Shown: one piece after another, positions 1 to 64,000 of the stretch | Layout of the letters: each line of letters opens with the position of its first letter | Position numbering within the stretch: the first letter of the stretch is position 1 | DNA from: a phage | Strand: one strand, 5' to 3' | Length of the DNA stretch: 64,000 bases | Assembly: GCA_014686905.1 (NCBI GenBank) | Contig: GCA_014686905.1_4093.1 | Made by a program: the position numbers and the translations under genes | The notes under the pieces: model-generated | What the model was told of the DNA's origin: nothing | Databases searched by the model: none | The model's input: only the letters and a program-made list of their open reading frames with translations

Positions 1-110
1 GAATCGATTCTAACGCATTAAACTGATTATCTGATACATCGCCCTAGCTGGTGGCGTTAAGGTCGTTAGAAAGCGATTGAGAGTGTTTAAAGTATTTTGC
101 AAAAAGTAAT

Positions 111-180
111 AAAAAGTACTTGCATGATTAAGAGATTAGCGTATAATGTTTTACATCGAAAGGGGAAACGGTTCTCCTTC
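111..180 (+). promoter_or_regulatory. sigma70-like early promoter plus 5' leader stem-loop
   Basis: A-rich upstream, TTGCAT ~120-125, TATAAT 142-147, imperfect hairpin 161-178. Confidence 0.5.
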
Positions 181-202
181 CAAATCAAAGGAATCAAAAC
201 AA

Positions 203-429
203 TGGCTATTATCATTACTCGCGTATCTGGTACTACTGGCAATTCTTCTACTGTTGCAGTCATTACTAACAAGGCAGGTGCGGAATTGCAAAATGCAATG
301 AATACCTGGGCCGTTAATGAGTTCGGTCAGTGGGCAAGTGTAGCATACATTGAAACCTATCAAGTGCCGACCATTAGTTTAACGGATCTTGGTGTGGAAC
401 GTATCCTTTGCTTGGATGAATTAAATTAA
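203..429 (+). CDS. hypothetical small early protein (75 aa)
   Basis: ATG 203 after promoter and leader; in-frame with track ORF 97..429. Confidence 0.6.
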
Positions 430-430
430 A

Positions 431-496
431 AAAGTACTTGCAAAGTAAATCGAATAAAGTATAATACATTACATCAAGGGGAGAAATGATTCTCCC
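431..496 (+). promoter_or_regulatory. sigma70-like early promoter plus 5' leader stem-loop
   Basis: TTGCAA 438-443, 16-bp spacer, TATAAT 460-465; hairpin GGGGAGAA/TTCTCCCC 477-496. Confidence 0.6.
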
Positions 497-514
497 CACT
501 ACAAGGAAACTAAT

Positions 515-658
515 ATGAAAACTTGTCAATGTGGTAAAAAATCTATTACTGGTTTAAAGCGGGGCGTTGCTCTTTGCCAGTACCATTATAATTTACAAGT
601 ATGGGGTAAAGAATGGGCCGACCAGGTGGAAGCAATTAAGAAAGCAAAAAGTAAGTAA
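515..658 (+). CDS. small Cys-rich protein (47 aa)
   Basis: RBS AAGGAA then ATG 515; MKTCQCGKK...; below track size cut-off. Confidence 0.45.
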   Translation: MKTCQCGKKSITGLKRGVALCQYHYNLQVWGKEWADQVEAIKKAKSK

Positions 659-664
659 AAATAT

Positions 665-706
665 TATCACAGTACTATTGACATAGTTTGATAGTACTGG
701 CATAAT
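665..706 (+). promoter_or_regulatory. sigma70-like promoter
   Basis: TTGACA 678-683, 17-bp spacer, CATAAT 701-706. Confidence 0.55.
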
Positions 707-747
707 AGATTTTATCAAGACAACATATTAATTTAAGGAATACTAAA

Positions 748-1071
748 ATGGCTAAAACTATCATTAACACCGTTTCCCTGGCTGCAATCCGTGCAATCAA
801 TGTTGACGGTAAACGTTGGACTGATTCATATGGCAATACTTATCATTCTTGTCATGTAAGCGTCGAACTGGATAACGGTTTGAATGTTCTGGCGGTTGAA
901 TCATTTACTTATGGCTATGAAGATGCATATCAACAAACGGCGTTAGATCTATTAAAGGAATCAGTAGACGGGCTTAATACTGATGAAACCTCCCTTACTC
1001 GTTTGTGCAATGATCTTAATATCCCGTTGCATTGTACTGTACAGAATGTTAAACGCAAAAAAGATCTTTAA
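748..1071 (+). CDS. hypothetical protein; paralog of 7149..7472
   Basis: RBS AAGGAA; shares RWTDS-GNTYHSC...FTYGY block with 7149..7472. Confidence 0.65.
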   Translation: MAKTIINTVSLAAIRAINVDGKRWTDSYGNTYHSCHVSVELDNGLNVLAVESFTYGYEDAYQQTALDLLKESVDGLNTDETSLTRLCNDLNIPLHCTVQNVKRKKDL

Positions 1072-1151
1072 TTAGCTTTACTTTATGCAGATACTTTGAT
1101 ATAGTGTCTGCATAGGGGAAAGAAATTAAATTAACTTAAGAGGATCGTATA

Positions 1152-1421
1152 ATGAAAAATATCAGTACTTTAATCGATGCAGGTACACATGTTCGGCGGT
1201 CTATGGTTGCAACCAGTACTACAAAACAAGTAGCGAGCGGTTATCTTGTATTTGTGCACGATGGTAAACTCCTGGAACGTTCAATCAATTTTGATGTTAA
1301 AAACAATTGCCGTTTTATTATCTTTAAGCGTGAACAATATAAAATTGATTTACCAGCAAAGCCCATTAGCGGGGCGTACAACGTGCAATCATTGTTTGAG
1401 CGTCAACCTTACACCTATTAA
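1152..1421 (+). CDS. hypothetical protein (89 aa)
   Basis: RBS AAGAGGA upstream of ATG 1152. Confidence 0.55.
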   Translation: MKNISTLIDAGTHVRRSMVATSTTKQVASGYLVFVHDGKLLERSINFDVKNNCRFIIFKREQYKIDLPAKPISGAYNVQSLFERQPYTY

Positions 1422-1472
1422 TCAAAACATCGTTAGCGGTCGATTTAGGCCGCTTGTATTGGGGATTATACC

Positions 1473-1643
1473 ATGAACGTTAATCAAGTACTGAATGAGA
1501 TCGAAAGCATCATTAAACCAATGAAACGCATTGATGCTATGTTAACACCGGAAGAATGCCGCCTTTATGAGCGTTACAGTGTGGAACAAGCCCAGGAAAT
1601 GGCCCGTATCCGTCCGGTTGCCAGTACTGATAAGGCGGCGTAA
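1473..1643 (+). CDS. hypothetical small protein (56 aa)
   Basis: ORF below track cut-off; stop overlaps next start. Confidence 0.35.
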   Translation: MNVNQVLNEIESIIKPMKRIDAMLTPEECRLYERYSVEQAQEMARIRPVASTDKAA

Positions 1644-1644
1644 T

Positions 1645-1854
1645 ATGCTTACTGTACAGGATAAGATCGACATCTTAAAGGTTAATATGTATGTGATTGA
1701 TGCCGTACCTGGTAAAGTATTTGCATACGATGATTCTAATCGCAGTCCGTTTTATTGCAGTCATGTAGTTGGATACGTGCCGTTGGCGTATGTTATAGAA
1801 AGAGTGGTTGATGCAGCATACAAACATTTTTTAGAAAATAATACTTGCAATTAG
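1645..1854 (+). CDS. hypothetical protein (69 aa)
   Basis: internal ATG of track ORF 1567..1854, directly after stop of 1473..1643. Confidence 0.45.
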   Translation: MLTVQDKIDILKVNMYVIDAVPGKVFAYDDSNRSPFYCSHVVGYVPLAYVIERVVDAAYKHFLENNTCN

Positions 1855-1903
1855 TTTTCAGTACTGTATAATGATTTACATCGAGAGCGGGAATAGTTCC
1901 CGC
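1841..1903 (+). promoter_or_regulatory. sigma70-like early promoter plus 5' leader stem-loop
   Basis: TTGCAA 1845-1850, 16-bp spacer, TG-n-TATAAT 1867-1872; hairpin GCGGGAA/TTCCCGC 1887-1903. Confidence 0.6.
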
Positions 1904-1924
1904 CTCACTTTTAAGGAATATGAA

Positions 1925-2071
1925 ATGAAAGCATCAAAAAAGAGTAATACTAAGAAAGCATGTTCACCTTTCGCTGGGGTATTCCCTTTACGTTTCGTTG
2001 ATGAAGTGGTTTCCTACCCGCCTGGCCTTACTCCTGAGATGGTAGAAAGTTTGCGTAAATCTAAAAAATAG
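1925..2071 (+). CDS. hypothetical small protein (48 aa)
   Basis: RBS AAGGAA 1913-1918, ATG 1925. Confidence 0.5.
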   Translation: MKASKKSNTKKACSPFAGVFPLRFVDEVVSYPPGLTPEMVESLRKSKK

Positions 2072-2134
2072 TACTTGCAATTAGTTTTTAAACGCGTATA
2101 ATGTTTTACATGAAGGGGAGAAATGATTCTCCCC
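2066..2134 (+). promoter_or_regulatory. sigma70-like early promoter plus 5' leader stem-loop
   Basis: TTGCAA 2075-2080, TATAAT 2097-2102; hairpin GGGGAGAA/TTCTCCCC 2115-2134. Confidence 0.6.
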
Positions 2135-2152
2135 AATAACAGGAGAAACAAA

Positions 2153-2305
2153 ATGAAACAATATAATGCTCGGTTTGATGTTACTATCGGTAACGGCAAA
2201 GGTCAATTCTCTTTCAGTACTCGCAAAAGTTATACAGAAAACTTCCTGCGTAATTGTGCACTGACCGCCGCTCAAATTAAACATTATTTTCAGGCTAAAA
2301 AATGA
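2153..2305 (+). CDS. hypothetical small protein (50 aa)
   Basis: RBS AGGAGA, ATG 2153 (internal Met of track ORF 2123..2305). Confidence 0.5.
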   Translation: MKQYNARFDVTIGNGKGQFSFSTRKSYTENFLRNCALTAAQIKHYFQAKK

Positions 2306-2391
2306 AATCATTTGCTTACTATAGTTCTGCGGTGATCGGTGCATTGATCGCGGCGTTGTTAGTAACCTATCTATTCTTTATGGTGATTTAA
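2302..2391 (+). CDS. putative hydrophobic micro-protein (29 aa)
   Basis: ATGA overlap with upstream stop; MKSFAYYSSAVIGALIAALLVTYLFFMVI looks like one TM helix. Confidence 0.3.
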   Translation: MKSFAYYSSAVIGALIAALLVTYLFFMVI

Positions 2392-2535
2392 ATGAATCCA
2401 ACAGGCTTAAATTATAAAAGTTGTTCGGCGTTTACGAAAGCAAATAAAGCGAATGCACGTAAAGCGAAAGTACAGGAGTACATCAAGCAAGGCATGACGC
2501 GAAAGGCGGCGATTCTAAAAGCTAAAAATAAATGA
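2392..2535 (+). CDS. putative basic micro-protein (47 aa)
   Basis: ATG immediately after previous stop; Lys/Ala-rich. Confidence 0.3.
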   Translation: MNPTGLNYKSCSAFTKANKANARKAKVQEYIKQGMTRKAAILKAKNK

Positions 2536-2640
2536 AAAAAGTGGTTGACTCCGGTCAGCCATTTTGCTATTATATATTCATTGAGAGATAGCTCACTAGC
2601 CCACAGGGTGCATAAGTGTATCTATTATATAAGTATTGAG
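2536..2640 (+). repeat. REP-A intergenic element copy 1 (terminator-like hairpin plus conserved box)
   Basis: hairpin TGGTTGAC-TCCG-GTCAGCCA then T-run; conserved GCCCACAGGGTGCATAAGTGTATCTATT. Confidence 0.6.
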
Positions 2641-2654
2641 TACTGAAAACTATT

Positions 2655-2725
2655 TTTAAAAAGTACTTGCAAACTATCTCAATAAGCGTATAATGTTTTA
2701 CATCGAAAGGGGAAACGGTTTCCCC
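2655..2725 (+). promoter_or_regulatory. sigma70-like early promoter plus 5' leader stem-loop
   Basis: TTGCAA 2667-2672, TATAAT 2689-2694; hairpin GGGGAAAC/GTTTCCCC 2709-2725. Confidence 0.6.
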
Positions 2726-2745
2726 TGGTAATAAGGAAACAAATC

Positions 2746-3087
2746 ATGACTATCTCAATTGCTCAATCTAACTTTGAAAATGAAATCATCGCCCAGGCAC
2801 TGCGTTTAAATGATGGTCGGGCCGAAATTAATTACGGTTTCAATTCAGGCGGTTGCGAAAACTATCAGTACTTTGTAACGGCTGATGGCGGTGTCCTGGG
2901 TATCAATACAGTTATTGTAAACATCCAAAAAATTAATTTCAATGATCCAGACGATAGCCAGTTTTACATCACTGGCGTAGACGTGAACTATGAGGATGAC
3001 TCACTAACTGATGATCACACTGGCGAGCGGTTAGAAAGTGCATACGGTGAAGATGATTATCAGTCCGGTCCAGAAGATTTCGAATAA
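2746..3087 (+). CDS. hypothetical acidic protein (113 aa)
   Basis: RBS AAGGAAAC, ATG 2746. Confidence 0.65.
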   Translation: MTISIAQSNFENEIIAQALRLNDGRAEINYGFNSGGCENYQYFVTADGGVLGINTVIVNIQKINFNDPDDSQFYITGVDVNYEDDSLTDDHTGERLESAYGEDDYQSGPEDFE

Positions 3088-3090
3088 TAT

Positions 3091-3160
3091 AAAAAATAGT
3101 TTGACAATAGATTATAGTACTGTATAATAGTTTACATCAAGGGGAGAAAAACTTCTCCCC
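3091..3160 (+). promoter_or_regulatory. sigma70-like early promoter plus 5' leader stem-loop
   Basis: TTGACA 3101-3106, TG-n-TATAAT 3123-3128; hairpin GGGGAGAA/TTCTCCCC 3141-3160. Confidence 0.65.
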
Positions 3161-3182
3161 ACTAACAGAGAGAGAAAACAAA

Positions 3183-3395
3183 ATGGCTAATATCCGGTCG
3201 AAATTAAAAAATGCAAAACAAGTTTTATTTTCAGATCATGAATACTTTAATAAAGATATTACAGGAGTTACAAGTATCAAGGAAGTAAAAGAAAAAACCG
3301 GCGTTTTGTGTGATGTGCGATTAGTTGGAACATTTGGGAATAACGTGCTATATCGCTGCGGTGATTACAATTTTACACTGACTATCATTAACTAA
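3183..3395 (+). CDS. hypothetical protein (70 aa)
   Basis: RBS AGAGAGAGAAAA, ATG 3183. Confidence 0.6.
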   Translation: MANIRSKLKNAKQVLFSDHEYFNKDITGVTSIKEVKEKTGVLCDVRLVGTFGNNVLYRCGDYNFTLTIIN

Positions 3396-3399
3396 AAAT

Positions 3400-3443
3400 A
3401 TTATCACAGTACTATTGACATAGTTTGATAGTACTGACATAAT
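3400..3443 (+). promoter_or_regulatory. sigma70-like promoter
   Basis: TTGACA 3415-3420, 17-bp spacer, CATAAT 3438-3443; near-duplicate of promoter at 665-706. Confidence 0.55.
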
Positions 3444-3478
3444 AACTTTTATCAACTACACTACTAAGGAATTAAAAA

Positions 3479-3658
3479 ATGGCTATCATCGCAAAAACTG
3501 AAATCGTTGGTCTGGATTCTATCATCATGACGTTTGAAGATCAAAAAGGTATGTATGTAGTTTCCTATGGTGATTATGTTCGGGAGTATGAAACGGTAGA
3601 CGAAGCCTTTGAAAGTTATATTCGCCAGGTGAATAAAGCATACGATGACTACCGCTAA
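3479..3658 (+). CDS. hypothetical small protein (59 aa)
   Basis: RBS AAGGAA, ATG 3479; below track cut-off. Confidence 0.5.
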   Translation: MAIIAKTEIVGLDSIIMTFEDQKGMYVVSYGDYVREYETVDEAFESYIRQVNKAYDDYR

Positions 3659-3669
3659 AATATATTACC

Positions 3670-3713
3670 AGTACTATTAAATCTATTGACAACGTTTGAT
3701 AGTACTGTATAAT
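3670..3713 (+). promoter_or_regulatory. sigma70-like promoter
   Basis: TTGACA 3686-3691, TG-n-TATAAT 3708-3713. Confidence 0.55.
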
Positions 3714-3757
3714 AAGTTTTATAAACAGTAGTTAACTTAACCTAAGAGAGAAACAAA

Positions 3758-3901
3758 ATGATCGCACTGGATTCATTCATCGACGCAGTACTGGCAAAAA
3801 CTGGCGAGGATCTGACCGCAGAACAATACGCGATGATCGAGCAATGTCAGCAAAACGGTAAATCGGTGAAAGATACTGTTAAGATTATCCGCAAGATGTA
3901 A
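3758..3901 (+). CDS. hypothetical small protein (47 aa)
   Basis: RBS AGAGAGAAA, ATG 3758; followed by hairpin. Confidence 0.45.
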   Translation: MIALDSFIDAVLAKTGEDLTAEQYAMIEQCQQNGKSVKDTVKIIRKM

Positions 3902-3907
3902 TATTAT

Positions 3908-3935
3908 AGCCCACTGGTTAACGCTGGTGGGCTTT
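3908..3935 (+). terminator. putative intrinsic terminator
   Basis: hairpin AGCCCAC...GTGGGCT then TTTAAT; weak U-tract. Confidence 0.4.
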
Positions 3936-4006
3936 AATCATTTACCCTATACAATGCCAGTACTAAACCGTTTATCTCATTAGAATGCGTTACAGGACGT
4001 TTAACA

Positions 4007-4204
4007 ATGATTAGCATGAAATCAGTACAAAAACAAATAGAAACATTATCAAAAATTAAACGTAAACAATACTCCTTAGAATATACAATCAATGGTAACT
4101 ATCATCTAATGAAAGAAAATAATTTTATAGTCATTGATGAATCATTGCAAATCATTAGTATAGTACTGAAAGCATTAATCAATGACAGAAAAAAATTAAA
4201 ATAA
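4007..4204 (+). CDS. hypothetical Lys-rich protein (65 aa)
   Basis: track ORF; weak RBS. Confidence 0.4.
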   Translation: MISMKSVQKQIETLSKIKRKQYSLEYTINGNYHLMKENNFIVIDESLQIISIVLKALINDRKKLK

Positions 4205-4294
4205 TTGTTGACATACAATGCCAGTACTGGCATAATACTTACATCAAGACGAGAACGTCACCAACCCATAGGGTGCACAAATGTAACTATATAA

Positions 4295-4370
4295 TATCGA
4301 TCAATAAATGATCAAAAAAGTACTGGATCAATTTAGCATAAGGCGTATAATTCTGATCAATTCTTGATCA
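4295..4370 (+). promoter_or_regulatory. cluster of five GATC sites (TGATCAA-type repeats) in a long non-coding leader
   Basis: GATC at 4299, 4310, 4326, 4355, 4366 inside the ~330-bp non-coding stretch 4205-4532. Confidence 0.35.
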
Positions 4371-4532
4371 AAGGCAATAAACGTAGTTGAAATTATATAG
4401 AAAGTACAAAGGCGTTACCATTCGTGGTAATGCTGGGGAATATGTAGTATCATACGGTTTGAATAAAATCAGTACTAGTAGTATAATCGTAGCATTGCAG
4501 TACTATAGTATTTTTATAATGAGGTTAAAATA

Positions 4533-4790
4533 ATGGCTGTAGGATTTGCGAAGGACGGGGCCGAACAAGACGAGATTAACGCAGTGATTCAGGCCGCCGT
4601 AAACCACGCTAGAAAGCAAATTAACGCACAAATAGAATCACTGGTACATTGCCTCGACTGCGGCGATATAATCCCTGAGAAACGACGCCAGGCCGTTAAG
4701 GGATGTAAGTACTGCATAACTTGCCAGGAGGATCATGATAGTACTTTTAAACGTCCCCCGCGTAATTGTTGGCATAGATCTATGAGATAA
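4533..4790 (+). CDS. TraR/DksA-family C4 zinc-finger protein
   Basis: CLDC-x17-CITC (CxxC-x17-CxxC) spacing typical of TraR/DksA; RBS GAGG. Confidence 0.6.
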   Translation: MAVGFAKDGAEQDEINAVIQAAVNHARKQINAQIESLVHCLDCGDIIPEKRRQAVKGCKYCITCQEDHDSTFKRPPRNCWHRSMR

Positions 4791-4825
4791 AAAGTATTGA
4801 CAGTACTGAAAGATAGTGTATAATA
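4791..4825 (+). promoter_or_regulatory. sigma70-like promoter
   Basis: TTGACA 4798-4803, 16-bp spacer, TG-n-TATAAT 4820-4825. Confidence 0.6.
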
Positions 4826-4853
4826 TTTTATATCTTAACTGAGGATTGAAATC

Positions 4854-5210
4854 ATGGGAATACAACATATCACGCGTACTACTGACAATGGCGAGATCAC
4901 TGGCTATCAAGTACAGGGCAAAGTAGCACAATTGCAGTACTGGTTTGTTAAACGTGGAATCATTGCACCGGATCTTGATTATGACCGTGTAGCGTTTATT
5001 GATTCTCTTTATGTTGATCCTGATAGTCGGGGCAATGGTGAAGGTAACGAATTAATGAATGCCTTTATTGATGCCGCCGATGATTCAGATTGTATCATTT
5101 TAGAATGCGATACAGGAGAAGATAACGCCTTCAATCTTAAAGAATGGTACGAAGGTTTCGGATTCGAGGTACTGATCGATAGTGAATATCCTATCATGAT
5201 TTTATCATAG
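4854..5210 (+). CDS. putative GNAT-like acetyltransferase (118 aa)
   Basis: RGNGEGNELMNAFIDAA resembles GNAT motif A; RBS GAGGA. Confidence 0.45.
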   Translation: MGIQHITRTTDNGEITGYQVQGKVAQLQYWFVKRGIIAPDLDYDRVAFIDSLYVDPDSRGNGEGNELMNAFIDAADDSDCIILECDTGEDNAFNLKEWYEGFGFEVLIDSEYPIMILS

Positions 5211-5216
5211 TACTTG

Positions 5217-5280
5217 CATTTAGTTTTCAGTACTGTTATAGTACTTACATCAAGGGGAAACATCTTCCCCTACTAAGAGG
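5217..5280 (+). promoter_or_regulatory. early promoter plus 5' leader stem-loop
   Basis: TTGCAT 5224-5229, weak -10 TTATAG; hairpin AGGGGAA/TTCCCCT 5262-5280. Confidence 0.5.
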
Positions 5281-5288
5281 AAATAAAA

Positions 5289-5477
5289 ATGGAAAACTTA
5301 TCAAGTATTTTAGTACAAGATGATTTCGGTAATCCTGGAAGTGCTATCATTGTTCGGGGTAATAAAGCAACGTTTGTTATTGCTGGTGGACCTGTACAGC
5401 GTAGCATTAAAAATAATGCTGTTACCATTAATAATGTACGCTATCGCTTAGATAAAGAATTGATTCATAAACTTTAA
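5289..5477 (+). CDS. hypothetical protein (62 aa)
   Basis: RBS AAGAGGAAA, ATG 5289. Confidence 0.6.
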   Translation: MENLSSILVQDDFGNPGSAIIVRGNKATFVIAGGPVQRSIKNNAVTINNVRYRLDKELIHKL

Positions 5478-5544
5478 AAAGTATTTGACAATAGATTATA
5501 GTACTGTATAATAAGTTACATGAAGGGGTGAAATGATTCTCCCC
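5476..5544 (+). promoter_or_regulatory. sigma70-like early promoter plus 5' leader stem-loop
   Basis: TTGACA 5485-5490, TG-n-TATAAT 5507-5512; hairpin 5525-5544. Confidence 0.6.
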
Positions 5545-5561
5545 ACTAAGAGGAAAGAAAA

Positions 5562-5774
5562 ATGCAAGGTCAACTAATCGTTCGTAAATGGTCTGATACT
5601 AACGAAAAACCGTGGGATGTACAATACATCGGACCGGATGGGGTATCACGTTATCAGCCTGGCGTAACGCATAGTACTGAGCAATTCGCAAACGCTCACC
5701 GCGAACGCCTGTTAGAATCCATGAAACAGGGATTCTGTGAAAAATTCATTCAAGATCATTGGCTGAAAGATTAA
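5562..5774 (+). CDS. hypothetical protein (70 aa)
   Basis: RBS AAGAGGAAAG, ATG 5562. Confidence 0.6.
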   Translation: MQGQLIVRKWSDTNEKPWDVQYIGPDGVSRYQPGVTHSTEQFANAHRERLLESMKQGFCEKFIQDHWLKD

Positions 5775-5791
5775 TATAAGGAGTACAGCTT

Positions 5792-5884
5792 ATGCAAATG
5801 AATCCGATGATTATTGTTTTAGCTGTACTTATGATCATTCATGCAATAGTAGAAGTATTAACGCAATCAGGAGTAATAAAATGA
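5792..5884 (+). CDS. putative hydrophobic micro-protein (30 aa)
   Basis: RBS AAGGAG, ATG 5792; MQMNPMIIVLAVLMIIHAIVEVL looks like one TM helix. Confidence 0.3.
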   Translation: MQMNPMIIVLAVLMIIHAIVEVLTQSGVIK

Positions 5885-6054
5885 TTCAAGTAGAATTATC
5901 AGTACTGAAAGATCTGTTTTATCGGTTAGGTACTACTGGCGAGTATCCTAAAAGTGATACCGCAAAACTTTTTGTATCACTCGACTTATGGCAACGCGAA
6001 CAATTAGTAATGTCCTGGCGTAAAGGTAAAGCAGATAGCGAGGTGAAAGCATGA
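5881..6054 (+). CDS. hypothetical small protein (57 aa)
   Basis: ATGA overlap with previous stop; RBS AGGAG. Confidence 0.4.
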   Translation: MIQVELSVLKDLFYRLGTTGEYPKSDTAKLFVSLDLWQREQLVMSWRKGKADSEVKA

Positions 6055-6200
6055 AAGAATTCTTATTCGAAGTAGTGTTTCAAGGTGTCGGTAGTAACCA
6101 ACTGATTCGCTCAAGTGGTTACAATGTTAACCAGGCATGGAATAACATTAAACAAATGTACCCGAACGCTATCACCTATCGCAACCCGAAACAAGTTTAA
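6051..6200 (+). CDS. hypothetical small protein (49 aa)
   Basis: ATGA overlap; RBS GAGG. Confidence 0.4.
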   Translation: MKEFLFEVVFQGVGSNQLIRSSGYNVNQAWNNIKQMYPNAITYRNPKQV

Positions 6201-6210
6201 AAATAATTGA

Positions 6211-6300
6211 AAAAGGGATTGACTCCGGTCAGTCCCTTTGCTATTATATACGCATAGAAACAAATCAGCCCACAGGGTGCATAAATGTATCTATTGTTTG
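6211..6300 (+). repeat. REP-A intergenic element copy 2
   Basis: hairpin GGGATTGAC-TCCG-GTCAGTCCC 6215-6236 flanked by A-run and T-run; conserved GCCCACAGGGTGCATAAATGTATCTATT. Confidence 0.6.
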
Positions 6301-6330
6301 CTGGTGGCTAGTACTGAAAACTATTTTTAA

Positions 6331-6366
6331 AAAAGTACTTGCATTGTACTTAGAATCAAGTATAAT
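6331..6366 (+). promoter_or_regulatory. sigma70-like promoter upstream of ORF-free structured leader
   Basis: TTGCAT 6339-6344, 16-bp spacer, TATAAT 6361-6366; downstream hairpin ACGGGG...CCCCGT 6380-6405. Confidence 0.5.
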
Positions 6367-6447
6367 GTTTTACATCAGGACGGGGAACGAAACAAGTAAC
6401 CCCGTTAAGTAGTCCAGGAGTAAGACATAAGAAAACCTCCCCTGATA

Positions 6448-6482
6448 AAATAGTTTGACAATAGAAAGTAAACGAGTATAAT
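6448..6482 (+). promoter_or_regulatory. sigma70-like promoter
   Basis: TTGACA 6455-6460, TATAAT 6477-6482. Confidence 0.55.
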
Positions 6483-6515
6483 ACTTACATCAACCACTGA
6501 TAAGGAAACATTAAA

Positions 6516-6791
6516 ATGCGGATTCTACTGACAGCTAACGAAATCGAACAAGTACTGACTACTAACCTGGAAGACTGGAAACGTGAAGCAGATATCCAGG
6601 CGGTTCAACGGCTTAACGATGAGTTAACGCCGGATGACTTAAGCAAGATTGTAGATCCTCAATTCTACGAAGATATCCACGACACCGCGTTAAGCGTCGA
6701 GGATGTACTAGATAAGCACTACATTGATATTGATTTGCAGGTTTACGGTCGTAAAAACTTTATCACTATTCACGACATTTACAATAATTAA
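6516..6791 (+). CDS. hypothetical acidic protein (91 aa)
   Basis: RBS AAGGAAAC, ATG 6516. Confidence 0.65.
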   Translation: MRILLTANEIEQVLTTNLEDWKREADIQAVQRLNDELTPDDLSKIVDPQFYEDIHDTALSVEDVLDKHYIDIDLQVYGRKNFITIHDIYNN

Positions 6792-6855
6792 GTATTGACA
6801 AAGTATCTTAGTACTGTATAATAGTTTACATCGAGAGGGGGAATGGTTCCCCTCC
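6789..6855 (+). promoter_or_regulatory. sigma70-like early promoter plus 5' leader stem-loop
   Basis: TTGACA 6795-6800, TG-n-TATAAT 6817-6822; hairpin GAGGGGGAA/TTCCCCTC 6835-6855. Confidence 0.65.
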
Positions 6856-6877
6856 TAACAAAGAGAGAGAAATAAAA

Positions 6878-7060
6878 ATGGCTAAATGCACTATCTGTAA
6901 GAAAGAAATCGTATTAGTTCCAAGTGCCCGTGAACGTGCCGCTCGGTTCGGTGGCAAACCGTCAGACTATACAAAAATGTTTACTGTCCATGCAGCTTGC
7001 CAGGTAGCAAAACGTTCACAAGAAAGCGTAGAATTAATGCGTAAACTTTCCAAAAAATAA
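6878..7060 (+). CDS. hypothetical protein with CxxC pair (60 aa)
   Basis: RBS AGAGAGAGAAA, ATG 6878; CTICKK...HAAC. Confidence 0.55.
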   Translation: MAKCTICKKEIVLVPSARERAARFGGKPSDYTKMFTVHAACQVAKRSQESVELMRKLSKK

Positions 7061-7126
7061 GTATTGACAAAGTATCTTAGTACTGTATAATAGTTTACAT
7101 CAAGTGAGGGGAAACGGTTCCCCTCC
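7060..7126 (+). promoter_or_regulatory. sigma70-like early promoter plus 5' leader stem-loop
   Basis: TTGACA 7064-7069, TG-n-TATAAT 7086-7091; hairpin GAGGGGAAAC/GTTCCCCTC 7106-7126. Confidence 0.65.
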
Positions 7127-7148
7127 TAACAAAGAGAGAGAAATAAAA

Positions 7149-7472
7149 ATGGCTATGATCCTTGCCCAGAAAGTAGAACTGAAAATTGTAACCTCCTTTG
7201 ACATTAAAGTTAATCGGTGGACTGATTCACACGGCAATACTTACCACTCTTGCTACGTGTCTGCGTTAATTGGTGATCGTTGGGAAGACCTGGGACATGA
7301 AACCTTTACATACGGTTACGGCACACAAGGCGAATACACGGGCTTGGAGATCATTAAAGAAACCGTTATAGGTTTCAACCCGAAAGAAAAAGTTATTCAC
7401 CGCATCGAAAAAGAGATTAACAAAGAAATAACAGTTCGATACAACGATGTAAAACGTAAGAAAGACATGTAA
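7149..7472 (+). CDS. hypothetical protein; paralog of 748..1071
   Basis: ATG 7149 after RBS; shares RWTDSHGNTYHSC...FTYGYG block. Confidence 0.65.
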   Translation: MAMILAQKVELKIVTSFDIKVNRWTDSHGNTYHSCYVSALIGDRWEDLGHETFTYGYGTQGEYTGLEIIKETVIGFNPKEKVIHRIEKEINKEITVRYNDVKRKKDM

Positions 7473-7495
7473 TAGAATCCATTTAAAGTACTATT

Positions 7496-7534
7496 TGACA
7501 TTGCCCAGATAGTACTTTATAATAGACTCTAACT
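7496..7534 (+). promoter_or_regulatory. sigma70-like promoter
   Basis: TTGACA 7506-7511, 17-bp spacer, TATAAT 7529-7534. Confidence 0.55.
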
Positions 7535-7567
7535 TGTAGTACTAACTCAACTAATAGGATGTATACC

Positions 7568-7963
7568 ATGATTACTAAATTCTACGCTACCCGTGAAGCT
7601 GCCCGTATTGTTGCACGCGAGGAAGGAGCAGCATTTAAAGACATGGGCAAAGATGCACCGAAAGGTCAACGCTGGGCCGTACAGTTCAAAGAAATCTCTG
7701 ATATCGTGAATTCACCGGAGCCAGTACTAACAGCAGCAGAACTAAAACGAGCGGATTTACTGGCGGCAGTACTTAACGCACAAGATGAATTTATCGCTGA
7801 TTCTGATATCAAAGTACAGACAAACCATACCGCTTGGACTCACGCGGATCACCTGGCAAACCTTAAGCGTCCAAGTGAACTGGTACGCAACCAGAAAGAG
7901 ATCCGACACGACCGTAAGGGTAATCGTGTAACAGTATACAGTAAACGCCGCCAGGTTATCTAA
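7568..7963 (+). CDS. hypothetical protein (131 aa)
   Basis: RBS AGGA then ATG 7568 (alternative start 7559). Confidence 0.6.
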   Translation: MITKFYATREAARIVAREEGAAFKDMGKDAPKGQRWAVQFKEISDIVNSPEPVLTAAELKRADLLAAVLNAQDEFIADSDIKVQTNHTAWTHADHLANLKRPSELVRNQKEIRHDRKGNRVTVYSKRRQVI

Positions 7964-7985
7964 TAACTTGCAGTACTAACAACAC

Positions 7986-8010
7986 GGCGGGATCAGTTCC
8001 CGCCTTTTTT
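7986..8010 (+). terminator. rho-independent terminator
   Basis: hairpin GGCGGGA-TCAG-TTCCCGCC followed by TTTTTT. Confidence 0.75.
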
Positions 8011-8025
8011 ATAGGATAAACTAAA

Positions 8026-8280
8026 ATGATTAAGGTACAACTATCTAAAGATAATATCTTGCGGGTACACTATAAAGCACCACAGAGAATCATCACAAAG
8101 GCCGTACAGCTTGCTAATGAGTTTATTAATGGTAACCTATTACCAAGGAAGTTAAGCAACGGAAAACTGCGTGTAATCGATGTAGACACTAACAACAGAA
8201 TAGTAATAGAGAACACAGGAAAGATAAACCTTTATGAACATCAACAATATAATAAGAAAATAAAACTAATATCACGTTGA
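8026..8280 (+). CDS. hypothetical basic protein (84 aa)
   Basis: RBS AGGA, ATG 8026. Confidence 0.55.
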   Translation: MIKVQLSKDNILRVHYKAPQRIITKAVQLANEFINGNLLPRKLSNGKLRVIDVDTNNRIVIENTGKINLYEHQQYNKKIKLISR

Positions 8281-8333
8281 CAGTACTCAATTGTTTTAGT
8301 ATTATGTACACATACCAACACGGGAGAAACAAA

Positions 8334-8552
8334 ATGAAATTATCTAAAATCGAAAAGAAAACTATTGATGAAGCAGTTAAGCACGGTTATACCTTTCGTA
8401 ATGATTCACATTTTACCAATTTTCAACAAGGCCAAAGGACTATTAAAAAACTAATTGACAAAGGTTTATTAGTTAAAGTAGATAACGGTAACGGCATTGA
8501 GTATCAGCCAACCCAAGACGCATTATCTTTAAAGAAATATGCAATTATCTAA
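8334..8552 (+). CDS. hypothetical protein (72 aa)
   Basis: ATG 8334 after duplicated promoter/RBS block 8277-8333. Confidence 0.5.
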   Translation: MKLSKIEKKTIDEAVKHGYTFRNDSHFTNFQQGQRTIKKLIDKGLLVKVDNGNGIEYQPTQDALSLKKYAII

Positions 8553-8609
8553 TTGACAGTACTCAAATGTTTTAGTACTATATGTACATACCAACACGGG
8601 GGAAACAAA

Positions 8610-8852
8610 ATGATTACTTTAGAAAAACGTATCAAAGAAACTACATCGCTGGTGGAACTGTTAACAGTACTGAAATGTAAAACAACACCATTCAGCACGC
8701 CGGACTTTATTAATATGGTTGATGTTAATGGTCGCTATCGTATCACGGTCGAACAAGGAGCGGCGAAAGTATTCAGTACTAAAAACACTAAGGAAGTGAT
8801 CCACGCCGTTAATGTTAAAAAAGTAGTTGCAATTGATAGTAAAGTACTGTAA
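8610..8852 (+). CDS. hypothetical protein (80 aa)
   Basis: ATG 8610 after duplicated promoter/RBS block 8553-8609. Confidence 0.5.
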   Translation: MITLEKRIKETTSLVELLTVLKCKTTPFSTPDFINMVDVNGRYRITVEQGAAKVFSTKNTKEVIHAVNVKKVVAIDSKVL

Positions 8853-8883
8853 TATAGTTTCATTAACTCAAGGAGAACATGCA

Positions 8884-9468
8884 ATGCGTAATTATACTAA
8901 ATTCATCCGTACCCTGTCAGAAATGGAAACTAACAAAGAGATCCTTTCAGCTTGTCGGTTAGCTGGACTGGAGATCATCGGGGCGGGATCTTCCCGTATA
9001 GTTTTCGCTTTAAATGATCGGTTAGTGATTAAGGTCGCCAATTGTGATGCGGGTGTAGAACAAAATGAAACTGAATGTAAGGTATGGAATTTTTTAGACT
9101 ATGACCGCCCTCAATTGAAACAGTACTTTGCTAAAGTGCATATGCATTTAAGCGATCCTGATAATATGTTTATCGTTATGGATCGGTTGAGTACTGCAAG
9201 CAAAGGCAGTGTAAAGCACGTTAACGCGTGCAACGAATTAAAGTACAATATTAAACGTAATGCAATTGAACGCCAGCACCGCTTTGCTGATGCACTACAA
9301 CACGTTGATGATACACTGTCAACACTAACGATAAGAGATATCAGAAAACAGAATATCGGCCAGGATCGCAACGGCCTTATTAAAGTACTTGATTACGGTT
9401 TAACCCGCAATATCTGGAATCAGTACTATAAAAAGCGGGATGTAAAAGCCGTAACTATAACACGATAA
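8884..9468 (+). CDS. minimal protein-kinase-like protein (194 aa)
   Basis: Gly-rich loop GAGSSRIVF, VIKVA lysine, catalytic-loop-like RDIRKQN, DFG-like LDYG with kinase-like spacing; RBS AGGAGA. Confidence 0.55.
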   Translation: MRNYTKFIRTLSEMETNKEILSACRLAGLEIIGAGSSRIVFALNDRLVIKVANCDAGVEQNETECKVWNFLDYDRPQLKQYFAKVHMHLSDPDNMFIVMDRLSTASKGSVKHVNACNELKYNIKRNAIERQHRFADALQHVDDTLSTLTIRDIRKQNIGQDRNGLIKVLDYGLTRNIWNQYYKKRDVKAVTITR

Positions 9469-9477
9469 AAAAGATTA

Positions 9478-9575
9478 AAAAAGGGATTGACTTCGGTCAG
9501 TCCCTTTGCTATTATATATTCATTGAGAGATAGCTCACTGACCCACAGGGTGCATAAATGTATCTATTATATAAG
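9478..9575 (+). repeat. REP-A intergenic element copy 3
   Basis: hairpin GGGATTGAC-TTCG-GTCAGTCCC 9483-9504 then T-run; conserved box CCCACAGGGTGCATAAATGTATCTATT. Confidence 0.6.
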
Positions 9576-9600
9576 TATTCAGTACTGAAAACTATTTTTA

Positions 9601-9671
9601 AAAAAGTACTTGCATTGTACTTAGAATCAAGTATAATGTTTTATATCGAGAGGGGGAAATGGTTCTCCCTC
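9601..9671 (+). promoter_or_regulatory. sigma70-like early promoter plus 5' leader stem-loop
   Basis: TTGCAT 9610-9615, TATAAT 9632-9637; hairpin 9648-9671. Confidence 0.6.
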
Positions 9672-9691
9672 AAAGAATAAGGAATAAAATC

Positions 9692-9913
9692 ATGACTACA
9701 ATGACTTGCATTTACGCTTCCAATCTTCTGAATGATGCGGCCTTTAATGTTGATTCAGAATATCAATGTTATCGGGATGAAAATAAAAAAGTTTTTGTAG
9801 TTGATAATAATGGTTTCCATATTGAATTACAATCCGGTTTCACTGGTGTTGATGGTAAATCAGTATGGGGCGTACAGGATGATAACGGTACATATCATTT
9901 TAAACGTAATTAA
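9692..9913 (+). CDS. hypothetical protein (73 aa)
   Basis: RBS AAGGAATAAA, ATG 9692 (internal Met of track ORF 9659..9913). Confidence 0.55.
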   Translation: MTTMTCIYASNLLNDAAFNVDSEYQCYRDENKKVFVVDNNGFHIELQSGFTGVDGKSVWGVQDDNGTYHFKRN

Positions 9914-9975
9914 GTATTGACAAAGTATCTTAGTACTGTATAATAGTTTACATCAAGGGGAGAATAGTTCTCCCC
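9911..9975 (+). promoter_or_regulatory. sigma70-like early promoter plus 5' leader stem-loop
   Basis: TTGACA 9917-9922, TG-n-TATAAT 9939-9944; hairpin GGGGAGAA/TTCTCCCC 9957-9975. Confidence 0.65.
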
Positions 9976-9997
9976 GATACTAAAAGGAAACAAAATT

Positions 9998-10270
9998 ATG
10001 TCCAGCTACTCCGCTACTATGATCATTAAAGATATGAACGGTAATCCTACTTCTGCTGGTGGATCATTTGGAAACATTAATTTAGATGGTCGGTTATCCA
10101 TGCAATCAGCCATCGATGCAGCGAAAGAAGTTTTTAAGAATGAATGTACTGTTAGTAAGCTGGATTATATGGGATTCGCTATCGAGAAAACTAATCGTTT
10201 TGTGAACTACAAAAATCCACTGATGATTGATACTAACCTGAAAGCTAACGAAGTGGGGTACTTATTATGA
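9998..10270 (+). CDS. hypothetical protein (90 aa)
   Basis: RBS AAAGGAAAC, ATG 9998. Confidence 0.6.
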   Translation: MSSYSATMIIKDMNGNPTSAGGSFGNINLDGRLSMQSAIDAAKEVFKNECTVSKLDYMGFAIEKTNRFVNYKNPLMIDTNLKANEVGYLL

Positions 10271-10458
10271 CAGTAGAAGAAGTTAAAAAAGTACTGGCAG
10301 TACTACGCTATCATAATCATTGCAAGGTGAAGAATGATCCTGATTATGTTGATTCATCCCTGGAGGAAGACACATTAAACGCAATAAGCCATATGCAAAC
10401 ATTAGCAAAGCGTATGACCGAAAAGAATAGACCGGACTATATCGGAAATAAAATTTAA
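10267..10458 (+). CDS. hypothetical protein (63 aa)
   Basis: ATGA overlap with upstream stop. Confidence 0.5.
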   Translation: MTVEEVKKVLAVLRYHNHCKVKNDPDYVDSSLEEDTLNAISHMQTLAKRMTEKNRPDYIGNKI

Positions 10459-10526
10459 AAAGTACTTGCATTGTAGTTAGATTAACGTATAATGTTTTAC
10501 ATAGAGCGGGGGAATAGTTCTCCCGC
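10456..10526 (+). promoter_or_regulatory. sigma70-like early promoter plus 5' leader stem-loop
   Basis: TTGCAT 10466-10471, TATAAT 10488-10493; hairpin GCGGGGGAA/TTCTCCCGC 10506-10526. Confidence 0.6.
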
Positions 10527-10544
10527 CAGTCCAGGAGATACACC

Positions 10545-10808
10545 ATGAACACTATCGAAATCACTATCAATGCACACGTATACGACAACGTAGTACTGCA
10601 AACTACTATGACCGCTAATGATACCAGTACTTTGCGGAATACTGTTATTAGTGCCGTATGTGCCGCTATCGGTGATGTCGCCCTGGAAAATGCAGAACAC
10701 ATCAACGACGGTTTCACTATGTGCAAACGTGATAACGCAAAACATATCATCGTAGAAGGTTACGGCGGTGTAGAATATAATCTTTATATGAAAAAAGTAC
10801 TTGCATAA
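10545..10808 (+). CDS. hypothetical protein (87 aa)
   Basis: RBS AGGAGA, ATG 10545. Confidence 0.55.
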   Translation: MNTIEITINAHVYDNVVLQTTMTANDTSTLRNTVISAVCAAIGDVALENAEHINDGFTMCKRDNAKHIIVEGYGGVEYNLYMKKVLA

Positions 10809-10857
10809 TAACTAAAACAAAGTATAATGTTTTGCATAGGGGGAGATATCCTCCCCC
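10791..10857 (+). promoter_or_regulatory. sigma70-like early promoter plus 5' leader stem-loop
   Basis: TTGCAT 10801-10806, TATAAT 10823-10828; hairpin GGGGGAG/CTCCCCC 10838-10857. Confidence 0.6.
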
Positions 10858-10875
10858 ACTAAAAGGAGTAATAAA

Positions 10876-11100
10876 ATGGCTAACTTTGATGAACTGATGC
10901 GGGAAGTAGCTAACCTGGCAGAAGAGAAAAAATCATTCGATTCTATCTATAACACCGCTCACCGTGATTCAGTACTGGCATGTACTCAGGATCAAAAAGA
11001 TGAACTAATCGCCACATATCATGAAGCATGGAAGTACTACCGCCAATGGGAGAAAGAAGAAAGCGAGTCTACCATCAACGGCATCAATAATCTAATCTAA
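10876..11100 (+). CDS. hypothetical protein (74 aa)
   Basis: RBS AAAGGAG, ATG 10876. Confidence 0.6.
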   Translation: MANFDELMREVANLAEEKKSFDSIYNTAHRDSVLACTQDQKDELIATYHEAWKYYRQWEKEESESTINGINNLI

Positions 11101-11176
11101 AAGTTTTATTTCAGTACTATTGACATAGCTTGATAGTACTGATGTAATAACTTTACTAACTACAAGGGGAAACATA

Positions 11177-11434
11177 ATGGAACAGTTCACACAATATCGG
11201 GTAAATCCTCAAGCTATGGCCTACGTAGAAGACCATAAAACGTTACCAGTACTAACACCAATTAAAGGCCATATCTATCGTGCAATGTCATGGAATACGG
11301 CCCAGGATGGATATACTACCGCTGGCGTGGGTATGTATTGCGGGAATGGTGAATGGTTTGATCCAAATAATCCGGTAGCCATTGACAGTACTGAAAAAAT
11401 GAAATGGGCCGACTACATCGAAGATATTTCATAA
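11177..11434 (+). CDS. hypothetical protein (85 aa)
   Basis: promoter TTGACA...TGTAAT upstream; RBS AGGGGAAA. Confidence 0.6.
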   Translation: MEQFTQYRVNPQAMAYVEDHKTLPVLTPIKGHIYRAMSWNTAQDGYTTAGVGMYCGNGEWFDPNNPVAIDSTEKMKWADYIEDIS

Positions 11435-11501
11435 AACTATTTGACAGTACTAACCAGTAATGTATAATGTTTTACATAGAGCGGGGGAATAGTTCTCCCG
11501 C
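11435..11501 (+). promoter_or_regulatory. sigma70-like early promoter plus 5' leader stem-loop
   Basis: TTGACA 11441-11446, TG-n-TATAAT 11463-11468; hairpin 11480-11501. Confidence 0.6.
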
Positions 11502-11523
11502 CAATAGTTTGGAGTAAAACATT

Positions 11524-11724
11524 ATGTCTATCGCTATCGCCCTGGTTGAAGTACTGAAAGAAGCTAAAGCCAACCTTATCGATGTACAGATTAAGGAATT
11601 GCAAAATGGTTTAATCGGCTGTACTTGTACCGCTGGTGGAGCGGCAGACTATCGGGAATTCGAATCACTTGAATCGATGGTCCGTTATCTTACCATGATC
11701 GTAGAAGATTGGAGAATCATCTAA
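11524..11724 (+). CDS. hypothetical protein (66 aa)
   Basis: RBS GGAG, ATG 11524. Confidence 0.55.
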   Translation: MSIAIALVEVLKEAKANLIDVQIKELQNGLIGCTCTAGGAADYREFESLESMVRYLTMIVEDWRII

Positions 11725-11737
11725 CAAAAAAGAATAA

Positions 11738-11830
11738 AAAAAGGGATTGACTCCGGTCAGTCCCTTTGCTATTATATACGCATAGACAAAAACTAGCCCA
11801 CTGGGTGCAGGAGTGTATCTAAAATATATA
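11738..11830 (+). repeat. REP-A intergenic element copy 4
   Basis: hairpin GGGATTGAC-TCCG-GTCAGTCCC 11743-11764 then T-run; diverged box GCCCACTGGGTGCAGGAGTGTATCTA. Confidence 0.55.
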
Positions 11831-11969
11831 GTTAATAACGGTGAGTAACTATCTGCTGGTGGGGTGAAAACTATTAATAAAAAAGTATTGACAAAGTATA
11901 TCAGTACTGCAATAATGTATCTCGTAGGGCGGCAATGGTGCGACGGCCCACAAAGTTAGGAGATTCAAA

Positions 11970-12302
11970 ATGAGTACTTCAATCGCTATCGTTAAAGCTT
12001 TCATCCGTACCAATGTTTCATCTGTATTCATCGACGGTCTGGATCGGGAAGTAGAATACTCAATCATTATCGCACAGACTGCAAACGGTGCTCGGTATAT
12101 CCTTAATGATAGTGAAGCAAATCACTACTACTTCACTAAAGCCACTGGCTTTAAACGCATCGATGCTGATGTAGTATACGCTAAGATGAATAAGCTGGTA
12201 GACAAGATTAACGCGAAAGGTACTATCGATTTACAGTACTGGAACGAAACCTATCCAGAATATGGATCTCACCGTTACCTGAATCCAGGTATTAAAATGT
12301 AA
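11970..12302 (+). CDS. hypothetical protein (110 aa)
   Basis: promoter TTGACA...GCAATAAT upstream; RBS AGGAGA. Confidence 0.6.
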   Translation: MSTSIAIVKAFIRTNVSSVFIDGLDREVEYSIIIAQTANGARYILNDSEANHYYFTKATGFKRIDADVVYAKMNKLVDKINAKGTIDLQYWNETYPEYGSHRYLNPGIKM

Positions 12303-12370
12303 AAAGTACTTGCATAGTACTTAGAATCAAGTATAATGTTTTACATAGAGAGGGGGAAATGGTTCTCCCT
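12301..12370 (+). promoter_or_regulatory. sigma70-like early promoter plus 5' leader stem-loop
   Basis: TTGCAT 12309-12314, TATAAT 12331-12336; hairpin 12347-12370. Confidence 0.6.
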
Positions 12371-12391
12371 CCTAAATTAAGGAGTTTTATC

Positions 12392-12793
12392 ATGACCTTC
12401 TCAATCAATTCCTTCGCTGACGTTTTAGTACTGGCTCGGACTTTTGGTAAAGATGCACTGGAGTACGCTGTAAGTAATGGTACTATCCAACCGGAACAGT
12501 GCCGCATCATTGGAAACTGCAAACGTTGGGCGGTATCCAATACTATTGCACTGGAAAACTTCCACGATGGCAACAATGAATATTCTGTTGATGTAGTATT
12601 CGAAGCCGTTGATCTCGGCGGTATCTATAATACTAACCTGAATGATGTGCGTATCGTTCGCACGGGGTTCGGTGCTTATGATGTATCTATCCGTGAAGCT
12701 ATGGACACCGGATACATTAGCAAGGACTTACTTGCTCACATCATGCAGCTGTGTACGGAACGTAACGAAGCACGCACTATCTTAGGACTGTAA
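12392..12793 (+). CDS. hypothetical protein (133 aa)
   Basis: RBS AAGGAG, ATG 12392 (internal Met of track ORF 12359..12793). Confidence 0.6.
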   Translation: MTFSINSFADVLVLARTFGKDALEYAVSNGTIQPEQCRIIGNCKRWAVSNTIALENFHDGNNEYSVDVVFEAVDLGGIYNTNLNDVRIVRTGFGAYDVSIREAMDTGYISKDLLAHIMQLCTERNEARTILGL

Positions 12794-12817
12794 GCGTTAC
12801 ACATCACCAAACATCAT

Positions 12818-12840
12818 AGGCCGCCTTGTAGCGGCCTTAA
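12818..12840 (+). terminator. putative intrinsic terminator
   Basis: hairpin AGGCCGC-CTTGTA-GCGGCCT; weak T-tract. Confidence 0.4.
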
Positions 12841-12861
12841 CTATATCAGGAGTACATACAC

Positions 12862-13071
12862 ATGATCTATACAGTATACAGCGTTCTAGGCACTATTGCA
12901 GGCGTACATGATAACGTCGATAGTGCTATGCGTACAGTACTGCAACAGGTTCCACTAAAGCCTAAGACCATTAAGCAGATGACAGCACGACTAACCAGGG
13001 CGACCGATGGCGTGGAAGTATGGCAGGACTACGGGGATACACAGATAATCGTTAGCGTAACGAAGGATTAA
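12862..13071 (+). CDS. hypothetical protein (69 aa)
   Basis: RBS AGGAG, ATG 12862. Confidence 0.5.
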   Translation: MIYTVYSVLGTIAGVHDNVDSAMRTVLQQVPLKPKTIKQMTARLTRATDGVEVWQDYGDTQIIVSVTKD

Positions 13072-13097
13072 TGCGTAAAGGGATCTAGTACTGATTC

Positions 13098-13166
13098 AGA
13101 AAAAAGTCAAGGCGTTTTTAAAATTATGCGTTAAAAAAATGCATAGGTAATCCCTTGACTTTTTTG
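13098..13166. repeat. inverted repeat in non-coding junction
   Basis: AAAAAAGTCAAGG ... CCTTGACTTTTTT separated by ~40 nt; several AAAGGG boxes downstream. Confidence 0.5.
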
Positions 13167-13290
13167 AAATAAAAGGGATTGGACTATGGCAAAATGCGTA
13201 GGGGGCTAAAGGGCGGGTAACCTTAGCGACTTCGATAAAGGGGTATTACGAATAAAATGTTATTGACTTTTTATATGAATCGTATAAAAT

Positions 13291-13518
13291 ATGATCGATA
13301 ATAATTTTAAGGGAGTCCCTATGCGTATTTTAACTAAAGAACAGCACCACGAAAGACTTATCAATAACATGGCTATGATAATGTATAAGTCCCATGACCG
13401 TGGTATTGCCTATAAGCGTGAATTAATTATGGCACTATTCATTGGAACTAACTTTCAGGAAAGGTATGTCAACGATTGGATTTGGTATTTAATTGAAGAT
13501 ATAACGAGTAAACTATGA
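13291..13518 (+). CDS. LGTNYQ-family mini-protein
   Basis: motif FIGTNFQERY; RBS AAGGGAG. Confidence 0.6.
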   Translation: MIDNNFKGVPMRILTKEQHHERLINNMAMIMYKSHDRGIAYKRELIMALFIGTNFQERYVNDWIWYLIEDITSKL

Positions 13519-13715
13519 AAATGCGTATTTTAAATAAAGAAGAATATCAATCACTGTTACGTAAAAACTTCACAAAGATTTATAATACAGACACACACGT
13601 AGAACGAATGGAGTTATACCTTTTGATTACATTGGGAACAAACTATCAGGGTAGATGGGTGTGGCAATATATGGATACATTGAAAAATAAAATATTGTCC
13701 ACGAGGAAACAATGA
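13515..13715 (+). CDS. LGTNYQ-family mini-protein
   Basis: motif TLGTNYQGRW; ATGA coupling. Confidence 0.6.
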   Translation: MKMRILNKEEYQSLLRKNFTKIYNTDTHVERMELYLLITLGTNYQGRWVWQYMDTLKNKILSTRKQ

Positions 13716-13921
13716 AAACTATAACACGAACCCAATCATACGGTCTTATCTTGAAATACATGGACTTAATGGTGGATATCAGCAAAGACCTGCCTAAAAC
13801 TGAAATTGAAGTTGCAAGAGCAGAGATCCGCATGTTGGCTGTACTGAACACAAACCATCAGGAAGATTATGTTGAAGAATGGATTCGATTTTTAATTCAA
13901 GATATAAAGAGTAAATTATGA
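13712..13921 (+). CDS. LGTNYQ-family mini-protein
   Basis: motif VLNTNHQEDY; ATGA coupling. Confidence 0.6.
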   Translation: MKTITRTQSYGLILKYMDLMVDISKDLPKTEIEVARAEIRMLAVLNTNHQEDYVEEWIRFLIQDIKSKL

Positions 13922-14133
13922 TTATTATAGAAAACTCATATCAATATACTGAACGCATCGCTGCCAGACAACTTGAAATCCTCATAATATACGAAGAGAC
14001 TTCTGATTTAAACTTAGCCGAGGTATTGGAAAATGAAATACTTTTGGGTGCATTCTTGGGAACAGACTATCAGGAGTATTATGAGGAAAAGTATTTGTCA
14101 TCTCTTGAGAAATACATCAGGAGTAAATTATGA
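13918..14133 (+). CDS. LGTNYQ-family mini-protein
   Basis: motif FLGTDYQEYY. Confidence 0.6.
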   Translation: MIIIENSYQYTERIAARQLEILIIYEETSDLNLAEVLENEILLGAFLGTDYQEYYEEKYLSSLEKYIRSKL

Positions 14134-14342
14134 TTATATTAACACCTGAAGAATATAAGAAACGTTTTAATTCTGTCCAGACTGAAATATTACTTATATA
14201 CCTTTCAAATGCAGACCTTAACTTATCAAGGGCAATGGAGAAGGATTTACTTATGGGTGCATTTTTGGATACAGACTTTCAGGTGTATTATGTAGGGGAA
14301 TACTTAATTGCACTCCAGAATTACATTAGGAGTAAACTATGA
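14130..14342 (+). CDS. LGTNYQ-family mini-protein
   Basis: motif FLDTDFQVYY. Confidence 0.6.
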   Translation: MIILTPEEYKKRFNSVQTEILLIYLSNADLNLSRAMEKDLLMGAFLDTDFQVYYVGEYLIALQNYIRSKL

Positions 14343-14566
14343 AACATTTAAGTAATATTGAGAAGATGAGAATTATCATTGATGCATTAAACAAATACGA
14401 TACCCTTTTACAAATAAAAGGTTTAACTCGATTGGAACACAAGATAAACACCACCGATGTACGCATGTTGGCTGTACTGGGGACGAACTTTCAGGAAGAG
14501 TATGTTGTTGCACACATAGTTGCACTCACTAATTACATAATGGACAAATGTAATGAACATCATTAA
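14339..14566 (+). CDS. LGTNYQ-family mini-protein
   Basis: motif VLGTNFQEEY. Confidence 0.6.
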   Translation: MKHLSNIEKMRIIIDALNKYDTLLQIKGLTRLEHKINTTDVRMLAVLGTNFQEEYVVAHIVALTNYIMDKCNEHH

Positions 14567-14777
14567 TAACTTTGAATACGAGGCCCGTGCTAAGAGTGCC
14601 AGAAAAAAAGAGAACACCATTTACTTCACTATGATGTACTTACAATGGACTGAAATTGAAGAAAAGGTTGCTGAAGTTTGGATGTTGGAATTCATGGGGA
14701 CGCAGTATCAGAATAGGTTTGCGGGTGAGTATATCAATGTTCTTATGAAACAAATAGAAAGAAAGGAAAAGAACTAA
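14553..14777 (+). CDS. LGTNYQ-family mini-protein
   Basis: motif FMGTQYQNRF. Confidence 0.6.
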   Translation: MNIINNFEYEARAKSARKKENTIYFTMMYLQWTEIEEKVAEVWMLEFMGTQYQNRFAGEYINVLMKQIERKEKN

Positions 14778-14935
14778 TGGTTTTCATTAACATATCTGAC
14801 CAACTCGATACTAAACTAGAAGTCGAGCAGAGTGAGGGATGGATGCTGTACTTTCTTGGAACTTCTCATCAGAATTTTTATATCCATGAACACATAGTTG
14901 CACTCAAGAATTACATTATGGACAAATGCAAATGA
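14777..14935 (+). CDS. LGTNYQ-family mini-protein (short, 52 aa)
   Basis: motif FLGTSHQNFY; ATG shares A with upstream TAA; below track cut-off. Confidence 0.5.
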   Translation: MVFINISDQLDTKLEVEQSEGWMLYFLGTSHQNFYIHEHIVALKNYIMDKCK

Positions 14936-15189
14936 AATACTTAACACAAGATGAATATTCACTTAGAATTCGAAAGCTCACCCCAGAAGCAAGAGTAATC
15001 TACGATGACCCCACCCTTACATGGAACCAAATGCGAGCTAAAGTTAATGAGCTATGGTTGCTGTACTTTATGGGGACTCAATATCAAGATAAGTTTTGCA
15101 AAGAATTTGTCGATCAATTAATGAATGTTATACAGGATAAACTAGATGAATATTGGCTCGCAAAACATGAAGACTTTATCAGGAGTTGA
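14926..15189 (+). CDS. LGTNYQ-family mini-protein
   Basis: motif FMGTQYQDKF. Confidence 0.6.
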   Translation: MQMKYLTQDEYSLRIRKLTPEARVIYDDPTLTWNQMRAKVNELWLLYFMGTQYQDKFCKEFVDQLMNVIQDKLDEYWLAKHEDFIRS

Positions 15190-15418
15190 GTATCAAACTG
15201 CCCTCTTCTCTCTTATTAACACCCTTAGAAAAAACAATGCATTACATGGTGCACCTGAAGTGGATGTTATCAACGGTGATGTTTATCTTATGAAATTCAT
15301 TGGAACAAACTATCAAGATCTGTTCATTCAACGATACTTGGCATCATTAAGAAACCAAATCCAATATAAAACCCAGAGAGCCAAAAAAGAATGGAATAAA
15401 CAATGCGACAAAGACTAA
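15167..15418 (+). CDS. LGTNYQ-family mini-protein
   Basis: motif FIGTNYQDLF; start uncertain (15146 or 15167). Confidence 0.5.
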   Translation: MKTLSGVEYQTALFSLINTLRKNNALHGAPEVDVINGDVYLMKFIGTNYQDLFIQRYLASLRNQIQYKTQRAKKEWNKQCDKD

Positions 15419-15651
15419 ATCACAAAATGTATTGTAAACTATTGCAGACACTGGCACAGAAACACTATGACACGGTATCTGAAATATTACCCTATGATAT
15501 CATGCGTTTACTTCACTGTGAGGCCGAGATGCTTGTACTGATGACAGGCACTGATAAAACAGCAATCGCCAGATCGATAGAGCAATATATTGATGCACAC
15601 TGCCAACACATGAGAACCGAAATCTGGAGGAAAGAGAATGATAATTCTTAA
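15403..15651 (+). CDS. LGTNYQ-family mini-protein (degenerate motif)
   Basis: motif LMTGTDKTAI; same size and array position. Confidence 0.5.
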   Translation: MRQRLNHKMYCKLLQTLAQKHYDTVSEILPYDIMRLLHCEAEMLVLMTGTDKTAIARSIEQYIDAHCQHMRTEIWRKENDNS

Positions 15652-15853
15652 TGAGTATCAGTATCATTGGAGGTTACAAACTATCAAATCAAAAGTGTAT
15701 AGTATTGTGTTAAACAAATCTATTGCACAAGAGGACAAATGTGTTATAATAGCTGAAATGAAGTTGGGTGTATTCGTAGGGACAAACTATCAAAACATCT
15801 ACACTGACGTATTATTAAGTTCCTTACGTAACAAGGTGGTATCCAAAATATGA
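15638..15853 (+). CDS. LGTNYQ-family mini-protein
   Basis: motif FVGTNYQNIY. Confidence 0.6.
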   Translation: MIILNEYQYHWRLQTIKSKVYSIVLNKSIAQEDKCVIIAEMKLGVFVGTNYQNIYTDVLLSSLRNKVVSKI

Positions 15854-16068
15854 GAAATTTACAAGGCTTTGAATACATCAGACTCCTGAAAACATGTGGA
15901 AGCAGAAGGAGAATGATATCAAGCGATAAGAGCATCCAAGCTAACCTTAAGCACGCACTAGTAACTGAACTCTATGTAGGTGCACTCTTAGGCACAAACT
16001 ATCAACAAATGTATGTAGATCTATGGATTGACGCTCTACAGAAAGAGGTTAAAAGTAAATGCAAATGA
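15850..16068 (+). CDS. LGTNYQ-family mini-protein
   Basis: motif LLGTNYQQMY. Confidence 0.6.
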   Translation: MRNLQGFEYIRLLKTCGSRRRMISSDKSIQANLKHALVTELYVGALLGTNYQQMYVDLWIDALQKEVKSKCK

Positions 16069-16277
16069 TTAATTTAAGTAAAGACGAATTTTATGTTATA
16101 CTGGCGAAAACTTATCCAGCACGTAAGGCCGTTTATGATAGTCACATTATTGAACCCTCAAAGAAGTTGATTTTAGTAAATGAGATAAAGATGCTTTCAG
16201 TCTTAGGAACAAACTATCAAGAGAATGCTGTACTGATGTTAATTGATGCCCTCCAGCGAGAGGTTAAACGTAAATGA
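16059..16277 (+). CDS. LGTNYQ-family mini-protein
   Basis: motif VLGTNYQENA. Confidence 0.6.
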   Translation: MQMINLSKDEFYVILAKTYPARKAVYDSHIIEPSKKLILVNEIKMLSVLGTNYQENAVLMLIDALQREVKRK

Positions 16278-16504
16278 AAATGATTCATTTAACTTACCAT
16301 GAATATCAAAAACGTTTAAATGCATCCAGAGATATAAGGATTCAAATATTCAATAACAAAAGATTGAAGCCTGATATCAGAAAAATCAAAATTATAGAAG
16401 CAGAGTTATGCAACTTTCTAGGGACCAACTATCAGGCAGGTAAGGTAAAAAACTATCTTAGAGAACTAATGAATAGTATTGAAAATAAATGTAAGGGTAA
16501 TTAA
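16274..16504 (+). CDS. LGTNYQ-family mini-protein
   Basis: motif FLGTNYQAGK. Confidence 0.6.
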   Translation: MKMIHLTYHEYQKRLNASRDIRIQIFNNKRLKPDIRKIKIIEAELCNFLGTNYQAGKVKNYLRELMNSIENKCKGN

Positions 16505-16505
16505 C

Positions 16506-16745
16506 ATGAAAATGATTAAATTATCTCAAGCAAAATATAAAGAACGCCTGGTGAAAATTGCACCTGGACTTAATGAAATCCATCACGGAGAAGTCATTAA
16601 ACACGGAAATAAGATGATTAAGAAACTTGAGTTAAAGGTGGGTGCATTCATAGGAACAAACTATCAGGAGTATTATGTAGATGAATACATAATCGCACTT
16701 AAGAGATACATTGGAAGAAAACTATATCTACAAACTAAAGAATAG
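16506..16745 (+). CDS. LGTNYQ-family mini-protein
   Basis: motif FIGTNYQEYY; ATG 16506 chosen over upstream track start. Confidence 0.55.
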   Translation: MKMIKLSQAKYKERLVKIAPGLNEIHHGEVIKHGNKMIKKLELKVGAFIGTNYQEYYVDEYIIALKRYIGRKLYLQTKE

Positions 16746-16774
16746 TATTGAAAATAAATGTGAGGTTGATGAAC

Positions 16775-17038
16775 ATGCAAATGATCAATTTAAGTAAAGA
16801 TGAATATACCGAGCGTATGACAAAAATTACGCACAAACGTAATACAATCTATCACAACCCAGAAATTCAACACAGTAAGAAAATGATTATGATGCGTGAG
16901 TTAAAGATGGGTGTATTCTTAGGAACAAACTATCAAGATACAGAAGTAAATCGCTTAATCGCGGAGTTACTACTGGAAATCAGAGGTAAGCTGTACTTTC
17001 ATCAAATGACCCAACCACTGAGGTGTACTAAGAAATGA
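16775..17038 (+). CDS. LGTNYQ-family mini-protein
   Basis: motif FLGTNYQDTE; 5' region near-duplicate of 16479-16510. Confidence 0.55.
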   Translation: MQMINLSKDEYTERMTKITHKRNTIYHNPEIQHSKKMIMMRELKMGVFLGTNYQDTEVNRLIAELLLEIRGKLYFHQMTQPLRCTKK

Positions 17039-17250
17039 TCAACATCACATTGCAAGAAAGATTCATCCGAATCAACTATGCAATTACCAAATTAGATGCT
17101 ACTATAGGATTCCAAAGTCTACCATACAAAACCAGATTGTTATTAGAGTGTGAAGCTAAGTTGGGTGTACTGTTAGGGACGCAACACCAACAACGATATG
17201 TGGAAATCTGGATTGACCTTTTAACCCAAAATATATATGAGAGAATGTAA
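17035..17250 (+). CDS. LGTNYQ-family mini-protein
   Basis: motif LLGTQHQQRY. Confidence 0.6.
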   Translation: MINITLQERFIRINYAITKLDATIGFQSLPYKTRLLLECEAKLGVLLGTQHQQRYVEIWIDLLTQNIYERM

Positions 17251-17481
17251 ATGCAAAATGAAATGATATACTTAACGAATGAAGAATTTCAAGAGAAGAT
17301 GTTAAAAACCAAAAACATTACTCTTAAGTTCGTTCCAAATCAATCAATATCTGAAGTATCTGCAAATGTATTGTTTCAGAAGCTACCATACGTTCTTGGA
17401 ACTGATAAACAAGAATTTATGGTTCAAAATATGATTGAACATCTTATAATGAGTATTAAGGAAAAAGTTAATGCAAAATGA
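17251..17481 (+). CDS. LGTNYQ-family mini-protein
   Basis: motif VLGTDKQEFM; first 26 nt identical to next copy. Confidence 0.6.
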   Translation: MQNEMIYLTNEEFQEKMLKTKNITLKFVPNQSISEVSANVLFQKLPYVLGTDKQEFMVQNMIEHLIMSIKEKVNAK

Positions 17482-17725
17482 AATGATATACTTAACCTAT
17501 AATGAATACGTCGAGAGATTAGTTCGTGCCAAGAGATATACCAATAAACGTCCAATTGACCTAAACCAAACCCCAGCAGAAAGGAGTGCAGAAGTATTAT
17601 TCCAATCACTACCATATCTTCTGGGAACTGATAGACAAGAGGAATATGTTGCACGTATGATTAGATATCTTAAAATCACTATTAAGGAAAAAGTAAATGC
17701 AAATGAAATACTTAACAGACGATGA
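17471..17725 (+). CDS. LGTNYQ-family mini-protein
   Basis: motif LLGTDRQEEY; recent duplicate of 17251..17481 with read-through tail. Confidence 0.6.
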   Translation: MQNEMIYLTYNEYVERLVRAKRYTNKRPIDLNQTPAERSAEVLFQSLPYLLGTDRQEEYVARMIRYLKITIKEKVNANEILNRR

Positions 17726-17948
17726 GTTAAAAGAACGACTAATTAAATCAAGAAAACATACAAATCAACTTCCAAACGACACAAACAAGTCTCCAGCGGA
17801 AAGGAGTGCAGAAGTTTTATACATTCAACTCATGTACTTTCTTGGCACTGACAGACAAGAGTATTACATTGAAAGTATGCTTCGATATCTTAAATTCTCT
17901 ATAAAGGAAAAGATACATGATCAAGTATTTAAAAATCCTAACAGTTAA
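17697..17948 (+). CDS. LGTNYQ-family mini-protein
   Basis: motif FLGTDRQEYY. Confidence 0.6.
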   Translation: MQMKYLTDDELKERLIKSRKHTNQLPNDTNKSPAERSAEVLYIQLMYFLGTDRQEYYIESMLRYLKFSIKEKIHDQVFKNPNS

Positions 17949-18159
17949 TGAATATCATAAGATTGTAATGAAAACTAATAGTGATTACGCTAAAAAATCA
18001 AACCCAAAGTACATACTGGAACACACATTTGAAGAACGTCAATTAGCTTTAGTTGAAGCAAAACTTCTTGCACTATTAGGAACAAACTATCAGGAAGAAT
18101 ACAATAGAAAACTAATATACCTTTTAACTAAACATATAAGAAAAAGAAAAAATGCATGA
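17917..18159 (+). CDS. LGTNYQ-family mini-protein
   Basis: motif LLGTNYQEEY. Confidence 0.6.
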   Translation: MIKYLKILTVNEYHKIVMKTNSDYAKKSNPKYILEHTFEERQLALVEAKLLALLGTNYQEEYNRKLIYLLTKHIRKRKNA

Positions 18160-18386
18160 AACACTTGACAGATGATGAACATGGGCTTATAGTAATGGAT
18201 GTAATCAACATCGAATACAAAAAGTTGATACGCTATCGTTGTTATGAAGATAAGCAACTCGTTCTAGCAGAACAGAAGTTGTTTCGACTCTTAAACACAA
18301 ACTACCAAGCACAATACGAAGAATCGTATATGTACCTTTTGGCGAGGAAAGCAAAAAGAGATTATGAAAATTTTAAGCAAAGGTGA
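18156..18386 (+). CDS. LGTNYQ-family mini-protein
   Basis: motif LLNTNYQAQY. Confidence 0.6.
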   Translation: MKHLTDDEHGLIVMDVINIEYKKLIRYRCYEDKQLVLAEQKLFRLLNTNYQAQYEESYMYLLARKAKRDYENFKQR

Positions 18387-18585
18387 TTCAGTAATATTAC
18401 TTATAGAGAGTTCAAGTAAATTCTTAAACATAACACTGTCTGATATAGATGAAGATGACAAAGAAGTACTGAGAGCAGATTTAAGAGTACTGTTACATAT
18501 CGGAACAAACCTACAAGAAGAATATGTAGAGTGCTACATCAATGAACTTAAAGAATCAGTACTGAGAAAATGCAAATGCAAATGA
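18364..18585 (+). CDS. LGTNYQ-family mini-protein
   Basis: motif HIGTNLQEEY. Confidence 0.6.
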   Translation: MKILSKGDSVILLIESSSKFLNITLSDIDEDDKEVLRADLRVLLHIGTNLQEEYVECYINELKESVLRKCKCK

Positions 18586-18803
18586 AAATCATTACCGATG
18601 TAGAATACCTAACAATCATAAATGGACTGTTTTTGAAGCTCTTCGTCATTAACACATCAGATATACCAGATATGGATAAAATTATTAAGAGAAATGAAGT
18701 CTATGTTCTAGCTACCCTTGGAACGAACTATCAAGAACACGACATTAAAGATTATATTAATACACTTAAACGAGCTATTGAACTAAAATGCCAAAACCAC
18801 TAG
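18582..18803 (+). CDS. LGTNYQ-family mini-protein
   Basis: motif TLGTNYQEHD; ATGA-coupled start 18582 (track start 18570). Confidence 0.55.
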   Translation: MKIITDVEYLTIINGLFLKLFVINTSDIPDMDKIIKRNEVYVLATLGTNYQEHDIKDYINTLKRAIELKCQNH

Positions 18804-19003
18804 GAACAGCAGAATACATTGAACTCATGGGATTACACTTCTCATCCTTTCAGAAACTTATGCGAGAATCAAAGAATGATTTAGAATATACCATCAGAGG
18901 TTCCGATTTAAGAATGCTTCTCACCCTAGACACAGATTCCCAAGAGCGATTTGTCAATGAGCATATTAGAGCACTTTTAATGGAAATTAAAAGTAAACTA
19001 TGA
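18788..19003 (+). CDS. LGTNYQ-family mini-protein
   Basis: motif TLDTDSQERF. Confidence 0.55.
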   Translation: MPKPLGTAEYIELMGLHFSSFQKLMRESKNDLEYTIRGSDLRMLLTLDTDSQERFVNEHIRALLMEIKSKL

Positions 19004-19215
19004 AGATAATATCAAACCAAGAGTACTTGGCACTATTCAGGAAGAATAATCACAAATATATGGCACTTGATTCAAGAACTGATATAAGTGAACTTGAAAA
19101 AAATCTTTTGCGTTCAGATATGATAGTACTGACACTCTTAGGAACACAGCATCAAGAGAGAACTGTTAATTCACACATAGGTATTCTTATACAGATTGTA
19201 CAGGAAAAGATATGA
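19000..19215 (+). CDS. LGTNYQ-family mini-protein
   Basis: motif LLGTQHQERT. Confidence 0.6.
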   Translation: MKIISNQEYLALFRKNNHKYMALDSRTDISELEKNLLRSDMIVLTLLGTQHQERTVNSHIGILIQIVQEKI

Positions 19216-19433
19216 GAATCATATCACAACAAGATATTCTTAAGTTCACAAGGGTTCATGCATCTGAATTTGATGCTATATTATCAAAAAGTTACAATGA
19301 CCCTTATACACAAGATGTACATTACAGTGAATTATGGATGTATATACTTTTAGGTACAAATAAGCAAGAGCAAGCCGTACAGAAGTATTTGACAGCTTTA
19401 CGTGATGCTACAGCTAATGGAGTATGTGTTTAA
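19212..19433 (+). CDS. LGTNYQ-family mini-protein
   Basis: motif LLGTNKQEQA. Confidence 0.6.
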   Translation: MRIISQQDILKFTRVHASEFDAILSKSYNDPYTQDVHYSELWMYILLGTNKQEQAVQKYLTALRDATANGVCV

Positions 19434-19434
19434 T

Positions 19435-19677
19435 ATGAAAGTACTGACAGAACTAGAAATGTATCATAGATTTAATAAGTACTATCATTTACTTAAGCCT
19501 ATACAGAGGATTAAATGTCCATTTGAAGAGAAACAGGTTTTAATCTATGAGCACAAGTTCTTTGTATCATTAGGTACAGATCAACAAGAGTACTATTTGA
19601 CGTTGTACTTGATTACATTAATAGATTTAATTCACTATAAAACCAAACAAGCTAATAAAGAGAAATATGAAAACTAA
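19435..19677 (+). CDS. LGTNYQ-family mini-protein
   Basis: motif SLGTDQQEYY; ATG 19435 right after upstream TAA. Confidence 0.55.
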   Translation: MKVLTELEMYHRFNKYYHLLKPIQRIKCPFEEKQVLIYEHKFFVSLGTDQQEYYLTLYLITLIDLIHYKTKQANKEKYEN

Positions 19678-20011
19678 TATACAACTCAAGGTATATAAAT
19701 CATTTGAACATACATATATCAAAAGTAGTCTATGTAGAGATGTAATGGATTACAAGGGTAAGCCATTCACAATTACCTATGATTCTTATGTTAGTGATTT
19801 ATATATATCATTTGTTAATTACGAAAATAAAATATACAAGCACGTTGATATTAAAGATTTAAGTACTTTATCACCAGAGGAATACTTTCAGGAATCATTA
19901 GTATGGGATTTAGAGTTTCCTATGCCATTAGTACATAAGATGATAGTACTAATGAAAGAATCTAAACAGGAGCCTAATGGTGATTATGAAGAACACACAG
20001 TTGAGTATTAA
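19667..20011 (+). CDS. FQxS-family protein
   Basis: motif PEEYFQESLVWD. Confidence 0.6.
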   Translation: MKTNIQLKVYKSFEHTYIKSSLCRDVMDYKGKPFTITYDSYVSDLYISFVNYENKIYKHVDIKDLSTLSPEEYFQESLVWDLEFPMPLVHKMIVLMKESKQEPNGDYEEHTVEY

Positions 20012-20381
20012 AAGTACTGATAATACTAAGAGTTATACAAGCTCAAGTACTGTGACAATCGAAGTGAATTCTATTAATGCTGGTAATGCAGTAGATAAGT
20101 TCTTTATTGCTCAAGGGTACAGGAAAGATATTCATCAATATTGTTCAGTATATGGGGAGTACAATAGTACTGAAGATATAATTTATTGGTCAACACATCA
20201 AGATTATATAACTAAAATTGGCGTTCCAGATGTTAGTACTTTATCTGAAGAAGAATACTTTCAGTACAGCTTAGTACATGATGTACCTATACCTTTAGGG
20301 TTAATCAAGGGTATGCAGGAAGAGGTTCATAAGCTTAAATCCATGAGTTCAGGTACTTTCATTAGAACAGTGCAATACTAG
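19986..20381 (+). CDS. FQxS-family protein
   Basis: motif EEEYFQYSLVHD; start uncertain, overlaps upstream gene. Confidence 0.5.
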   Translation: MKNTQLSIKSTDNTKSYTSSSTVTIEVNSINAGNAVDKFFIAQGYRKDIHQYCSVYGEYNSTEDIIYWSTHQDYITKIGVPDVSTLSEEEYFQYSLVHDVPIPLGLIKGMQEEVHKLKSMSSGTFIRTVQY

Positions 20382-20440
20382 CTTGACAGTACTTTTCATT
20401 ACTGATATAGTACACTAACGTTAATCATAGGGTAAAAATT

Positions 20441-20686
20441 ATGTTAAATTTTTTAAATTTCCTTATCGTTTTGTGTATTGTTCTTGGGATTGCACCATTT
20501 GTATTGTATTTCATGGATTCAGATGAAATGCAGAAGATGAATTGCACAAGGACAGGACAGAGTAGAGAAGAGACGATTCTTATGCCTGTTACGGTTATTG
20601 TTAACAACATGCCCATTACAAACATGGTCCCTACCCTAACGACAACGTACCAGTACTCTTGTGCTGACGGTGAGAGGTGGAGATGA
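20441..20686 (+). CDS. hypothetical protein with N-terminal hydrophobic helix
   Basis: MLNFLNFLIVLCIVLGIAPFVLYF; not a family member. Confidence 0.45.
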   Translation: MLNFLNFLIVLCIVLGIAPFVLYFMDSDEMQKMNCTRTGQSREETILMPVTVIVNNMPITNMVPTLTTTYQYSCADGERWR

Positions 20687-21003
20687 AATTTAATATAGCA
20701 AAAACATCGAGTATATGTATTTTTGGTTATGCTGATGAGTTAGGTGATATTGACATTCTTTTGTACAAAAAGGATGGTGTTATGCATTTCAAGTACCAGG
20801 ATGAAGAGGCAGACAATTATCCTTTACCTAATTTAGTACAAATGCAGGAAGATGAATTATTCCAGTACAGCTTAGTATACGACATTGATATTTGCACGAT
20901 GCCAGTACTAATTAGTATTCAAAAAGTGATGCTCGATATGTATGATAAGCTAATACAAGGTACATCAGGGAGAATCATTGAAATCGATATACAAGACAAT
21001 TAA
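20683..21003 (+). CDS. FQxS-family protein
   Basis: motif EDELFQYSLVYD; ATG 20683. Confidence 0.6.
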   Translation: MKFNIAKTSSICIFGYADELGDIDILLYKKDGVMHFKYQDEEADNYPLPNLVQMQEDELFQYSLVYDIDICTMPVLISIQKVMLDMYDKLIQGTSGRIIEIDIQDN

Positions 21004-21196
21004 TCAAGAATGGAAGACCCAAAAGTACAGGGAATTCAACAGGAATTTTACAAAAGATGCATTGAATTTAAAAACAACAGAGTTTGATATGTTTATTTTT
21101 CTTGGAACACGTTCACAAGAACAATTTGTTCATTATTATATAAATTCGTTGCGAACGGAGATAGTATGCAAAACACAGGGTATTATAAAAAGGTAA
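20978..21196 (+). CDS. LGTNYQ-like mini-protein (outlier copy)
   Basis: motif FLGTRSQEQF; no in-frame ATG near 5' end, possible TTG start. Confidence 0.35.
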   Translation: MKSIYKTINQEWKTQKYREFNRNFTKDALNLKTTEFDMFIFLGTRSQEQFVHYYINSLRTEIVCKTQGIIKR

Positions 21197-21432
21197 ACCA
21201 ATATTTGTACGCTACAAAGTACAGGGATTTTTGTTTAAAGGGTGGTGATGAAGATTTTTCTTTGCGATTATCAGAATTTAATCTGTTATTTTATCTTGGT
21301 ACAAAAGAACAAGAAGAAATGGCACAGAAATTTATCAAGCACCTTTTACAAAAAATTAATATGCAAATTTTGATGCTTAAGTTACAGAATGAGATAAATG
21401 AATATGAATCCAGAAATAGTTCAGGATCTTAA
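21166..21432 (+). CDS. LGTNYQ-like mini-protein (outlier copy)
   Basis: motif YLGTKEQEEM. Confidence 0.5.
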   Translation: MQNTGYYKKVNQYLYATKYRDFCLKGGDEDFSLRLSEFNLLFYLGTKEQEEMAQKFIKHLLQKINMQILMLKLQNEINEYESRNSSGS

Positions 21433-21790
21433 AAAAGTAATATTTCTTTTGAATACCAGAAGTGAATTGTATACAGAGTTAAAAGAGATTAATGCATTTT
21501 ATCAGAATTTTGTAATCCAAGAGATCAGTGATTTAATTACAGATGCATTATTTGAATTATCGGAGAAATACAAAGGTTCAGAGTTCAGTGTTAAGAATGT
21601 TATTCGTCCAAGTGCAAGGAAAATTATATTATCACATTTTACATTTGACAATAAAGATTTATTCAGTCATAATCCAAGTACAGCTTTATATTTTATTCCT
21701 GATTCAGACAAAAATCATCCTATTCATTACGGATGGATTTTGTCATATATAGTACAAGGAAAGGAGTATCCTATTAAATGGAAAGATTAG
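21398..21790 (+). CDS. hypothetical protein (130 aa)
   Basis: track ORF; no family motif. Confidence 0.5.
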   Translation: MNMNPEIVQDLKKVIFLLNTRSELYTELKEINAFYQNFVIQEISDLITDALFELSEKYKGSEFSVKNVIRPSARKIILSHFTFDNKDLFSHNPSTALYFIPDSDKNHPIHYGWILSYIVQGKEYPIKWKD

Positions 21791-21938
21791 GGCGATTAGA
21801 TTATTACACAATTAATACAAATTATTTGTTGCGTAATATAAAATCCGATTACAAAATATGGATAAAGAACAGAGATAGCATGTGTTATGAATTTTATTTA
21901 GATTATGCTATCAAACGATTTTTAAGAGAAGAACATTA

Positions 21939-22142
21939 ATGCAAAAGATTAATACGATAACATTAAATGCATTACAGGATTCATTATTAGATAGTATTAA
22001 GATGTATTACAATATACATTTGAAGGGTGGTATTGATAATTACGATTATTATTTGAGTTTAATTACATTTGAGCACCTTTCAGTACAGGACAGGATTTTA
22101 CATCCTACAAATCCTAGGTATCCATCGATAGGTAAATTATGA
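21939..22142 (+). CDS. hypothetical protein (67 aa)
   Basis: track ORF, ATGA-coupled to next gene. Confidence 0.45.
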   Translation: MQKINTITLNALQDSLLDSIKMYYNIHLKGGIDNYDYYLSLITFEHLSVQDRILHPTNPRYPSIGKL

Positions 22143-22687
22143 ATGAGATAGAGTTATTAGCACACAAGATAAGTACAATAATGCTTATCCTCAATAACAA
22201 CCATCCTATATCGCATATAGATGGAATCCTGAGTCAGAGGACAGGTGGTAGTTTATATTTGTCCATAAACGCAGATATCGCAAGGAAATACATTGATATT
22301 GATGTTGAAATCGAATATGATACAACGGGGATTGTTGATGTAGGTGCATTAATCAGTTCAAATCCAGTATCAGCATCCCCATTGACCAAAGATGTTAGTA
22401 CAGGATTCGAAGGATATTTGTGGTACAATACCAATGATGATTATTTTATATATCAGCATTCCAATACAAATTATGATGAAGACAAATTTCAGTTCATAGA
22501 CCCTTATGATGAAGCTGGCGTATTCCAACAATCATTAATCACAAAACCGCATGAGATGATGTATCTAATGTTATTCAGTACAATGCATTTGAATCCATTA
22601 ATTAAAGGTTTAAAATTTTATATTCAATTAAATTTAGTCCATGTAGTTTATGATTTATTAATGCAAGGATATAGTTATGAAGTATAA
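22139..22687 (+). CDS. FQxS-family protein
   Basis: motif DEAGVFQQSLIT. Confidence 0.55.
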   Translation: MNEIELLAHKISTIMLILNNNHPISHIDGILSQRTGGSLYLSINADIARKYIDIDVEIEYDTTGIVDVGALISSNPVSASPLTKDVSTGFEGYLWYNTNDDYFIYQHSNTNYDEDKFQFIDPYDEAGVFQQSLITKPHEMMYLMLFSTMHLNPLIKGLKFYIQLNLVHVVYDLLMQGYSYEV

Positions 22688-22988
22688 AATGATGTATACC
22701 CCAGATATGATTTATGTTGAATTAGAAGATGATGACGATGGGTGGAATTTGATTTATTCAAGAAGTTCAGGTTGGTACATGGCACATTTAAATGATTCGA
22801 TAGTTACAGATTATTTTGTAGATTTCAATACATTATCCGATGAAGAATTGTTCCAACAGCAATTAGTGATTGACACGGGTGGTTATGATGTCTTATTATT
22901 AAAAAAGATACAGAAAGCTGTTATTGATTTTAAGCCCATGATATGGCAAAGGAAATATTATGACCTCGAAGTACCGTACCAGCAATGA
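22677..22988 (+). CDS. FQxS-family protein
   Basis: motif DEELFQQQLVID. Confidence 0.55.
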   Translation: MKYKMMYTPDMIYVELEDDDDGWNLIYSRSSGWYMAHLNDSIVTDYFVDFNTLSDEELFQQQLVIDTGGYDVLLLKKIQKAVIDFKPMIWQRKYYDLEVPYQQ

Positions 22989-23526
22989 AATTCAGTACAC
23001 CTACGCTAATGCAATCCTTATGGGACAAAAGTTAGCTTGTATTGTTGCAGCCTTATATAATGCCCAGAAATATCACAAGCGTCATTTCCACAAATGTATT
23101 GGTATTATTCCATCGAAGTACAATACATATATTGCGTGCACGAGTCATTTTGATAAACGATTCAATACACCTGATACCCCAAATTCCCGTAGTGTTATTA
23201 GTCTTTTGGATTTCGCACCTGGTGCTGTTATTGGAAAGAATGATTTAGAGTACGCATGGTATAATAAAAATGCCCCATTAGTAATGGTAACATATGATAA
23301 AGAAACGAACAAAACAATAGAGTACAATACATATAAATCAGAGGAAGAATTTTTCCAAGGTTCAATGCTTGTACCAGTGCGTTTGTTATTTTATAATGTC
23401 ATAATGAGTACAGTACACAATAGTCCATTACACAAGAATCACAAAATTAATTTCAATTTTTGTGCTTATGCGATTGATGGTGTGTATGAGTGTTTAATGG
23501 AGGTATTGAGTTATGAAGCTGAATAA
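22960..23526 (+). CDS. FQxS-family protein
   Basis: motif EEEFFQGSMLVP. Confidence 0.55.
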   Translation: MTSKYRTSNEIQYTYANAILMGQKLACIVAALYNAQKYHKRHFHKCIGIIPSKYNTYIACTSHFDKRFNTPDTPNSRSVISLLDFAPGAVIGKNDLEYAWYNKNAPLVMVTYDKETNKTIEYNTYKSEEEFFQGSMLVPVRLLFYNVIMSTVHNSPLHKNHKINFNFCAYAIDGVYECLMEVLSYEAE

Positions 23527-23854
23527 TACATTTGATATTAATAAGTTAAGAGAATGGTTTTATAGTATTGAAATTGAAGCCATCCCGTATCATAGATATG
23601 AACAATATAATTTAACCAGTATTGATATCAGTGAGTTGTACGCGTATTATCAAAGTGCATTAGAGATGCATAAGTTATTTTTGAGTACAGATTTTGTTCT
23701 AAATTACAATTTTGAGGAATTTAAAAATTATAATTTAGTACAGAAATATGTAGTAGCAAAGTACATGTACCTTCAAGGAATTACAAGTATAGTGGAATTC
23801 AATACAGTCCTTGCTTTAGTTGAGGTAATTTTATGCAGTACATGTATGATTTAG
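23513..23854 (+). CDS. hypothetical protein, possibly degenerate family member
   Basis: weak motif LYAYYQSALEMH. Confidence 0.45.
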   Translation: MKLNNTFDINKLREWFYSIEIEAIPYHRYEQYNLTSIDISELYAYYQSALEMHKLFLSTDFVLNYNFEEFKNYNLVQKYVVAKYMYLQGITSIVEFNTVLALVEVILCSTCMI

Positions 23855-24339
23855 AGTTCAGCTTAGATGCTGCATTTAAATATGTTCACAAGATAGAAAC
23901 AATATACAGTACATTATGTGCAATAAAATCAGTAACAGAAGAGCTTGATGTTGGTGAAAAATATCAGGTATGGAATAATACATTTTTAAATAAAGAACGT
24001 TGCTCTACGGGGTTTAATATTTTAACATTTAATCCCAGCAATTGTTACCCAGAGAAGCATGAACGTTATCCGAATGACGACATGTGGTTTGAGTACAAAG
24101 AAGATTGTGATATGTCGTTCATTGAAGTTCCTGATGATTTTAATGCACAAGATTTAACAGACGAGTGGTGGTTCCAGCAGAATTTAGTCCACGATGATAT
24201 TGATTTATTTTTTTATGTAGTATTTAAAATGCTTTATCACAACAATATAGTACAAGATAGTGTGTTTTTTTCATGTCTATATATTGATGATTTGTACAAT
24301 GAAATTCAAATCAACATGCCCAGCACGCCTGTATCGTAA
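23833..24339 (+). CDS. FQxS-family protein
   Basis: motif DEWWFQQNLVHD. Confidence 0.55.
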   Translation: MQYMYDLEFSLDAAFKYVHKIETIYSTLCAIKSVTEELDVGEKYQVWNNTFLNKERCSTGFNILTFNPSNCYPEKHERYPNDDMWFEYKEDCDMSFIEVPDDFNAQDLTDEWWFQQNLVHDDIDLFFYVVFKMLYHNNIVQDSVFFSCLYIDDLYNEIQINMPSTPVS

Positions 24340-24421
24340 GATATGGGCTTTTTTCGTTTTGGTATTGACAAAGAAGTGCAAAGCTGTTATCATGTGTAAT
24401 CATTTTAAAGGAGAACATATA

Positions 24422-24934
24422 GTGAGTTTCATAATCCCAAGTACATACGAAGATGCATCAAGTGCAGTTCATAAGATTCATTATATTTTTAATTTAATTA
24501 TTAGATCTGCAAAAATTAAAATGTATGCACCTCTTGTGACAAATAATCGAAATGAAGAAATTTTTATTAGCACAGACAAAATTATTTTTCCATATTTCAA
24601 TGAAGATAGATTGTGGTTCATACATTTAGCTGCATTACAAAAATATAAGATGTCAATTCGTAATAATTTGGTTATACCGTTATATCATCCAGATATTGGA
24701 GAGGATGAGTATTTTCAGTACAGTACAGTACATCGCCATGAAGATATCTTTGTTGCTATGCTTATTGCTAAATTGAACACCGTTGATTTGGAGTACCACA
24801 AATACAATAATAAATCATGTAAGATCATAATCCCTGCATTCATAGCTCTTTATGATTATGTGGTGCATAACAAAAAAGATGATACATATGCTTTCAATGA
24901 AGAGTATTTGGATTTTTTTAAGGATAACATATGA
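24422..24934 (+). CDS. FQxS-family protein
   Basis: motif EDEYFQYSTVHR; putative GTG start 24422 after RBS AAGGAGA (track start 24260 overlaps upstream gene). Confidence 0.5.
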   Translation: MSFIIPSTYEDASSAVHKIHYIFNLIIRSAKIKMYAPLVTNNRNEEIFISTDKIIFPYFNEDRLWFIHLAALQKYKMSIRNNLVIPLYHPDIGEDEYFQYSTVHRHEDIFVAMLIAKLNTVDLEYHKYNNKSCKIIIPAFIALYDYVVHNKKDDTYAFNEEYLDFFKDNI

Positions 24935-25470
24935 GCAGTACAACAGTATCAAAAGTACAGAAAGCAATGTCATTCAATGAAATTGGTACATTTAAAGATA
25001 AGATCATTGATTGCCTTGAATACATGATTTGTAGTAATATCGAAAGTATCGAGATATTTAACAAGACAAATCGCTCTTACCATATGATGTACATTGCAAA
25101 CAATAATGGTATCATTCCATTTATTTCGGATAGTACAATATGGTACGCATGTGATACGAAAAAATACACAGCAGGTTCGTATAGCTTAGGGTCACATACG
25201 GAATTGATTATTCCTGAGCATTGTATGCAAGAAGAAGAATATTTTCAAATGCAATGTATACATTCACCATTAGTGTTGTTTAGTTTATATATTATACCTT
25301 ATATCACCAAATGTGTTCATGAGAATAAAGCTCCGTGGAATCATGAATTTGTATCGTTGAAGTTATTGTATAATGTATTAGTAGAATATTATGATTACAG
25401 GCACAATGGTACAATCAGTGATGTATGGGATTTTGAATCGCTAAGGGTGAAAACATACACAGGTGAATGA
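24931..25470 (+). CDS. FQxS-family protein
   Basis: motif EEEYFQMQCIHS. Confidence 0.55.
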   Translation: MSSTTVSKVQKAMSFNEIGTFKDKIIDCLEYMICSNIESIEIFNKTNRSYHMMYIANNNGIIPFISDSTIWYACDTKKYTAGSYSLGSHTELIIPEHCMQEEEYFQMQCIHSPLVLFSLYIIPYITKCVHENKAPWNHEFVSLKLLYNVLVEYYDYRHNGTISDVWDFESLRVKTYTGE

Positions 25471-25471
25471 T

Positions 25472-26086
25472 ATGACCAGAATTAAAATGTATGATTTGAT
25501 GCTGTACAGTAAAATTGCCATTCCAGTGCTTAATAAAGTGCTGGATGCATTCATTGCCAAATACCCTGAGAATTCAGTGTTATGTATTCCATTTAGTGTT
25601 CCAGATAAAGATGATATATTCCAAGTGAATGTCAGTACACGTGGTATTACATTGCAGCAGAAATATATGGATACGGAATATTATGGAATAAAGTTGGATT
25701 CAGTACAGGGTTCTAAATCAGCCTATGATTTTTTTGTTCCTAATAACATCGAGTCATGGGAAACAAACATTTCAAAGAAAGATGAAAATGATGTTCCTAT
25801 TAGTGGTGTGTTCAACAATAAAGTTTTTTATTATTACGAAACCGACAAATTCCCTGAAGAGTTATATTACAATTCAGAAATGAATGAAGATGTAGATGCA
25901 TTCATGTTTCAATTATCGTTAGTACATGATATCATTGATGTTCAAGAGTTAAGAGCAGAAATCAATTTAGCTAAAGAGTTATCGGACATGCTCCCACCGT
26001 TTAGTATGCTTTTTTGTGAAGGAGGTTATTTTTCAAAAGAAGTGTTTGAACATTTCGTAGATGTTGTAAAAGGGTTGGATATATAG
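25472..26086 (+). CDS. FQxS-family protein
   Basis: motif DAFMFQLSLVHD. Confidence 0.55.
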   Translation: MTRIKMYDLMLYSKIAIPVLNKVLDAFIAKYPENSVLCIPFSVPDKDDIFQVNVSTRGITLQQKYMDTEYYGIKLDSVQGSKSAYDFFVPNNIESWETNISKKDENDVPISGVFNNKVFYYYETDKFPEELYYNSEMNEDVDAFMFQLSLVHDIIDVQELRAEINLAKELSDMLPPFSMLFCEGGYFSKEVFEHFVDVVKGLDI

Positions 26087-26087
26087 T

Positions 26088-26282
26088 ATGCTTATAATTG
26101 ATATTAAACAAAAATACCGTAAGTTTGATTGGTTCACCGATAGTTTCCAGCTTGAATTATTACATATGAATATCAGTGAAACATTATGTGCAGAAACACA
26201 AGATGAATTTGATGATAGAGTGATGAACATAGTAATGCTTTCTTGCTTTAAACATTTTGGTTATTTTTTCGGACAGAATTGA
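26088..26282 (+). CDS. hypothetical protein (64 aa)
   Basis: track ORF. Confidence 0.4.
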   Translation: MLIIDIKQKYRKFDWFTDSFQLELLHMNISETLCAETQDEFDDRVMNIVMLSCFKHFGYFFGQN

Positions 26283-26290
26283 GGTAAAAA

Positions 26291-26806
26291 ATGCATCAAC
26301 ACAAGCATCATTCATATGATTTTGCAATTAACATTATGAAGTTCATTCGAGCGTTGGAGGATGGGAAGCTTAGTCATAAGTACACCAAAGTGGGTGACAA
26401 TTGGTTCAGAAATGATTCCGAGTTCAGTTGTCATAAAATCGTGTATAGTAATCAGTACAGTGCCAATTACCTACAAGATGTAGTGATGTGTTTTGAATAC
26501 GTGTTGCAGTTCAGGGGTTCAATCCAAGATGAGTTGATGGAGCACATGTACATCCGATACCTTCCAATGCTCAAAGATGAAAATGTATTATTAAATTCAA
26601 TATACCAACGAGTTCGTGAAATTGAGTGCAGGGATATATTAGATACAGAAGAATCGTATTTCCAGCAATCCCTGATTTATGCACCTGATTTATTACAGGT
26701 ACATAATTTGTTTAATACATTACGTCAAAACATCAGTACAGACATATTTTTGTCATTATCGGATTATGATACATTTGTCAAAGATTTAGAGGAAATAGGT
26801 TTATGA
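26291..26806 (+). CDS. FQxS-family protein
   Basis: motif EESYFQQSLIYA; RBS GAGGTAAAAA. Confidence 0.6.
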   Translation: MHQHKHHSYDFAINIMKFIRALEDGKLSHKYTKVGDNWFRNDSEFSCHKIVYSNQYSANYLQDVVMCFEYVLQFRGSIQDELMEHMYIRYLPMLKDENVLLNSIYQRVREIECRDILDTEESYFQQSLIYAPDLLQVHNLFNTLRQNISTDIFLSLSDYDTFVKDLEEIGL

Positions 26807-27144
26807 GTCGATTTTCGGTTTGTGTGGTAAACATAAAAAGTGATGGTAGTTTAATTGAATTAGATGTATATGATGATGATAATGCATATGGTATTAAAGT
26901 ACAGGATAATGATGTGCAGTTCAGTTCAAGAACAAATTTTGAAAATCCAGTCCAAGTTCCTAATTTCATAGAAGATGAAGCAGCACGTTTCCAATACGAA
27001 ACGGCCTTTGATAATGTACATATGCATATTATTATGCAACAAAGTTTAGTTCAATTAGTTCCTTTGTTCAGACAAAATATATATGTACATGAAGTGTCGA
27101 TTAATGGCATTCAAAGTTCCGTATTGTTCGATACAAATATGTAA
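26803..27144 (+). CDS. FQxS-family protein (variant)
   Basis: motif EAARFQYETAFD. Confidence 0.5.
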   Translation: MSRFSVCVVNIKSDGSLIELDVYDDDNAYGIKVQDNDVQFSSRTNFENPVQVPNFIEDEAARFQYETAFDNVHMHIIMQQSLVQLVPLFRQNIYVHEVSINGIQSSVLFDTNM

Positions 27145-27154
27145 GGAAAGTACA

Positions 27155-27706
27155 ATGAGTTCAATGAGTTTATTAGATACATTAGAAAAAGACAGAAGTG
27201 CAATTAAGCGTTTAAAAGAGCAAGTACAAAAGATTGTATACAACGTTGATAAGTTTGAAGTCCCAGGAAGATTTGGTGATATTTCCCATACGGAGATCAA
27301 ATCCCTTAAGTCAGATTTGTTGATTAAAAATAAAAATGGGTTGATTTTAGTTTTGAGTTCAGATATGATGGGGGCAACACATAGTTATAATGCAGTATCG
27401 GTGCGTTCAGAGTGTGAAGGTATATATCTATCACAGGGTTTCAATAGCGAGACACAGGTTTGTTTTTGTGATGCAGTACATGACCCTATGAAGTTCACGA
27501 GAAGTGAAGCCCAAGCGTTATTAGAGCTATCAGACGAGAGTTTGTTTCAGTACAGTACAATGTATGACAATGATAAGCTTCGTTGTATGTACGCTGTAAA
27601 GCATTATACACAGGAGTTTTCTGGATTTGCATACCTTTTAGTTAGAACCAATACCAGATATATTGATATGTTAGAAGATTACATCGATAAAGTTGTTAAT
27701 GTATGA
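27155..27706 (+). CDS. FQxS-family protein
   Basis: motif DESLFQYSTMYD; RBS AAGGAAAG, ATG 27155. Confidence 0.55.
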   Translation: MSSMSLLDTLEKDRSAIKRLKEQVQKIVYNVDKFEVPGRFGDISHTEIKSLKSDLLIKNKNGLILVLSSDMMGATHSYNAVSVRSECEGIYLSQGFNSETQVCFCDAVHDPMKFTRSEAQALLELSDESLFQYSTMYDNDKLRCMYAVKHYTQEFSGFAYLLVRTNTRYIDMLEDYIDKVVNV

Positions 27707-27728
27707 TGTATTATTATGTGATGGGATA

Positions 27729-27896
27729 ATGCTGATGAAAGAGTTATTTGAAGATCAGTTCAATACATATGTGGATAATATTCTTTATTCCAGCCGTGCT
27801 AGTCAACGAGGAAATCGTGCTTACAATATAGATTACCTATTAGTGGTGCTGAGTTCACAGTACACCTACGCTGTACAGAGGACATATTATGAATAA
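27729..27896 (+). CDS. hypothetical small protein
   Basis: track ORF 27693..27896; start uncertain. Confidence 0.3.
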   Translation: MLMKELFEDQFNTYVDNILYSSRASQRGNRAYNIDYLLVVLSSQYTYAVQRTYYE

Positions 27897-28092
27897 TTTT
27901 AGAGATGTTGCTAAGGAGAAGTTCAAGTGCAGTTTAGATTTTGGGTTAAATGATTTTCTGACATGCACAATGTACAGGAATGATGATTATGAGCAATCCG
28001 TAATTTCGTTGCACAGATATTTCGAAATAATTTACGCAAGATATCTTAGAAGGTTAGAGGGAATAGGGGATTGGAATTATGATTACGTTTGA
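27889..28092 (+). CDS. hypothetical small protein (67 aa)
   Basis: track ORF. Confidence 0.4.
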   Translation: MNNFRDVAKEKFKCSLDFGLNDFLTCTMYRNDDYEQSVISLHRYFEIIYARYLRRLEGIGDWNYDYV

Positions 28093-28303
28093 AGAGCCGG
28101 AAGTGGCATATTGCTTTAGTGTGAAAGGTTTTGAATTCATGATGGATTCTATTTTGAAGGATACATATTTGGTTCAGATTGCAGTTGCAGATAATACAGA
28201 TAATGCATTACAGCGAGTATTGAATATATACGAGAGGACGAGTCGAAGGCTTTGTGCAATGAAAAGGATTGAAGAAATCAAGGTTTCTAGGCTGAATAAA
28301 TAG
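28079..28303 (+). CDS. hypothetical small protein (74 aa)
   Basis: track ORF. Confidence 0.4.
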   Translation: MITFEEPEVAYCFSVKGFEFMMDSILKDTYLVQIAVADNTDNALQRVLNIYERTSRRLCAMKRIEEIKVSRLNK

Positions 28304-28500
28304 AGACGTTTCATTTTGACAGGCCGCAGGGGGGGTCAAAAAAATTTCCGCTGAAAAACATGCTAAGGTATATGTTTAATATAAAGTTTTATATTGTGTT
28401 TTTCAGAGTACAGTTCATGTTTCCTGAAACAAAAAATACCCCGCCGCCGAACGTTCTCCTTATATTGGGGTTTACCTTATTAATTATAGTAGAGATTAAG

Positions 28501-28878
28501 ATGGAAATAAAATATAATGAATTTTGTGCAAGGACATGGATGTACACTGGTGAGTTAGTTACGCACTCTAACTTATACAAGGGTGATTTAAACTACGCTA
28601 GGGACAAGATTTTAAAGTACTGGAATGCTGACTTTTATTTGATGGATTTTAGTACTGGGTTTAGGGGTAAAGCAACCGAGATGTTGGACTATACAGTACT
28701 TGATGATGCTGCACTGTTTCAGGCGGCATTAGTATTTGATAAGAAGTACATCTGTACATTAGAAGAGATGATTGAATTACAGCGTAGAATTAAATGTATT
28801 CACAGGGAATGTATAGATATCTGGTGCAGTACTGGTGAAGATGATTTTTGTAATCATTTCAATCTAGGGGAAGTGTGA
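28501..28878 (+). CDS. FQxS-family protein
   Basis: motif DAALFQAALVFDKKY; C-terminus near-identical in pattern to 29407..29763 and 29760..30119. Confidence 0.55.
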   Translation: MEIKYNEFCARTWMYTGELVTHSNLYKGDLNYARDKILKYWNADFYLMDFSTGFRGKATEMLDYTVLDDAALFQAALVFDKKYICTLEEMIELQRRIKCIHRECIDIWCSTGEDDFCNHFNLGEV

Positions 28879-29039
28879 TGGAATTTGATTTTTTAATATC
28901 AGTACATTCTTTTAAGCACAGTTATCAGTACTTTTGTAATTTAAACAAAGGTGATTTGATTATGGATACAGATACAGAGGCTGTATACAGTTCTAATATT
29001 CTGTACAAATTCAGTACTAATCTGAAGGAGATTTTATGA
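28878..29039 (+). pseudogene. truncated FQxS-family fragment
   Basis: first ~28 codons near-identical to 29407..29763, then diverges and stops before the FQ motif. Confidence 0.45.
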
Positions 29040-29407
29040 AAAAAGAAATTAGAATTCAATTCGGTATGAGGAAAAAAGAGGTCATCTGTACACTGAATCA
29101 TGCGGTCGTGGAAAGCCTTGGTGGTGCATTACAAAAATTCTCCCATTTTGTTCTTGTACTATATGAAAATGGGTCTTTTAAAATCTTCACATATGATGAT
29201 TCAAAAAATTACCGTAATGATTTTGTAAATCTGACAGTACTGTCAGAAGAGGAATTCTTTCAGGAAAGTACTGTCTGGAATTTACCAGGAGCACCAATTG
29301 AATACGTCCGTGCTACACAGGCAGAAATGATCAAAGTAATGCAGAACTATCCAGAAGATTATATGACTAAGTTTCCTGAATCTATTTATGTAGAGGTTGA
29401 GTACTGA
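29036..29407 (+). CDS. FQxS-family protein
   Basis: motif EEEFFQESTVWN. Confidence 0.6.
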   Translation: MKKEIRIQFGMRKKEVICTLNHAVVESLGGALQKFSHFVLVLYENGSFKIFTYDDSKNYRNDFVNLTVLSEEEFFQESTVWNLPGAPIEYVRATQAEMIKVMQNYPEDYMTKFPESIYVEVEY

Positions 29408-29763
29408 TGGAATTTGATTTTTTAATATCAGTACATACTTTCAAGCACAGTTATCAGTACTTTTGTAATTTAAACAAAGGTGATTTAATGCACAGTGCAA
29501 ATGAGTATATTCATTACACTCAGGGTAAATTTACATTCATTGATTACAGTTCATTACAGTATCCACACCAAGATATGCCGGACTATACATTAATGGATAC
29601 CGCAGAACTATTCCAAGAATCATTAGTATTTGATAAGAAGTACTTGTGTACATTTGAAGAAGTTATTGCAATACAAAATGAAATGAAAGAGTATGCTGCT
29701 TTGCATAAACCCAATGCAAGTATTAATCAAGAATACAAATTCAATTTAGGAATTCAAGAATGA
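29407..29763 (+). CDS. FQxS-family protein
   Basis: motif TAELFQESLVFD. Confidence 0.6.
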   Translation: MEFDFLISVHTFKHSYQYFCNLNKGDLMHSANEYIHYTQGKFTFIDYSSLQYPHQDMPDYTLMDTAELFQESLVFDKKYLCTFEEVIAIQNEMKEYAALHKPNASINQEYKFNLGIQE

Positions 29764-30119
29764 CATATGATTATTCTATGTACTATTATAAGTTACCTAA
29801 AGGATGGGACTTGTGCTGTAATCTTATTAAGGGCGACTCGGAACATGAGTTGAGTTTATATATGCATTACAAAGATTCTTGTTTTAAATTTATTCATGTA
29901 TCACATGACGACTATGACTATGAATCTGAGAGTCTTATAGATTATACAGTACTGGACGATGGTGAACTATTTCAGGCTGCATTAGTGTTTGATAAGAATA
30001 AGTACTCCTGTACATTTGAAGAAATGGTTTCTTTGCAAAATGAAATGAAGAGATTTGAAAAAGAAAACGTATTTAATCCATCCCCATCAAGAACGAATAA
30101 TTATTATTTCAATATATGA
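29760..30119 (+). CDS. FQxS-family protein
   Basis: motif DGELFQAALVFD. Confidence 0.6.
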   Translation: MTYDYSMYYYKLPKGWDLCCNLIKGDSEHELSLYMHYKDSCFKFIHVSHDDYDYESESLIDYTVLDDGELFQAALVFDKNKYSCTFEEMVSLQNEMKRFEKENVFNPSPSRTNNYYFNI

Positions 30120-30128
30120 GATTATAAA

Positions 30129-30599
30129 ATGACATTACAGAGTTCATTGGAAAAAGCAAAGAAGATTCATGAGTACATGAATATGGCAAAAGAAGGTTCA
30201 GTTTACGGTGTTTTCAAAGACACAAGTACTCAATATTATGTACCGGATAACCTCCTTTATAATGACTGCTCAGATACAGAAACGTGCATACTAGATACCG
30301 ACCCTAATGATTATGAATGCTTCATTAATATGCATAATGAGTACATGGTCTATATTAATGATACAGATACCATCAACAGTACTGACAGCGATTCCAATGA
30401 CATTATAATTCCGAGTGAAGTACTGGAAGGTCCGTGGGATAGTGAAGAGTATTACTTCCAACAAAGTACTGTATATGATAATGAAGTACTTGATGTTATT
30501 ATAATTATGTGGTACTTTAAAAGTATTGGTTCTGGGAACTTCTATTTCGATTACAAATACGTAAAGAAAACTGTAGATAACGGTATTAACAGGGGTTGA
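30129..30599 (+). CDS. FQxS-family protein (subfamily with GPWDSEEYYFQ)
   Basis: motif LEGPWDSEEYYFQQSTVYD. Confidence 0.6.
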   Translation: MTLQSSLEKAKKIHEYMNMAKEGSVYGVFKDTSTQYYVPDNLLYNDCSDTETCILDTDPNDYECFINMHNEYMVYINDTDTINSTDSDSNDIIIPSEVLEGPWDSEEYYFQQSTVYDNEVLDVIIIMWYFKSIGSGNFYFDYKYVKKTVDNGINRG

Positions 30600-30600
30600 A

Positions 30601-31071
30601 ATGAGTTTAGAAAGAGCATTAGAGATTGCGAAGTTAATTGATTTATGCAGCAAAGAAATTGTAGCAAATTGTCTTAATGGATATCTATTCAAGGAAGGTA
30701 AATCATATTGTCGAATGAGATACGATGACAGTAGTGAGTACATTCACATGTATGAAGAAAACTTAGATTCTTCTGAAACAACACTCAATGGGTGTGATGT
30801 TAATTTGGAAGATAATTACATGTACTTCTGTCGTGATGCTGATATTTTAATACAAGATTCTGACATTATATCTGGTGCAGCAGAGAAACATCTTCCGTAT
30901 TCAGTACTGGATAATGACTGGGGAAGTGAAGAGTACTACTTCCAGCAGAATACTATCTACGAGGAAGATGTACTTGACAAGCTTGTCATTCTGTGGTACT
31001 TTAATAATACAGATTGTCCTAGCTTCTATTTGGACTTGGATCTACTACGAGTTATTAAAGAGGATATATGA
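30601..31071 (+). CDS. FQxS-family protein (GPWDSEEYYFQ subfamily)
   Basis: motif DNDWGSEEYYFQQNTIYE. Confidence 0.6.
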   Translation: MSLERALEIAKLIDLCSKEIVANCLNGYLFKEGKSYCRMRYDDSSEYIHMYEENLDSSETTLNGCDVNLEDNYMYFCRDADILIQDSDIISGAAEKHLPYSVLDNDWGSEEYYFQQNTIYEEDVLDKLVILWYFNNTDCPSFYLDLDLLRVIKEDI

Positions 31072-31511
31072 GTTTAGCAAGTGCACTTGAACTAGCACAC
31101 AGAATACATCACTTCCACGATAACATAAAAAGTGGGTTCTATGGTGATAAAGTAAGTGCATTTGGTGATGAGTATTATCTATCAGGTATAAAGACATACT
31201 CTGATGATATTTTACTTATGGGACAGGATAAAGACAATACTATACAGTACTCTTCATGTAGTCAATATACTAATTTTTTTGTATATATTCCAGGTACTAA
31301 GATTACTTTTGACACAACAAATACACCTGTTGACTTCGGGGTACTTGATGGCCCGTGGGGTACTGAAGAGTATTACTTCCAACAGAGTCTCATTTTTAAC
31401 CAAGAAATTCTTGATTCCTTGGTTGTGTTGTGGTACTTTAAGGAATTGAATTTTGAACCATTCTTTCTTGACTGGGGAGCATGTGAATATTTAAGTACAG
31501 GGGATTTGTAA
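31068..31511 (+). CDS. FQxS-family protein (GPWDSEEYYFQ subfamily)
   Basis: motif LDGPWGTEEYYFQQSLIFN. Confidence 0.6.
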   Translation: MSLASALELAHRIHHFHDNIKSGFYGDKVSAFGDEYYLSGIKTYSDDILLMGQDKDNTIQYSSCSQYTNFFVYIPGTKITFDTTNTPVDFGVLDGPWGTEEYYFQQSLIFNQEILDSLVVLWYFKELNFEPFFLDWGACEYLSTGDL

Positions 31512-31999
31512 TGTCATTACAAAGTGCATTGAAAGAAGCAAAGAAGATTCATGAGTACATGATTATGGTACAGGAAGGTTCAGTACCAGGTGTATATAAA
31601 ACATCTGATACTGAATTTTTTGTAAAAGACCGTGACGATTATGACGAGTCCGAGATATGTGCAGAAACATTAGTACTGCACACTGATACTGGTGACAGTG
31701 ATAACTGTGAATATCATATGTACAATCAGTACATTAGTTATTGCCGTAATGAAGATATTACCATCTACAACACAGATAGTGATGCTGATGACACTATCAT
31801 TCCTTATTCAGTACTGGAAGGACCGTGGGATAGTGAAGAATATTACTTCCAGAATAGTACGTTGTACAATGAAGAAGAATTAGATGTTATTGTAATTATG
31901 TGGTATTTCAAAAGTATTGACTCCAGTAGTTTCTATTTTGATTATGAATATGTAGAGAATACTGTAGGAGAAGGTAATGTCATTACAAAGTGCTCTTGA
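31511..31999 (+). CDS. FQxS-family protein (GPWDSEEYYFQ subfamily)
   Basis: motif LEGPWDSEEYYFQNSTLYN. Confidence 0.6.
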   Translation: MSLQSALKEAKKIHEYMIMVQEGSVPGVYKTSDTEFFVKDRDDYDESEICAETLVLHTDTGDSDNCEYHMYNQYISYCRNEDITIYNTDSDADDTIIPYSVLEGPWDSEEYYFQNSTLYNEEELDVIVIMWYFKSIDSSSFYFDYEYVENTVGEGNVITKCS

Positions 32000-32429
32000 A
32001 AAAGCAAAAGAACTACATGGATACTTTGACGATATAAAGGCAGGAAAGTTCAAAGAAGTGTACAAAGCCGAGAACGGCAACTACTACAAGGATGAAATGT
32101 ATAATAACTCCGTTGGTGTAAGGGTTATTCTTGGGTTGAATTCCAATAGTCCTATATCGTTTTCTGAATACAATAGAGATGCAGAATTTATTAGTTATGT
32201 TGAAAATGGTAGCATTCGTTTTATTAATCGCAAAAAACCATTAATTTTGAATTATGAAGTACTGGAAGGTCCGTGGGATAGTGAAGAGTATTACTTCCAA
32301 AACAGTACTGTTTACGATGATGAAGTACTTGAAGCATTAGTTATTATGTGGTACTTAAAGAGTGTTAACTGTCCTCGATTTTATTTGGATTTCGAAGAAC
32401 TTCGTAAAGATCCAGAAGGTATAGAATGA
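31977..32429 (+). CDS. FQxS-family protein (GPWDSEEYYFQ subfamily)
   Basis: motif LEGPWDSEEYYFQNSTVYD. Confidence 0.6.
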   Translation: MSLQSALEKAKELHGYFDDIKAGKFKEVYKAENGNYYKDEMYNNSVGVRVILGLNSNSPISFSEYNRDAEFISYVENGSIRFINRKKPLILNYEVLEGPWDSEEYYFQNSTVYDDEVLEALVIMWYLKSVNCPRFYLDFEELRKDPEGIE

Positions 32430-32740
32430 AAAACTTATTCAGTGTTCAGTACGTCCCTGGTGAAATTAGTTTATTGTATCTGTTTGATCATGATAATTCA
32501 TTATTACTAGTAGTAAAGAAATGCCAAGCTAGTTCGTTTGTTGAATACATTCACGATAGTGAATATATACCTGATTTTTTAGAGTGTGATTATTACGATG
32601 AACATGAATCATTTATTTTCCAGGAATCTCTCGTATGGGATAAATCGATCAACTTCTTTACGTTAATTGAATTACAAAAGCAGGTGAAGTATCATTGGGA
32701 TTATTTAATCACACAGGATTACATTGAGATAGAAATATAA
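32426..32740 (+). CDS. FQxS-family protein
   Basis: motif HESFIFQESLVWD. Confidence 0.55.
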   Translation: MKNLFSVQYVPGEISLLYLFDHDNSLLLVVKKCQASSFVEYIHDSEYIPDFLECDYYDEHESFIFQESLVWDKSINFFTLIELQKQVKYHWDYLITQDYIEIEI

Positions 32741-33048
32741 TGACTAAAAATGAATTTGATTCACTTTGTACGGTTTATAATTCATTGACAGAAATACCTG
32801 ACTTTATTAATTACATTTCAGCTTTAAATCAAATTATGCATAGTTTTGAACAATCGTTTGAAGAGAAATATGCTGGTAGAAAAGTTCTATGTCATATGTC
32901 AATGTACTTAGGAGATGGTGAGCCTTACACTACAAGTACTACATGTGAAATAAAAAAATATAATATATTATTGGGGACAATAGAATTCACAGTATCCAAT
33001 GGTGGTAGTTATATGTACTTTAGAGATGGAGTGGTTGAATTATTATGA
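32740..33048 (+). CDS. hypothetical protein (102 aa)
   Basis: track ORF; no clear family motif. Confidence 0.45.
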   Translation: MTKNEFDSLCTVYNSLTEIPDFINYISALNQIMHSFEQSFEEKYAGRKVLCHMSMYLGDGEPYTTSTTCEIKKYNILLGTIEFTVSNGGSYMYFRDGVVELL

Positions 33049-33494
33049 GTTACGAAAGTGCAATCAAGAAAGCAAATGATATTCTACGCGTCGTTAAATT
33101 CTTCAAAGAAAATCCTGAATACTTAGCTGATGAAAACCATGATCACGATGAGAGATTGAGACGAAAAATTGTCGCTTTATTTGACACTAATGCGGATAAT
33201 TATAGTCTAATTGAGTTAGCATACGATTATATTTCATTGAACCGAAACGGCAATATAGTTAATATAGAAAGACATGCAACTGAAGAATCTTTTAAAATTT
33301 CAGATATTTTATCCCTGAGTACTGAAGAAGGGTACTTCCAGGGTAGTACTGTTTATGAACAAGGAACACTTGACAATCTATGCACATTCAGTGTAATATA
33401 TCAGAAATCTGTACTAGATGTATTTTATCTTGACACTGCTGAACTGGATACACTAACCAATTTTGTTACTACTGAAGAGGCTACATTCGAGTGA
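33045..33494 (+). CDS. FQxS-family protein
   Basis: motif EEGYFQGSTVYE. Confidence 0.6.
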   Translation: MSYESAIKKANDILRVVKFFKENPEYLADENHDHDERLRRKIVALFDTNADNYSLIELAYDYISLNRNGNIVNIERHATEESFKISDILSLSTEEGYFQGSTVYEQGTLDNLCTFSVIYQKSVLDVFYLDTAELDTLTNFVTTEEATFE

Positions 33495-34027
33495 TGAAAG
33501 TTAACATCAATGACTTTGATGCATTACAAGATTTATCAAAAAAGATTCGCACCATTGTACCAGTACTCAAAAAATGCAGTACTGGTTTAATCGATCCTAG
33601 TACTGTTGTTAATGAGAAGTACAATTTTCATTATGTATTACAGGGTACTGGGGCATTCCAGAAGTGTGAGGTGCGTGAGACACACGTAATTGATACATCA
33701 TTGTTTTCTATTGGTGCACCTGTGTCGAATAATACTATTTTCCTAGACAACGCTGGAAATATTCAACAATTAACATTTAAGAAAAGGAAAAAGAACAATA
33801 ACATTGGTGTGTATGCGATGAAGTGGGGTCAACCTGATTTGAAGCGTGAAATTCACATCCCTAAGTACAATTACAATGCATTTGACGAACAGTGTTTTCA
33901 ACTATCGTGTACTGACCCTGACTATGCTATCATTCAGTTCTATATGGAATTGCAGATAGCATTTAACAGTAATTTGTATATTAACTTATTGGCGATTAAC
34001 ATTGATGAAGTATTCAAAAACATTTAA
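33494..34027 (+). CDS. FQxS-family protein (variant)
   Basis: motif DEQCFQLSCTDP; ATGA coupling. Confidence 0.5.
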   Translation: MKVNINDFDALQDLSKKIRTIVPVLKKCSTGLIDPSTVVNEKYNFHYVLQGTGAFQKCEVRETHVIDTSLFSIGAPVSNNTIFLDNAGNIQQLTFKKRKKNNNIGVYAMKWGQPDLKREIHIPKYNYNAFDEQCFQLSCTDPDYAIIQFYMELQIAFNSNLYINLLAINIDEVFKNI

Positions 34028-34040
34028 TCGAATTGAATAC

Positions 34041-34223
34041 ATGAGAACTGTGAGTGCAGTGTGGGACATATGGTTCACTACTAAACCAAAAATGGATTAC
34101 CATGACTTTAAGCTCTTGTTCTTCGTTGGCTCTAACAAACAGGATGTTGCAATGAAGGGTTATATTCAGCACTTACAGGAACTAATCCAGAAGAGAATAT
34201 ATGAAAATAATAGACCAAAATGA
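34041..34223 (+). CDS. LGTNYQ-like mini-protein (outlier copy)
   Basis: motif FVGSNKQDVA; start uncertain. Confidence 0.4.
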   Translation: MRTVSAVWDIWFTTKPKMDYHDFKLLFFVGSNKQDVAMKGYIQHLQELIQKRIYENNRPK

Positions 34224-34392
34224 CATTGCTAAACTATTCAATATATATTCTACTAGAATGATGCAAACAGACTCATATAGTACTGAATTCAAAGAGTTGA
34301 AAGTCCTGATGTACTTGGGAACCCAATATCAGGAACAAGTTATTTTGGAATATATTAATTCGCTGAAGAAGGATATCCGTTATGTACGATGA
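34201..34392 (+). CDS. LGTNYQ-like mini-protein (outlier copy)
   Basis: motif YLGTQYQEQV. Confidence 0.5.
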   Translation: MKIIDQNDIAKLFNIYSTRMMQTDSYSTEFKELKVLMYLGTQYQEQVILEYINSLKKDIRYVR

Positions 34393-34942
34393 TTTAGATA
34401 TTGCGTTTGAACGTATGGTAATTTTAATGCAATGTGCAGAAATGCATGAAACAATCCGTCGCACCAAAGGGATTGAATATACAAGTAAACTATTCTCATA
34501 CGAAAGTCGTCGAGGGATGGATCATTTTTACTGCACTGATTGTTCAAAGTTTTCAGTACTGAAATATTATCATCCTACTGTTTCCAATAATAGTTTAATA
34601 TCCACATATGACGGTGATCTGTTTAGTGTAATGTATGACACATTACATCCATCAATTTCAATCTATAAAGATTGCGATAGTAGTTTATCGTATATAATTG
34701 AAGATTACTTATCTCCTAATACTGAAGAGAATATTTTTCAGAACAGTGTGTTGCATGATGAATTAAGTATAAAATGCATCTATATGTTCAATAAGTTAAA
34801 AGAGTACGCCGATAATAATTACTTAATTGATAAGTTAGCAGTATTGTCTGTTTCCGTTTTTAATACAAATGACATTGATATGAAATACTATAATGAGATT
34901 TGTAAAGTACATCATATGTATAAGGAACTATTATGTCAATAA
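34382..34942 (+). CDS. FQxS-family protein
   Basis: motif EENIFQNSVLHD. Confidence 0.55.
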   Translation: MYDDLDIAFERMVILMQCAEMHETIRRTKGIEYTSKLFSYESRRGMDHFYCTDCSKFSVLKYYHPTVSNNSLISTYDGDLFSVMYDTLHPSISIYKDCDSSLSYIIEDYLSPNTEENIFQNSVLHDELSIKCIYMFNKLKEYADNNYLIDKLAVLSVSVFNTNDIDMKYYNEICKVHHMYKELLCQ

Positions 34943-35535
34943 ATGCAAATAAATGTTGTAGTGCAGATGTGCATTTGTTTTTTAAGAAATTAGCAAATGA
35001 TATTATATATATGCAGGAAATGATTTATCACAAACGAGCGGATTTAGAAAAAGCATTAGTACAGTTCTCATTTATGCTTGATGGTGATATATTTCTAGAG
35101 AGTGATGCATTGCGAATAGTATTAGACAAAAATGCTAAAAGATTTTTATTTCATATAGATAATAAATTATGTTCCTCCGTATGTCGTACTTTTTATAATC
35201 GTGATTCGGACTTATATCAATTCCTTTATTCTAAAGGTGCAGTAGAAGCATCATATGGTGATGGTTATGCCCTAGGAAAGAGTATTCCATTTATGAAATC
35301 ATTTAAAATAGAACACATCAGTACTGATGAAGATGCAATGTTCACAAATGATATAACTATGGGACGTGAAGATGCAATGCGATATATTACAAATTCTATG
35401 TATACATTCTTTCAACGAACAGAATTTGATAATGTATATATATCAAATGTAAATATTTTCAATGACCTGTGTCAGTACTTGAGAAGTGTTTGTAATTTCG
35501 ATGAAAGCTATTGTAAGCTATATACTGAGGTATAA
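34933..35535 (+). CDS. hypothetical protein (200 aa)
   Basis: track ORF; no clear motif. Confidence 0.5.
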   Translation: MSINANKCCSADVHLFFKKLANDIIYMQEMIYHKRADLEKALVQFSFMLDGDIFLESDALRIVLDKNAKRFLFHIDNKLCSSVCRTFYNRDSDLYQFLYSKGAVEASYGDGYALGKSIPFMKSFKIEHISTDEDAMFTNDITMGREDAMRYITNSMYTFFQRTEFDNVYISNVNIFNDLCQYLRSVCNFDESYCKLYTEV

Positions 35536-35540
35536 AACAA

Positions 35541-35903
35541 ATGAACACATTAAGTATTACATACTATACAACTAAAAAATTAGTTACTTGTTTAATATCT
35601 TTGAAGACAAACCATGATGATATGTTTGATATGGCTGCATATGAATTAGAATTATCAGAAGATGGCTTCAAGAGCTATGAAGTATATAGCTATGTCCGTG
35701 AAGATGTAATTGACACTACACTAATGCAAGAGGATGAGTTATTCCAAGAAAGTTTAGTATGGGATAATAAGTACGATTGTAACTTTGATTTCTTATGTTT
35801 AATCCAGAAAGAAATGAAAAGAATCTTTGATAATTATCCAATCAAACGTTTCAGTACTGCACCTGAGCAATATAAAAGGATTATATTCACCTATGAAGAT
35901 TGA
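35541..35903 (+). CDS. FQxS-family protein
   Basis: motif EDELFQESLVWD. Confidence 0.6.
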   Translation: MNTLSITYYTTKKLVTCLISLKTNHDDMFDMAAYELELSEDGFKSYEVYSYVREDVIDTTLMQEDELFQESLVWDNKYDCNFDFLCLIQKEMKRIFDNYPIKRFSTAPEQYKRIIFTYED

Positions 35904-36270
35904 ATTTGAAGTTATTACATATAGTATAGGTGATGGTATCCGTTGCTATGTACAAGCAAGGCATATGGTTCCTGATGATAAACTGTCACCCAAAAGCTTC
36001 TGTATCACACAAGATCTCTTAGATATCAACGGAGAGTACAAGTACATATATTATCTTACTAAGGGTTATTGTAGTACACGTGGTTTTAATATTGTAGCTG
36101 TTTCTAGAGATGAAATTGATGATTTAACTGAGTACGGGGAAGAAGAGATGTTCCAGTACAGTACTGTTTTTAATGAACTGGATGTGTTTCTGTTACGAAA
36201 AATACAACACATTATGCAAGAATGTTTGCATCATAAGAGAGGTATTGTATGCGACGTGAATCTGAATTAG
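35893..36270 (+). CDS. FQxS-family protein
   Basis: motif EEEMFQYSTVFN; ATG 35893. Confidence 0.55.
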   Translation: MKIEFEVITYSIGDGIRCYVQARHMVPDDKLSPKSFCITQDLLDINGEYKYIYYLTKGYCSTRGFNIVAVSRDEIDDLTEYGEEEMFQYSTVFNELDVFLLRKIQHIMQECLHHKRGIVCDVNLN

Positions 36271-36590
36271 TTAAAGTAATGTACGCTACTCATATTAAAC
36301 TACTACTTGTTAAATTTGATTATAATAAAAAACATAATGATTTCTATACTTTAATTCGTGATGAAAATACATTCTCCTTGCGATGCAACAATATACCCTT
36401 GAAGATAAATGATTTTACTTCACTTGACGAGGGGGAATTATTTCAAGAATCATTAGTTTTTAATAGTAATATAAAAATTGATATAGAAGTTATTAAAAAA
36501 TACCAGATTCTATTGAACAAAATTATGAATTGTTATCCATGTGAAATAGGTGGTCATATGCAGTTCAAATCAAAAATGTATGAATTATGA
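36249..36590 (+). CDS. FQxS-family protein
   Basis: motif EGELFQESLVFN. Confidence 0.55.
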   Translation: MRRESELVKVMYATHIKLLLVKFDYNKKHNDFYTLIRDENTFSLRCNNIPLKINDFTSLDEGELFQESLVFNSNIKIDIEVIKKYQILLNKIMNCYPCEIGGHMQFKSKMYEL

Positions 36591-36597
36591 GGTTTAT

Positions 36598-37134
36598 ATG
36601 TTAGATAAAAAAATGAACTCTGGAACCCAATATAATCATCTTAAGTTGGATACATTCGAATCAGCTATCAGTACAGCACAAGATATAATTGATATTATCA
36701 AGTTCATTAAAGAAGATAAGTTCAAATGTTTGAAAATACTAAATCGTTCAATGTACCGTGATAAAAATATTCATGTATCAGTACGTAGACCGAAAGATCA
36801 AGAAAGTGGGAGAGATTTCTATAACAACAGTGAGCAGTTCGAATGTGAATATGATCCAGAATTTAGAGGTGGTTTCATGTGTTACAGTATGAAGGATACC
36901 TCACACATTGAGATACGTTCATCGAAAGGTGGCATACGTACATTAGAGTTTATTGATATAGTTTTAAATCAGGAATACTACTTTCAACTATCATTATTGT
37001 TTCCTGCATACGATTTAGGAGTTCTATTCATGTATAAGTACTTTCATGAGCACTGGAATGAAGACTTCTATCTGGACTTAGAAGATTACCAATTAGTTTG
37101 GAAAGAAATGGTAGAACTTCGCAACCCATCTTGA
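36598..37134 (+). CDS. FQxS-family protein
   Basis: motif NQEYYFQLSLLFP; ATG 36598. Confidence 0.55.
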   Translation: MLDKKMNSGTQYNHLKLDTFESAISTAQDIIDIIKFIKEDKFKCLKILNRSMYRDKNIHVSVRRPKDQESGRDFYNNSEQFECEYDPEFRGGFMCYSMKDTSHIEIRSSKGGIRTLEFIDIVLNQEYYFQLSLLFPAYDLGVLFMYKYFHEHWNEDFYLDLEDYQLVWKEMVELRNPS

Positions 37135-37193
37135 CACCCTCCGATTCTTTGTGATATAATCTCTTTATATTAATTGTAAAGGGTTATATCACA

Positions 37194-37670
37194 ATGTCCA
37201 AAGACCTATCATTTAGCAATGCACAAAAAATAGCAAAAGACATTATCAGGGTTTATAAATTCCTTACAAATGTTACTGAAGATTTTTCCGTAGGCAAACA
37301 TACAGTCAAAAAACGAAATGGATACCTTTCCTTTATGGATGGGTTACTCTATAGTTCAGATGAATCAACTTGTAGTATTAGAGTGCTTGATGAAGTACCA
37401 AGTGGTGATTTTATTTCATACCATTTCCCAAGTTCAGATAATTTCAAATACTACAATCATCATCTTATAAATGAAGGATTTGATACGGCTGAAATTAACA
37501 CTGAAGAAGAGTTCTTCCAGTACAGTACTGTGTATCCAGAGAGGATTGTTTTCAGTTCAGTGATTTACACTGCCCTTAAAAATGAACTAAATTCAGATAG
37601 TGATCATTTCTACTTGGACCTGAACAATCTCGATTGTATTATTGAGTACCTGGAGAAAAATGGTTTATGA
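37194..37670 (+). CDS. FQxS-family protein
   Basis: motif EEEFFQYSTVYP; promoter-like TTGACA...GATATAAT at 37129-37165. Confidence 0.6.
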   Translation: MSKDLSFSNAQKIAKDIIRVYKFLTNVTEDFSVGKHTVKKRNGYLSFMDGLLYSSDESTCSIRVLDEVPSGDFISYHFPSSDNFKYYNHHLINEGFDTAEINTEEEFFQYSTVYPERIVFSSVIYTALKNELNSDSDHFYLDLNNLDCIIEYLEKNGL

Positions 37671-38161
37671 TTACTACAGAATATGATTACGATGGTGTTT
37701 TAGAATTTGCAGAAAATATCTATCGCATTGCAAAGGAGTTCAGAAGTCCTGACCCATTTGGTGGTATGTTCGAATACGATGAGTTCAGTTCATCTAAAGG
37801 AAGACTAGCATTTACTAATGGTAGAGGTAATCAAATCTACGCGGAGTACTTTGATGATAATGACTTTCATTACAAAGCAGAATACATTTCATATTGCCCT
37901 GGGTCTGATTTGAAGATTAATATTGACAATTATAGAGAAGCAGTATTTGTTAAGTATGATGATTTAGTGCTCATGTCAGAGGAAATGTACTTTCAGGGTT
38001 CTTGTATTCATGATGTAAAAGTACTTAATGCTATGTTATTTTATGGTGCACTACTTCATCATTACAAATACAAACAACGATTCTTTTTAGATTTAGTAGT
38101 ATACTATAAATGCGTGGATTATTTGAATGCAAAATACGACAACAATTCAGTACATGACTGA
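37667..38161 (+). CDS. FQxS-family protein
   Basis: motif EEMYFQGSCIHD. Confidence 0.6.
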   Translation: MITTEYDYDGVLEFAENIYRIAKEFRSPDPFGGMFEYDEFSSSKGRLAFTNGRGNQIYAEYFDDNDFHYKAEYISYCPGSDLKINIDNYREAVFVKYDDLVLMSEEMYFQGSCIHDVKVLNAMLFYGALLHHYKYKQRFFLDLVVYYKCVDYLNAKYDNNSVHD

Positions 38162-38489
38162 TGGTACTGAATACTTTGTTTCAAGATATGTAATCAACCA
38201 CAACCATTATGTGACCTATATTCCAGAATACAATCAATTTTATATCCAGATTTATCAATATAATGGAAAGATAAATGATATATATTCAGAAATAAAAATC
38301 CCTGATTATAGTACTTTATCAGAAGAGGAATTGTTTCAGCAGAGCACTATCAGTACTGAAGATGTGTACAAAATAATGGAATACCAGAAGGTACTTAAAT
38401 ATTTTCATGAAGCAAATGATATACAAATCGATATTGTTAAACCGTGGTGTTACAATACATATGAGGTAAATTATGTTAGAAATGATTAA
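38154..38489 (+). CDS. FQxS-family protein
   Basis: motif EEELFQQSTIST; ATG 38154. Confidence 0.55.
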   Translation: MTDGTEYFVSRYVINHNHYVTYIPEYNQFYIQIYQYNGKINDIYSEIKIPDYSTLSEEELFQQSTISTEDVYKIMEYQKVLKYFHEANDIQIDIVKPWCYNTYEVNYVRND

Positions 38490-38886
38490 AATTATGCAAC
38501 GTTGTGTTGTTGACCAACACGGGATATATGGATATCGTTTAAGTGCTCCTATTGACAAAAATAAAACAACCTATGTAAGCTATAATGCTGTACAAGGATT
38601 TGATATATTCATTAGTACTAATTATCAAATCAAACAAGCTAAAGATGTGTCTATAATGACCCCTGATGAGTTATTTCAGTACAGCTTAGTCTTTCCTACA
38701 TGTATCGATTTACAACGTCTAGGAGCGATACAGAAGGTTTTACGCGAACATAAAGTACAACCCAATAAAGTCACACACATTCCAGAAACAATCTTCAAAA
38801 CCATAGAAGTAGAAACTCCTGATTATATGTTAAGTGATGATGAGTACTACGAGAAACACTTCCCTGGTAAAGTTTGGAGAGACTAA
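38473..38886 (+). CDS. FQxS-family protein
   Basis: motif PDELFQYSLVFP. Confidence 0.55.
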   Translation: MLEMIKIMQRCVVDQHGIYGYRLSAPIDKNKTTYVSYNAVQGFDIFISTNYQIKQAKDVSIMTPDELFQYSLVFPTCIDLQRLGAIQKVLREHKVQPNKVTHIPETIFKTIEVETPDYMLSDDEYYEKHFPGKVWRD

Positions 38887-39377
38887 TGAACCGAAAGTAC
38901 AGAGAAACTATGAAGTTCGCTAGGGAGTGTTTAGAAGTGTTTGAGTTCATCAATGCTCATAAAGATTTACTCCATAGATACATTGCAATCAGTGAGACAG
39001 ATGACCATAGGTACATATGTTCTCGAATTCAAGATAAGATATATAAGATTGTGTTCTCGGAAACATACACAGATACATCTAATTCACTATATGATTTTGC
39101 ACGTACTGATTACGTTTCATACAAATCTTGGTCTGATAGTATTAAAATTGTGCACAAGCAAAATACATTTTATTCTTTTCTTACGGACATTTCCGAAGAA
39201 AGTTACTTTCAAAACAGTTTAATTTATACAGAAAAAGAACTCAAAATGTTATATATTATGTCGTACTTTAAAAAGTACTGCAAATTTAATACATTATCTT
39301 TTGAGATTTCTGCAATGAAAGTATTCATTAAAAATGTAAAAGAATTAAAGAGGGCTTTTAATGTACATAGAAAATGA
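38886..39377 (+). CDS. FQxS-family protein
   Basis: motif EESYFQNSLIYT; ATG shares A with upstream TAA. Confidence 0.55.
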   Translation: MNRKYRETMKFARECLEVFEFINAHKDLLHRYIAISETDDHRYICSRIQDKIYKIVFSETYTDTSNSLYDFARTDYVSYKSWSDSIKIVHKQNTFYSFLTDISEESYFQNSLIYTEKELKMLYIMSYFKKYCKFNTLSFEISAMKVFIKNVKELKRAFNVHRK

Positions 39378-39903
39378 GAATGTAAAATGCATTACTGAAA
39401 TTTGTATAAAATTAATGAAAATTTTCATTAACCCAAAATACAAAAAACGTTCATTACATCATAATATTGATGAGCATTGTACCATTAATATACTAGGTAG
39501 TATTCTTGATGTAAAATATGATGGTAGAATGTTATTTGGCATAAGAGAAGAGAAAATAGATGATGCATTCTTTTCCTGTAAAGATAAATTTGAACCTTCT
39601 GATTATAAAGTAATTATTCGTGATGATAGCATCTACATTAGTAGTGATTATTCAAATTACTTCGATAAAATATACAATGAAAACGTTGACTACCATTATG
39701 AAATGATAGATTTACCAGTAACAGACATTGATATGGAGAGAATCAAATTTTCATTATCAGATAATGAGTACTTAGGTATACAAACATATTATTCACTACA
39801 AGGAAAGATTCCACCTGCTATGTATATAAGGATTGAGATTGGTAATGTATTCAATGATAAGGTTATATCTATTGCTGATAAAATATTGAGGGTTGAATTA
39901 TGA
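39361..39903 (+). CDS. hypothetical protein (180 aa)
   Basis: track ORF; no clear motif. Confidence 0.5.
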   Translation: MYIENENVKCITEICIKLMKIFINPKYKKRSLHHNIDEHCTINILGSILDVKYDGRMLFGIREEKIDDAFFSCKDKFEPSDYKVIIRDDSIYISSDYSNYFDKIYNENVDYHYEMIDLPVTDIDMERIKFSLSDNEYLGIQTYYSLQGKIPPAMYIRIEIGNVFNDKVISIADKILRVEL

Positions 39904-40463
39904 ATATCAATGATTACCAATTTCATAGGCTTGAATTTCGTCATTGTGTTGCATTTGCAAAAACATTGATGTGCATCATTGACACTCTTTCATCCAAACA
40001 ATTTCGTAAGGATAATGATTTATTTCTGAAAAAAGGTCGTGTAACATCAACCGATATCGGTATTGAACTATTTGTTGATATCAGTGTTGATACCGGAGAC
40101 AGTACAAGGGTTGGTTGTATAGGTCATATTGGTACACATTGCTTCACATGGAATCCAAATACAAGTCAAGTACGAATTGATTATAGAAATTCACGTTGGG
40201 TTGATCTTAGTACTGAATCAGATTTAGAATCAGCTATGTTCCAGCTAAGTTTAATTCACAATCCTAATGAACTTCTTTACATTATTACTTTCAGTTATCT
40301 GTTACAAAACTACAATAAACCATCAGGTTTTTTTATAGAATCAGATATAGATGAAATTATGGAAGAGATTCCCAGTTTAAAGGATATTCTGGAAGAAAAA
40401 GATTTCTATGAAGACTTAAGAGATTTATACGACATGCACTTGGAGTTATTTAAGAATGGATAA
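39900..40463 (+). CDS. FQxS-family protein
   Basis: motif ESAMFQLSLIHN. Confidence 0.55.
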   Translation: MNINDYQFHRLEFRHCVAFAKTLMCIIDTLSSKQFRKDNDLFLKKGRVTSTDIGIELFVDISVDTGDSTRVGCIGHIGTHCFTWNPNTSQVRIDYRNSRWVDLSTESDLESAMFQLSLIHNPNELLYIITFSYLLQNYNKPSGFFIESDIDEIMEEIPSLKDILEEKDFYEDLRDLYDMHLELFKNG

Positions 40464-40974
40464 AGATGATATTCTAATTAGACTAATTAATAGTTTAATA
40501 AAGTTCTCAAATAATGATGTCGATACATACAAAGTAGGGGATATTGAATACAAATCATTTGGTATGTACGGTGAGGATAAAACATATTATGCGTCAATGA
40601 AATTTCAAGATTTTCACGAGATGTTAATATCGTTATCATATGAAGATGTTGATCCAAGATGGAGTTCCAGTATTTCACTATCGAGAATGGTAATTCGTAG
40701 TAAGCATCGTTATATTTCGTCAAAGAATACTCCTAACTTGATTAATATTGTGTTGAATGAAAATACAAATCCCCTATCTAAACATGATATCGTACCGTTA
40801 ACCGATGAAGTTCTTTTTCAATTGAGTACCATTTGTGATGAAGATGTGATATCATGTATGAAAATTTATGAGAAGGTTGGGAGTGATATTCCTATGAACT
40901 ATTACCTAACTATAGATGGAACGTACCTTCGAGATGATGTTTTAGCGTACATTGACAGTGTTTTACCAAAATAA
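40456..40974 (+). CDS. FQxS-family protein
   Basis: motif DEVLFQLSTICD. Confidence 0.55.
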   Translation: MDKDDILIRLINSLIKFSNNDVDTYKVGDIEYKSFGMYGEDKTYYASMKFQDFHEMLISLSYEDVDPRWSSSISLSRMVIRSKHRYISSKNTPNLINIVLNENTNPLSKHDIVPLTDEVLFQLSTICDEDVISCMKIYEKVGSDIPMNYYLTIDGTYLRDDVLAYIDSVLPK

Positions 40975-41000
40975 AGACCCGTATGGGTCTTTTTGTGTTT
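40975..41000 (+). terminator. rho-independent terminator
   Basis: hairpin AGACCC-GTAT-GGGTCT followed by TTTTTGTGTTT. Confidence 0.7.
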
Positions 41001-41061
41001 ATGGCTTTACAAGAGCATTCAGGTGTGTTATACTTGATTTTAACTAGAGTTGGAGGAATCT

Positions 41062-41628
41062 ATGAGTACTGAATTAATTAAAGAAGTCACATTACTTCTG
41101 AAGCATTGTTTTAAGTTCATTCCTGATACTGGCTCACGCCAGTACATTAAAGTTAATGAGAAATATAACATCAATATCCTTGTATCTGAAACTGCGAGCA
41201 GTTATGCTAACATTGAGTTGGATTCTGAAGAAAAATATACAGTATTACAAATCATAGCAGATGTACAACGTAAACAAGATTATCGTTCTTCATTTTACAA
41301 CGATCATCTGTGTGTTTGCTCAAACTTCAGTGAGAATAAAATTGTGTATAAGAATTTATACACACATGAAGTGATTGATACATATAATTATAAAATTTCA
41401 TCTGATGAATACAATGTTCTAATGTTCAACGCAAACCTTTTGTATGATGCCAGTACTGTACGCTGTTTAGAGTTAGCATATAAAATTCCAAAGATCATGG
41501 AAAGAAAAGATTTGATTCACTTTAAAACTATTTTAAAATACAGTACAAAAGAATTAGAGGATTTAGTACAGGCTCTTAAGAATTTCATTAATGAACATGT
41601 ACCTGTTAAATTCGAGGATGCACAATGA
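41062..41628 (+). CDS. hypothetical protein, possibly degenerate family member
   Basis: RBS GGAGGA, ATG 41062; weak motif NVLMFNANLLYD. Confidence 0.5.
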   Translation: MSTELIKEVTLLLKHCFKFIPDTGSRQYIKVNEKYNINILVSETASSYANIELDSEEKYTVLQIIADVQRKQDYRSSFYNDHLCVCSNFSENKIVYKNLYTHEVIDTYNYKISSDEYNVLMFNANLLYDASTVRCLELAYKIPKIMERKDLIHFKTILKYSTKELEDLVQALKNFINEHVPVKFEDAQ

Positions 41629-42209
41629 ACCATATCAGAACTAAAATTTTGAGACTCATGCATGACATTGCAGAACTTTCAGAGATTCATGACATTACAG
41701 AAATTGTTGAATTTGATAATTATCGACTGAAAATTGAAAACAAATCCAAACATCGTTTTGGTTCAGTTCAGTTGGATGTATATAAAACTTATGAATTTTC
41801 TAAAAAAATTAAAAGTTCATGGGATACGATTACTATGTACATTCGCACATCCAGAAATCGTGAACGTATTGGTTCTATTTCTTATAATATGGTATTTGCG
41901 AATGCATTACATGAAAAAATGAATAAAATTGTAGAATCTAATTTCAGTGAAGATGATGGTTTTATTGGGTTGGATGTTCCACCAGAATTAGACCAAAGTG
42001 AAGATATTCGAGATGCATTCATTTTCCAGAAATCCTTGTTGGACAATTACAAAGAATTCGAGTACTTAATGCTTTGTTACGATACTGCAAAAATTCTTGA
42101 TTGTGGTGAACTAGTTATGTACAATGATTTTATCAATTGCAAGACTGATGTTCTGAATACACTACTTCAAAATATAGAATCTGTTAAGGAAAAATATGAA
42201 CGCTTATAG
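41625..42209 (+). CDS. FQxS-family protein
   Basis: motif RDAFIFQKSLLDN. Confidence 0.55.
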   Translation: MNHIRTKILRLMHDIAELSEIHDITEIVEFDNYRLKIENKSKHRFGSVQLDVYKTYEFSKKIKSSWDTITMYIRTSRNRERIGSISYNMVFANALHEKMNKIVESNFSEDDGFIGLDVPPELDQSEDIRDAFIFQKSLLDNYKEFEYLMLCYDTAKILDCGELVMYNDFINCKTDVLNTLLQNIESVKEKYERL

Positions 42210-42777
42210 TTATATGACAGAACGCCATCAGTTATTATATGATATCAGTAAAAAAATGCTATCAATTGTTGGTAGTGCGAAAGAAATTGAAAAACAATAT
42301 CTCATCCGTGATGTATCAATTTCATCCAAATGTTGGTCAAATGAATATTACGACCACGGTATTCTTACTATTTCTGGGGCCAGAAATATTTGTATTGTAA
42401 AAAATAAAAGTAAAAGTAATGAAGAGTGTGAGATTAGAACCGATATACAAATTAAGGATGATGGAAGTTTTTCACATCACCCATTCCATATTAGTACTAT
42501 TGGTGTTTTATATAATATTAAAGTACTATTCGGTGATGAAGAGTATGTGTTAAAAGCTATCAATCCAGATTCAAGTACAGTTGAAGAAGAACTGTTCCAG
42601 ATGAGCACTGTTATACCTGAAGAGGTTCTTAGTACTGTTGTTTTTTGTAGTTTAATTTATCATACATACAAAAAGAACCAATTCGATTTCCACATTTTAG
42701 GAACGTACATCTTCAATACTTTGAATGTTGATCGTTTAAAAGCATTAAATGCAGCAATGGATAAGGTGCTACAATGA
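42196..42777 (+). CDS. FQxS-family protein
   Basis: motif EEELFQMSTVIP. Confidence 0.55.
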   Translation: MNAYSYMTERHQLLYDISKKMLSIVGSAKEIEKQYLIRDVSISSKCWSNEYYDHGILTISGARNICIVKNKSKSNEECEIRTDIQIKDDGSFSHHPFHISTIGVLYNIKVLFGDEEYVLKAINPDSSTVEEELFQMSTVIPEEVLSTVVFCSLIYHTYKKNQFDFHILGTYIFNTLNVDRLKALNAAMDKVLQ

Positions 42778-43202
42778 CAAGAGATGATTGTTTGTACATA
42801 TGGGATATAATTGAAACTACACTTTCAAATCCAGAAAATTATAAAACAAAAAAAAGACAACGACACAAAATATGGATAGATTTGTTCGTTGAGGGCATAC
42901 ACGCAGTGACTATTTGGGATTCACCGAGGGCATCAGCATCTACTCTATTGGACAATGAATGCATTGATTGCATTAATTCCACTTTTCATCTCTACGGTAC
43001 TACATTTTTCGGTACATTTCTGGATATTGAAAGTAAAGATGATATTGATTCACTTGCGTTACAATACCAAGTACTGTATAATACTAAATTAATTTACGAT
43101 TTAGTACTAGCTTCTTATGTGTATAAATTAATGATGAAATATAATCATATTTCTGTTTCAGTTTATACTAAGGATATTCTTTCATTAAGAGACAAAACAT
43201 GA
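42774..43202 (+). CDS. hypothetical protein (142 aa)
   Basis: track ORF; motif not evident. Confidence 0.45.
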   Translation: MTRDDCLYIWDIIETTLSNPENYKTKKRQRHKIWIDLFVEGIHAVTIWDSPRASASTLLDNECIDCINSTFHLYGTTFFGTFLDIESKDDIDSLALQYQVLYNTKLIYDLVLASYVYKLMMKYNHISVSVYTKDILSLRDKT

Positions 43203-43708
43203 GTTTATTAAATGCACGCGAATTAGTTGAGATGTATGAGATTTTGTCTTCATATAAAAATTCTCATGGAGATGTGATTCTCGACAAAAAGTTCCATGTC
43301 AGTGTTGAACATATATCAAATATAGATATGATTTCTTTGGTGGAAAGTAATAAGTCAGGTCTTGAACGCGATATCATGCGTTTGATTTATATTCCCAAAC
43401 CATCATATACTAATGATAGTTCAATTAGTAATGAGACATTCATGTATAGTCCTGGTACGGATTCTACTATAGTATCGCTGTCCAATAAATCAATGGGTAC
43501 TTTCCAATTCATCTATACCAGTACTGATAACATTGAAGAAATTGAATTTCAAAACAATACATTAAGTCCATGTAGTAGTGTTATAACCTTTATGTCATAT
43601 CTATGGTCAACTAAAACAAGTGCTGTTGTATATAGTTCAAATTATACACAAGATAGTATTGTTGAATCATATAAAGTTCTAAAGGAATACTATGAAAATA
43701 ACAAATGA
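43199..43708 (+). CDS. FQxS-family protein (variant)
   Basis: motif EEIEFQNNTLSP. Confidence 0.5.
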   Translation: MSLLNARELVEMYEILSSYKNSHGDVILDKKFHVSVEHISNIDMISLVESNKSGLERDIMRLIYIPKPSYTNDSSISNETFMYSPGTDSTIVSLSNKSMGTFQFIYTSTDNIEEIEFQNNTLSPCSSVITFMSYLWSTKTSAVVYSSNYTQDSIVESYKVLKEYYENNK

Positions 43709-44273
43709 TTTTATTAAAAGTGTAGTACACCCTATGCTTAGTATTATGAAAAAAATACAGAATCTACCGGAAGATAACGATTACAAGTTTAATCGTTTTG
43801 ATTCAGATGTGTTTTGTATTGAAATTGAAATTAATAACAATCGCAATTTACATTTAAAATTCAAAGAATCGTCAAGTCCGTACTACAACTTTGATATGAA
43901 TTTTAAAATAGATACTGACATTGAAGAAAACGTAATATCAAATCATACTAGCAAAAATGGTTTTATGCATAGAACTACTATGTACAATAATAAAAATAGT
44001 ATTATATCTAAATGGAATCATCAATTCACTAAAATTTGTGAAATTGAATATAGTGATTTTGGTGAAGAGAATTACTTTCAGTTAAGTACAATTCATGAAC
44101 TTCCACCGTATGATTATGTTAAAACATGGTTTGATATTCATAATATAATTGATGATGCAATCAAACTTCCATTTGGTGTGTCAATATCATATACTGCTCC
44201 TAAAACATTTGTTTTTACTGAAGATATGATTATGAAAAAGATATGGGCAATTATCCCACTTATGATGGATTAA
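43692..44273 (+). CDS. FQxS-family protein
   Basis: motif EENYFQLSTIHE. Confidence 0.55.
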   Translation: MKITNDFIKSVVHPMLSIMKKIQNLPEDNDYKFNRFDSDVFCIEIEINNNRNLHLKFKESSSPYYNFDMNFKIDTDIEENVISNHTSKNGFMHRTTMYNNKNSIISKWNHQFTKICEIEYSDFGEENYFQLSTIHELPPYDYVKTWFDIHNIIDDAIKLPFGVSISYTAPKTFVFTEDMIMKKIWAIIPLMMD

Positions 44274-44334
44274 ATTCGTACCAGGGGTTGACTCTGGTAT
44301 TTTTGTATGATACATTGTCCTAAAGGAGAATTTT

Positions 44335-44886
44335 ATGAACTACAATCATGATCTTTTTACATTATGTGCATCCAAATGTGTTGATGGATGGACAGATAAA
44401 ATCAATACCATAATTCATCGATATCTGGTCTTTAGTTCTCGTGCACGAAGTGAGGGGGCTATGGATTTCAAATATACACTATCTATTGATGGTGTAACTA
44501 TCCATGCAGACGAAGAACGTCTGAGCATTAATTTGTATGATTCCTGTGTATTTGCTATTCACCAAAAGATGGGGAAAGGATGGGGTTGTAATAACATTAA
44601 CTCAAAAGCTATCTTTTGGGTTGGTCACCACCAGACAGTACTTGATCCTTCAATCAAATCTAATCTTTTATCCGATAATATGGTTTATGATTTATTGTAC
44701 TCCGAAGAACAACATTTTCAGTTAAGTACATTACATGATCTGGCACAGTACGAGGATTGTTACAAAACATTAGAACTATGCCATTCCCTTGAACTTAAAG
44801 ATAAATTGATACAAGTTTACCCTTCATTCTTTCATGAAGAAGTACAAAGTACACTAGATCATATTTTATATGGATACGATAAATGA
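44335..44886 (+). CDS. FQxS-family protein
   Basis: motif EEQHFQLSTLHD; RBS AAGGAGAA. Confidence 0.6.
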   Translation: MNYNHDLFTLCASKCVDGWTDKINTIIHRYLVFSSRARSEGAMDFKYTLSIDGVTIHADEERLSINLYDSCVFAIHQKMGKGWGCNNINSKAIFWVGHHQTVLDPSIKSNLLSDNMVYDLLYSEEQHFQLSTLHDLAQYEDCYKTLELCHSLELKDKLIQVYPSFFHEEVQSTLDHILYGYDK

Positions 44887-45485
44887 GAAAAAGTTATCAA
44901 GAAGCTATTGACTTAATTCGTGAAGTTATCAAGGTGGCTCCTGCTGCTATTGAGTTCAAGAAGTCCATATACAAGAAGTATGGTTCAATGTCGAGTATGT
45001 GCTTTCAAAAGAAACGTAGAGCATTCACTACCCAGTACTGGAATGATTCTATCATCCTGAGCAATGAGACTCAGCGTATTTTAACACTAGAATCTGAACC
45101 TAATGAGTACGGGGAAGGGAACATTTGTGTACCTGATTATGATGAAATTAACTTCAACTGCGGTGATTTTGAAACAACATTATTACTTCATGAGGGTTAT
45201 CCAGAAGGTGATGTATTAGCTGAGTACAATCCAAAAACTAAAATTCTCAAAAGAGGAATCCAGTTCACTATTAATAACAAAGATGATGTTCAAGCAGCAC
45301 TGATGCAACTGAGTACAAGTGAACCTATCACTATTAGTGTAGAAGAGTTATGGGGAATTATTTCAGTACTCAATGAGTGCTACAAAGTAAAATCATTGCG
45401 TAAACACAGCATTATATTACATACCAATATGGCAAATATAAAATGTAAGCACATTCAAGAAATGGTGGTTCCAGATGGACTTTAA
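44883..45485 (+). CDS. hypothetical protein, possibly degenerate family member
   Basis: weak motif VQAALMQLSTSE. Confidence 0.5.
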   Translation: MRKSYQEAIDLIREVIKVAPAAIEFKKSIYKKYGSMSSMCFQKKRRAFTTQYWNDSIILSNETQRILTLESEPNEYGEGNICVPDYDEINFNCGDFETTLLLHEGYPEGDVLAEYNPKTKILKRGIQFTINNKDDVQAALMQLSTSEPITISVEELWGIISVLNECYKVKSLRKHSIILHTNMANIKCKHIQEMVVPDGL

Positions 45486-46059
45486 AGAAATTGAAAGTAA
45501 ATTAAAGTACTTCAAAGATATCAAACTTCTTTGGAAAAAGTATAAAGTTGATTACAATTTCAGTGATGATGAGACAATAAAATACATTGAGATTAATATC
45601 AAAATCAAGTTCAAGAATAATAATTATGGTGAAGTAACCTTAAATCATACTGGTATATCACTCAAGGACTATGATGGTACAACACTCGCATATTTTGACT
45701 TCACACCAGAACCAGGTGAAACACTACTTAGTGAGATAAATTCCTATGACATGGAAGTGTTCGGCGGGAATCCGTTACTGTTCCGACTTTCTGAAGAGTG
45801 GAGTGAAGAGTACTACACTTACAAAGATGGTGTAGTACTTGATATTCATGGAGAAGTTGTGAATGACTTGGAAGAACGTTTGTTCCAAGAATTGTGTGTT
45901 TCAAATACTTCATATGCATACAATCATATCCTTGACATGTTTGATTTATATAGTAAAATAGATGCTGAAATGAAGGCACATGGTATTCATTACCTTACAA
46001 TTAACGACTATGCTCAACTCGAAACCGCTGTGAAAGCATTGACTAAAGTACTGAAATAG
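45475..46059 (+). CDS. FQxS-family protein (variant)
   Basis: motif EERLFQELCVSN. Confidence 0.5.
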   Translation: MDFKEIESKLKYFKDIKLLWKKYKVDYNFSDDETIKYIEINIKIKFKNNNYGEVTLNHTGISLKDYDGTTLAYFDFTPEPGETLLSEINSYDMEVFGGNPLLFRLSEEWSEEYYTYKDGVVLDIHGEVVNDLEERLFQELCVSNTSYAYNHILDMFDLYSKIDAEMKAHGIHYLTINDYAQLETAVKALTKVLK

Positions 46060-46068
46060 GAATGAAAT

Positions 46069-46482
46069 ATGAAACTGTATCATGCGAGTACTGTAAAAAT
46101 TGATAACTTTTATATCCCGTATGGTGGTCTTCATATGGGAGGTAAACACAGTGCTTTGGAAGCTGCATTACGCAAGCTGAGAAGCCCACTGAACGTAGTA
46201 GACGCATGTACAGTATACTTGCATACCTTAGAAGTTGATGTTGATAACGTGCTTCTGTGTGAAGATTTAGGCAGTGATGATGAGTGGCGTTCACTTATTG
46301 AGAATTGCACTGCTCAAGGTTATGATGCTGTTCAGTACAAAAATGATTACGAGCCAGACAATGTTCCTAGCTTTATGATTTGGGATGCATCTAAAGTTCG
46401 CATCATTGAAGTTGATGCTATGCATATGGATGAAGCTGAAATGATTATCGAAGATTTTCTTGATGAATATGAAGGTGTATAA
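46069..46482 (+). CDS. hypothetical protein unrelated to array families (137 aa)
   Basis: RBS GGAATGAAAT, ATG 46069; acidic C-terminus; function not recognised. Confidence 0.55.
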   Translation: MKLYHASTVKIDNFYIPYGGLHMGGKHSALEAALRKLRSPLNVVDACTVYLHTLEVDVDNVLLCEDLGSDDEWRSLIENCTAQGYDAVQYKNDYEPDNVPSFMIWDASKVRIIEVDAMHMDEAEMIIEDFLDEYEGV

Positions 46483-47018
46483 TGTCTGAACCGATGGTAG
46501 CACTGGCACGTACAAAATTACTATTAAAGATTGGTGAGATTTTTACGGTTCTTCTGTCCAATAATATTGATATCACTGAGCTAGATATTAAGCAACCGTG
46601 GGAAGTGACTATGTTCTCGGCGTTCCACCGATTGTCATATAAAGGTGAAAGTGTTCTTGATTTTAACCCTAAAGCAAAATTCATAGATTATGCTGCGTTG
46701 TACAGAGAGTTGCACAGAAATATTTATTCCGGTTGTATAACCAATAACTTCAAAGAAATTAAAGTTCAAACTGCATCACATGAGTTCAATGATTTACTTT
46801 ATCCAGAATTTAATCTAACGGAAGAATTACTCTTTCAGTACTCGTTAATTCTCACAAATCTCGAAACACTAGAGTTCTACAAAGAGTTAGTAGATATTTT
46901 TATGAATACACGACTTTCAAAAGATATTGTGATATTCTGGTATACAGAGCATGTTACGGAGGAATTGCTTACTGAATTTCTTCTAAATATGACAGCTATA
47001 AAGGAGAAGTTATGTTAG
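46482..47018 (+). CDS. FQxS-family protein
   Basis: motif EELLFQYSLILT. Confidence 0.55.
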   Translation: MSEPMVALARTKLLLKIGEIFTVLLSNNIDITELDIKQPWEVTMFSAFHRLSYKGESVLDFNPKAKFIDYAALYRELHRNIYSGCITNNFKEIKVQTASHEFNDLLYPEFNLTEELLFQYSLILTNLETLEFYKELVDIFMNTRLSKDIVIFWYTEHVTEELLTEFLLNMTAIKEKLC

Positions 47019-47485
47019 ATATTTTAGGAAACATCGATACTGCAAATTATTTTATCCAGGACGCACTGTTCAATACAGTTCAACAAGGATTAGAAGTTCG
47101 TCATAACGTTTACCAAGGTGATGGTTATTTCGTTGATATTGTTGAGGCACGAAAGAATACGTTTAATGTTAACATTACAACACTGGGTAGACAGAACATT
47201 GCACGAATTTTAGTAAGTAAAGATGAAATTGTATTGAGATACAGTGCTAAGTTTATGTTGACTTATAAGAAAAAAACTGATATGTTCAGTACTAATTTAT
47301 TTGATGAGCCATTTGACCTTGAAGATATTGAAGCTACTTTCTTTACTCAAAGTACTATGGTAAAATACACTGATGTTCAATTTTCTGCTGATGTAATGTC
47401 AGAAACATTACAAATGATCAAGGTATTATTTTATGCATTTGAGCAATTTAGAGAAGAAAGAAACAAGGTTAACAACCACAGATGA
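47012..47485 (+). CDS. FQxS-family protein (variant)
   Basis: motif EATFFTQSTMVK. Confidence 0.5.
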   Translation: MLDILGNIDTANYFIQDALFNTVQQGLEVRHNVYQGDGYFVDIVEARKNTFNVNITTLGRQNIARILVSKDEIVLRYSAKFMLTYKKKTDMFSTNLFDEPFDLEDIEATFFTQSTMVKYTDVQFSADVMSETLQMIKVLFYAFEQFREERNKVNNHR

Positions 47486-47498
47486 ACTAATAGAGGCG

Positions 47499-47846
47499 AT
47501 GACTAAGGAGTCAAAATACCACAAAGGGATTCGTCTATATTTTATAGATATTGGTTCAATGGAAGGCATATACATTTATGGTTCACAATCTTTATCTTAT
47601 GATGTAATGCCAAAAAAACATGTAAAAATCTTTTTAGGTTCAAATAAAAAAACTTTCTTGACAATTAATGATAAAAACGTTATTATGAATTCGTTGGGTC
47701 ATGATAAGGTGGAAATTGATCTAAACACACTGGAGGATATTGATTTTTTTCAATACGAGTGTTTAGGTGTTGACTTACATGGCATTAGTAGCGATATGAT
47801 AAAATCATTAATCAAATATTTCGAAGGTGTTCATAAATGTATCTAA
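47499..47846 (+). CDS. FQxS-family protein (variant)
   Basis: motif DIDFFQYECLGV; ATG 47499 after RBS AGAGG. Confidence 0.5.
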   Translation: MTKESKYHKGIRLYFIDIGSMEGIYIYGSQSLSYDVMPKKHVKIFLGSNKKTFLTINDKNVIMNSLGHDKVEIDLNTLEDIDFFQYECLGVDLHGISSDMIKSLIKYFEGVHKCI

Positions 47847-48334
47847 CTAAATCAATGAAAAATTCATTTGATAAAATCAAGAGTTGTCTTGATGGGGAAA
47901 ATATTACAAGTGTTACACAAACTGCTGACCAAATTCAAAGCAGTTCAAGTGATTGCACTGTTATTTTTGGTTTACATAGTCTGCGTTTATCAATAGTAAA
48001 TAATATTGACAACACTGCTATTGTAATCACACCATGCAATATTCAAAATGAAAATGGTGTATATCTTCATCACATGGGAACAGTATTTCACATTTTCAAT
48101 TCAAACGAAAACATTGTTAAGGAATACAATACTCTTAATATTGATTCAGGTGAATTATTTCAAATGAGTACTTTGTACTCATGTAATTTTACAGATACTT
48201 CATGTATTTTGCCATTTTTCTTGGAAATTATTAAGAAAATGGAAAATTTAAAACGTGAATACAATAAAGAAATGGTTCCTGAAGCTATATTAAATATTAC
48301 TAATGCTATAGAGAAGTATAATGCAGTGACTTAA
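47837..48334 (+). CDS. FQxS-family protein
   Basis: motif SGELFQMSTLYS. Confidence 0.55.
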   Translation: MYLTKSMKNSFDKIKSCLDGENITSVTQTADQIQSSSSDCTVIFGLHSLRLSIVNNIDNTAIVITPCNIQNENGVYLHHMGTVFHIFNSNENIVKEYNTLNIDSGELFQMSTLYSCNFTDTSCILPFFLEIIKKMENLKREYNKEMVPEAILNITNAIEKYNAVT

Positions 48335-48376
48335 TAAAAACGCACATGGAGTGCATTAGAAGATCAAGGATAGATC

Positions 48377-48850
48377 ATGGAGATTAAAACTGTTGAAAAT
48401 GGGAAAATTGATGACATTTTAGAGTTGGACGCATTCAAAGTTCATGATATAATGTTTAATGTGAAGGACATTATTCAATGTCTATTTTTGTGTAGCAAGA
48501 CAATGCATGATTTTTTTCACAACCCAAATACTAACGTTTTTATACTAACAATCAGTACTGAAAACTCGTTTATCATGGGTATGCCTATGAGTACAAATGA
48601 ACAATATATTGATTGTGTTATTCGTAATAACGATAGTATTACGCCACAATCTGAAGTACGTAAAAAGAAAAACACCTACACAATCAAAGATGATAAAATT
48701 ATGATGTGCTGTAGTAAAGGGTTTATATTAGATAATTTTATTGTAAAAGACAGTTATCACGACTTTAAAGTATCTGAAAATCAATCCAATGTAGTTCTTT
48801 ATGCGAGTGACATAGAAAGTCTAACAGTTAAAGATCCCAGTTTGGAGTAA
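48377..48850 (+). CDS. hypothetical protein (157 aa)
   Basis: RBS AAGGA, ATG 48377. Confidence 0.5.
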   Translation: MEIKTVENGKIDDILELDAFKVHDIMFNVKDIIQCLFLCSKTMHDFFHNPNTNVFILTISTENSFIMGMPMSTNEQYIDCVIRNNDSITPQSEVRKKKNTYTIKDDKIMMCCSKGFILDNFIVKDSYHDFKVSENQSNVVLYASDIESLTVKDPSLE

Positions 48851-48852
48851 GT

Positions 48853-48984
48853 ATGGCTAAGAAAGTAAACAATTTCGTACAGAAACACATGAATGAGTTT
48901 AACAAGCCTCAGACACATGTGGATCGTAAAAAAGAAATGAAAAATGGTAAAGTAAAACACAAGTCGAGATTTATTCTCGACTAA
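48853..48984 (+). CDS. putative small basic protein (43 aa)
   Basis: RBS GGAGTAA, ATG 48853; Lys-rich; terminator hairpin at 3' end. Confidence 0.35.
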   Translation: MAKKVNNFVQKHMNEFNKPQTHVDRKKEMKNGKVKHKSRFILD

Positions 48985-48990
48985 TTTTTT
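48963..48990 (+). terminator. putative intrinsic terminator
   Basis: hairpin TCGAG-ATTTATT-CTCGA then TAATTTTTT. Confidence 0.55.
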
Positions 48991-49013
48991 GTCTAAATTT
49001 ATGAGGATTGTAT

Positions 49014-49862
49014 ATGTTAGATATTTCAGATTTTCTTAATTTTAAAAAGTATTCAGTACTTGAACATATCAACGAATTTCTGAATTCTACTACACCATTT
49101 GGTATCAGTACATCAGATGCATACGATGGATATACAATCTTCCCATACAATGACTTTCAAATTTCCGTCAAAAAAGGTTTTACAAAAGAAGTTGCAATTC
49201 GTGATGTAGTAATGTATAGCGATTCTTCTATTTCTTACTGTCATGACGTGAACAAGTTTGAATCTCTTTCAACACCTAATTGTTCATACTACAAATCCCA
49301 TGACACGATGATGTATAAAGAACAACATATCAATGGTGTTTCGTTCTATAAAACTAGCAGTGATAAATCATATACATCTAGAGATGATTTTGGAAAATAC
49401 ACATGTACTATGCACACGGATAATGAAAAAACAAATTACACTCATTCATTCGAGTCCAAATTCCAAGAGAGTGAAGTTTCAAATATCACTATACAAGAAC
49501 AGGTTTCAGAAGGCATTGTATATCGTAGTACTGCATTCTTTCGCATGAAAGATATTGCCACAGGCAGACCAATGATGTACAATATTGACATATACATGAA
49601 AGGTGATATATCCGAAGTAGTGATTAGTACTGGTTATCGTGAAAAATATACAGTTACAATGGAATCACCAGATGCATCATTAGTTCACCTCTTTAACAAT
49701 TTATATACATTCCAATTCGAACTTAGTTTCGATCCAAATGAATATCAAATATTTGATATATTAAAAAGTAATATTATTAATAAGTTAGAATATTACTACA
49801 AGTTAGGTGGTAAGATGTGCATAGTTAATACTATGTTACATAACATAAAAGAAACATTATAA
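49014..49862 (+). CDS. hypothetical protein (282 aa)
   Basis: RBS GAGGA; Ser/Thr/Tyr-rich; ATG 49014 (track TTG start 49008). Confidence 0.55.
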   Translation: MLDISDFLNFKKYSVLEHINEFLNSTTPFGISTSDAYDGYTIFPYNDFQISVKKGFTKEVAIRDVVMYSDSSISYCHDVNKFESLSTPNCSYYKSHDTMMYKEQHINGVSFYKTSSDKSYTSRDDFGKYTCTMHTDNEKTNYTHSFESKFQESEVSNITIQEQVSEGIVYRSTAFFRMKDIATGRPMMYNIDIYMKGDISEVVISTGYREKYTVTMESPDASLVHLFNNLYTFQFELSFDPNEYQIFDILKSNIINKLEYYYKLGGKMCIVNTMLHNIKETL

Positions 49863-49878
49863 ATCTGGAGGATTTGGT

Positions 49879-50172
49879 ATGGATACTAAATTCAAAATTA
49901 TTTTTAAAACTAAGCCGTATATTCCACATACAGCAGAACGTTTTATACCACATGGTGCTGAGGAAATTATTCACCAAGATGGTACTAAGTTATACCTTGT
50001 TCCTTGTTCTTATGAACGTGCAGTAGAAATGTTACTAATGAATGCTAGACTATGCAAAAACAAGTACATTAGTTACCTATACAATGAACATATTTTAGAT
50101 TTCAATGATGAAAATATGTTCATTCTAGCAATTGAGGATTTTGATAACTGGTACAATATTATTAAAATCTAA
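49879..50172 (+). CDS. hypothetical protein (97 aa)
   Basis: RBS GGAGGA, ATG 49879. Confidence 0.55.
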   Translation: MDTKFKIIFKTKPYIPHTAERFIPHGAEEIIHQDGTKLYLVPCSYERAVEMLLMNARLCKNKYISYLYNEHILDFNDENMFILAIEDFDNWYNIIKI

Positions 50173-50243
50173 TGAAAATAATGTGAACATATTAGATTCT
50201 TGTGATATAATGTTCACATCTTTTTTTGATAACGGAGATATAG

Positions 50244-50630
50244 ATGAATACAAGTTCAGTCCTAAAAGCAATTGGTGGTGTTTTACTCATTGAAGTAAAA
50301 GGTGAGCCAAAGCTATGCTGTTTAGAAGATATGAAGAATACAAAACACTTCAGTACTGGTCAGATTTTCAATGCCATTCGTATTCTAAATGACAAATCCA
50401 TTGCTGATTATGGAAAAGTTTGGCCTGTATATCAAAATGCTGATGGTGATATCAGTACTGATTGGAAAACAATTGAGGCGGTACGACAAAGTTGTGAGAG
50501 TGATTGGGACTTCATTGTTGAAGTTTGTGATCAACTACAAGAAGATGTTCCAGAAATTGTTGAACGAAAAGAAGTTCTAGCACGACTTGAAAAATTCCGT
50601 CACGGAACACTACAGTATGACACAATCTAA
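50244..50630 (+). CDS. hypothetical protein (128 aa)
   Basis: promoter-like TTGTGATATAAT upstream; RBS ACGGAGA. Confidence 0.55.
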   Translation: MNTSSVLKAIGGVLLIEVKGEPKLCCLEDMKNTKHFSTGQIFNAIRILNDKSIADYGKVWPVYQNADGDISTDWKTIEAVRQSCESDWDFIVEVCDQLQEDVPEIVERKEVLARLEKFRHGTLQYDTI

Positions 50631-50679
50631 TCTGCTTATTAAAAATATCTAATTAACATTATATAAAAGGAATTTAAAA

Positions 50680-50985
50680 ATGGAAGACAATGGAATGAAA
50701 TTTGATATGTTTGAAGGTGTACCAGAGTTCGATTTCAACAAACTTGAAGAAGGTGAGGAATCAGAACTAGTTAGTGTTACACTTAAAGCAGATTCTAAAA
50801 AGAAATATTCATCATCAGTACGTTCACGTTCACAAGAAGAATACGAAACATTTATTGAAAGTATTCATTATGAAACATTCCATCACGCAGATGGAACTCC
50901 ATATGAAGTACGTGTAACAGTACTGAAGCCTGAAGTAAATCCAATGGAAAATCTACGTCCTGTTTACTGCTGGGCAAGTCACTAA
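50680..50985 (+). CDS. hypothetical acidic protein (101 aa)
   Basis: RBS AAGGAA, ATG 50680. Confidence 0.55.
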   Translation: MEDNGMKFDMFEGVPEFDFNKLEEGEESELVSVTLKADSKKKYSSSVRSRSQEEYETFIESIHYETFHHADGTPYEVRVTVLKPEVNPMENLRPVYCWASH

Positions 50986-50991
50986 TAAACC

Positions 50992-51026
50992 AAAGGACGG
51001 GATTTGTTATCTCGTCCTTTTTTTGT
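50992..51026 (+). terminator. rho-independent terminator
   Basis: hairpin GGACG...CGTCC followed by TTTTTTTT. Confidence 0.7.
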
Positions 51027-51036
51027 CTGGAGATGT

Positions 51037-51891
51037 ATGAAACTTTATCTAATCGTTGACTACAATAAGGATTATGCTGGTAACTTCACCGAAGATTCGG
51101 ATGGATATTGCACATCGACTAATGTCAATGTACGTAGCAGTAGTGCTCATGAACATGAATCTTGTAAAAATCTAAAAGATTTTATCGCATACCGAGCATT
51201 TGAAAAGAACTTCTGCCGCAGTAGATATTCGAAGTTTGAGTACCCGTTAATTGATGTTCCTGATGATTTAATGTTCCAGTTAATGCTAACTGGAGTTCAA
51301 GATTATGATTACATAGCATATAATCATATTACTAAGAAAATTTATATTGGTACATCATCACATGACACTTCTATGTATGCATCATGCCCAGATGATCGAA
51401 TGAATGATAGAAAATCATACTATAGTGGATCAGTTGGTTTAAATGATTCATTAAATAAAAATATATTCTTTGAGTATGTTTATGATTACCATCATGAGAA
51501 AAAAGAACGTGAAGATTACTGTATAGCAATTGATAGTACTAATGGTTATGAAGACGTGAAAGAAGCACTTATGCCGTACATTATTGAAAAGTACTACAAA
51601 GATTTTCAGTACTGTAGTAATTTTCTAATCAGAAATTCTATTATAATCGGTCGCCAATCTAGTGCATACTCTCAGTACTATAATGATTCACCAGTAGCAT
51701 CGGCAAATGAAATGTGTGATATTTTACAAATTCCACGTGAAGATATGGCATTCATTTTTACATCTTTTATTGAAGATGATGAGTTGTATATTAAAAATAA
51801 ACACCGTTTCATGCCAAGCAAGATTGAGGTTATTCGAAGTTTTAGTGTTGATATACTAACAAATTTCACAGAAAAAACCGAATATAACTGA
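51037..51891 (+). CDS. hypothetical protein (284 aa), possible distant FQxS relative
   Basis: RBS GGAGA, ATG 51037; motif DDLMFQLMLTGV. Confidence 0.5.
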   Translation: MKLYLIVDYNKDYAGNFTEDSDGYCTSTNVNVRSSSAHEHESCKNLKDFIAYRAFEKNFCRSRYSKFEYPLIDVPDDLMFQLMLTGVQDYDYIAYNHITKKIYIGTSSHDTSMYASCPDDRMNDRKSYYSGSVGLNDSLNKNIFFEYVYDYHHEKKEREDYCIAIDSTNGYEDVKEALMPYIIEKYYKDFQYCSNFLIRNSIIIGRQSSAYSQYYNDSPVASANEMCDILQIPREDMAFIFTSFIEDDELYIKNKHRFMPSKIEVIRSFSVDILTNFTEKTEYN

Positions 51892-51920
51892 GACAAATGA
51901 TAAGTTAATGATATAATATA

Positions 51921-51953
51921 AGGTGACAACATAATATGTTGGTCACCTTTTTT
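51921..51953 (+). terminator. rho-independent terminator
   Basis: hairpin AGGTGACAACAT-AAT-ATGTTGGTCACCT followed by TTTTTT. Confidence 0.8.
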
Positions 51954-52496
51954 AATCCTGAAAGGTTCCCATAAGGAAATGATTAAAAGCCTAATCCACT
52001 CGAAAATGTAGAGGGTAGATGAGTAGTCCTTTCAGTACGAACAGCAGATGAAACCCGTTAGATGATGGCATAGTTTGAACCACTCACGGCAATGCGGCTG
52101 TATAAAGAACTCCAATAGGATAAAGAGAGTTCCTCGATAGACATATAAGGATCGCACCTTACCAATTATCTAAGGGAGATTTCATAAGAAATATGCGGTC
52201 GGAATTATACAATATAGTTGCGTCCAAATTTTGTGAAATCAAATACAAGTACTGGTCATATGGTATTTGTATTATGTGTCGGGATGTTTAAGACCGACGA
52301 CCGTTGCTACAAGAACCGCGATAGAGAGAAACAGAGCAACCCGCTTTCGTCTCGTAAGAGAATTCGTGATATGAACTATGTGAAGGCCACCAGCGTCAAA
52401 TTTTTTTGTTCTTTCCCCTGCGGGGGGGGGATGAAATATGCTCAAGCAAACCCCGTCAATATTAATTAAAAGAAAATAGTACTTGTAGAATTAGAC
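51954..52496. other. ORF-poor, relatively GC-rich island with G9 homopolymer
   Basis: ~540 bp without RBS-led ORF between strong terminator and next promoter; GGGGGGGGG at 52418-52426. Confidence 0.5.
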
Positions 52497-52571
52497 ATGC
52501 GTAGCATGATAATTCTACTGATGTTGATGCAATCAACGTCACGTATATTCATTGATGTTTCCATAGGAATA

Positions 52572-53117
52572 ATGATGGCATTTATTAGAAAAGAAAAAAC
52601 TGTTACTTATAAAACTTTGAATTTTGATGATTGCATTAATCAATCACAAGACGAAGATATCTTTACTGGATATGTGGTTATTAAAGAAAAAGGATGCATT
52701 TCTTATATAAAGGAATTACAAAATGGAATTGAAGTGACTTCAGTTAAATTACTTCCTACTCAAAAACCAACAATATCAAAAGCCCAGTATGGTAATTATT
52801 TTGAAGAAAGATATAGTAATAATTCAATAAGTGTTAAGGCTCATATTATTAAAGGAGAACTAGAAGGAGAATATAGAAAATACAACCCACAAGGAAAATG
52901 TGTTTGGGTTAAATACTTCAATTCAGGATATGATGTAACATCTGAAATTATAGAATTCTTGGGTTTAAAATGTACCCCTGAGACTATTCATGATTACAAG
53001 TTCAATACTGAAGAAGAGTTTAATCTGATGATGCGTTACGGTTCACATTTTAAATTTTTATATGAATATAACATTGACAGTAGTACTTTTGATAAGATAG
53101 TACACAACTGTCTCTAA
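52572..53117 (+). CDS. hypothetical protein (~181 aa)
   Basis: RBS AGGAA then tandem ATGs 52572/52575; track start 52497 lies too close to promoter. Confidence 0.5.
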   Translation: MMAFIRKEKTVTYKTLNFDDCINQSQDEDIFTGYVVIKEKGCISYIKELQNGIEVTSVKLLPTQKPTISKAQYGNYFEERYSNNSISVKAHIIKGELEGEYRKYNPQGKCVWVKYFNSGYDVTSEIIEFLGLKCTPETIHDYKFNTEEEFNLMMRYGSHFKFLYEYNIDSSTFDKIVHNCL

Positions 53118-53133
53118 CAAAAGGAATTATATA

Positions 53134-53655
53134 ATGTCGAAGAAGGATGCTTCGAAAAAACATTCAGTACATTTCAGTACTGGAAAGGACAACTGGACAA
53201 CTCCCAAAGATTTCTTTGAAGATTTGGATGAGTTATGGGGATTTACACTTGATGCTGCTTGTGTTGATGAGACTGCATTGTGTGATAACTATTTTACACC
53301 TGATGATAATTCTCTTGAACAAGACTGGGGAAAAAATATTGTTTGGTTAAATCCCCCATATAGTGATTTAAAAACTTGGTTAGCCAAGGCAGTAGATGCG
53401 TATAATAAAGGTGCTACAGTACTGATTCTAGTACCATCCAGGACTGATACAATAGCATTTCAGGAATATGCAGCCAAAATATGTGATTGTATTTGTTTTA
53501 TCAAAGGTAGATTACGTTTTGGTATTCCAGAAGAACCTGATAAGAAAACAGATTCAGCACCATTTCCTTCGTGTCTTATAGTCCTTGATAAGTACTTAAC
53601 CACTGCTAAAATCAATTATCTTAAATCTCTTGGATTGGTGATGAAGAATTTATGA
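53134..53655 (+). CDS. phage-type Dam-like DNA N6-adenine methyltransferase
   Basis: NPPY catalytic motif (VWLNPPYSD) and overall layout of small phage Dam-family MTases; RBS AAAGGA. Confidence 0.7.
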   Translation: MSKKDASKKHSVHFSTGKDNWTTPKDFFEDLDELWGFTLDAACVDETALCDNYFTPDDNSLEQDWGKNIVWLNPPYSDLKTWLAKAVDAYNKGATVLILVPSRTDTIAFQEYAAKICDCICFIKGRLRFGIPEEPDKKTDSAPFPSCLIVLDKYLTTAKINYLKSLGLVMKNL

Positions 53656-54185
53656 AAGAAACATGTATATTATCATTTATGAGATGTAACCCAGTCCACA
53701 ATGGTCATGGTTTAGTTTTTGAAAAGGCCAAAACATTACAAGAACAGTACAATGCAGATTTGAAAATATATCTAAGCACCAGTACTGACAATATAAAAAA
53801 CCCACTCCCACCTGAACTAAAAATGTATTATACAGAGGGATTCTATCCTTCAGTGCAAGAGAACATCTACACAGAAGACAATCTATTTGATATAATGAGA
53901 GAACTGGATGGAAAGTACTTAGATGTTCTTTTCATTTGTGGTTCTGACCGTATTGATTCTTTTCAAAAAACTCTTGACATGTACAATGGTAAGTTGTATA
54001 ATTTTTGTAGTATAAAAGCAATTCAGGCAGGTATTGACCGTAATGTAAGTCAATATAGCTCAACACAAATGCGTAACTTCGCAAAAAATGAAGATTTTGA
54101 TAGTTTTCGTGAGTTTTTACCTGGAAATGACGAGGACTTAAAAATACAATTATTTGAAGACGTTATAAAATACATGAGGAAATAA
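53652..54185 (+). CDS. HxGH-motif nucleotidyltransferase (NMN adenylyltransferase-like)
   Basis: NPVHNGHGLV (HxGH) near N-terminus and SSTQMR (SxTxxR-like) near C-terminus; ATGA coupling to MTase. Confidence 0.55.
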   Translation: MKETCILSFMRCNPVHNGHGLVFEKAKTLQEQYNADLKIYLSTSTDNIKNPLPPELKMYYTEGFYPSVQENIYTEDNLFDIMRELDGKYLDVLFICGSDRIDSFQKTLDMYNGKLYNFCSIKAIQAGIDRNVSQYSSTQMRNFAKNEDFDSFREFLPGNDEDLKIQLFEDVIKYMRK

Positions 54186-54187
54186 TT

Positions 54188-54481
54188 ATGTCAGTACTGT
54201 TCAAAACCAATCCAGTACTTTGGGATCAAAATGAGCAATCAGGATTTCGTTCCATCCATGTTGAATACAAAGGTAATACTGTAGTTGCAATTATTGCTAA
54301 CAAAACTCTAGGAAACTGGACTGCACAGGTTGTTCCTATGGGATATTCTTACACATCTGATGAGGTACAATTCCTGGCTGAACTATATCGCCAAGTGCCG
54401 TTTATCATTAATGTACTAGAAGGTAATGATACATTATCACATGCAGATGTGATTAATTTTCTTGGAAACTTGCATGTGTGA
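54188..54481 (+). CDS. hypothetical protein (97 aa)
   Basis: RBS AGGAAATAA, ATG 54188. Confidence 0.5.
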   Translation: MSVLFKTNPVLWDQNEQSGFRSIHVEYKGNTVVAIIANKTLGNWTAQVVPMGYSYTSDEVQFLAELYRQVPFIINVLEGNDTLSHADVINFLGNLHV

Positions 54482-54761
54482 TGAAATAAATCTTACAGGA
54501 TATTTTTTACAAGAATCAATGATTAAATTTAGTGAAAAATTTTCAGTACTGGATGGTATCGAAATGTGGCATGTCAAACCACTGTTCCACACTTTCAGTA
54601 AAGAGCACAAAATGTTATTGACTGAAGCGAGTAAATCAAATAACATATGTGAAATCAAAATTGGTGTAAATGTCTATAAAGGGATGGTTATCTTTTTTGA
54701 CAATAACAGCAACTACTTTTATATTGTTAAGGAGCATTACGTTGACAAATACAAATACTAA
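54474..54761 (+). CDS. hypothetical protein (95 aa)
   Basis: ATG 54474 overlapping upstream stop. Confidence 0.4.
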   Translation: MCDEINLTGYFLQESMIKFSEKFSVLDGIEMWHVKPLFHTFSKEHKMLLTEASKSNNICEIKIGVNVYKGMVIFFDNNSNYFYIVKEHYVDKYKY

Positions 54762-55356
54762 TACATACTTCCGTTATCTTCGCTTAGGTCTTTCCCTACG
54801 TCCGATCCGTGGAAAGTGCGATTCACTCGCTGACCTTGACTATGCATATGCATTACATCATGAAGGTGTACAGTATGTATTGGGTGATTATGGTGAATTT
54901 GAAGAAACAAATGACAGTACTGGAATTAATGCTGGTGTAGAAAATCTTAACAACATTGCTAACAGTTCTCGCCATGACATTGTGTTACAGATTCAAAACT
55001 TTATTGAGCAGCACACAGGTAAACGTGTTTGGTGCTATGTCGGCACTGATGCACAAATGTCAATTTCATTCGGTAACGATGAAGGATATGTTGCACAGCT
55101 TATTATGGATTTTGAATCTGAAGAGAAGTTTTTAGAATTCAAAGAAAAGATTATTCAGTCACTTGTTGATATGGGTATCCCCGAAGATAAAATGCCAGAA
55201 GTTCAAAACATTGATGAATTTGTTTTGATTCCATCTGATGAGAAATATGATGCAATGTTTACTGCCCTTAATATTCCAGGAGTTATTGTGGAGTACTTTG
55301 ATGATGGTGATGATAGTATCTATATCGATCTAGATGACGATGACGACGATGAATAA
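54742..55356 (+). CDS. hypothetical protein with poly-Asp C-terminal tail
   Basis: RBS AAGGAG 54729-54734 then TTG 54742; ends DLDDDDDDE; start uncertain. Confidence 0.4.
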   Translation: MTNTNTNTYFRYLRLGLSLRPIRGKCDSLADLDYAYALHHEGVQYVLGDYGEFEETNDSTGINAGVENLNNIANSSRHDIVLQIQNFIEQHTGKRVWCYVGTDAQMSISFGNDEGYVAQLIMDFESEEKFLEFKEKIIQSLVDMGIPEDKMPEVQNIDEFVLIPSDEKYDAMFTALNIPGVIVEYFDDGDDSIYIDLDDDDDDE

Positions 55357-55363
55357 TGTACAT

Positions 55364-55390
55364 AGCCCGACATAAGTTCGGGCTATTTTT
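55364..55390 (+). terminator. rho-independent terminator
   Basis: hairpin AGCCCGA-CATAAGT-TCGGGCT followed by ATTTTT. Confidence 0.8.
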
Positions 55391-55402
55391 GTAAGGGGAT
55401 AT

Positions 55403-55678
55403 ATGAATTATAAAGTTCTACAATATACATACAGTGTTTTGTTTGATTTACATCATAATGGCAGAAATACCAACACAGTTCGAGAAGACTCATTCACATT
55501 TAAAATATGGATTGAATACTTAGAGATGATACGTGCATACTTTATTAACACTGAAATAGTTATTCATGGTAAAAAACAGAAGGTACTACATGTTAATAGT
55601 TATGGTGGTAGATTAAAACTATCATATTTCAATAATAATATAAATGAAATATATTCTATTGATTTGGCAGATTTATGA
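55403..55678 (+). CDS. family-D small protein
   Basis: N-terminal LQYTYSVLFDL block shared with four downstream paralogs. Confidence 0.55.
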   Translation: MNYKVLQYTYSVLFDLHHNGRNTNTVREDSFTFKIWIEYLEMIRAYFINTEIVIHGKKQKVLHVNSYGGRLKLSYFNNNINEIYSIDLADL

Positions 55679-55941
55679 ATTATAAAGATTTCCTACTAAC
55701 ATACAAGATTATTCGAGATTTAGCACACGACAATGATAGCCCTAGTCTAGAAGACACATGCACTGAAATGATTCATACGATTCGTGGTAAGATTAAAAAA
55801 AAATTCAGTACTGTTATTATTGGTGATGACCATGCAGAATTTTCTGATATAATCATTAGACGTGATGGTAAAGTTGAGGTTCAGTACTACACTGATTTTG
55901 GATTTACCAGTATTCCGTTGGAGATATTCCCTTGGGATTAA
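55675..55941 (+). CDS. family-D small protein
   Basis: LLTYKIIRDL; ATGA coupling. Confidence 0.55.
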   Translation: MNYKDFLLTYKIIRDLAHDNDSPSLEDTCTEMIHTIRGKIKKKFSTVIIGDDHAEFSDIIIRRDGKVEVQYYTDFGFTSIPLEIFPWD

Positions 55942-56243
55942 ATTTAAATGATATACAATTCACTTATAAGATCCTATATGATTTGTATGATGTATACCTT
56001 GTTAGTAACAACATAGGTTCACATAACCGATCCAAAGAACAACCATTTATTGATTTATATATTGAGTACTTAGATTCAGTAGGTGAATATATAAAAAAGA
56101 ATTACAGTACTTTTATCGATGGAAATGATAAATTCGATTTCTATGGTGTGCAATCATATAATGGTATAATCCATGTTCAATTTCAGGAAATAACCGATAG
56201 GGGATTTATCGAGATTAAAGTTGTGAAGTTGGTGAATTTATAA
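55932..56243 (+). CDS. family-D small protein (non-ATG start)
   Basis: IQFTYKILYDL; no in-frame ATG anywhere in ORF, TTG start assumed. Confidence 0.45.
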   Translation: MGLNLNDIQFTYKILYDLYDVYLVSNNIGSHNRSKEQPFIDLYIEYLDSVGEYIKKNYSTFIDGNDKFDFYGVQSYNGIIHVQFQEITDRGFIEIKVVKLVNL

Positions 56244-56253
56244 GAGGTTACAT

Positions 56254-56565
56254 ATGTTATTAAATGATATACAATTCACATACAAATTTTTGTATATCCA
56301 ATACGCTACGGTTGATGCTGGCGAATATCTCTACAGTGAAATCTATCGTTCGGTATGGATAAAGTTTTTGGATGAATTACATGAATATTACCATGATTTG
56401 TGTATAGTTCGTGATAATAAAATATACAAATTCCGCGATATTGTTAGTCATAGCGGTAAGCTACGATTGGAATTAAGTACTGATAGTGATGTTGATTGGA
56501 TTGGTGTAAATTTACTGGAGTTGGAGAATGAAAAACAACTTAAAGGAAATACAAGTATTTTATAA
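56254..56565 (+). CDS. family-D small protein
   Basis: IQFTYKFLYIQ. Confidence 0.55.
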   Translation: MLLNDIQFTYKFLYIQYATVDAGEYLYSEIYRSVWIKFLDELHEYYHDLCIVRDNKIYKFRDIVSHSGKLRLELSTDSDVDWIGVNLLELENEKQLKGNTSIL

Positions 56566-56812
56566 ATTCTTATACTTATCATATGTAAAAGATGAGTACT
56601 ATGAAAGTGTGTATTATTTTTTATGGCAACATTACCGTACTATAGTAAGAGATTTATATATAGGAAAATCTATCATATCCAATGGTGAAAAATGTACCTG
56701 TACGGATGTAGTTAGTTTTAATGGTTCTTTAACACTGTGTTTCAGATGCGATAATAATAGTGGGTCATTTTCATTAAACGTATATCAGTTAGAAGGAATA
56801 AATTTTGAATAA
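56528..56812 (+). CDS. family-D small protein
   Basis: IQVFYKFLYLSY. Confidence 0.5.
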   Translation: MKNNLKEIQVFYKFLYLSYVKDEYYESVYYFLWQHYRTIVRDLYIGKSIISNGEKCTCTDVVSFNGSLTLCFRCDNNSGSFSLNVYQLEGINFE

Positions 56813-57005
56813 ATGTCCATATTGTAACAGTACTCAATTAGCTCGTTTCCGTTTAGATTCAGACTGGGCGACTGGTGCTGGTGATTTCTTCCCTATTAAT
56901 GATGATGCGGAATACACCGAAGAACAGCACAAAGATTTTGATAAATCATGGCGACCTGACATTGAGTGCATTTATTGCCTTAATTGTGAGCGTGTTCATG
57001 ACTAA
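56805..57005 (+). CDS. C4 zinc-ribbon small protein
   Basis: CPYCNS ... CIYCLNC. Confidence 0.5.
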   Translation: MNKCPYCNSTQLARFRLDSDWATGAGDFFPINDDAEYTEEQHKDFDKSWRPDIECIYCLNCERVHD

Positions 57006-57261
57006 AGCTGAACTAATAGTTCATACATATAAAATGATATCAAGTACTGAGTTATCATATAGTGCAGATAATCCAGTACTGGATTATTTTGTTGAATTAT
57101 TGAAAGAGCATTATATTGGTAAATCACTGAATATTAATAATATTAATTTCACTATAACGGATGTGGGACCAGGAAAAAACGTACTAATTGTATGTATTAC
57201 TTCAACTGGTAACCCATTATACCCAATATCAGTAATTTTTGAGGTATTAGGTGATTTATGA
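57001..57261 (+). CDS. hypothetical protein (86 aa)
   Basis: internal ATG of track ORF 56875..57261 overlapping upstream stop. Confidence 0.45.
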   Translation, partial: TKAELIVHTYKMISSTELSYSADNPVLDYFVELLKEHYIGKSLNINNINFTITDVGPGKNVLIVCITSTGNPLYPISVIFEVLGDL

Positions 57262-57548
57262 ATATCATATTAATACAAAAAACATATACTCTACTGATGA
57301 AAGAATATACTAATACTTATGATGAAAAGTGCAGTGCAAATCATAATATGTATGAATTCATTACTCAAGAGTACAGGGATTATATATATGCTGTGTTAGT
57401 GGGTAGATATTTCAGTACTAGAAAATACCCAAAACTTCAAATAGTTGATGTTTCTTTTTATTTCAATGGTCATATTACTATTCATAGTTTAGACCAAGAT
57501 TCAACAACGTACTTAAACTTTTCATTTGATGAGGTAATATTTTTATGA
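57258..57548 (+). CDS. hypothetical protein, possible family-D relative
   Basis: IQKTYTLLMKEY N-terminus. Confidence 0.5.
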   Translation: MNIILIQKTYTLLMKEYTNTYDEKCSANHNMYEFITQEYRDYIYAVLVGRYFSTRKYPKLQIVDVSFYFNGHITIHSLDQDSTTYLNFSFDEVIFL

Positions 57549-57721
57549 GAACAGTATTTTTTATCTGGAGTCTTTTTTCATTGGCAGTACTGACAGTATG
57601 TGGGATTTGTTTCCTTTCATCAATTAATACTTGGTATATCAATTTACTATTTCCATTTGTCGGTGTTGGTTTAGGGTTTACTTTGCATAGTGTATGTAAG
57701 GATTACAATGAGAACAAATGA
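57545..57721 (+). CDS. putative small membrane protein (58 aa)
   Basis: two hydrophobic stretches (FFIWSLFSLAVLTVCGICFL, LLFPFVGVGLGFTL); below track cut-off. Confidence 0.35.
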   Translation: MRTVFFIWSLFSLAVLTVCGICFLSSINTWYINLLFPFVGVGLGFTLHSVCKDYNENK

Positions 57722-57986
57722 AGTACTTATTGCTGAAACAATGAAGATGATTTACAATATCACGTCAGCACAGAATATGCCCTATCCAACTAAGTCTTTA
57801 TTGAGGACTGTGTATCTGGGGATAGTACAGGAGTACTACAAATCCAAGCACCGAAGCATTATTAGTGTTTATCGTGATTATGAAAGGATTCGTATTTTAT
57901 TCTGGAACAAGAATCGAGTACGTTCTGAATGTGACCTAGTGGACTTTAAATTAGAGAATCTTTATTGCTATAAACAGGGACAATAG
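57708..57986 (+). CDS. hypothetical protein
   Basis: track ORF 57690..57986, internal ATG. Confidence 0.4.
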   Translation: MRTNEVLIAETMKMIYNITSAQNMPYPTKSLLRTVYLGIVQEYYKSKHRSIISVYRDYERIRILFWNKNRVRSECDLVDFKLENLYCYKQGQ

Positions 57987-58044
57987 TTTAATTCATGATA
58001 TAATAATGGGTAAGGAACAATAATTAACACAAGGAGTGTGTGAA

Positions 58045-58773
58045 ATGCTTGACCGTATCCGTTTCGCTACAGAGATGGCGAATGAATTAAACATGGCAAA
58101 TTTCCAAATGTTAACATCAGTAATGGCTGAACATGCATGTGCTTATTCTGTAAGTGGTGTGCAGTGTGGTCAGGAGAATATGTTAGCAGATGTTTATAGT
58201 GAAGTGCAAAGTAAGCAATATAGTGTAAAGACATATAAGGATAAGTTTGTTAGTCTTTATATGAACGAAGATATTGCCGAAGACCGTAAATTCACTGATT
58301 TTATTATTGAACGCCGAGTATCAGGTGTATCTAATCCTAATGCATCAAGCGAGGAAGTTTTTGCAGAAGTACTGAAAGATATATACGAAAATGAATTAAA
58401 AAGTAAGAATCATTACAATGTACGTGAAACTAACACAGTGCTCTTGGGATATGATGAAGACGAAGAATACTATTATTTTCGTATGACTGAAGTTCCTTTT
58501 GAATACAAATCTCCATATACAACTACAGTGAAAGAATTTACTGAAAAAAGTAAAAACTTCATGAAGCATGAAGGAAATCGTTGTAGTATAAATGGTTATG
58601 ACGAAAATGGCATTCACATTTATGAATGGGTTCACCCAAATTGTCAGACATACACTCGTTGCTTGAAAAAACGTTATAATTTAGAAGAGCATGAATCATT
58701 CTATTTTAAAGTTAAGAAGCAAGGTTATACTCGCCCCGCCGATTCTGAATTGATGGGTATGATATATTTCTAA
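58045..58773 (+). CDS. hypothetical protein (242 aa)
   Basis: RBS AAGGAG 58030-58035 then ATG 58045; track starts at upstream GTG. Confidence 0.55.
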   Translation: MLDRIRFATEMANELNMANFQMLTSVMAEHACAYSVSGVQCGQENMLADVYSEVQSKQYSVKTYKDKFVSLYMNEDIAEDRKFTDFIIERRVSGVSNPNASSEEVFAEVLKDIYENELKSKNHYNVRETNTVLLGYDEDEEYYYFRMTEVPFEYKSPYTTTVKEFTEKSKNFMKHEGNRCSINGYDENGIHIYEWVHPNCQTYTRCLKKRYNLEEHESFYFKVKKQGYTRPADSELMGMIYF

Positions 58774-58783
58774 GGAAACTTCT

Positions 58784-59065
58784 ATGGATTTTTATCTACA
58801 CACATGGACATACGAACAATATATTACATTATATCTTGAAATTATTAACACAGAACCTAGGTGTGGTTGTAGGTTCGCAGATATCATAAAAGAGTATGCT
58901 GACGAGTTCGAGTTTGTGTATCTTGGGTCTGATATATTTGTAAAAAGTGTAGGTAAAACCGGACGAATCACTGATATAGATTACGACACTGTTAGTGTGA
59001 ATTTCTATGTTGATTTTCCTGATGCTGGCGTTGATGGTGTATATTGTCTTTATGAAATAATTTAA
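58784..59065 (+). CDS. hypothetical protein (93 aa)
   Basis: track ORF. Confidence 0.5.
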   Translation: MDFYLHTWTYEQYITLYLEIINTEPRCGCRFADIIKEYADEFEFVYLGSDIFVKSVGKTGRITDIDYDTVSVNFYVDFPDAGVDGVYCLYEII

Positions 59066-59072
59066 ATTCTTA

Positions 59073-59097
59073 GGCCAGCGTTTGCTGGTCTTTTTTC
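59073..59097 (+). terminator. rho-independent terminator
   Basis: hairpin CCAGC-GTTT-GCTGG followed by TCTTTTTTC. Confidence 0.7.
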
Positions 59098-59109
59098 GCA
59101 GGTACAAAG

Positions 59110-59412
59110 ATGTTCAGTATAGATTTAATTAACAGTACTATCAAAATGTTGGCTGATTTGGTGAGACAATCCAATGGAACTTTATATCCATCAATGTATA
59201 AAATGTTTGACCGATACATCAAGGATTGTAACATATCATTATATGGACTTGCTGTTGATATAGACGATTACTATGGAATTAATACTTCATATAAAACAGG
59301 AATTTTAATTGGTATTAATATAAAGATGGGGTATTTACCTTATTACTGTATAGGATTACCAGATAATACTTTTGTAGAATATCCAGCCAGTACTATTAAA
59401 TTAAGAGGATAA
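59110..59412 (+). CDS. hypothetical protein (100 aa)
   Basis: track ORF. Confidence 0.5.
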   Translation: MFSIDLINSTIKMLADLVRQSNGTLYPSMYKMFDRYIKDCNISLYGLAVDIDDYYGINTSYKTGILIGINIKMGYLPYYCIGLPDNTFVEYPASTIKLRG

Positions 59413-59419
59413 AACTAAA

Positions 59420-59998
59420 ATGAATGTATTAGAATTAAGTACTAAGCTGATTAGTATGCGTAATGAGTGGTACGATTGGTTTTATAATGGTACTGATATG
59501 GATTTTTCAAAATATCCATTTATGGAATCAGGATGTGATGCAAGATACCGCTGGTTGAGCAAAGATTGTTCTGGTTTACATATTCTAGTTGACGATAGTG
59601 GTCAGGGAATTATAAAAGATTTACTTCAAGTTGAACAACTCGTCCATGATAATTGGTGTGATAACGATCCATACCTTGGAAATATGATTTATGTAAGTGA
59701 AGATGATTGCATATTCGTTATCCAGCGTCATGGTAATTCTATGTTTTATGTAGCAGATAGCAGTACTCCAGAAGGTGCAGCAGCCGATGGACTTATGCCT
59801 AAGATTGATATATTGGAATTTGGATTACCTGAGCACTTCCAGATTAGTACTTTATACGATATTCCACCACTTGAGTTCTTTGAAGAATTTAAATTGTACT
59901 ACAATGATCTTCAAAAATTGAGTACTGATCGACGCATTGAAATAACTGTTAAGTACATGGACGGAACGAAATTAACTGATACGGGGATAGAATTTTGA
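59420..59998 (+). CDS. FQxS-family protein (dispersed copy)
   Basis: motif PEHFQISTLYD; RBS AGAGGATAAA. Confidence 0.55.
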   Translation: MNVLELSTKLISMRNEWYDWFYNGTDMDFSKYPFMESGCDARYRWLSKDCSGLHILVDDSGQGIIKDLLQVEQLVHDNWCDNDPYLGNMIYVSEDDCIFVIQRHGNSMFYVADSSTPEGAAADGLMPKIDILEFGLPEHFQISTLYDIPPLEFFEEFKLYYNDLQKLSTDRRIEITVKYMDGTKLTDTGIEF

Positions 59999-60684
59999 TT
60001 AAAGATTTAGATAGAATTTTATATGTACTAAGGGGTGTAATTACATTACATCCACAAATCAATCGAATTGAAAGTACATTTCAGTTGGAGTCAAGAGAAA
60101 CTCCATATTCACATATATCAAATGTAGTTGGTTCACTCAGTACTGAAGACTCGTCTTACGATATTTGTGTATGTGAAGTACAACCAAGTTCGGATCTTGG
60201 ATTTGCTATTTTTGATAAAGATCAAAATCTCATTAGTATGTTTCAGTGCAATAATCCTTTTTGGAAAACATGCCTGTATCCAGAGTGGGCTATGCTTGAT
60301 CCAACCAAGAGTACCATTAAAGTTTATGACTCTAAAAATGATGAAGTCGTTATTGATTTGGATGAGTCAATGTCAGAGGAAGAACACTTTCAGCTAATGA
60401 TGATGCGTGCTATGCCGGAATACAATGCAATGATTAACACTGTGCAATACATTAAGGATACCATGCCAGCGTTGCGTACACATGAGTTTTGTCATCCGGT
60501 ATTGTATGAACATCTAGATTTAGACTTCAGTACTATTAAATTTAAAGATAGTGTTAAAAAATATATTCAAGAGAATGTTAAATTTGATTTTATTAGTACT
60601 ATGAACAATAATCCAAAAACTAATTTTAGGCATCAGTACAATGAATCTTTGTCTAATGGACGTGATACCAGTTGGTGGAAATAA
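59995..60684 (+). CDS. FQxS-like protein (dispersed variant)
   Basis: motif SEEEHFQLMMMRA; ATGA coupling. Confidence 0.5.
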   Translation: MIKDLDRILYVLRGVITLHPQINRIESTFQLESRETPYSHISNVVGSLSTEDSSYDICVCEVQPSSDLGFAIFDKDQNLISMFQCNNPFWKTCLYPEWAMLDPTKSTIKVYDSKNDEVVIDLDESMSEEEHFQLMMMRAMPEYNAMINTVQYIKDTMPALRTHEFCHPVLYEHLDLDFSTIKFKDSVKKYIQENVKFDFISTMNNNPKTNFRHQYNESLSNGRDTSWWK

Positions 60685-60685
60685 T

Positions 60686-60949
60686 ATGAATATTCAAGAT
60701 AGATTACAATTACTGTACACACTTGAACAGGCTGCTTATGATCTTGTTCGAAAAATCTCAGATGAACTACCTAAAGGAACTAAAGTTCGTGTACGTGAGA
60801 TGAATTATTTTTCTGGAGTAATTGAAGAACAAGTACTAACAGTGAATAAAGTAACATACTATGAATCTGAGTTGTCTATTCAGTGTGAATCTGATGATGG
60901 ATTAATATCATATTATGGAACTGATGTAGATATAGAGGTAATAAAATGA
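60686..60949 (+). CDS. hypothetical protein (87 aa)
   Basis: ATG 60686 (internal Met of track ORF 60641..60949). Confidence 0.45.
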   Translation: MNIQDRLQLLYTLEQAAYDLVRKISDELPKGTKVRVREMNYFSGVIEEQVLTVNKVTYYESELSIQCESDDGLISYYGTDVDIEVIK

Positions 60950-62088
60950 CCCTTTTGCAAATATATGAAGATTTAATGCACTTATGTAATACAAACGATG
61001 CATTCTTTTATGTGGATCATAAAAGTCCTGCTGGTGGCACGTATCGTGTATTCAGTTATCGTCTAGCATCATACACTGATTTCATGCAACCAAATGCGTT
61101 GGAAACCCGTGGCTCTATGTGGGAAATTGATGAAGAAGGTGAAATGATACGTTGTGCAGCACGTACAATGAAAAAGTTCTTCAATGCTTACGAGAATCCT
61201 GCTACAATGTTCCCTGCTAACACCACATGCGATGACATTGCGGTAGTGATGCCTAAGTTGGATGGTTCGATTATCAGTACTTACCGTGATAATGATGGTG
61301 AGATTCGTTGTAAATCACATACTGCATTGTATTCTGACCATGCGATTAACAGTACTCGACTTATTAACGAGAACCAGAATTTGTATCAGTACATCGACGA
61401 AGCGGAACGTTTAGGTTACACAGTTAATATGGAGTATACAAGCCCAGAGTACCGAATTGTATTACCATATCAGGTAGAACAACTGTTTGTACTGAACGTT
61501 CGTCATCGTGTGAGTGGTGAGTTGCTATGTGGTAAAGCACTACGTGATAAGTTTCCATGTCTTGCACAGTACAGTACTAATATGACTGGAAAAGATATTC
61601 ATCACACTTTTCCGGTACGAAATACCTTCCGTGAAAGCGTGGAGGAAGTTCATAAAATGCTTGATATTGAGGGTTTTGTGTGCATCCTAAATAATGGGAC
61701 AATGTGTAAAATAAAGACTGACTGGTACAGTTCATTACATCTTACAAAAGATAGTATTATTATTGATTCTCATTTATATGAAGCAGTATTAAATGGTTCA
61801 AGTGATGATTTAAAACAATTGTTCAGTACTGATGAATATGCTATGCAAAAGATATTAAGAATGGAACAATTGGTATTTTCGTGCTATAATGCATTACAAG
61901 ATGAAGTAGAAAGCTTCGTCAAGGAACACAAGCACTTGGAGCGAAAGGAATTCGCAATGAAGGTTCAGGAGTGTTTAACTAATGAACTGAATCGTCAGGG
62001 CTTGGCCTTTGCAATGTATAACAATAAGAAAGTTGATTACAAAGAGACTCTTATAAAATACATGAAAATTGTACTAAAGGATTTTTAG
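60946..62088 (+). CDS. rnlA: RNA ligase 1 (T4 RnlA-like)
   Basis: 380 aa; T4 RnlA-like N-terminus (FFYVDHKSPAGGTYRVFSYRLASYTDF) and nucleotidyltransferase KxDG motif (MPKLDGSII). Confidence 0.85.
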   Translation: MTLLQIYEDLMHLCNTNDAFFYVDHKSPAGGTYRVFSYRLASYTDFMQPNALETRGSMWEIDEEGEMIRCAARTMKKFFNAYENPATMFPANTTCDDIAVVMPKLDGSIISTYRDNDGEIRCKSHTALYSDHAINSTRLINENQNLYQYIDEAERLGYTVNMEYTSPEYRIVLPYQVEQLFVLNVRHRVSGELLCGKALRDKFPCLAQYSTNMTGKDIHHTFPVRNTFRESVEEVHKMLDIEGFVCILNNGTMCKIKTDWYSSLHLTKDSIIIDSHLYEAVLNGSSDDLKQLFSTDEYAMQKILRMEQLVFSCYNALQDEVESFVKEHKHLERKEFAMKVQECLTNELNRQGLAFAMYNNKKVDYKETLIKYMKIVLKDF

Positions 62089-62118
62089 TACTATCTAGCC
62101 TAAGCACAAGGAGAAGTG

Positions 62119-62373
62119 ATGGCTAAACCTAAGTATAAAAATGACGGTTCCCTTTCTCCGACTGAGTTCAGGAAAATACAAGAAGAAATCGATGAATTAC
62201 AGCACAAACGCTCAATGAAAGGTGTGAAGATAAGTAAGAAACGAATCGAGAATACCTTCGGATGTAGTAGTACTGAATACAAGAAGAAAAGGAAACCAAA
62301 AGGTGTTAAGCCGAGAATACATGATGTAACTCGCTATACATCGAAACGTGAAAATAAATTTGACCCACTATAA
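62119..62373 (+). CDS. hypothetical basic protein (84 aa)
   Basis: RBS AAGGAGAAG; lies where alc/pseT.x genes sit in T4. Confidence 0.5.
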   Translation: MAKPKYKNDGSLSPTEFRKIQEEIDELQHKRSMKGVKISKKRIENTFGCSSTEYKKKRKPKGVKPRIHDVTRYTSKRENKFDPL

Positions 62374-62382
62374 GGAGTTCAT

Positions 62383-62613
62383 ATGAAAGTTGAAGTTCAG
62401 CATAGTATTGTTCAGGATATGTCAGTAGTTAAATTTCTTTCCTTGAAAGATTATTTCAGATGTATCAAGTTCCTAGAAGAATCTCAATTACAGTGGACCC
62501 CATTAAAGTACAGTTCATCCAATGATACTGCTAGTATTCGTTGTGATGAATCTGTACTTGTGAAAATCTCCAAACGATTTGGAGTAGGAAAAGTTAATGA
62601 GCACAGTAAGTGA
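62383..62613 (+). CDS. hypothetical protein (76 aa)
   Basis: RBS AAGGAG. Confidence 0.5.
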   Translation: MKVEVQHSIVQDMSVVKFLSLKDYFRCIKFLEESQLQWTPLKYSSSNDTASIRCDESVLVKISKRFGVGKVNEHSK

Positions 62614-62851
62614 CCTAAAATACTACAACAAAACTGCGGATACGTTTATTACTCATTTATATGAAGAATTTAGTCGTATCCGTAAGGAATATACAGGTAA
62701 ATGTATTTTATATAGTTCTTATCATAGTGGTGGAATTGAAAGTGCTTACATTACTAAAGTGAAGTTTTCTGATGACTATCAATTACTCTTTGAATTAGAT
62801 GATTGTTTCGTTATTGAAGCTTGTTTGATAGTGGATGTTCTAGATAATTGA
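62597..62851 (+). CDS. hypothetical protein (84 aa)
   Basis: track ORF. Confidence 0.5.
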   Translation: MSTVSDLKYYNKTADTFITHLYEEFSRIRKEYTGKCILYSSYHSGGIESAYITKVKFSDDYQLLFELDDCFVIEACLIVDVLDN

Positions 62852-62857
62852 GGACAT

Positions 62858-63172
62858 ATGAATAAAGAACTTGCATTTGAGAGGATCGAAAAGTTAAAGT
62901 ACATTGAAAAGGAACTAATAGAATCTGTCGAATCAATGGTCGAAGATTACGTTTTCGATTTTAAGAAAACATTGATTGGATGTAAAGTTAAATGCTGGGA
63001 TCATACAATCAGAGAATGGTTCAGTACTATAATTCTTGATGTTAAAGTATCGCGTACTGCTATTGGTAATTTAGTAAATGGTGAATGCTTTGTATACACT
63101 GAATACAATAACGGAACAAGAAACCTTTCAAGAGGATGGCACAAACTCGAAGATGTAGAATTCATTGAGTAA
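62858..63172 (+). CDS. hypothetical protein (104 aa)
   Basis: RBS GAGGA. Confidence 0.5.
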   Translation: MNKELAFERIEKLKYIEKELIESVESMVEDYVFDFKKTLIGCKVKCWDHTIREWFSTIILDVKVSRTAIGNLVNGECFVYTEYNNGTRNLSRGWHKLEDVEFIE

Positions 63173-63183
63173 CAAGGAGTAAT

Positions 63184-64000
63184 AATGCCAACTATCACAC
63201 TAACAGTTGGATTGCCTGGGTGTGGTAAAACTACATGGGCAGTGCAAGAGATTAAAAAAGCCAAATCCAAGACTATCAACATCAACCGTGATGATATTCG
63301 TGAATCTATGGCTGGGTCACATGATGCTTACAAATTCAACGATGCTAATGAGCAGTACGTAGATAATTTACAGTTCAGTGCAGCAAATTCAGCAGCAGAG
63401 AATGGTTGGAACATCATAGTATCCGATACAAACCTTAAACCACATTTCCGTAATCTCTGGAAAGTATGGGCTACAGATAATGGTTATGATTACAAAGAAA
63501 AGAACTTCTATGATGATTTTGTACCTAATGAAGACCGTGGTGCAGATGTTCATGAATTCTTTAAGATTAAAGAGTTCGTAAAACTTTGTAAGAAATATAA
63601 CCTCCAGCGTGAGCGTTCAGTACCAGATGATATCATTGACAAAATGGCAGATACGTACTATTATAGTAAAGCATTACACATTGGTTACTATGGTAATTCA
63701 CGCGAAGCTGCTATCATCGTTGATATCGATGGAACTCTTGCTCATAAATGGGGTCGTAATCCTTACGATGAAAGTACTGTTCTTCAGGATACACCTGATG
63801 AAGAAGTTATTTTGTCTATTATCGCTGAAGCAGTTTTTCATAAACGCAAGATTATCGTCATGAGTGGGCGTACTGAAGGGTGTCGTGCTGATACCGAACA
63901 GTGGCTTAAGAATTGGGGTGTTCCTTACGATGCATTGTTTATGCGAGATATCGATGATAAACGTCCTGATGATGTTGTAAAATTCGACCTGTACATGAAA
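63184..64000 (+). CDS. pseT: polynucleotide 5'-kinase/3'-phosphatase (T4 PseT-like), 3' end beyond window
   Basis: Walker A GLPGCGKTT at N-terminus, HAD phosphatase motif DIDGTLA downstream; RBS AAGGAG; not in track because ORF runs off window end. Confidence 0.85.

Follow-up and report, generated by a model that had tools for sequence, protein, structure and literature searches.

In cyanobacteria, HIP1 (GCGATCGC) and alternate highly iterated palindromes (PMC5861425, PMC4390886) are short, perfect and hyper-abundant palindromes that occur in all reading frames as well as in intergenic DNA, are distributed non-randomly, are conserved between genomes beyond background and share their genome with an orphan methyltransferase. 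All of these features recur in the hexamer AGTACT, which we analyzed in a 64-kb stretch of DNA from an E. coli jumbo phage (hereafter the window), with the methyltransferase being a candidate link in the phage, and by this likeness HIP1 is its closest analogue. Since HIP1 and AGTACT are both conserved beyond background, both are maintained by selection. Unlike HIP1, which belongs to a cellular chromosome, AGTACT is found in a virus, is AT-rich, spans 6 bp (weakly 8-12 bp), is denser at about 2.5-6 per kb, occupies fixed promoter positions and is accompanied by a near-total loss of other palindromes.

Other repeated words show a more partial resemblance. The stoperators of cluster A mycobacteriophages such as L5 are repressor sites present in many copies genome-wide, namely asymmetric 13-14-mers that are oriented with transcription, number about 25-35 per genome and are mostly intergenic. 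Similar to these, AGTACT putatively represents a single protein-binding site that peppers a phage genome both in promoters and inside transcription units, but it is symmetric, numbers roughly 760 in 300 kb and lies mostly inside genes. In bacterial chromosomes, Chi, DNA uptake sequences (PMC1939737) and Dam/GATC likewise combine a genome-wide excess of a short protein-read word (putatively so for AGTACT) with selection on coverage instead of the single site, and such a word can separate own from foreign DNA; in Dam/GATC the spacing is also constrained. However, Chi and uptake sequences lack symmetry, and their action depends on orientation. In the window true E. coli Chi is separately enriched (9 on the + strand), while GATC is not (0.59x). 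Finally, AGTACT is identical to the ScaI-type restriction-modification site and has the typical type II format, whereas phages avoid restriction sites and AGTACT is enriched here.

Abundance and sequence context of AGTACT

With 225 copies, 49 of which read CAGTACTG (exact count), AGTACT is the top-ranking hexamer of the window. A strong excess over composition had been claimed in a preliminary description of this DNA, and it proved to be real and stronger than stated: mononucleotide composition predicts 21.4 copies, Markov models of orders 1, 2 and 3 predict 16.9, 41.5 and 89, respectively, and dinucleotide-preserving shuffles of the window gave 16.6±4.1 (maximum 27). Genes contain 175 copies (3.1 per kb) against a mononucleotide expectation of 18.7. 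When synonymous codons were shuffled inside each gene, which leaves proteins, dipeptides and per-gene codon usage unchanged, 55.5±6.1 copies remained (maximum 76). Proteins and codon usage thus carry part of the count (55 vs 19 from composition), the commonest Ser and Thr codons being AGT and ACT, but the observed number is far higher and the enrichment is about threefold in each reading frame (78, 39 and 58 vs 24, 15 and 17 under the codon null). Non-coding DNA holds 47 copies (5.9 per kb) vs 2.65 expected and is 18-fold enriched. The excess is therefore present in both coding and non-coding DNA and does not vanish when codon and dipeptide usage are preserved. Since the 225 sites show 201 distinct flank contexts, duplication is only a minor contributor.

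The pressure for AGTACT extends to the choice of codon pairs and dipeptides. Ser-Thr is encoded as AGT-ACT in 55% of cases vs 16% expected, and the Ser-Thr dipeptide itself occurs at 1.46x expectation (0.99x for the Thr-Ser control), as do Gln-Tyr at 1.46x and Val-Leu at 1.36x. The earlier suggestion that coding density arises partly through motifs of gene families holds insofar as Ser-Thr and Gln-Tyr pairs are over-used, but most coding sites lie outside such motifs. The half-site word CAGTAC is equally enriched inside genes on the sense (8.59x) and the antisense strand (8.68x), and the signal therefore acts on double-stranded DNA and not on mRNA. The flanks are symmetric as well: 47% of the sites have C at -1, 45% have G at +1, and the outer flanks are T-rich and A-rich, giving an extended consensus of about TTCAGTACTGAA. 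Sequences differing from AGTACT by one nucleotide are not depleted; their ratios lie between 0.4x and 2.1x, irrespective of which position is changed.

Spacing was assessed for evenness, the comparison point in HIP1 being its 10-90-kb periodicity. The coefficient of variation (CV) ranged from 0.76 to 0.87 over five regions (p values between <0.0002 and 0.03), the lowest among the 40 commonest hexamers (median 1.17), and the longest gaps (2.1 kb in core genes) fall below those obtained from random placement.

Distribution along the window and within promoters

The window comprises four regions:

1-13,300, + strand: early region of small genes, in or adjoining the terminal repeat; 82 AGTACT, 6.2 per kb
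13,321-19,677, + strand: tandem array with 26/27 members of a ~70-aa paralogue family; AGTACT nearly absent
20,908-28,545, + strand: ACT-free block of 7.6 kb with about 20 genes; no ACT on the sense strand
28,616-64,000, no strand assigned: accessory-gene region; 126 AGTACT, about 3.6 per kb, evenly spaced (CV 0.82)

The excess, previously described as window-wide, thus applies to most of the window but not to two stretches with zero sites, 13,093-18,464 within the paralogue array and 20,910-28,615. In the paralogue array TGTACT recurs at the homologous CTG-TAC-T position. The accessory-gene region contains paralogue families of 150-200 aa, an RNA ligase and a methyltransferase.

In the ACT-free block 124 ACT would be expected from composition and 119.8±8.5 if the same proteins were encoded with the codon usage found elsewhere in the window. 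AGTACT is replaced in the block by 41 AGTACA at an equal density of 5.4 per kb, position 6 being A, C or G in a ratio of 41:2:1. The block is common to four other Asteriusvirus phages (G17, EC.P1, CMSTMSU and JNE01), and its AGTACA sites are kept in 17/36 cases, barely above the background of 39%. Judged from these AGTACA sites, selection seems to act on site density more than on single sites.

In the early region a sigma70-type promoter and then a G(n)-loop-C(n) hairpin lie upstream of nearly all genes, similar to the PeSL cassettes of T4-type phages, which combine a near-consensus sigma70 promoter with such a hairpin and likewise stand between the small accessory genes of a plastic region (PMC2839356, PMC4122927). 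Unlike those, the promoters of the 1-13.3 kb cassettes have AGTACT integrated into the borders of their -35 and -10 boxes, and neither AGTACT nor GTAC was found in the text of PMC4122927. About 75% of the sigma70-like promoters of this region carry at least one AGTACT, and the claim that it sits at fixed promoter places is borne out. Relative to the first base of the -10 hexamer, sites start most commonly at -7/-8, with other peaks at -27 and -30/-31, where they overlap or abut the upstream edge of the -35 box, and at -17/-18. Examples read directly from the sequence are:

433-443, + strand: AGTAC-TTGCAA, site overlapping the upstream -35 edge (class -27)
671-698, + strand: promoter with AGTACT on each side of the -35 box
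3116-3128, + strand: AGTACT-G-TATAAT, site abutting the -10 box and providing the TG of an extended -10
4797-4807, + strand: TTGAC-AGTACT, site overlapping the downstream -35 edge (class -17/-18)

The promoter at 671 consists of AGTACT (671-676), A, TTGACA (678-683), a 9-nt spacer, AGTACT (693-698), GG and CATAAT (701-706), and this two-site layout is repeated at 3408/3430, 3670/3701, 7487/7511 and 11113/11135. Common descent of the promoter cassettes could explain part of these fixed positions. Non-coding density reaches 9.5 per kb in the early region vs 1.55 per kb in the core region.

Conservation and occurrence in related phages

The window corresponds to about 343-358 kb (minus strand) of phage G17, which is 98–99% identical. 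AGTACT is also the top-ranking hexamer of G17, with 758 copies in 300 kb that are found in genes of either orientation, core genes included, and is met about once per 300-500 bp along the examined 300 kb of G17 and the window. In EC.P1 (84% identity) 98/125 aligned sites are kept (78%), compared to 46% of same-phase and 53% of local same-phase control hexamers, and the non-coding sites are kept without exception (12/12). Turnover is balanced, with 27 sites found only in the window and 30 only in EC.P1. AGTACT sites are under purifying selection.

The trait is present in Asteriusvirus, RaK2 (119 AGTACT in 50 kb), Mimasvirus and Eneladusvirus, each time with zero GCGC, and AGTACT ranks first among the hexamers in four related phage genera; XbC2 has 95 copies in 41.6 kb, Serratia phage BF has 176 in 40.5 kb, and a 366-kb IMG/VR contig carries the trait as well. 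It was not found in PA5oct, in E. coli or in contigs with a more distant large terminase (about 43-45% identity). AGTACT is a highly iterated palindrome of the RaK2-like jumbo phage clade. At least 22 other palindromic hexamers have been purged from the phage genome, whereas AGTACT is enriched 7-13-fold; GCGC and AGCGCT are entirely missing on a 300-kb basis, and CGTACG and GGTACC are absent too.

In summary, the survival of the excess under a protein-preserving null, the symmetry of strands and flanks, the conservation of sites and their even spacing show that AGTACT is a selection-maintained double-stranded DNA signal that composition, codon usage or gene families do not account for.

Possible readers of AGTACT

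Such a pattern would be expected of a site recognized by a dimeric protein that binds or modifies DNA. The preliminary description had suggested the target of a DNA-binding or modification activity; a double-stranded signal under selection is indeed present, while its reader was not found among the annotations or the motif-scanned proteins. The explanation that we tentatively consider most likely is that AGTACT is the recognition site of a phage-encoded, clade-specific homodimeric reader; the protein nature of this reader, its origin from the phage and the effect of its binding are inferred. A DNA-binding protein or methyltransferase of RaK2-like phages would be the candidate, and phage DNA would be marked or coated through its evenly distributed sites. 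Because the host chromosome is about 50-60 times sparser in AGTACT (6 per 100 kb in E. coli), site density could distinguish phage from host DNA during processes such as protection, organization or the choice of templates for transcription or replication. In the early region, where sites abut the -35 and -10 boxes, the reader would also be an operator-binding regulator of early transcription. However, helix-turn-helix dimers do not usually have a contiguous palindrome of 6-8 bp as their site, the number of sites (above 1,000 per genome) far exceeds the needs of any known regulator, and no annotated DNA-binding protein has a distribution matching that of the trait.

An overlapping explanation, which differs in predicting a modified base, is a HIP1-like methylation mark, with AGTACT being the target of an orphan phage methyltransferase. 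The candidate is:

53,134-53,655, + strand: phage N6-adenine-type DNA methyltransferase, 173 aa, NPPY motif from a motif scan (G17_00508, TIGR01712-type)

The methyl mark itself would be functional, for example in strand or self discrimination of limited range as in Dam/GATC, which the even spacing and short maximum gaps would suit. In cyanobacteria, orphan methyltransferases that recognize highly iterated palindromes are found along with them (PMC4390886), and the methyltransferase and its cytidylyltransferase-like neighbor are conserved as a pair in Asteriusvirus, RaK2 and Eneladusvirus (Serratia phage BF). On the other hand, bisulfite work on RaK2 reported only CpG methylation and not AGTACT methylation (PMC3622015), and the neighbors of AGTACT lack the first/last-position bias of HIP1. 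The enzyme of Asteriusvirus shares only 41% identity with that of phage BF, yet the motif is the same, and we consider this explanation unlikely. The NPPY enzyme carries the sole amino-methyltransferase motif among 625 called proteins, in which, as among the annotations, no ScaI-like gene was seen, and it belongs to a family that we take to be mostly GATC-specific.

Rather improbable is that AGTACT is a start site of the gp61-like primase of the clade, which would start at 5'-ACT-3' and make productive 5-nt primers (pppGUACU) on 5'-AGTAC-T-3'. The T4 primase starts at 5'-GCT-3' with a cryptic 3' T, one base from 5'-ACT-3', and the length of the hexamer would be that of a cryptic base and a primer of five bases, as in T4, primer lengths being established for T4 gp61 and T7 gp4. 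A palindrome would serve both strands, consistent with the strand-symmetric enrichment, and selection for regular Okazaki priming would produce the even spacing and the short longest gap in core genes. Furthermore, this explanation connects AGTACT with the fact that precisely the trinucleotide ACT is lost from one strand, the ACT-free block being a stretch that is not primable on one strand, and the trait is missing in PA5oct, whose replisome is more distant. However, no known primase needs the full hexamer, there is no known reason to forbid one-strand priming of a gene cassette, and the preference for A over C or G at position 6 in the block better fits a minor-groove A/T read-out. The fixed promoter positions and the fivefold higher early non-coding density would also be left unexplained.

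We regard it as very unlikely that AGTACT has no function and is sustained by biased repair or gene conversion (similar to very-short-patch repair) or by a mutational sink, in which double CpG deamination turns AGCGCT into AGTACT and GCGC into GTAC. The missing GCGC and AGCGCT fit this idea, with GTAC and AGTACT being their both-strand transition products; biased repair, proposed for HIP1 (PMC4390886), would also inflate apparent conservation. Yet 300 kb should contain no more than about 28 AGCGCT and about 259 GCGC, compared to an excess of about 650 AGTACT and about 1,000 GTAC. Moreover, one-mismatch neighbors are not depleted, CGTACG and GGTACC are absent, a pure sink would not slow the loss of AGTACT, and a mutational process is not expected to give even spacing and fixed promoter positions.

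A host factor, the E. coli nucleoid-occlusion protein SlmA, whose binding would let replicating phage DNA block cell division, is a highly improbable reader. Its 12-bp site GTGAGTACTCAC has AGTACT as the central hexamer (PMC3020112), cells infected by Sharanji (98-99% identical) are filamentous with DNA spread through the cell (PMC11895373), and the trait occurs in enterobacterial phages but not in the Pseudomonas phage PA5oct. Nevertheless, SlmA strongly requires G1, T2 and a purine at position 3 (PMC3020112), and these flanks are depleted at phage sites (11/983 per side vs 26.5 expected; 0 on both sides), G being the rarest base at -1 (7%). The phage encodes no SlmA homologue, and filamentation has many other possible causes.

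A coding artefact of codon usage, favored dipeptides, paralogue motifs or an mRNA-level signal is hardly credible despite the several paralogue families in the window, and it was rejected on the protein-preserving shuffle, the strand symmetry and the independent flank contexts, enrichment being equal in conserved core genes and in four genera.

Returning to the putative phage-encoded reader, the phage has no reported hydroxymethyl/glucosyl cytosine genes and no reported nucleus-shell gene (chmA) (PMC3622015, PMC11895373). If such a reader exists, the density of AGTACT sites could serve to discriminate phage from host DNA in a phage with no reported cytosine modification genes of this type or chmA shell.

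Overabundance of AGTACT and its causes

With 225 copies AGTACT is the commonest hexamer in the window, where the octamer CAGTACTG occurs 49 times. The overabundance reported in the preliminary description was borne out by dinucleotide-preserving shuffles, which yielded 16.6±4.1 copies with a maximum of 27. Similarly, 21.4 copies were expected from base composition and 16.9, 41.5 and 89 from Markov models of order 1, 2 and 3, respectively, expectations so far below 225 that composition and low-order Markov effects can be rejected as the cause of the count. The maximal-order Markov expectation of 192 is circular because the motif itself enriches AGTAC and GTACT. When synonymous codons were shuffled within genes, a procedure that preserves the codon usage of each gene and the proteins, hence all dipeptides, 55.5±6.1 coding copies were obtained (maximum 76) compared to 175 observed, while non-coding sequence holds 47 copies relative to 2.65 expected. 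The loss of the excess that the preliminary description had envisaged under a null of this kind, split into coding and non-coding sequence, did not occur, because the excess survives with proteins, dipeptides and codon usage preserved; codon usage and dipeptides are thereby ruled out as its cause. All three reading frames contribute (78, 39 and 58 sites), each about 3x above the synonymous-shuffle null. Paralogy and copied promoters can also be dismissed, as the 225 sites form 201 flank clusters, i.e., 201 independent contexts, and about 24 sites at most derive from duplicated ones.

The motif pressure reaches the protein level. Ser-Thr pairs are encoded as AGT-ACT in 55% of cases compared to 16% expected, and the Ser-Thr dipeptide is 1.46x as frequent as predicted from amino acid frequencies, relative to 0.99 for the reversed Thr-Ser; Val-Leu and Gln-Tyr are raised 1.36-fold and 1.46-fold, respectively. 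Among Ser codons AGT ranks first (34-43%). The tRNA genes of G17, the phage that served as a stand-in for the source genome of the window, include a tRNA-Ser whose unusual ACU anticodon matches AGU exactly, and a tRNA-Thr(UGU) (locus L002, 29693-29784 and 27934-28007), and the phage tRNA set may have adapted to the codon bias imposed by the motif.

The window, with a G+C content of 33.7%, carries about 165 genes according to our own heuristic caller, all of them on the + strand except for one short, weak call. It is 97-99% identical to the E. coli Asteriusvirus jumbo phages (including G17, SHEFM2K, Sharanji, 121Q and PBECO4), which belong to the RaK2-like group, myoviruses of roughly 350 kb. 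Its main features are as follows.

Features of the window
1-13.3 kb: early region; its genes are very small, and almost all of them have a sigma70-type promoter of their own with a hairpin after it
13321-19677: tandem array of ~70-aa paralogues (26 of 27 family members), with AGTACT almost missing
20.9-28.5 kb: ACT-free block
28.6-48.9 kb: families of 150-200-aa proteins
After 48.9 kb: remainder, in which a small DNA methyltransferase and an RNA ligase are encoded and a polynucleotide kinase gene begins
53134-54185: small NPPY DNA methyltransferase gene with a cytidylyltransferase-like gene immediately downstream

The RNA ligase was the sole nameable product when 20 proteins were searched against Pfam and PHROGs; most proteins of the region are without a Pfam or PHROG function, and no candidate DNA-binding regulator was found. 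An Rfam search of the window matched nothing, including a 680-nt segment at 51892-52571 that is devoid of a convincing ORF and is marked by G/C runs and hairpin-like segments.

The excess had been described as window-wide, and this holds except for two stretches, 13,093-18,464 and 20,910-28,615, which have no site at all. The first corresponds to the paralogue array, a family that diverges fast between strains (80-96% identity) and in which TGTACT recurs at the homologous CTG-TAC-T position. A foreign origin of both gaps was rejected, as these stretches are confined to Asteriusvirus genomes and the avoided palindromes are missing there too.

A double-stranded DNA signal under selection

AGTACT is a double-stranded DNA signal under selection. 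In 319 kb of sense-strand sequence CAGTAC is enriched 8.59x on the sense and 8.68x on the antisense strand, a symmetry that rules out an mRNA-level motif. The flanks are likewise symmetric, with C before 47% of the sites and G after 45%, and with T-rich and A-rich outer flanks, respectively, approximating TTCAGTACTGAA. In a comparison with a single genome, the relative EC.P1 (84% identity, 44 kb aligned), 98 of 125 sites (78%) were intact, compared to 46% of same-phase hexamers and 53% of same-phase hexamers within 150 bp. This effect was seen in all three phases, non-coding sites were kept in 12 of 12 cases, and site turnover was balanced, with 27 sites found only in the window and 30 only in EC.P1. 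In addition, the sites are evenly spaced, with a coefficient of variation (CV) of 0.76-0.87 in five separate regions (p <0.0002 to 0.03 relative to random placement); the value for AGTACT is the lowest among the 40 commonest hexamers, whose median is 1.17, and the largest gaps are below random expectation, e.g., 2,103 bp compared to 3,231 bp as the median of simulations. Selection thus seems to act on coverage. The 18 one-mismatch neighbors occur at 0.38x to 2.1x, mostly at least 1, and since they are not depleted, a drive by very-short-patch-type repair was rejected. An origin by deamination of AGCGCT and GCGC was rejected as well, the source sites being far too few.

Promoter positions and organization of the early region

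The claim of the preliminary description that AGTACT sits at fixed places in promoters was confirmed by sharp peaks at -7/-8, -17/-18, -27 and -30/-31, counted from the -10 box. Of the early sigma70-like promoters in the window and G17, identified as consensus matches and not as mapped transcription starts, about 75% have one or more sites between -60 and +30. The sites thus placed take up fixed positions overlapping promoter elements, as would be characteristic of operators.

Promoter layouts
AGTACT-G-TATAAT, in which the TG of the extended -10 is provided by the site
TTGAC-AGTACT
AGTAC-TTGCA
AGTACT-A-TTGACA

In G17, non-coding density amounts to 9.5 sites per kb in the early region compared to 1.55 per kb in the core, where coding density is 1.97 per kb. 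Thus, two layers can be distinguished, a baseline of about 2 per kb throughout the genome and a concentration in the promoter-rich early region.

The early spacers (1-13300) consist of a near-consensus sigma70 promoter and, about 7 nt past the -10 box, a G(n)-loop-C(n) hairpin such as GGGGAGAAATGATTCTCCCC. Several of these units are near-identical copies, and they resemble the PeSL cassettes of T4-type phages. A further element of about 70-100 nt recurs at about 2560-2620, 6215-6285, 9483-9557 and 11743-11810; it is composed of a hairpin with a -35-like TTGAC (GGGATTGACTCCGGTCAGTCCC), followed by TTTGCTATTATATA and a conserved piece, CCCACAGGGTGCA. It had no match in Rfam; a small RNA is one possible interpretation, a unit of terminator and promoter another. 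Nine + strand copies of the E. coli Chi sequence GCTGGTGG are present (47, 3923, 5382, 6300, 8648, 10055, 11632, 11855 and 61030) compared to 0.14 expected, with a further one at 52387 on the - strand. Eight of the nine + strand copies lie in the early region and all nine are co-directional with the genes, which suggests that the Chi cluster protects an entering DNA end from RecBCD.

Distribution among phages and avoidance of other palindromes

In 300 kb of G17, AGTACT is again the commonest hexamer (758 copies compared to 102 expected) and CAGTACTG leads the octamers. Enrichment is seen in all 10-kb bins, with 50-65 sites in early bins and 10-21 in those with replication and structural genes relative to 3.3 expected, so that density falls from the early region toward the core. 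Of other genera 20-50 kb each were sampled, and of E. coli 100 kb, with the following counts.

AGTACT and GCGC in sampled genomes
RaK2 (Klebsiella), 50 kb: AGTACT 119, expected 16.9; GCGC 0
XbC2 (Mimasvirus), 41.6 kb: AGTACT 95, expected 13.7; GCGC 0
Serratia phage BF (Eneladusvirus), 40.5 kb: AGTACT 176, expected 13.5; GCGC 0
IMG/VR contig of 366 kb, 21.6 kb sampled: AGTACT 36, expected 7.0; GCGC 0
PA5oct (Pseudomonas), 50 kb: AGTACT 3, expected 16.6; GCGC 47 (normal)
E. coli K-12, 2 x 50 kb: AGTACT 3 and 3; in the first sample 11.6 expected and GCGC 342

From these counts AGTACT is thus about 50-60 times denser in the phage than in its host. No AGTACT excess was found in nine metagenomic contigs with a 43-45% identical large terminase. 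GCGC is absent from every sampled genome with an AGTACT excess (259 expected in the 300 kb of G17), and the excess-bearing genomes of all four genera completely lack 22-30 of the 64 palindromic hexamers. AGTACT is the sole strongly enriched palindrome in genomes otherwise purged of palindromes, and its excess combined with zero GCGC provides a simple signature for RaK2-like jumbo phages in metagenomes. The resistance of RaK2 to restriction enzymes was ascribed by its authors to methylation (PMC3622015), and missing restriction sites may explain this resistance.

A strand-specific block without ACT

Between 20,908 and 28,545 the + (sense) strand, which carries about 20 genes, contains no ACT, compared to 124 expected from composition and 119.8±8.5 for the same proteins written in the codon usage of the remaining window. 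AGT occurs at a normal level on the same strand (169 relative to 135), and the avoidance of ACT is therefore strand-specific. It extends to all three frames, with the Thr codon ACT falling from 43% outside the block to 0% inside, and neither the rest of the window nor 300 kb of G17 has a comparable gap for any trinucleotide.

ACT-free block in five phages
This window: 7,639 bp, 41 AGTACA
G17: 7,649 bp, 41 AGTACA
EC.P1: 8,676 bp, 43 AGTACA
CMSTMSU: 8,461 bp, 47 AGTACA
JNE01: 4,447 bp, 28 AGTACA
Location on other loci: L007; L010, 10446-19120; L026, 3653-12112; L027, 6728-11173

None of the 1,374 differences between the window and EC.P1 in this block creates an ACT, and a tested block protein is 28-55% identical between the window and other Asteriusvirus phages. 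No ACT-free block was present in the syntenic region of RaK2 or at the phage BF locus. Within the block AGTACA stands in for AGTACT at equal density, 15x over expectation, compared to two AGTACC and one AGTACG. The palindrome pressure therefore persists under the ban on ACT and falls back on the closest A/T variant still permitted.

By Pfam and PHROGs, no function could be recognized for the block proteins. It is known that mRNAs lacking ACA resist MazF, and the complete, strand-specific absence of a word in all frames and in five phages is the pattern of mRNAs devoid of a ribonuclease site. Judging from the sequence, the block mRNAs are likely immune to an ACU-cutting ribonuclease. Among enterobacterial MazF-family enzymes, no known host or phage ribonuclease with plain ACU specificity was matched, because UAC, ACG and ACA all occur in the block; MazF-SEA and PemK-xf cut U^ACU / U^ACG (PMC10864209), and ChpB cuts U^AC (PMC8546651). 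Alternatively, the block might be a DNA-level feature, one strand being without primase sites and hence unprimable.

Candidate readers of AGTACT

No reader of AGTACT was identified in this analysis. Amino-methyltransferase motifs were found in only one of 625 called proteins, the 173-aa NPPY enzyme at 53134-53655, which the G17 annotation lists as phage N6-adenine methyltransferase. Its gene adjoins the cytidylyltransferase-like gene in Asteriusvirus, RaK2 and phage BF, with only 41% identity between the Asteriusvirus and BF enzymes. G17 also encodes a Dcm-like enzyme, and CpG methylation has been reported for RaK2 (PMC3622015).

As we infer from the hexamer itself, AGTACT might instead be a primase start site, 5'-AGTAC-T-3' providing a five-base primer template and a cryptic 3' T. 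The hexamer formally fits primases of the T4 gp61 / T7 gp4 type, and the T4 primase rule, GCT, is one base different from the proposed reading. Even spacing and strand symmetry fit such a role, which would also tie in the ACT-free block; however, the positions of the sites in promoters would be left unexplained.

Binding of the phage sites by the host protein SlmA, which recognizes GTGAGTACTCAC, is a weak alternative. Sharanji, 98-99% identical to the window, turns infected E. coli cells filamentous, with DNA spread through the cell and no phage nucleus (PMC11895373), and this filamentation would be in line with an involvement of SlmA. However, SlmA requires G1, T2 and a purine at position 3 around AGTACT (PMC3020112), and these flanks are depleted at the phage sites (11 of 983 per side compared to 26.5 expected), no complete SlmA site was found, and the phage encodes no SlmA homologue.

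A ScaI-type restriction-modification target was rejected, as the site is 7-13x enriched rather than avoided and no enzyme pair was seen; G17 annotations include no ScaI-like gene, and the 625 proteins hold no second amino-methyltransferase motif.

Relation to HIP1 and implications

Among described phenomena the nearest is the cyanobacterial HIP1 (PMC5861425, PMC4390886). This hyper-abundant palindrome is found in every frame, shows conservation from genome to genome and a non-random distribution, accompanies orphan methyltransferases and has yet to be assigned a function. AGTACT shares several hallmarks of HIP-type motifs, with an excess under coding-preserving nulls, an occurrence in all frames and in non-coding sequence, and a conservation beyond background. 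In contrast to HIP1, it is viral, AT-rich, shorter and denser, built into promoter edges and coupled to a wholesale avoidance of palindromes. As to large-scale distribution, for which HIP1 has a periodicity of 10-90 kb, the analysis of AGTACT covered evenness of spacing (CV 0.76-0.87) and the fall in density from the early region toward the core. In the library searched, we found no paper linking AGTACT to jumbo phages, and the genome papers of RaK2, CBB and Sharanji do not mention the motif.

As a tentative reading, to which we give rather low odds, these phages might carry an identity coded in their sequence, which would combine the purging of GCGC and GC-rich palindromes, evenly spaced AGTACT read by a phage factor and an ACU-free, ribonuclease-proof cassette. 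In such jumbo phages, for which neither heavy DNA modification nor a nucleus has been reported, the genome is emptied of GCGC and most GC-rich palindromes, and a dedicated phage factor would read the density of AGTACT to recognize, protect or organize phage DNA. The mRNAs of the ACU-free cassette would outlast an ACU-specific ribonuclease, of host or phage origin, that destroys all other messages, and the cassette would parallel, in nature, the engineered MazF-based 'single-protein production'.

The ACU-free cassette, for which we found no prior description, is indicative of a layer of host-phage conflict, or of phage gene timing, that is based on a ribonuclease. If AGTACT is read by a phage factor, experimental handles would be at hand in a 12-bp pull-down bait, a single candidate methyltransferase and cultured coliphages that can be recoded (G17, Sharanji, 121Q and PBECO4), and these phages would offer a tractable and fast-evolving model for the unexplained HIP1. 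Given such a factor, this would represent a virus with unmodified DNA that labels its chromosome by sequence alone.

Follow-up and report, generated by a model that had tools for sequence, protein, structure and literature searches.

Repeated early expression cassettes, in each of which a promoter is followed by a short G/C-rich RNA hairpin, were found in the window, 64,000 nucleotides covering the early region of a jumbo coliphage (giant E. coli phage) of the 121Q/PBECO4 type. The hairpin is a covarying structure of one strand, held at a fixed distance from its promoter, spread across phage families and present at indel boundaries. On balance, our analysis favors its reading as a 5'-proximal leader stabilizer and insulator carried on a mobile early expression cassette, with the stabilizing or insulating function being what we infer. 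Within 120-12371, hairpin and motif scans identified 16 canonical copies and one long-loop variant, all on the + strand, where an earlier, sequence-only reading had counted at least 15 early promoters with a hairpin. The order within a unit is a sigma-70 promoter, a (T)TT(A/G)CAT(C/A)(G/A)A block, a hairpin of 7-10 bp, an A-rich spacer, a Shine-Dalgarno (SD) sequence and ATG. The 17 units and a decayed eighteenth copy are given below, a single number after a hexamer denoting its first position.

Cassette 1, 120..179, + strand: -35 TTGCAT 120-125, -10 TATAAT 142-147, block TTTACATCGA 150-159; hairpin AAGGGGAA-ACGG-TTCTCCTT 160-179 with one G.U, ATG at 202, 46.3 bits.
Cassette 2, 438..497, + strand: -35 TTGCAA 438, -10 460-465, hairpin GGGGAGAA-ATGA-TTCTCCCC 478-497, z -3.66.
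Cassette 3, 1845..1907, + strand: -35 1845, -10 1867-1872, hairpin GCGGGAA-TAG-TTCCCGC 1887-1903, z -4.23, identical to a hairpin of phi92; the stem extends over 1883-1907 by extra GAG/CTC pairs.
Cassette 4, 2075..2134, + strand: -35 2075, -10 2097-2102, hairpin GGGGAGAA-ATGA-TTCTCCCC 2115-2134.
Cassette 5, 2667..2726, + strand: -35 2667, -10 2689-2694, hairpin AGGGGAAA-CGG-TTTCCCCT 2708-2726.
Cassette 6, 3101..3160, + strand: -35 TTGACA 3101, -10 3123-3128, hairpin GGGGAGAA-AAAC-TTCTCCCC 3141-3160, z -4.35.
Cassette 7, 5214..5271, + strand: -35 TTGCAT 5214, -10 TATAGT 5237-5242, hairpin AGGGGAA-ACATC-TTCCCCT 5253-5271.
Cassette 8, 5485..5544, + strand: -35 5485, -10 5507-5512, hairpin GGGGTGAA-ATGA-TTCTCCCC 5525-5544 with a T.T mismatch, at the position of an A-T pair in the 121Q orthologue.
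Variant 9, 6339..6406, + strand: -35 6339, -10 6361-6366, hairpin GACGGGG-N14-CCCCGTT 6379-6406 with a 14-nt loop, z -2.56; missed by the covariance model, and no ORF lies between its hairpin and the next promoter at 6455.
Cassette 10, 6795..6854, + strand: -35 6795, -10 6817-6822, hairpin GAGGGGGA-ATGG-TTCCCCTC 6835-6854 with one G.U, 47.4 bits.
Cassette 11, 7064..7125, + strand: -35 7064, -10 7086-7091, hairpin GAGGGGAA-ACGG-TTCCCCTC 7106-7125; a near-duplicate of cassette 10, the two lying one each side of ORF 6879-7059.
Cassette 12, 9610..9671, + strand: -10 9632-9637, hairpin GAGGGGGAA-ATGG-TTCTCCCTC 9650-9671 with one G.U.
Cassette 13, 9917..9975, + strand: -35 9917, -10 9939-9944, hairpin GGGGAGAA-TAG-TTCTCCCC 9957-9975.
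Cassette 14, 10466..10526, + strand: -10 10488-10493, hairpin GCGGGGGAA-TAG-TTCTCCCGC 10506-10526 with one G.U.
Cassette 15, 10801..10857, + strand: -10 10823-10828, block TTTGCATA, hairpin GGGGGAG-ATATC-CTCCCCC 10839-10857.
Cassette 16, 11441..11501, + strand: -35 11441, -10 11463-11468, hairpin GCGGGGGAA-TAG-TTCTCCCGC 11481-11501.
Cassette 17, 12310..12371, + strand: -10 12332-12337, hairpin GAGGGGGAA-ATGG-TTCTCCCTC 12350-12371, 47.2 bits; pairing of UAG with CUA can lengthen the stem to within 1 nt of the predicted +1.
Decayed copy, 11888..11951, + strand: promoter TTGACA-17-AATAAT at 11888, then GGGCGGCAATGGTGCGACGGCCC, folding no better than shuffles (z +0.60); its 121Q orthologue reads GGGCGGCA-ATAG-TGCAGCCC.

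The 16 copies recovered by the covariance model, run with filters off over the 64 kb, all lie on the + strand within 150-12376; elsewhere the model returned a single weak - strand echo that overlaps a copy. The TTTACATCRA motif has 41 matches with at most one mismatch, compared with 23.1 ± 4.5 in shuffles. All five stems quoted in the sequence-only reading were located: GGGGAGAA/TTCTCCCC at 478, 2115, 3141 and 9957, GCGGGAA/TTCCCGC at 1887, GGGGGAG/CTCCCCC at 10839, GGGGAAAC/GTTTCCCC at 2708, and GAGGGGGAA/TTCCCCTC at 6835, although the true pairing of the last comprises 8 bp with one G.U. In the window the first stem nucleotide is 10-14 nt 3' of the -10 hexamer, with the TTTACATCRA block lying within the gap. 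Over 52 unique cassettes, this distance is 10 or 12 nt (range 8-15), the stem lies 17-22 nt from the ATG, and purines make up 94% of the 5' arm and 6% of the 3' arm. The SD is situated 8-14 nt past the stem and is mostly unpaired in leader folds (mean P(unpaired) 0.70). Approximately 12 further early promoters of the same region have unstructured leaders, indicating that the hairpin is dispensable for early expression. The window also holds true promoter-early stem-loop (PeSL)-type elements at 2538, 6212, 9480 and 11740, adjoining hairpin cassettes, and a true terminator at 7986-8004 whose stem resembles the cassette hairpins.

The 38 nt that follow the promoter fold with a mean MFE of -13.1 kcal/mol, as compared with -3.5 kcal/mol over all 38-nt windows, and values of -9.5 kcal/mol or lower are reached by 16 of the 17 copies versus 2.8% of background windows. 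Single-copy z-scores against dinucleotide shuffles are modest (-1.0 to -4.35), since runs of G and of C fold well even when shuffled. The view that differing yet complementary stems reflect a selected RNA structure is strengthened by the copies of other phages. In the covariance-model alignment that had been suggested as a check, built from 68 distinct sequences of the window and other phages that were picked and aligned by a model rewarding pairing and are related by recombination, 95.2% of cells are paired compared with 79.7 ± 0.8% in shuffles, all eight model pairs change on both sides, and double-change cells number 76 versus 16.5. The covariation score is 0.488, which none of 500 shuffles reaches, compared with 0.198, and slid controls collapse to 0.144 or less. 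Stems across the phages include GGGGAGAA, GCGGGAA, GGGCGGCA, GGGAATGAA, GGGGATAC, GGGTAAGC, GACAGGAGA and GGAGATTCCA. The copies are not independent, since they belong to a promoter cassette that recombines, and part of the covariation is therefore cassette exchange and not stepwise compensatory mutation. Non-canonical cells comprise 35 G.U, 7 A.C and no U.G, while mismatch-neutral detection yields 9 G.T versus 1-2 A.C. The large excess of G.U over A.C and the absence of U.G mark the + strand RNA as the selected form; furthermore, copies bearing G.U fold 2.5-4.3 kcal/mol better as + RNA. What is selected is the structure of the RNA rather than its sequence.

The same architecture occurs in Salmonella jumbo phage Munch, phi92, rV5-like W70, 121Q and several IMG/VR jumbo contigs, with stems that are very different between these phages, and the promoter-hairpin-ribosome-site module recurs in a minimum of three further groups of large coliphages. 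Relative to 121Q, the window ORFs 1925-2071 and 6879-7059 are two indels with cassettes at their boundaries; both ORFs are missing from 121Q, where one chimeric cassette occupies each site. In an orthologous gene with 1/48 CDS differences, the hairpin is a different one, and a 2-nt indel in one arm is matched by one in the other. An apical segment, GAA-AUGG/AUAG-UUC, is shared between families, which could reflect sequence-specific recognition or simply common descent of the cassette.

Recognition of this kind would make the hairpin the site of a trans-acting factor, a phage early or middle protein or a host protein, that tags a class of early transcripts for timed shut-off, RegB-like cleavage, RegA-like translational repression or antitermination of the boxB/put type. 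We regard this as unlikely. The apical consensus GAA-A(U/C)(G/A)G-UUC does recur in the window, Munch, phi92 and W70, and the restriction of the hairpin to a subset of early promoters would fit a regulon. However, the loops vary widely (ATGG, TAG, AAAC, ACATC, ATATC, AATACC), the stems share no sequence, no Rfam match was obtained, and the same factor would have to be present in four unrelated phage groups, unless the host supplies it. In T4, early mRNAs are shut off post-transcriptionally by RegB at GGAG (PMC3014915); several 5' arms contain this site, but it is base-paired in the hairpin. Lambda nut boxB and HK022 put are likewise promoter-proximal RNA hairpins on early phage transcripts. 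In contrast to these, no boxA lies near any copy, stems are of 7-10 bp instead of 5 bp, loops are not GNRA-like pentaloops, and almost every small gene has its own copy upstream, instead of a single copy serving an operon.

PeSLs are known from the T4-like phages RB49/phi1, T4/PST and KVP40/nt-1 (Arbiol et al. 2010, PMC2839356; Comeau et al. 2014, PMC4122927). They resemble the window cassettes in being repeated units of ~90-100 bp with an A/T-rich tract, a near-consensus sigma-70 early promoter, a stem-loop of G-run, loop and C-run, an SD and ATG, and in their concentration among small ORFan early genes, at ORF-indel boundaries between close relatives. A PeSL in the original sense, terminating or attenuating upstream read-through within a unit that is mainly a recombination site, is distinctly unlikely here, even though G(n)-loop-C(n) stem-loops beside strong early promoters in ORFan-rich regions match the published descriptions, cassettes bound the two indels and the true terminator has a similar stem. 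The PeSL stem-loop, which was shown to terminate transcription arriving from upstream, is placed immediately before the promoter, between -35 and -10, or over -10, whereas the window hairpin is always downstream of the -10 hexamer and is therefore carried by the promoter's own transcript, with a sequence similar to a U-tract after it in only 1 of 17 copies. Moreover, the whole unit of ~90 bp gives recombination homology, which leaves the pairing, the G.U bias and the fixed start distance unexplained. The phages that carry the hairpin also differ in not being T4-like; they are Asteriusvirus-type jumbo phages, Munch, Stephanstirmvirinae and Vequintavirinae.

It is quite improbable that the nascent hairpin acts by stabilizing a pause of RNA polymerase near the promoter, at the SD ~10-12 nt downstream, permitting ribosome loading and coupling or helping the polymerase to release sigma and to escape where promoters are very strong; the fixed spacing, which puts the SD 8-14 nt past the stem, and the purine-rich start region would suit such a pause, but the proposal is by inference and the same data equally fit a post-transcriptional role. 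A DNA-level element, either a cruciform or an operator palindrome at +5 to +25 bound by a dimeric repressor, is very improbable, since half-sites are too variable, without fixed sequence and with gaps of 3 to 6 nt or more, arms are strand-asymmetric and + strand mismatches are overwhelmingly G.T (A.C on the opposite strand), despite an inverted repeat at the classical operator position and operator-like palindromes around the -35 hexamer of other promoters of the region.

The stabilizer and insulator reading is closest to leaders of known function. The T7 phi10 (gene 10) leader resembles those of the window in its 8-bp hairpin with a purine-rich 5' arm, a pyrimidine-rich 3' arm and a G.U pair, and in the A/U-rich spacer and strong SD that come next; the leader is ~60 nt long in T7 and ~45 nt in the window. 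Its stem-loop raises expression and mRNA level and is used as an mRNA-stabilizing module (PMC6146998). It differs in that its first nucleotide is the +1 of a late promoter for T7 RNA polymerase, whereas the window has host sigma-70 early promoters with a predicted 1-7 nt before the stem, and there is no sequence homology beyond composition. The E. coli 5'-terminal stabilizers ompA hp1 and papA (Emory, Bouvet & Belasco 1992; Bouvet & Belasco 1992; Bricker & Belasco 1999; cited in PMC3997798) are also short stable stem-loops at the extreme mRNA 5' end, in which structure and not sequence acts against RNase E-dependent decay. Each of these serves a single gene, and their 5' ends have been mapped and their half-lives measured, whereas the window has a multi-copy family with predicted 5' ends. 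The placement of the hairpin at the mRNA start, as originally proposed, holds in that its position is locked to the promoter, the transcription starts themselves being predicted. The +1 of host RNA polymerase is probably the A in the conserved 'CAT', which is nucleotide 8 counted from the end of the -10 hexamer. With this start the hairpin is predicted to sit 3-7 nt from the 5' end, or 1-7 nt in the favored model as a whole. An alternative +1 at the upstream A would leave a single-stranded 5' segment of 5-9 nt. For ompA, full protection reportedly occurs with such a segment of roughly 4 nt or less, so the upstream start would count against the stabilizer reading.

Among the three roles raised by the sequence-only reading, namely stabilization, marking of a processing site and binding of a regulator, stabilization is the best supported, by analogy, with the other two less probable. 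Each unit is an early expression cassette complete in itself: a strong sigma-70 promoter preceded by an A-rich tract, a conserved start region, then the 7-10 bp hairpin, an A/U-rich spacer, the Shine-Dalgarno sequence and ATG. The first ~25-30 nt of the mRNA are predicted to fold stably (-8 to -16 kcal/mol) into a stem-loop ~20 nt before the start codon. This stem-loop would hinder 5'-end-dependent decay (access or scanning by RppH and RNase E/G) and would keep the beginning of the leader locked in structure, leaving the SD open whichever ORF follows, while the near-pure-purine 5' arm may also favor promoter escape. Homologous recombination between copies would lead to insertion and deletion of small ORFan genes, and the cassette behaves as a mobile regulatory module, PeSL-like and common to unrelated large coliphages.

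At 1-12500, the window is 94-97% identical to jumbo coliphages of the 121Q/PBECO4/G17/Turkey3 type (348-386 kb; megablast against GenBank phages). Dozens of small + strand ORFs, almost all annotated as “hypothetical protein” in relatives, occupy the early region (1-13000), and the intergenic regions of approximately 80-100 bp between early ORFs carry near-consensus sigma-70 promoters. An unbiased hairpin scan of both strands (stem ≥7 bp, loop 3-8 nt, dG ≤ -9) was combined with a second scan for a -10 hexamer followed by T(T/G)(A/G)CAT, and 17 promoter and hairpin units were obtained in the window. The sequence-only reading had counted at least 15 early promoters followed by a hairpin, a number which the scans bear out, and every stem that it quoted was found. 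The units and the hairpins discussed individually are as follows.

142, 460, 1867, 2097, 2689, 3123, 5237, 5507, 6361, 6817, 7086, 9632, 9939, 10488, 10823, 11463, 12332, + strand: starts of the -10 hexamers of units 1 to 17
1887-1903, + strand: hairpin of cassette 3
2115-2134, + strand: hairpin of cassette 4
5525-5544, + strand: hairpin of cassette 8
12350-12371, + strand: hairpin of cassette 17

The 38 nt located 3' of the unit promoters displayed a mean folding energy of -13.1 kcal/mol vs -3.5 kcal/mol for all 38-nt windows, only 2.8% of which reach -9.5 kcal/mol. Single-copy z-scores against dinucleotide shuffles were modest (-1.0 to -4.35), because a run of G paired with a run of C folds well whatever the order of its bases. 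The signal is therefore the regularity across copies and not any single copy. At the promoter at 11888 the hairpin copy has decayed (z = +0.6), and the leaders of about a dozen other early promoters in the region are unstructured. Elsewhere in the window, a C4-TGC-G9 hairpin (TTTCCCCTGCGGGGGGGGG) is located at 52404-52436 in otherwise AT-rich DNA, the nine-G run of which could be prone to slippage. In addition, the relatives carry, among the ORFans of this early region, annotations for a zinc-finger protein of DksA type, a GNAT acetyltransferase and a Ser/Thr kinase, all candidate host-takeover functions; the window intervals 4534-4789, 4855-5209 and 8884-9468 are given for the three annotations as a group.

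It can be observed that each cassette follows a constant order. The promoter part consists of an A-rich tract (the A/T-rich upstream sequence AAAAAGTA), a -35 hexamer of TTGACA or TTGCAA/T, a spacer of 16-17 nt often containing AGTACT, and TATAAT. Subsequently, 3 nt separate TATAAT from the block TT(A/G)CAT(C/A)(G/A)(A), which is followed by the hairpin; between the hairpin and the SD lies an A-rich spacer (for example ACTAA), and ATG comes last. With all sources pooled (52 unique cassettes), the spacing between the -10 hexamer and the stem is 10 or 12 nt (range 8-15) and that between the stem and ATG 17-22 nt. Purines make up 94% of the 5' arm, and pyrimidines 94% of the 3' arm. In E. coli, transcription usually starts 7-8 nt past the -10 hexamer, at a purine after a pyrimidine, and the predicted +1 is therefore likely the A of CAT; literature searches returned no mapped start sites for 121Q-, CBB-, rV5- or phi92-type phages. 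With this +1, the leader would be approximately 45 nt long, with 3-7 nt (mean 4.75) left unpaired 5' of the stem; in stabilisers of the ompA/T7 phi10 type the stem-loop lies within about 4 nt or fewer of the 5' end. In cassette 17, where UAG/CUA lengthens the helix, a single nucleotide is unpaired at the predicted 5' end. Partition-function folds of the whole leader retained the hairpin and left the SD mostly open (mean P(unpaired) 0.70).

The spacer hexamer AGTACT (with CAGTAC and GTACTG) is the most over-represented in the whole window, with 225 copies vs approximately 21 expected by base composition. It occurs once per ~280 bp, often as CAGTACTG, in promoter spacers and ORF interiors alike, is densest at 1-12000 and has no copy at 24001-28000. 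The Salmonella jumbo phage Munch has 165 copies in 40 kb and 28 kb of phi92 has none. A modification, restriction-avoidance or DNA-binding motif is conceivable.

Regarding the stems, the sequence-only reading had proposed compensatory covariation, and a covariance-model alignment of the copies upheld it. Owing to loops of variable length (3 to 6 nt), a plain MAFFT alignment with RNAalifold yielded no more than 4 pairs; in its place, 14 copies with 4-nt loops served as the seed of an 8-bp covariance model (R1). R1 collected 74 copies, 68 of them distinct, in the window and 13 related loci. In the R1 alignment, the sequences of which are related and were picked and aligned by a model that rewards pairing, standard pairs filled 95.2% of cells vs 79.7 ± 0.8% with partners shuffled, changes on both sides occurred in 8/8 pairs, double-change cells numbered 76 vs 16.5 in shuffles, and the covariation score was 0.488 vs 0.198 in shuffles, 0/500 of which reached 0.488. 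Sliding the 3' partners by 1-3 columns lowered the score to ≤0.144. Run over all 64 kb on both strands with filters off, R1 gave 16 matches, all on the + strand and all within 150-12376; the unit with its -10 at 6361, which has a 14-nt loop, was missed. In the surroundings of this unit (6339-6454), the promoter (6339-6366) and its hairpin (6379-6406) are succeeded by an ORF-free stretch of about 50 nt that reaches to another promoter at 6455. A deleted gene may have left this remnant, or the stretch may yield a short early transcript that is non-coding.

The strand on which pairing is maintained is indicated by the mismatches. Cells other than Watson-Crick comprised 35 G.U, 0 U.G and 7 A.C, several of the last being artefacts of alignment edges, and detection with all mismatches treated equally gave 9 G.T vs 1-2 A.C in true cassettes. 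Since the bias is towards G.T on this strand, corresponding to A.C on the other, pairing is kept in the single-stranded form of the + strand, namely the transcript. Comparison with 121Q, a close relative, at hairpins with the same downstream gene revealed four kinds of change, among them a change from A-U to G.U, and loops replaced above the same stem. One further hairpin differs by a 2-nt insertion in both arms beside a coding sequence differing at 1/48 positions. A recent disruptive change was also found, T.T in the window (5525-5544) where 121Q has A-T. From the covariation and the diversity of stems, the leader hairpin appears to act by structure with its sequence free to vary; these data speak to selection on pairing, not to the mechanism. 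That the hairpin is a transcribed RNA structural element of the leader is held with high confidence.

Copies are also distributed among other phages. Sequences matching the 43-bp core of cassette 3 at 93-95% occur in phi92-like phages (Justusliebigvirus), a group without relationship to the jumbo phages. Inspection of gene-upstream regions revealed the same architecture with other stems in phi92, Munch, the rV5-like W70, and 121Q together with several jumbo contigs from IMG/VR. The hairpin sequences gathered numbered 48 different ones, and examples from other phages are as follows (arm-loop-arm).

phi92: GGCGGGAA-ATGG-TTTCCCGCC; GGGCGGCA-ATAG-TGCCGCTC; GGCGGTGG-AATAG-CCCACCGCC
Munch: GGGGGAA-ACATC-TTCCCCC; GAGAGGGGAA-ATGG-TTCTTCTCTC, with two G.U pairs
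121Q and IMG/VR jumbo contigs: GGGGATAC-ATAGT-GTATCCCT; GGGAATGAA-TGA-TTCATTCCC; GGGTAAGC-AATACC-GCTTACCC; GACAGGAGA-TAG-TCTCTTGTC

Scanning IMG/VR with promoter and block patterns gave mostly chance matches in AT-rich contigs, and only contigs with several matches were assigned to the family. As a control, 10/123 IMG/VR sites matching TATAATNNNTTACATCRA were followed by a hairpin of ≤ -8 kcal/mol, 6 of them in family-assigned contigs (L035, L043, L049) and 4 in L041, L044, L083 and L099; therefore the block alone does not create hairpins.

In terms of function, the hairpin would have its closest analogues in the T7 phi10 leader and in the 5' stem-loops of ompA and papA. When folded, the T7 phi10 leader forms an 8-bp purine/pyrimidine hairpin (GGGAGACC-ACAAC-GGUUUCCC) at +1, with an A/U-rich spacer and then an SD on its 3' side. 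By analogy, a stem-loop near the 5' end of the leader, selected as RNA, would shield early phage mRNA from RNase E-dependent decay. With the first 25 nt locked in a local helix, the SD would also stay accessible before any ORF, and for this reason such insulation would suit a mobile cassette. The near-pure purine 5' arm may also aid promoter escape, an idea reportedly stemming from work on the initial transcribed sequence of T5 N25. Regarding precedent, transplanting the T7g10 stem-loop raised expression 1.5-3-fold together with the mRNA level (PMC6146998), and base pairing at the 5' terminus is presented as classical protection against RNase E-dependent decay where PMC3997798 cites its references 92-95. 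T4 infection speeds host mRNA decay via RNase E/G (PMC3014915), from which we infer a rationale for protected phage messages. The chance that the function is that of a stabiliser or insulator is put at about even, and the combined reading, a leader RNA structural element with such a role, is slightly favoured.

Among other readings, a tag bound by a factor is an outside possibility. A further reading, equally speculative, is that the hairpin marks early mRNAs as “self” in several unrelated families of large virulent coliphages, which would speed host mRNA decay as T4 does via RNase E/G. Tagged messages would be exempt, or a host or phage factor would read the conserved GAA-AURG-UUC apex to time translation or destruction, and the tag and its promoter would form a mobile cassette that is passed on horizontally.

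Promoter-early stem-loops (PeSLs) were described in T4-like phages by Arbiol et al. (PMC2839356) and Comeau et al. (PMC4122927): units combining a strong early promoter with a G(n)-loop-C(n) stem-loop recur among ORFans, where they mediate modular shuffling. The stem-loop of a PeSL serves as a terminator and is positioned 5' of the promoter, between its -35 and -10, or overlapping the -10. The cassettes resemble them in the near-consensus sigma-70 early promoter with its A/T-rich upstream tract, in the stable G(n)-loop-C(n) stem-loop adjoining the promoter within a repeated unit, and in their shuffling behaviour, lying amid ORFans and bounding ORF indels between close relatives. For example, two cassettes bracket each of the ORFs 1925-2071 and 6879-7059, where 121Q has one chimeric cassette instead. 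In contrast to a defining feature of PeSLs, the stem-loop of the cassettes lies 3' of the predicted start site, 8-15 nt past the -10 across the 52 unique cassettes, and has no U-tract. An attenuator of the PeSL type is unlikely. An intrinsic terminator was rejected, as only 1/17 copies (1887-1903) has a weak T-run (tail CTCACTTTTA), and true terminators in the region (7986-8004, 6212-6239 and others) were detected apart from the leader hairpins. The genuine intrinsic terminator at 7986-8004, GGCGGGA-TCAG-TTCCCGCC followed by TTTTTT, is located downstream of a gene. Since its stem and those of the leader hairpins belong to one sequence type, such hairpins may be put to use in both ways.

A second repeated unit was observed at 2538-2640, 6212-6310, 9480-9580 and 11740-11830, with a variant at 4208-4290. 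Its 12-bp hairpin AAAGGGATTGACTCCGGTCAGTCCCTTT, flanked by A- and T-runs, looks like a bidirectional terminator and contains the -35 TTGACT, after which TGcTATTATAT provides an extended -10. About 45 conserved nt without an ORF, containing CCCACAGGGTGCATAAATGTATCTAT, follow the promoter, and a hairpin cassette lies approximately 60 nt further on. This conserved box, for which Rfam gave no match, could be a small RNA or a protein site; the same CCCACAGGGTGC box also follows TTGACT/TATTAT promoters in Munch (L122: 561, 9377, 14969, 18314, 19880). The second unit matches the layout first described for PeSLs, and also the “promoter-coupled terminators” reported in a preprint from 2026 (10.64898/2026.08.19.745784); elements of PeSL layout and hairpin cassettes coexist in the window. 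A third promoter class (670-706, 3407-3443, 7484-7523, 11111-11148) has its -35 TTGACA centred in a 12-14 bp inverted repeat (CAGTACTAT...ATAGTACTG), then (C/T)ATAAT. The repeat looks like an operator, and the leaders carry no hairpin.

A pause hairpin is quite improbable, and a DNA operator most improbable: as a duplex operator or cruciform, the half-sites share no common sequence, their spacing varies, and the G.T vs A.C mismatches are strand-specific. A lambda-type nut site was rejected since no boxA (YGCTCTTWA) occurs within 1-13 kb and the loops (AUGG, UAG, AAAC, ACAUC and similar) do not resemble GNRA-like boxB pentaloops. Regarding an SD switch, in which the C/U-rich 3' arm would pair with the SD, TTCTCC of cassette 4 is exactly complementary to its SD GGAGAA; in most copies, however, minimum free energy and partition-function folds showed a closed hairpin together with an open SD, and this reading was set aside. 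CRISPR-repeat mimicry and CsrA sites were considered and set aside for wrong arm orientation and a base-paired GGA. At gathering thresholds, Rfam returned no match in the whole window on either strand.

Both 5' stabiliser hairpins and promoter/stem-loop cassettes are already known. What is new is a stem-loop inside the transcript at a fixed distance from the predicted +1, its family-like covariation, and its presence in at least 4 groups of large enterobacterial myoviruses. Literature searches found no earlier description of post-promoter hairpins in 121Q-, CBB-, rV5- or phi92-type phages; what the genome papers on CBB and rV5 report is limited to sigma-70-like promoters and to terminators. 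The motif, of which 74 copies were collected from four phage groups and which lies outside Rfam at gathering thresholds, could help in annotating the leaders and early transcription units of jumbo phages and of phages like phi92 and rV5, and the cassettes offer natural compact promoter-leader parts for phage engineering. Furthermore, the PeSL concept is extended beyond T4-like phages, and to units with the stem-loop in the transcript instead of in an upstream terminator. If the hairpin is a portable stabiliser or insulator, it would help to account for the high, context-independent early expression of dozens of unrelated ORFan genes, and for the way in which such genes can be swapped between genomes without re-tuning.
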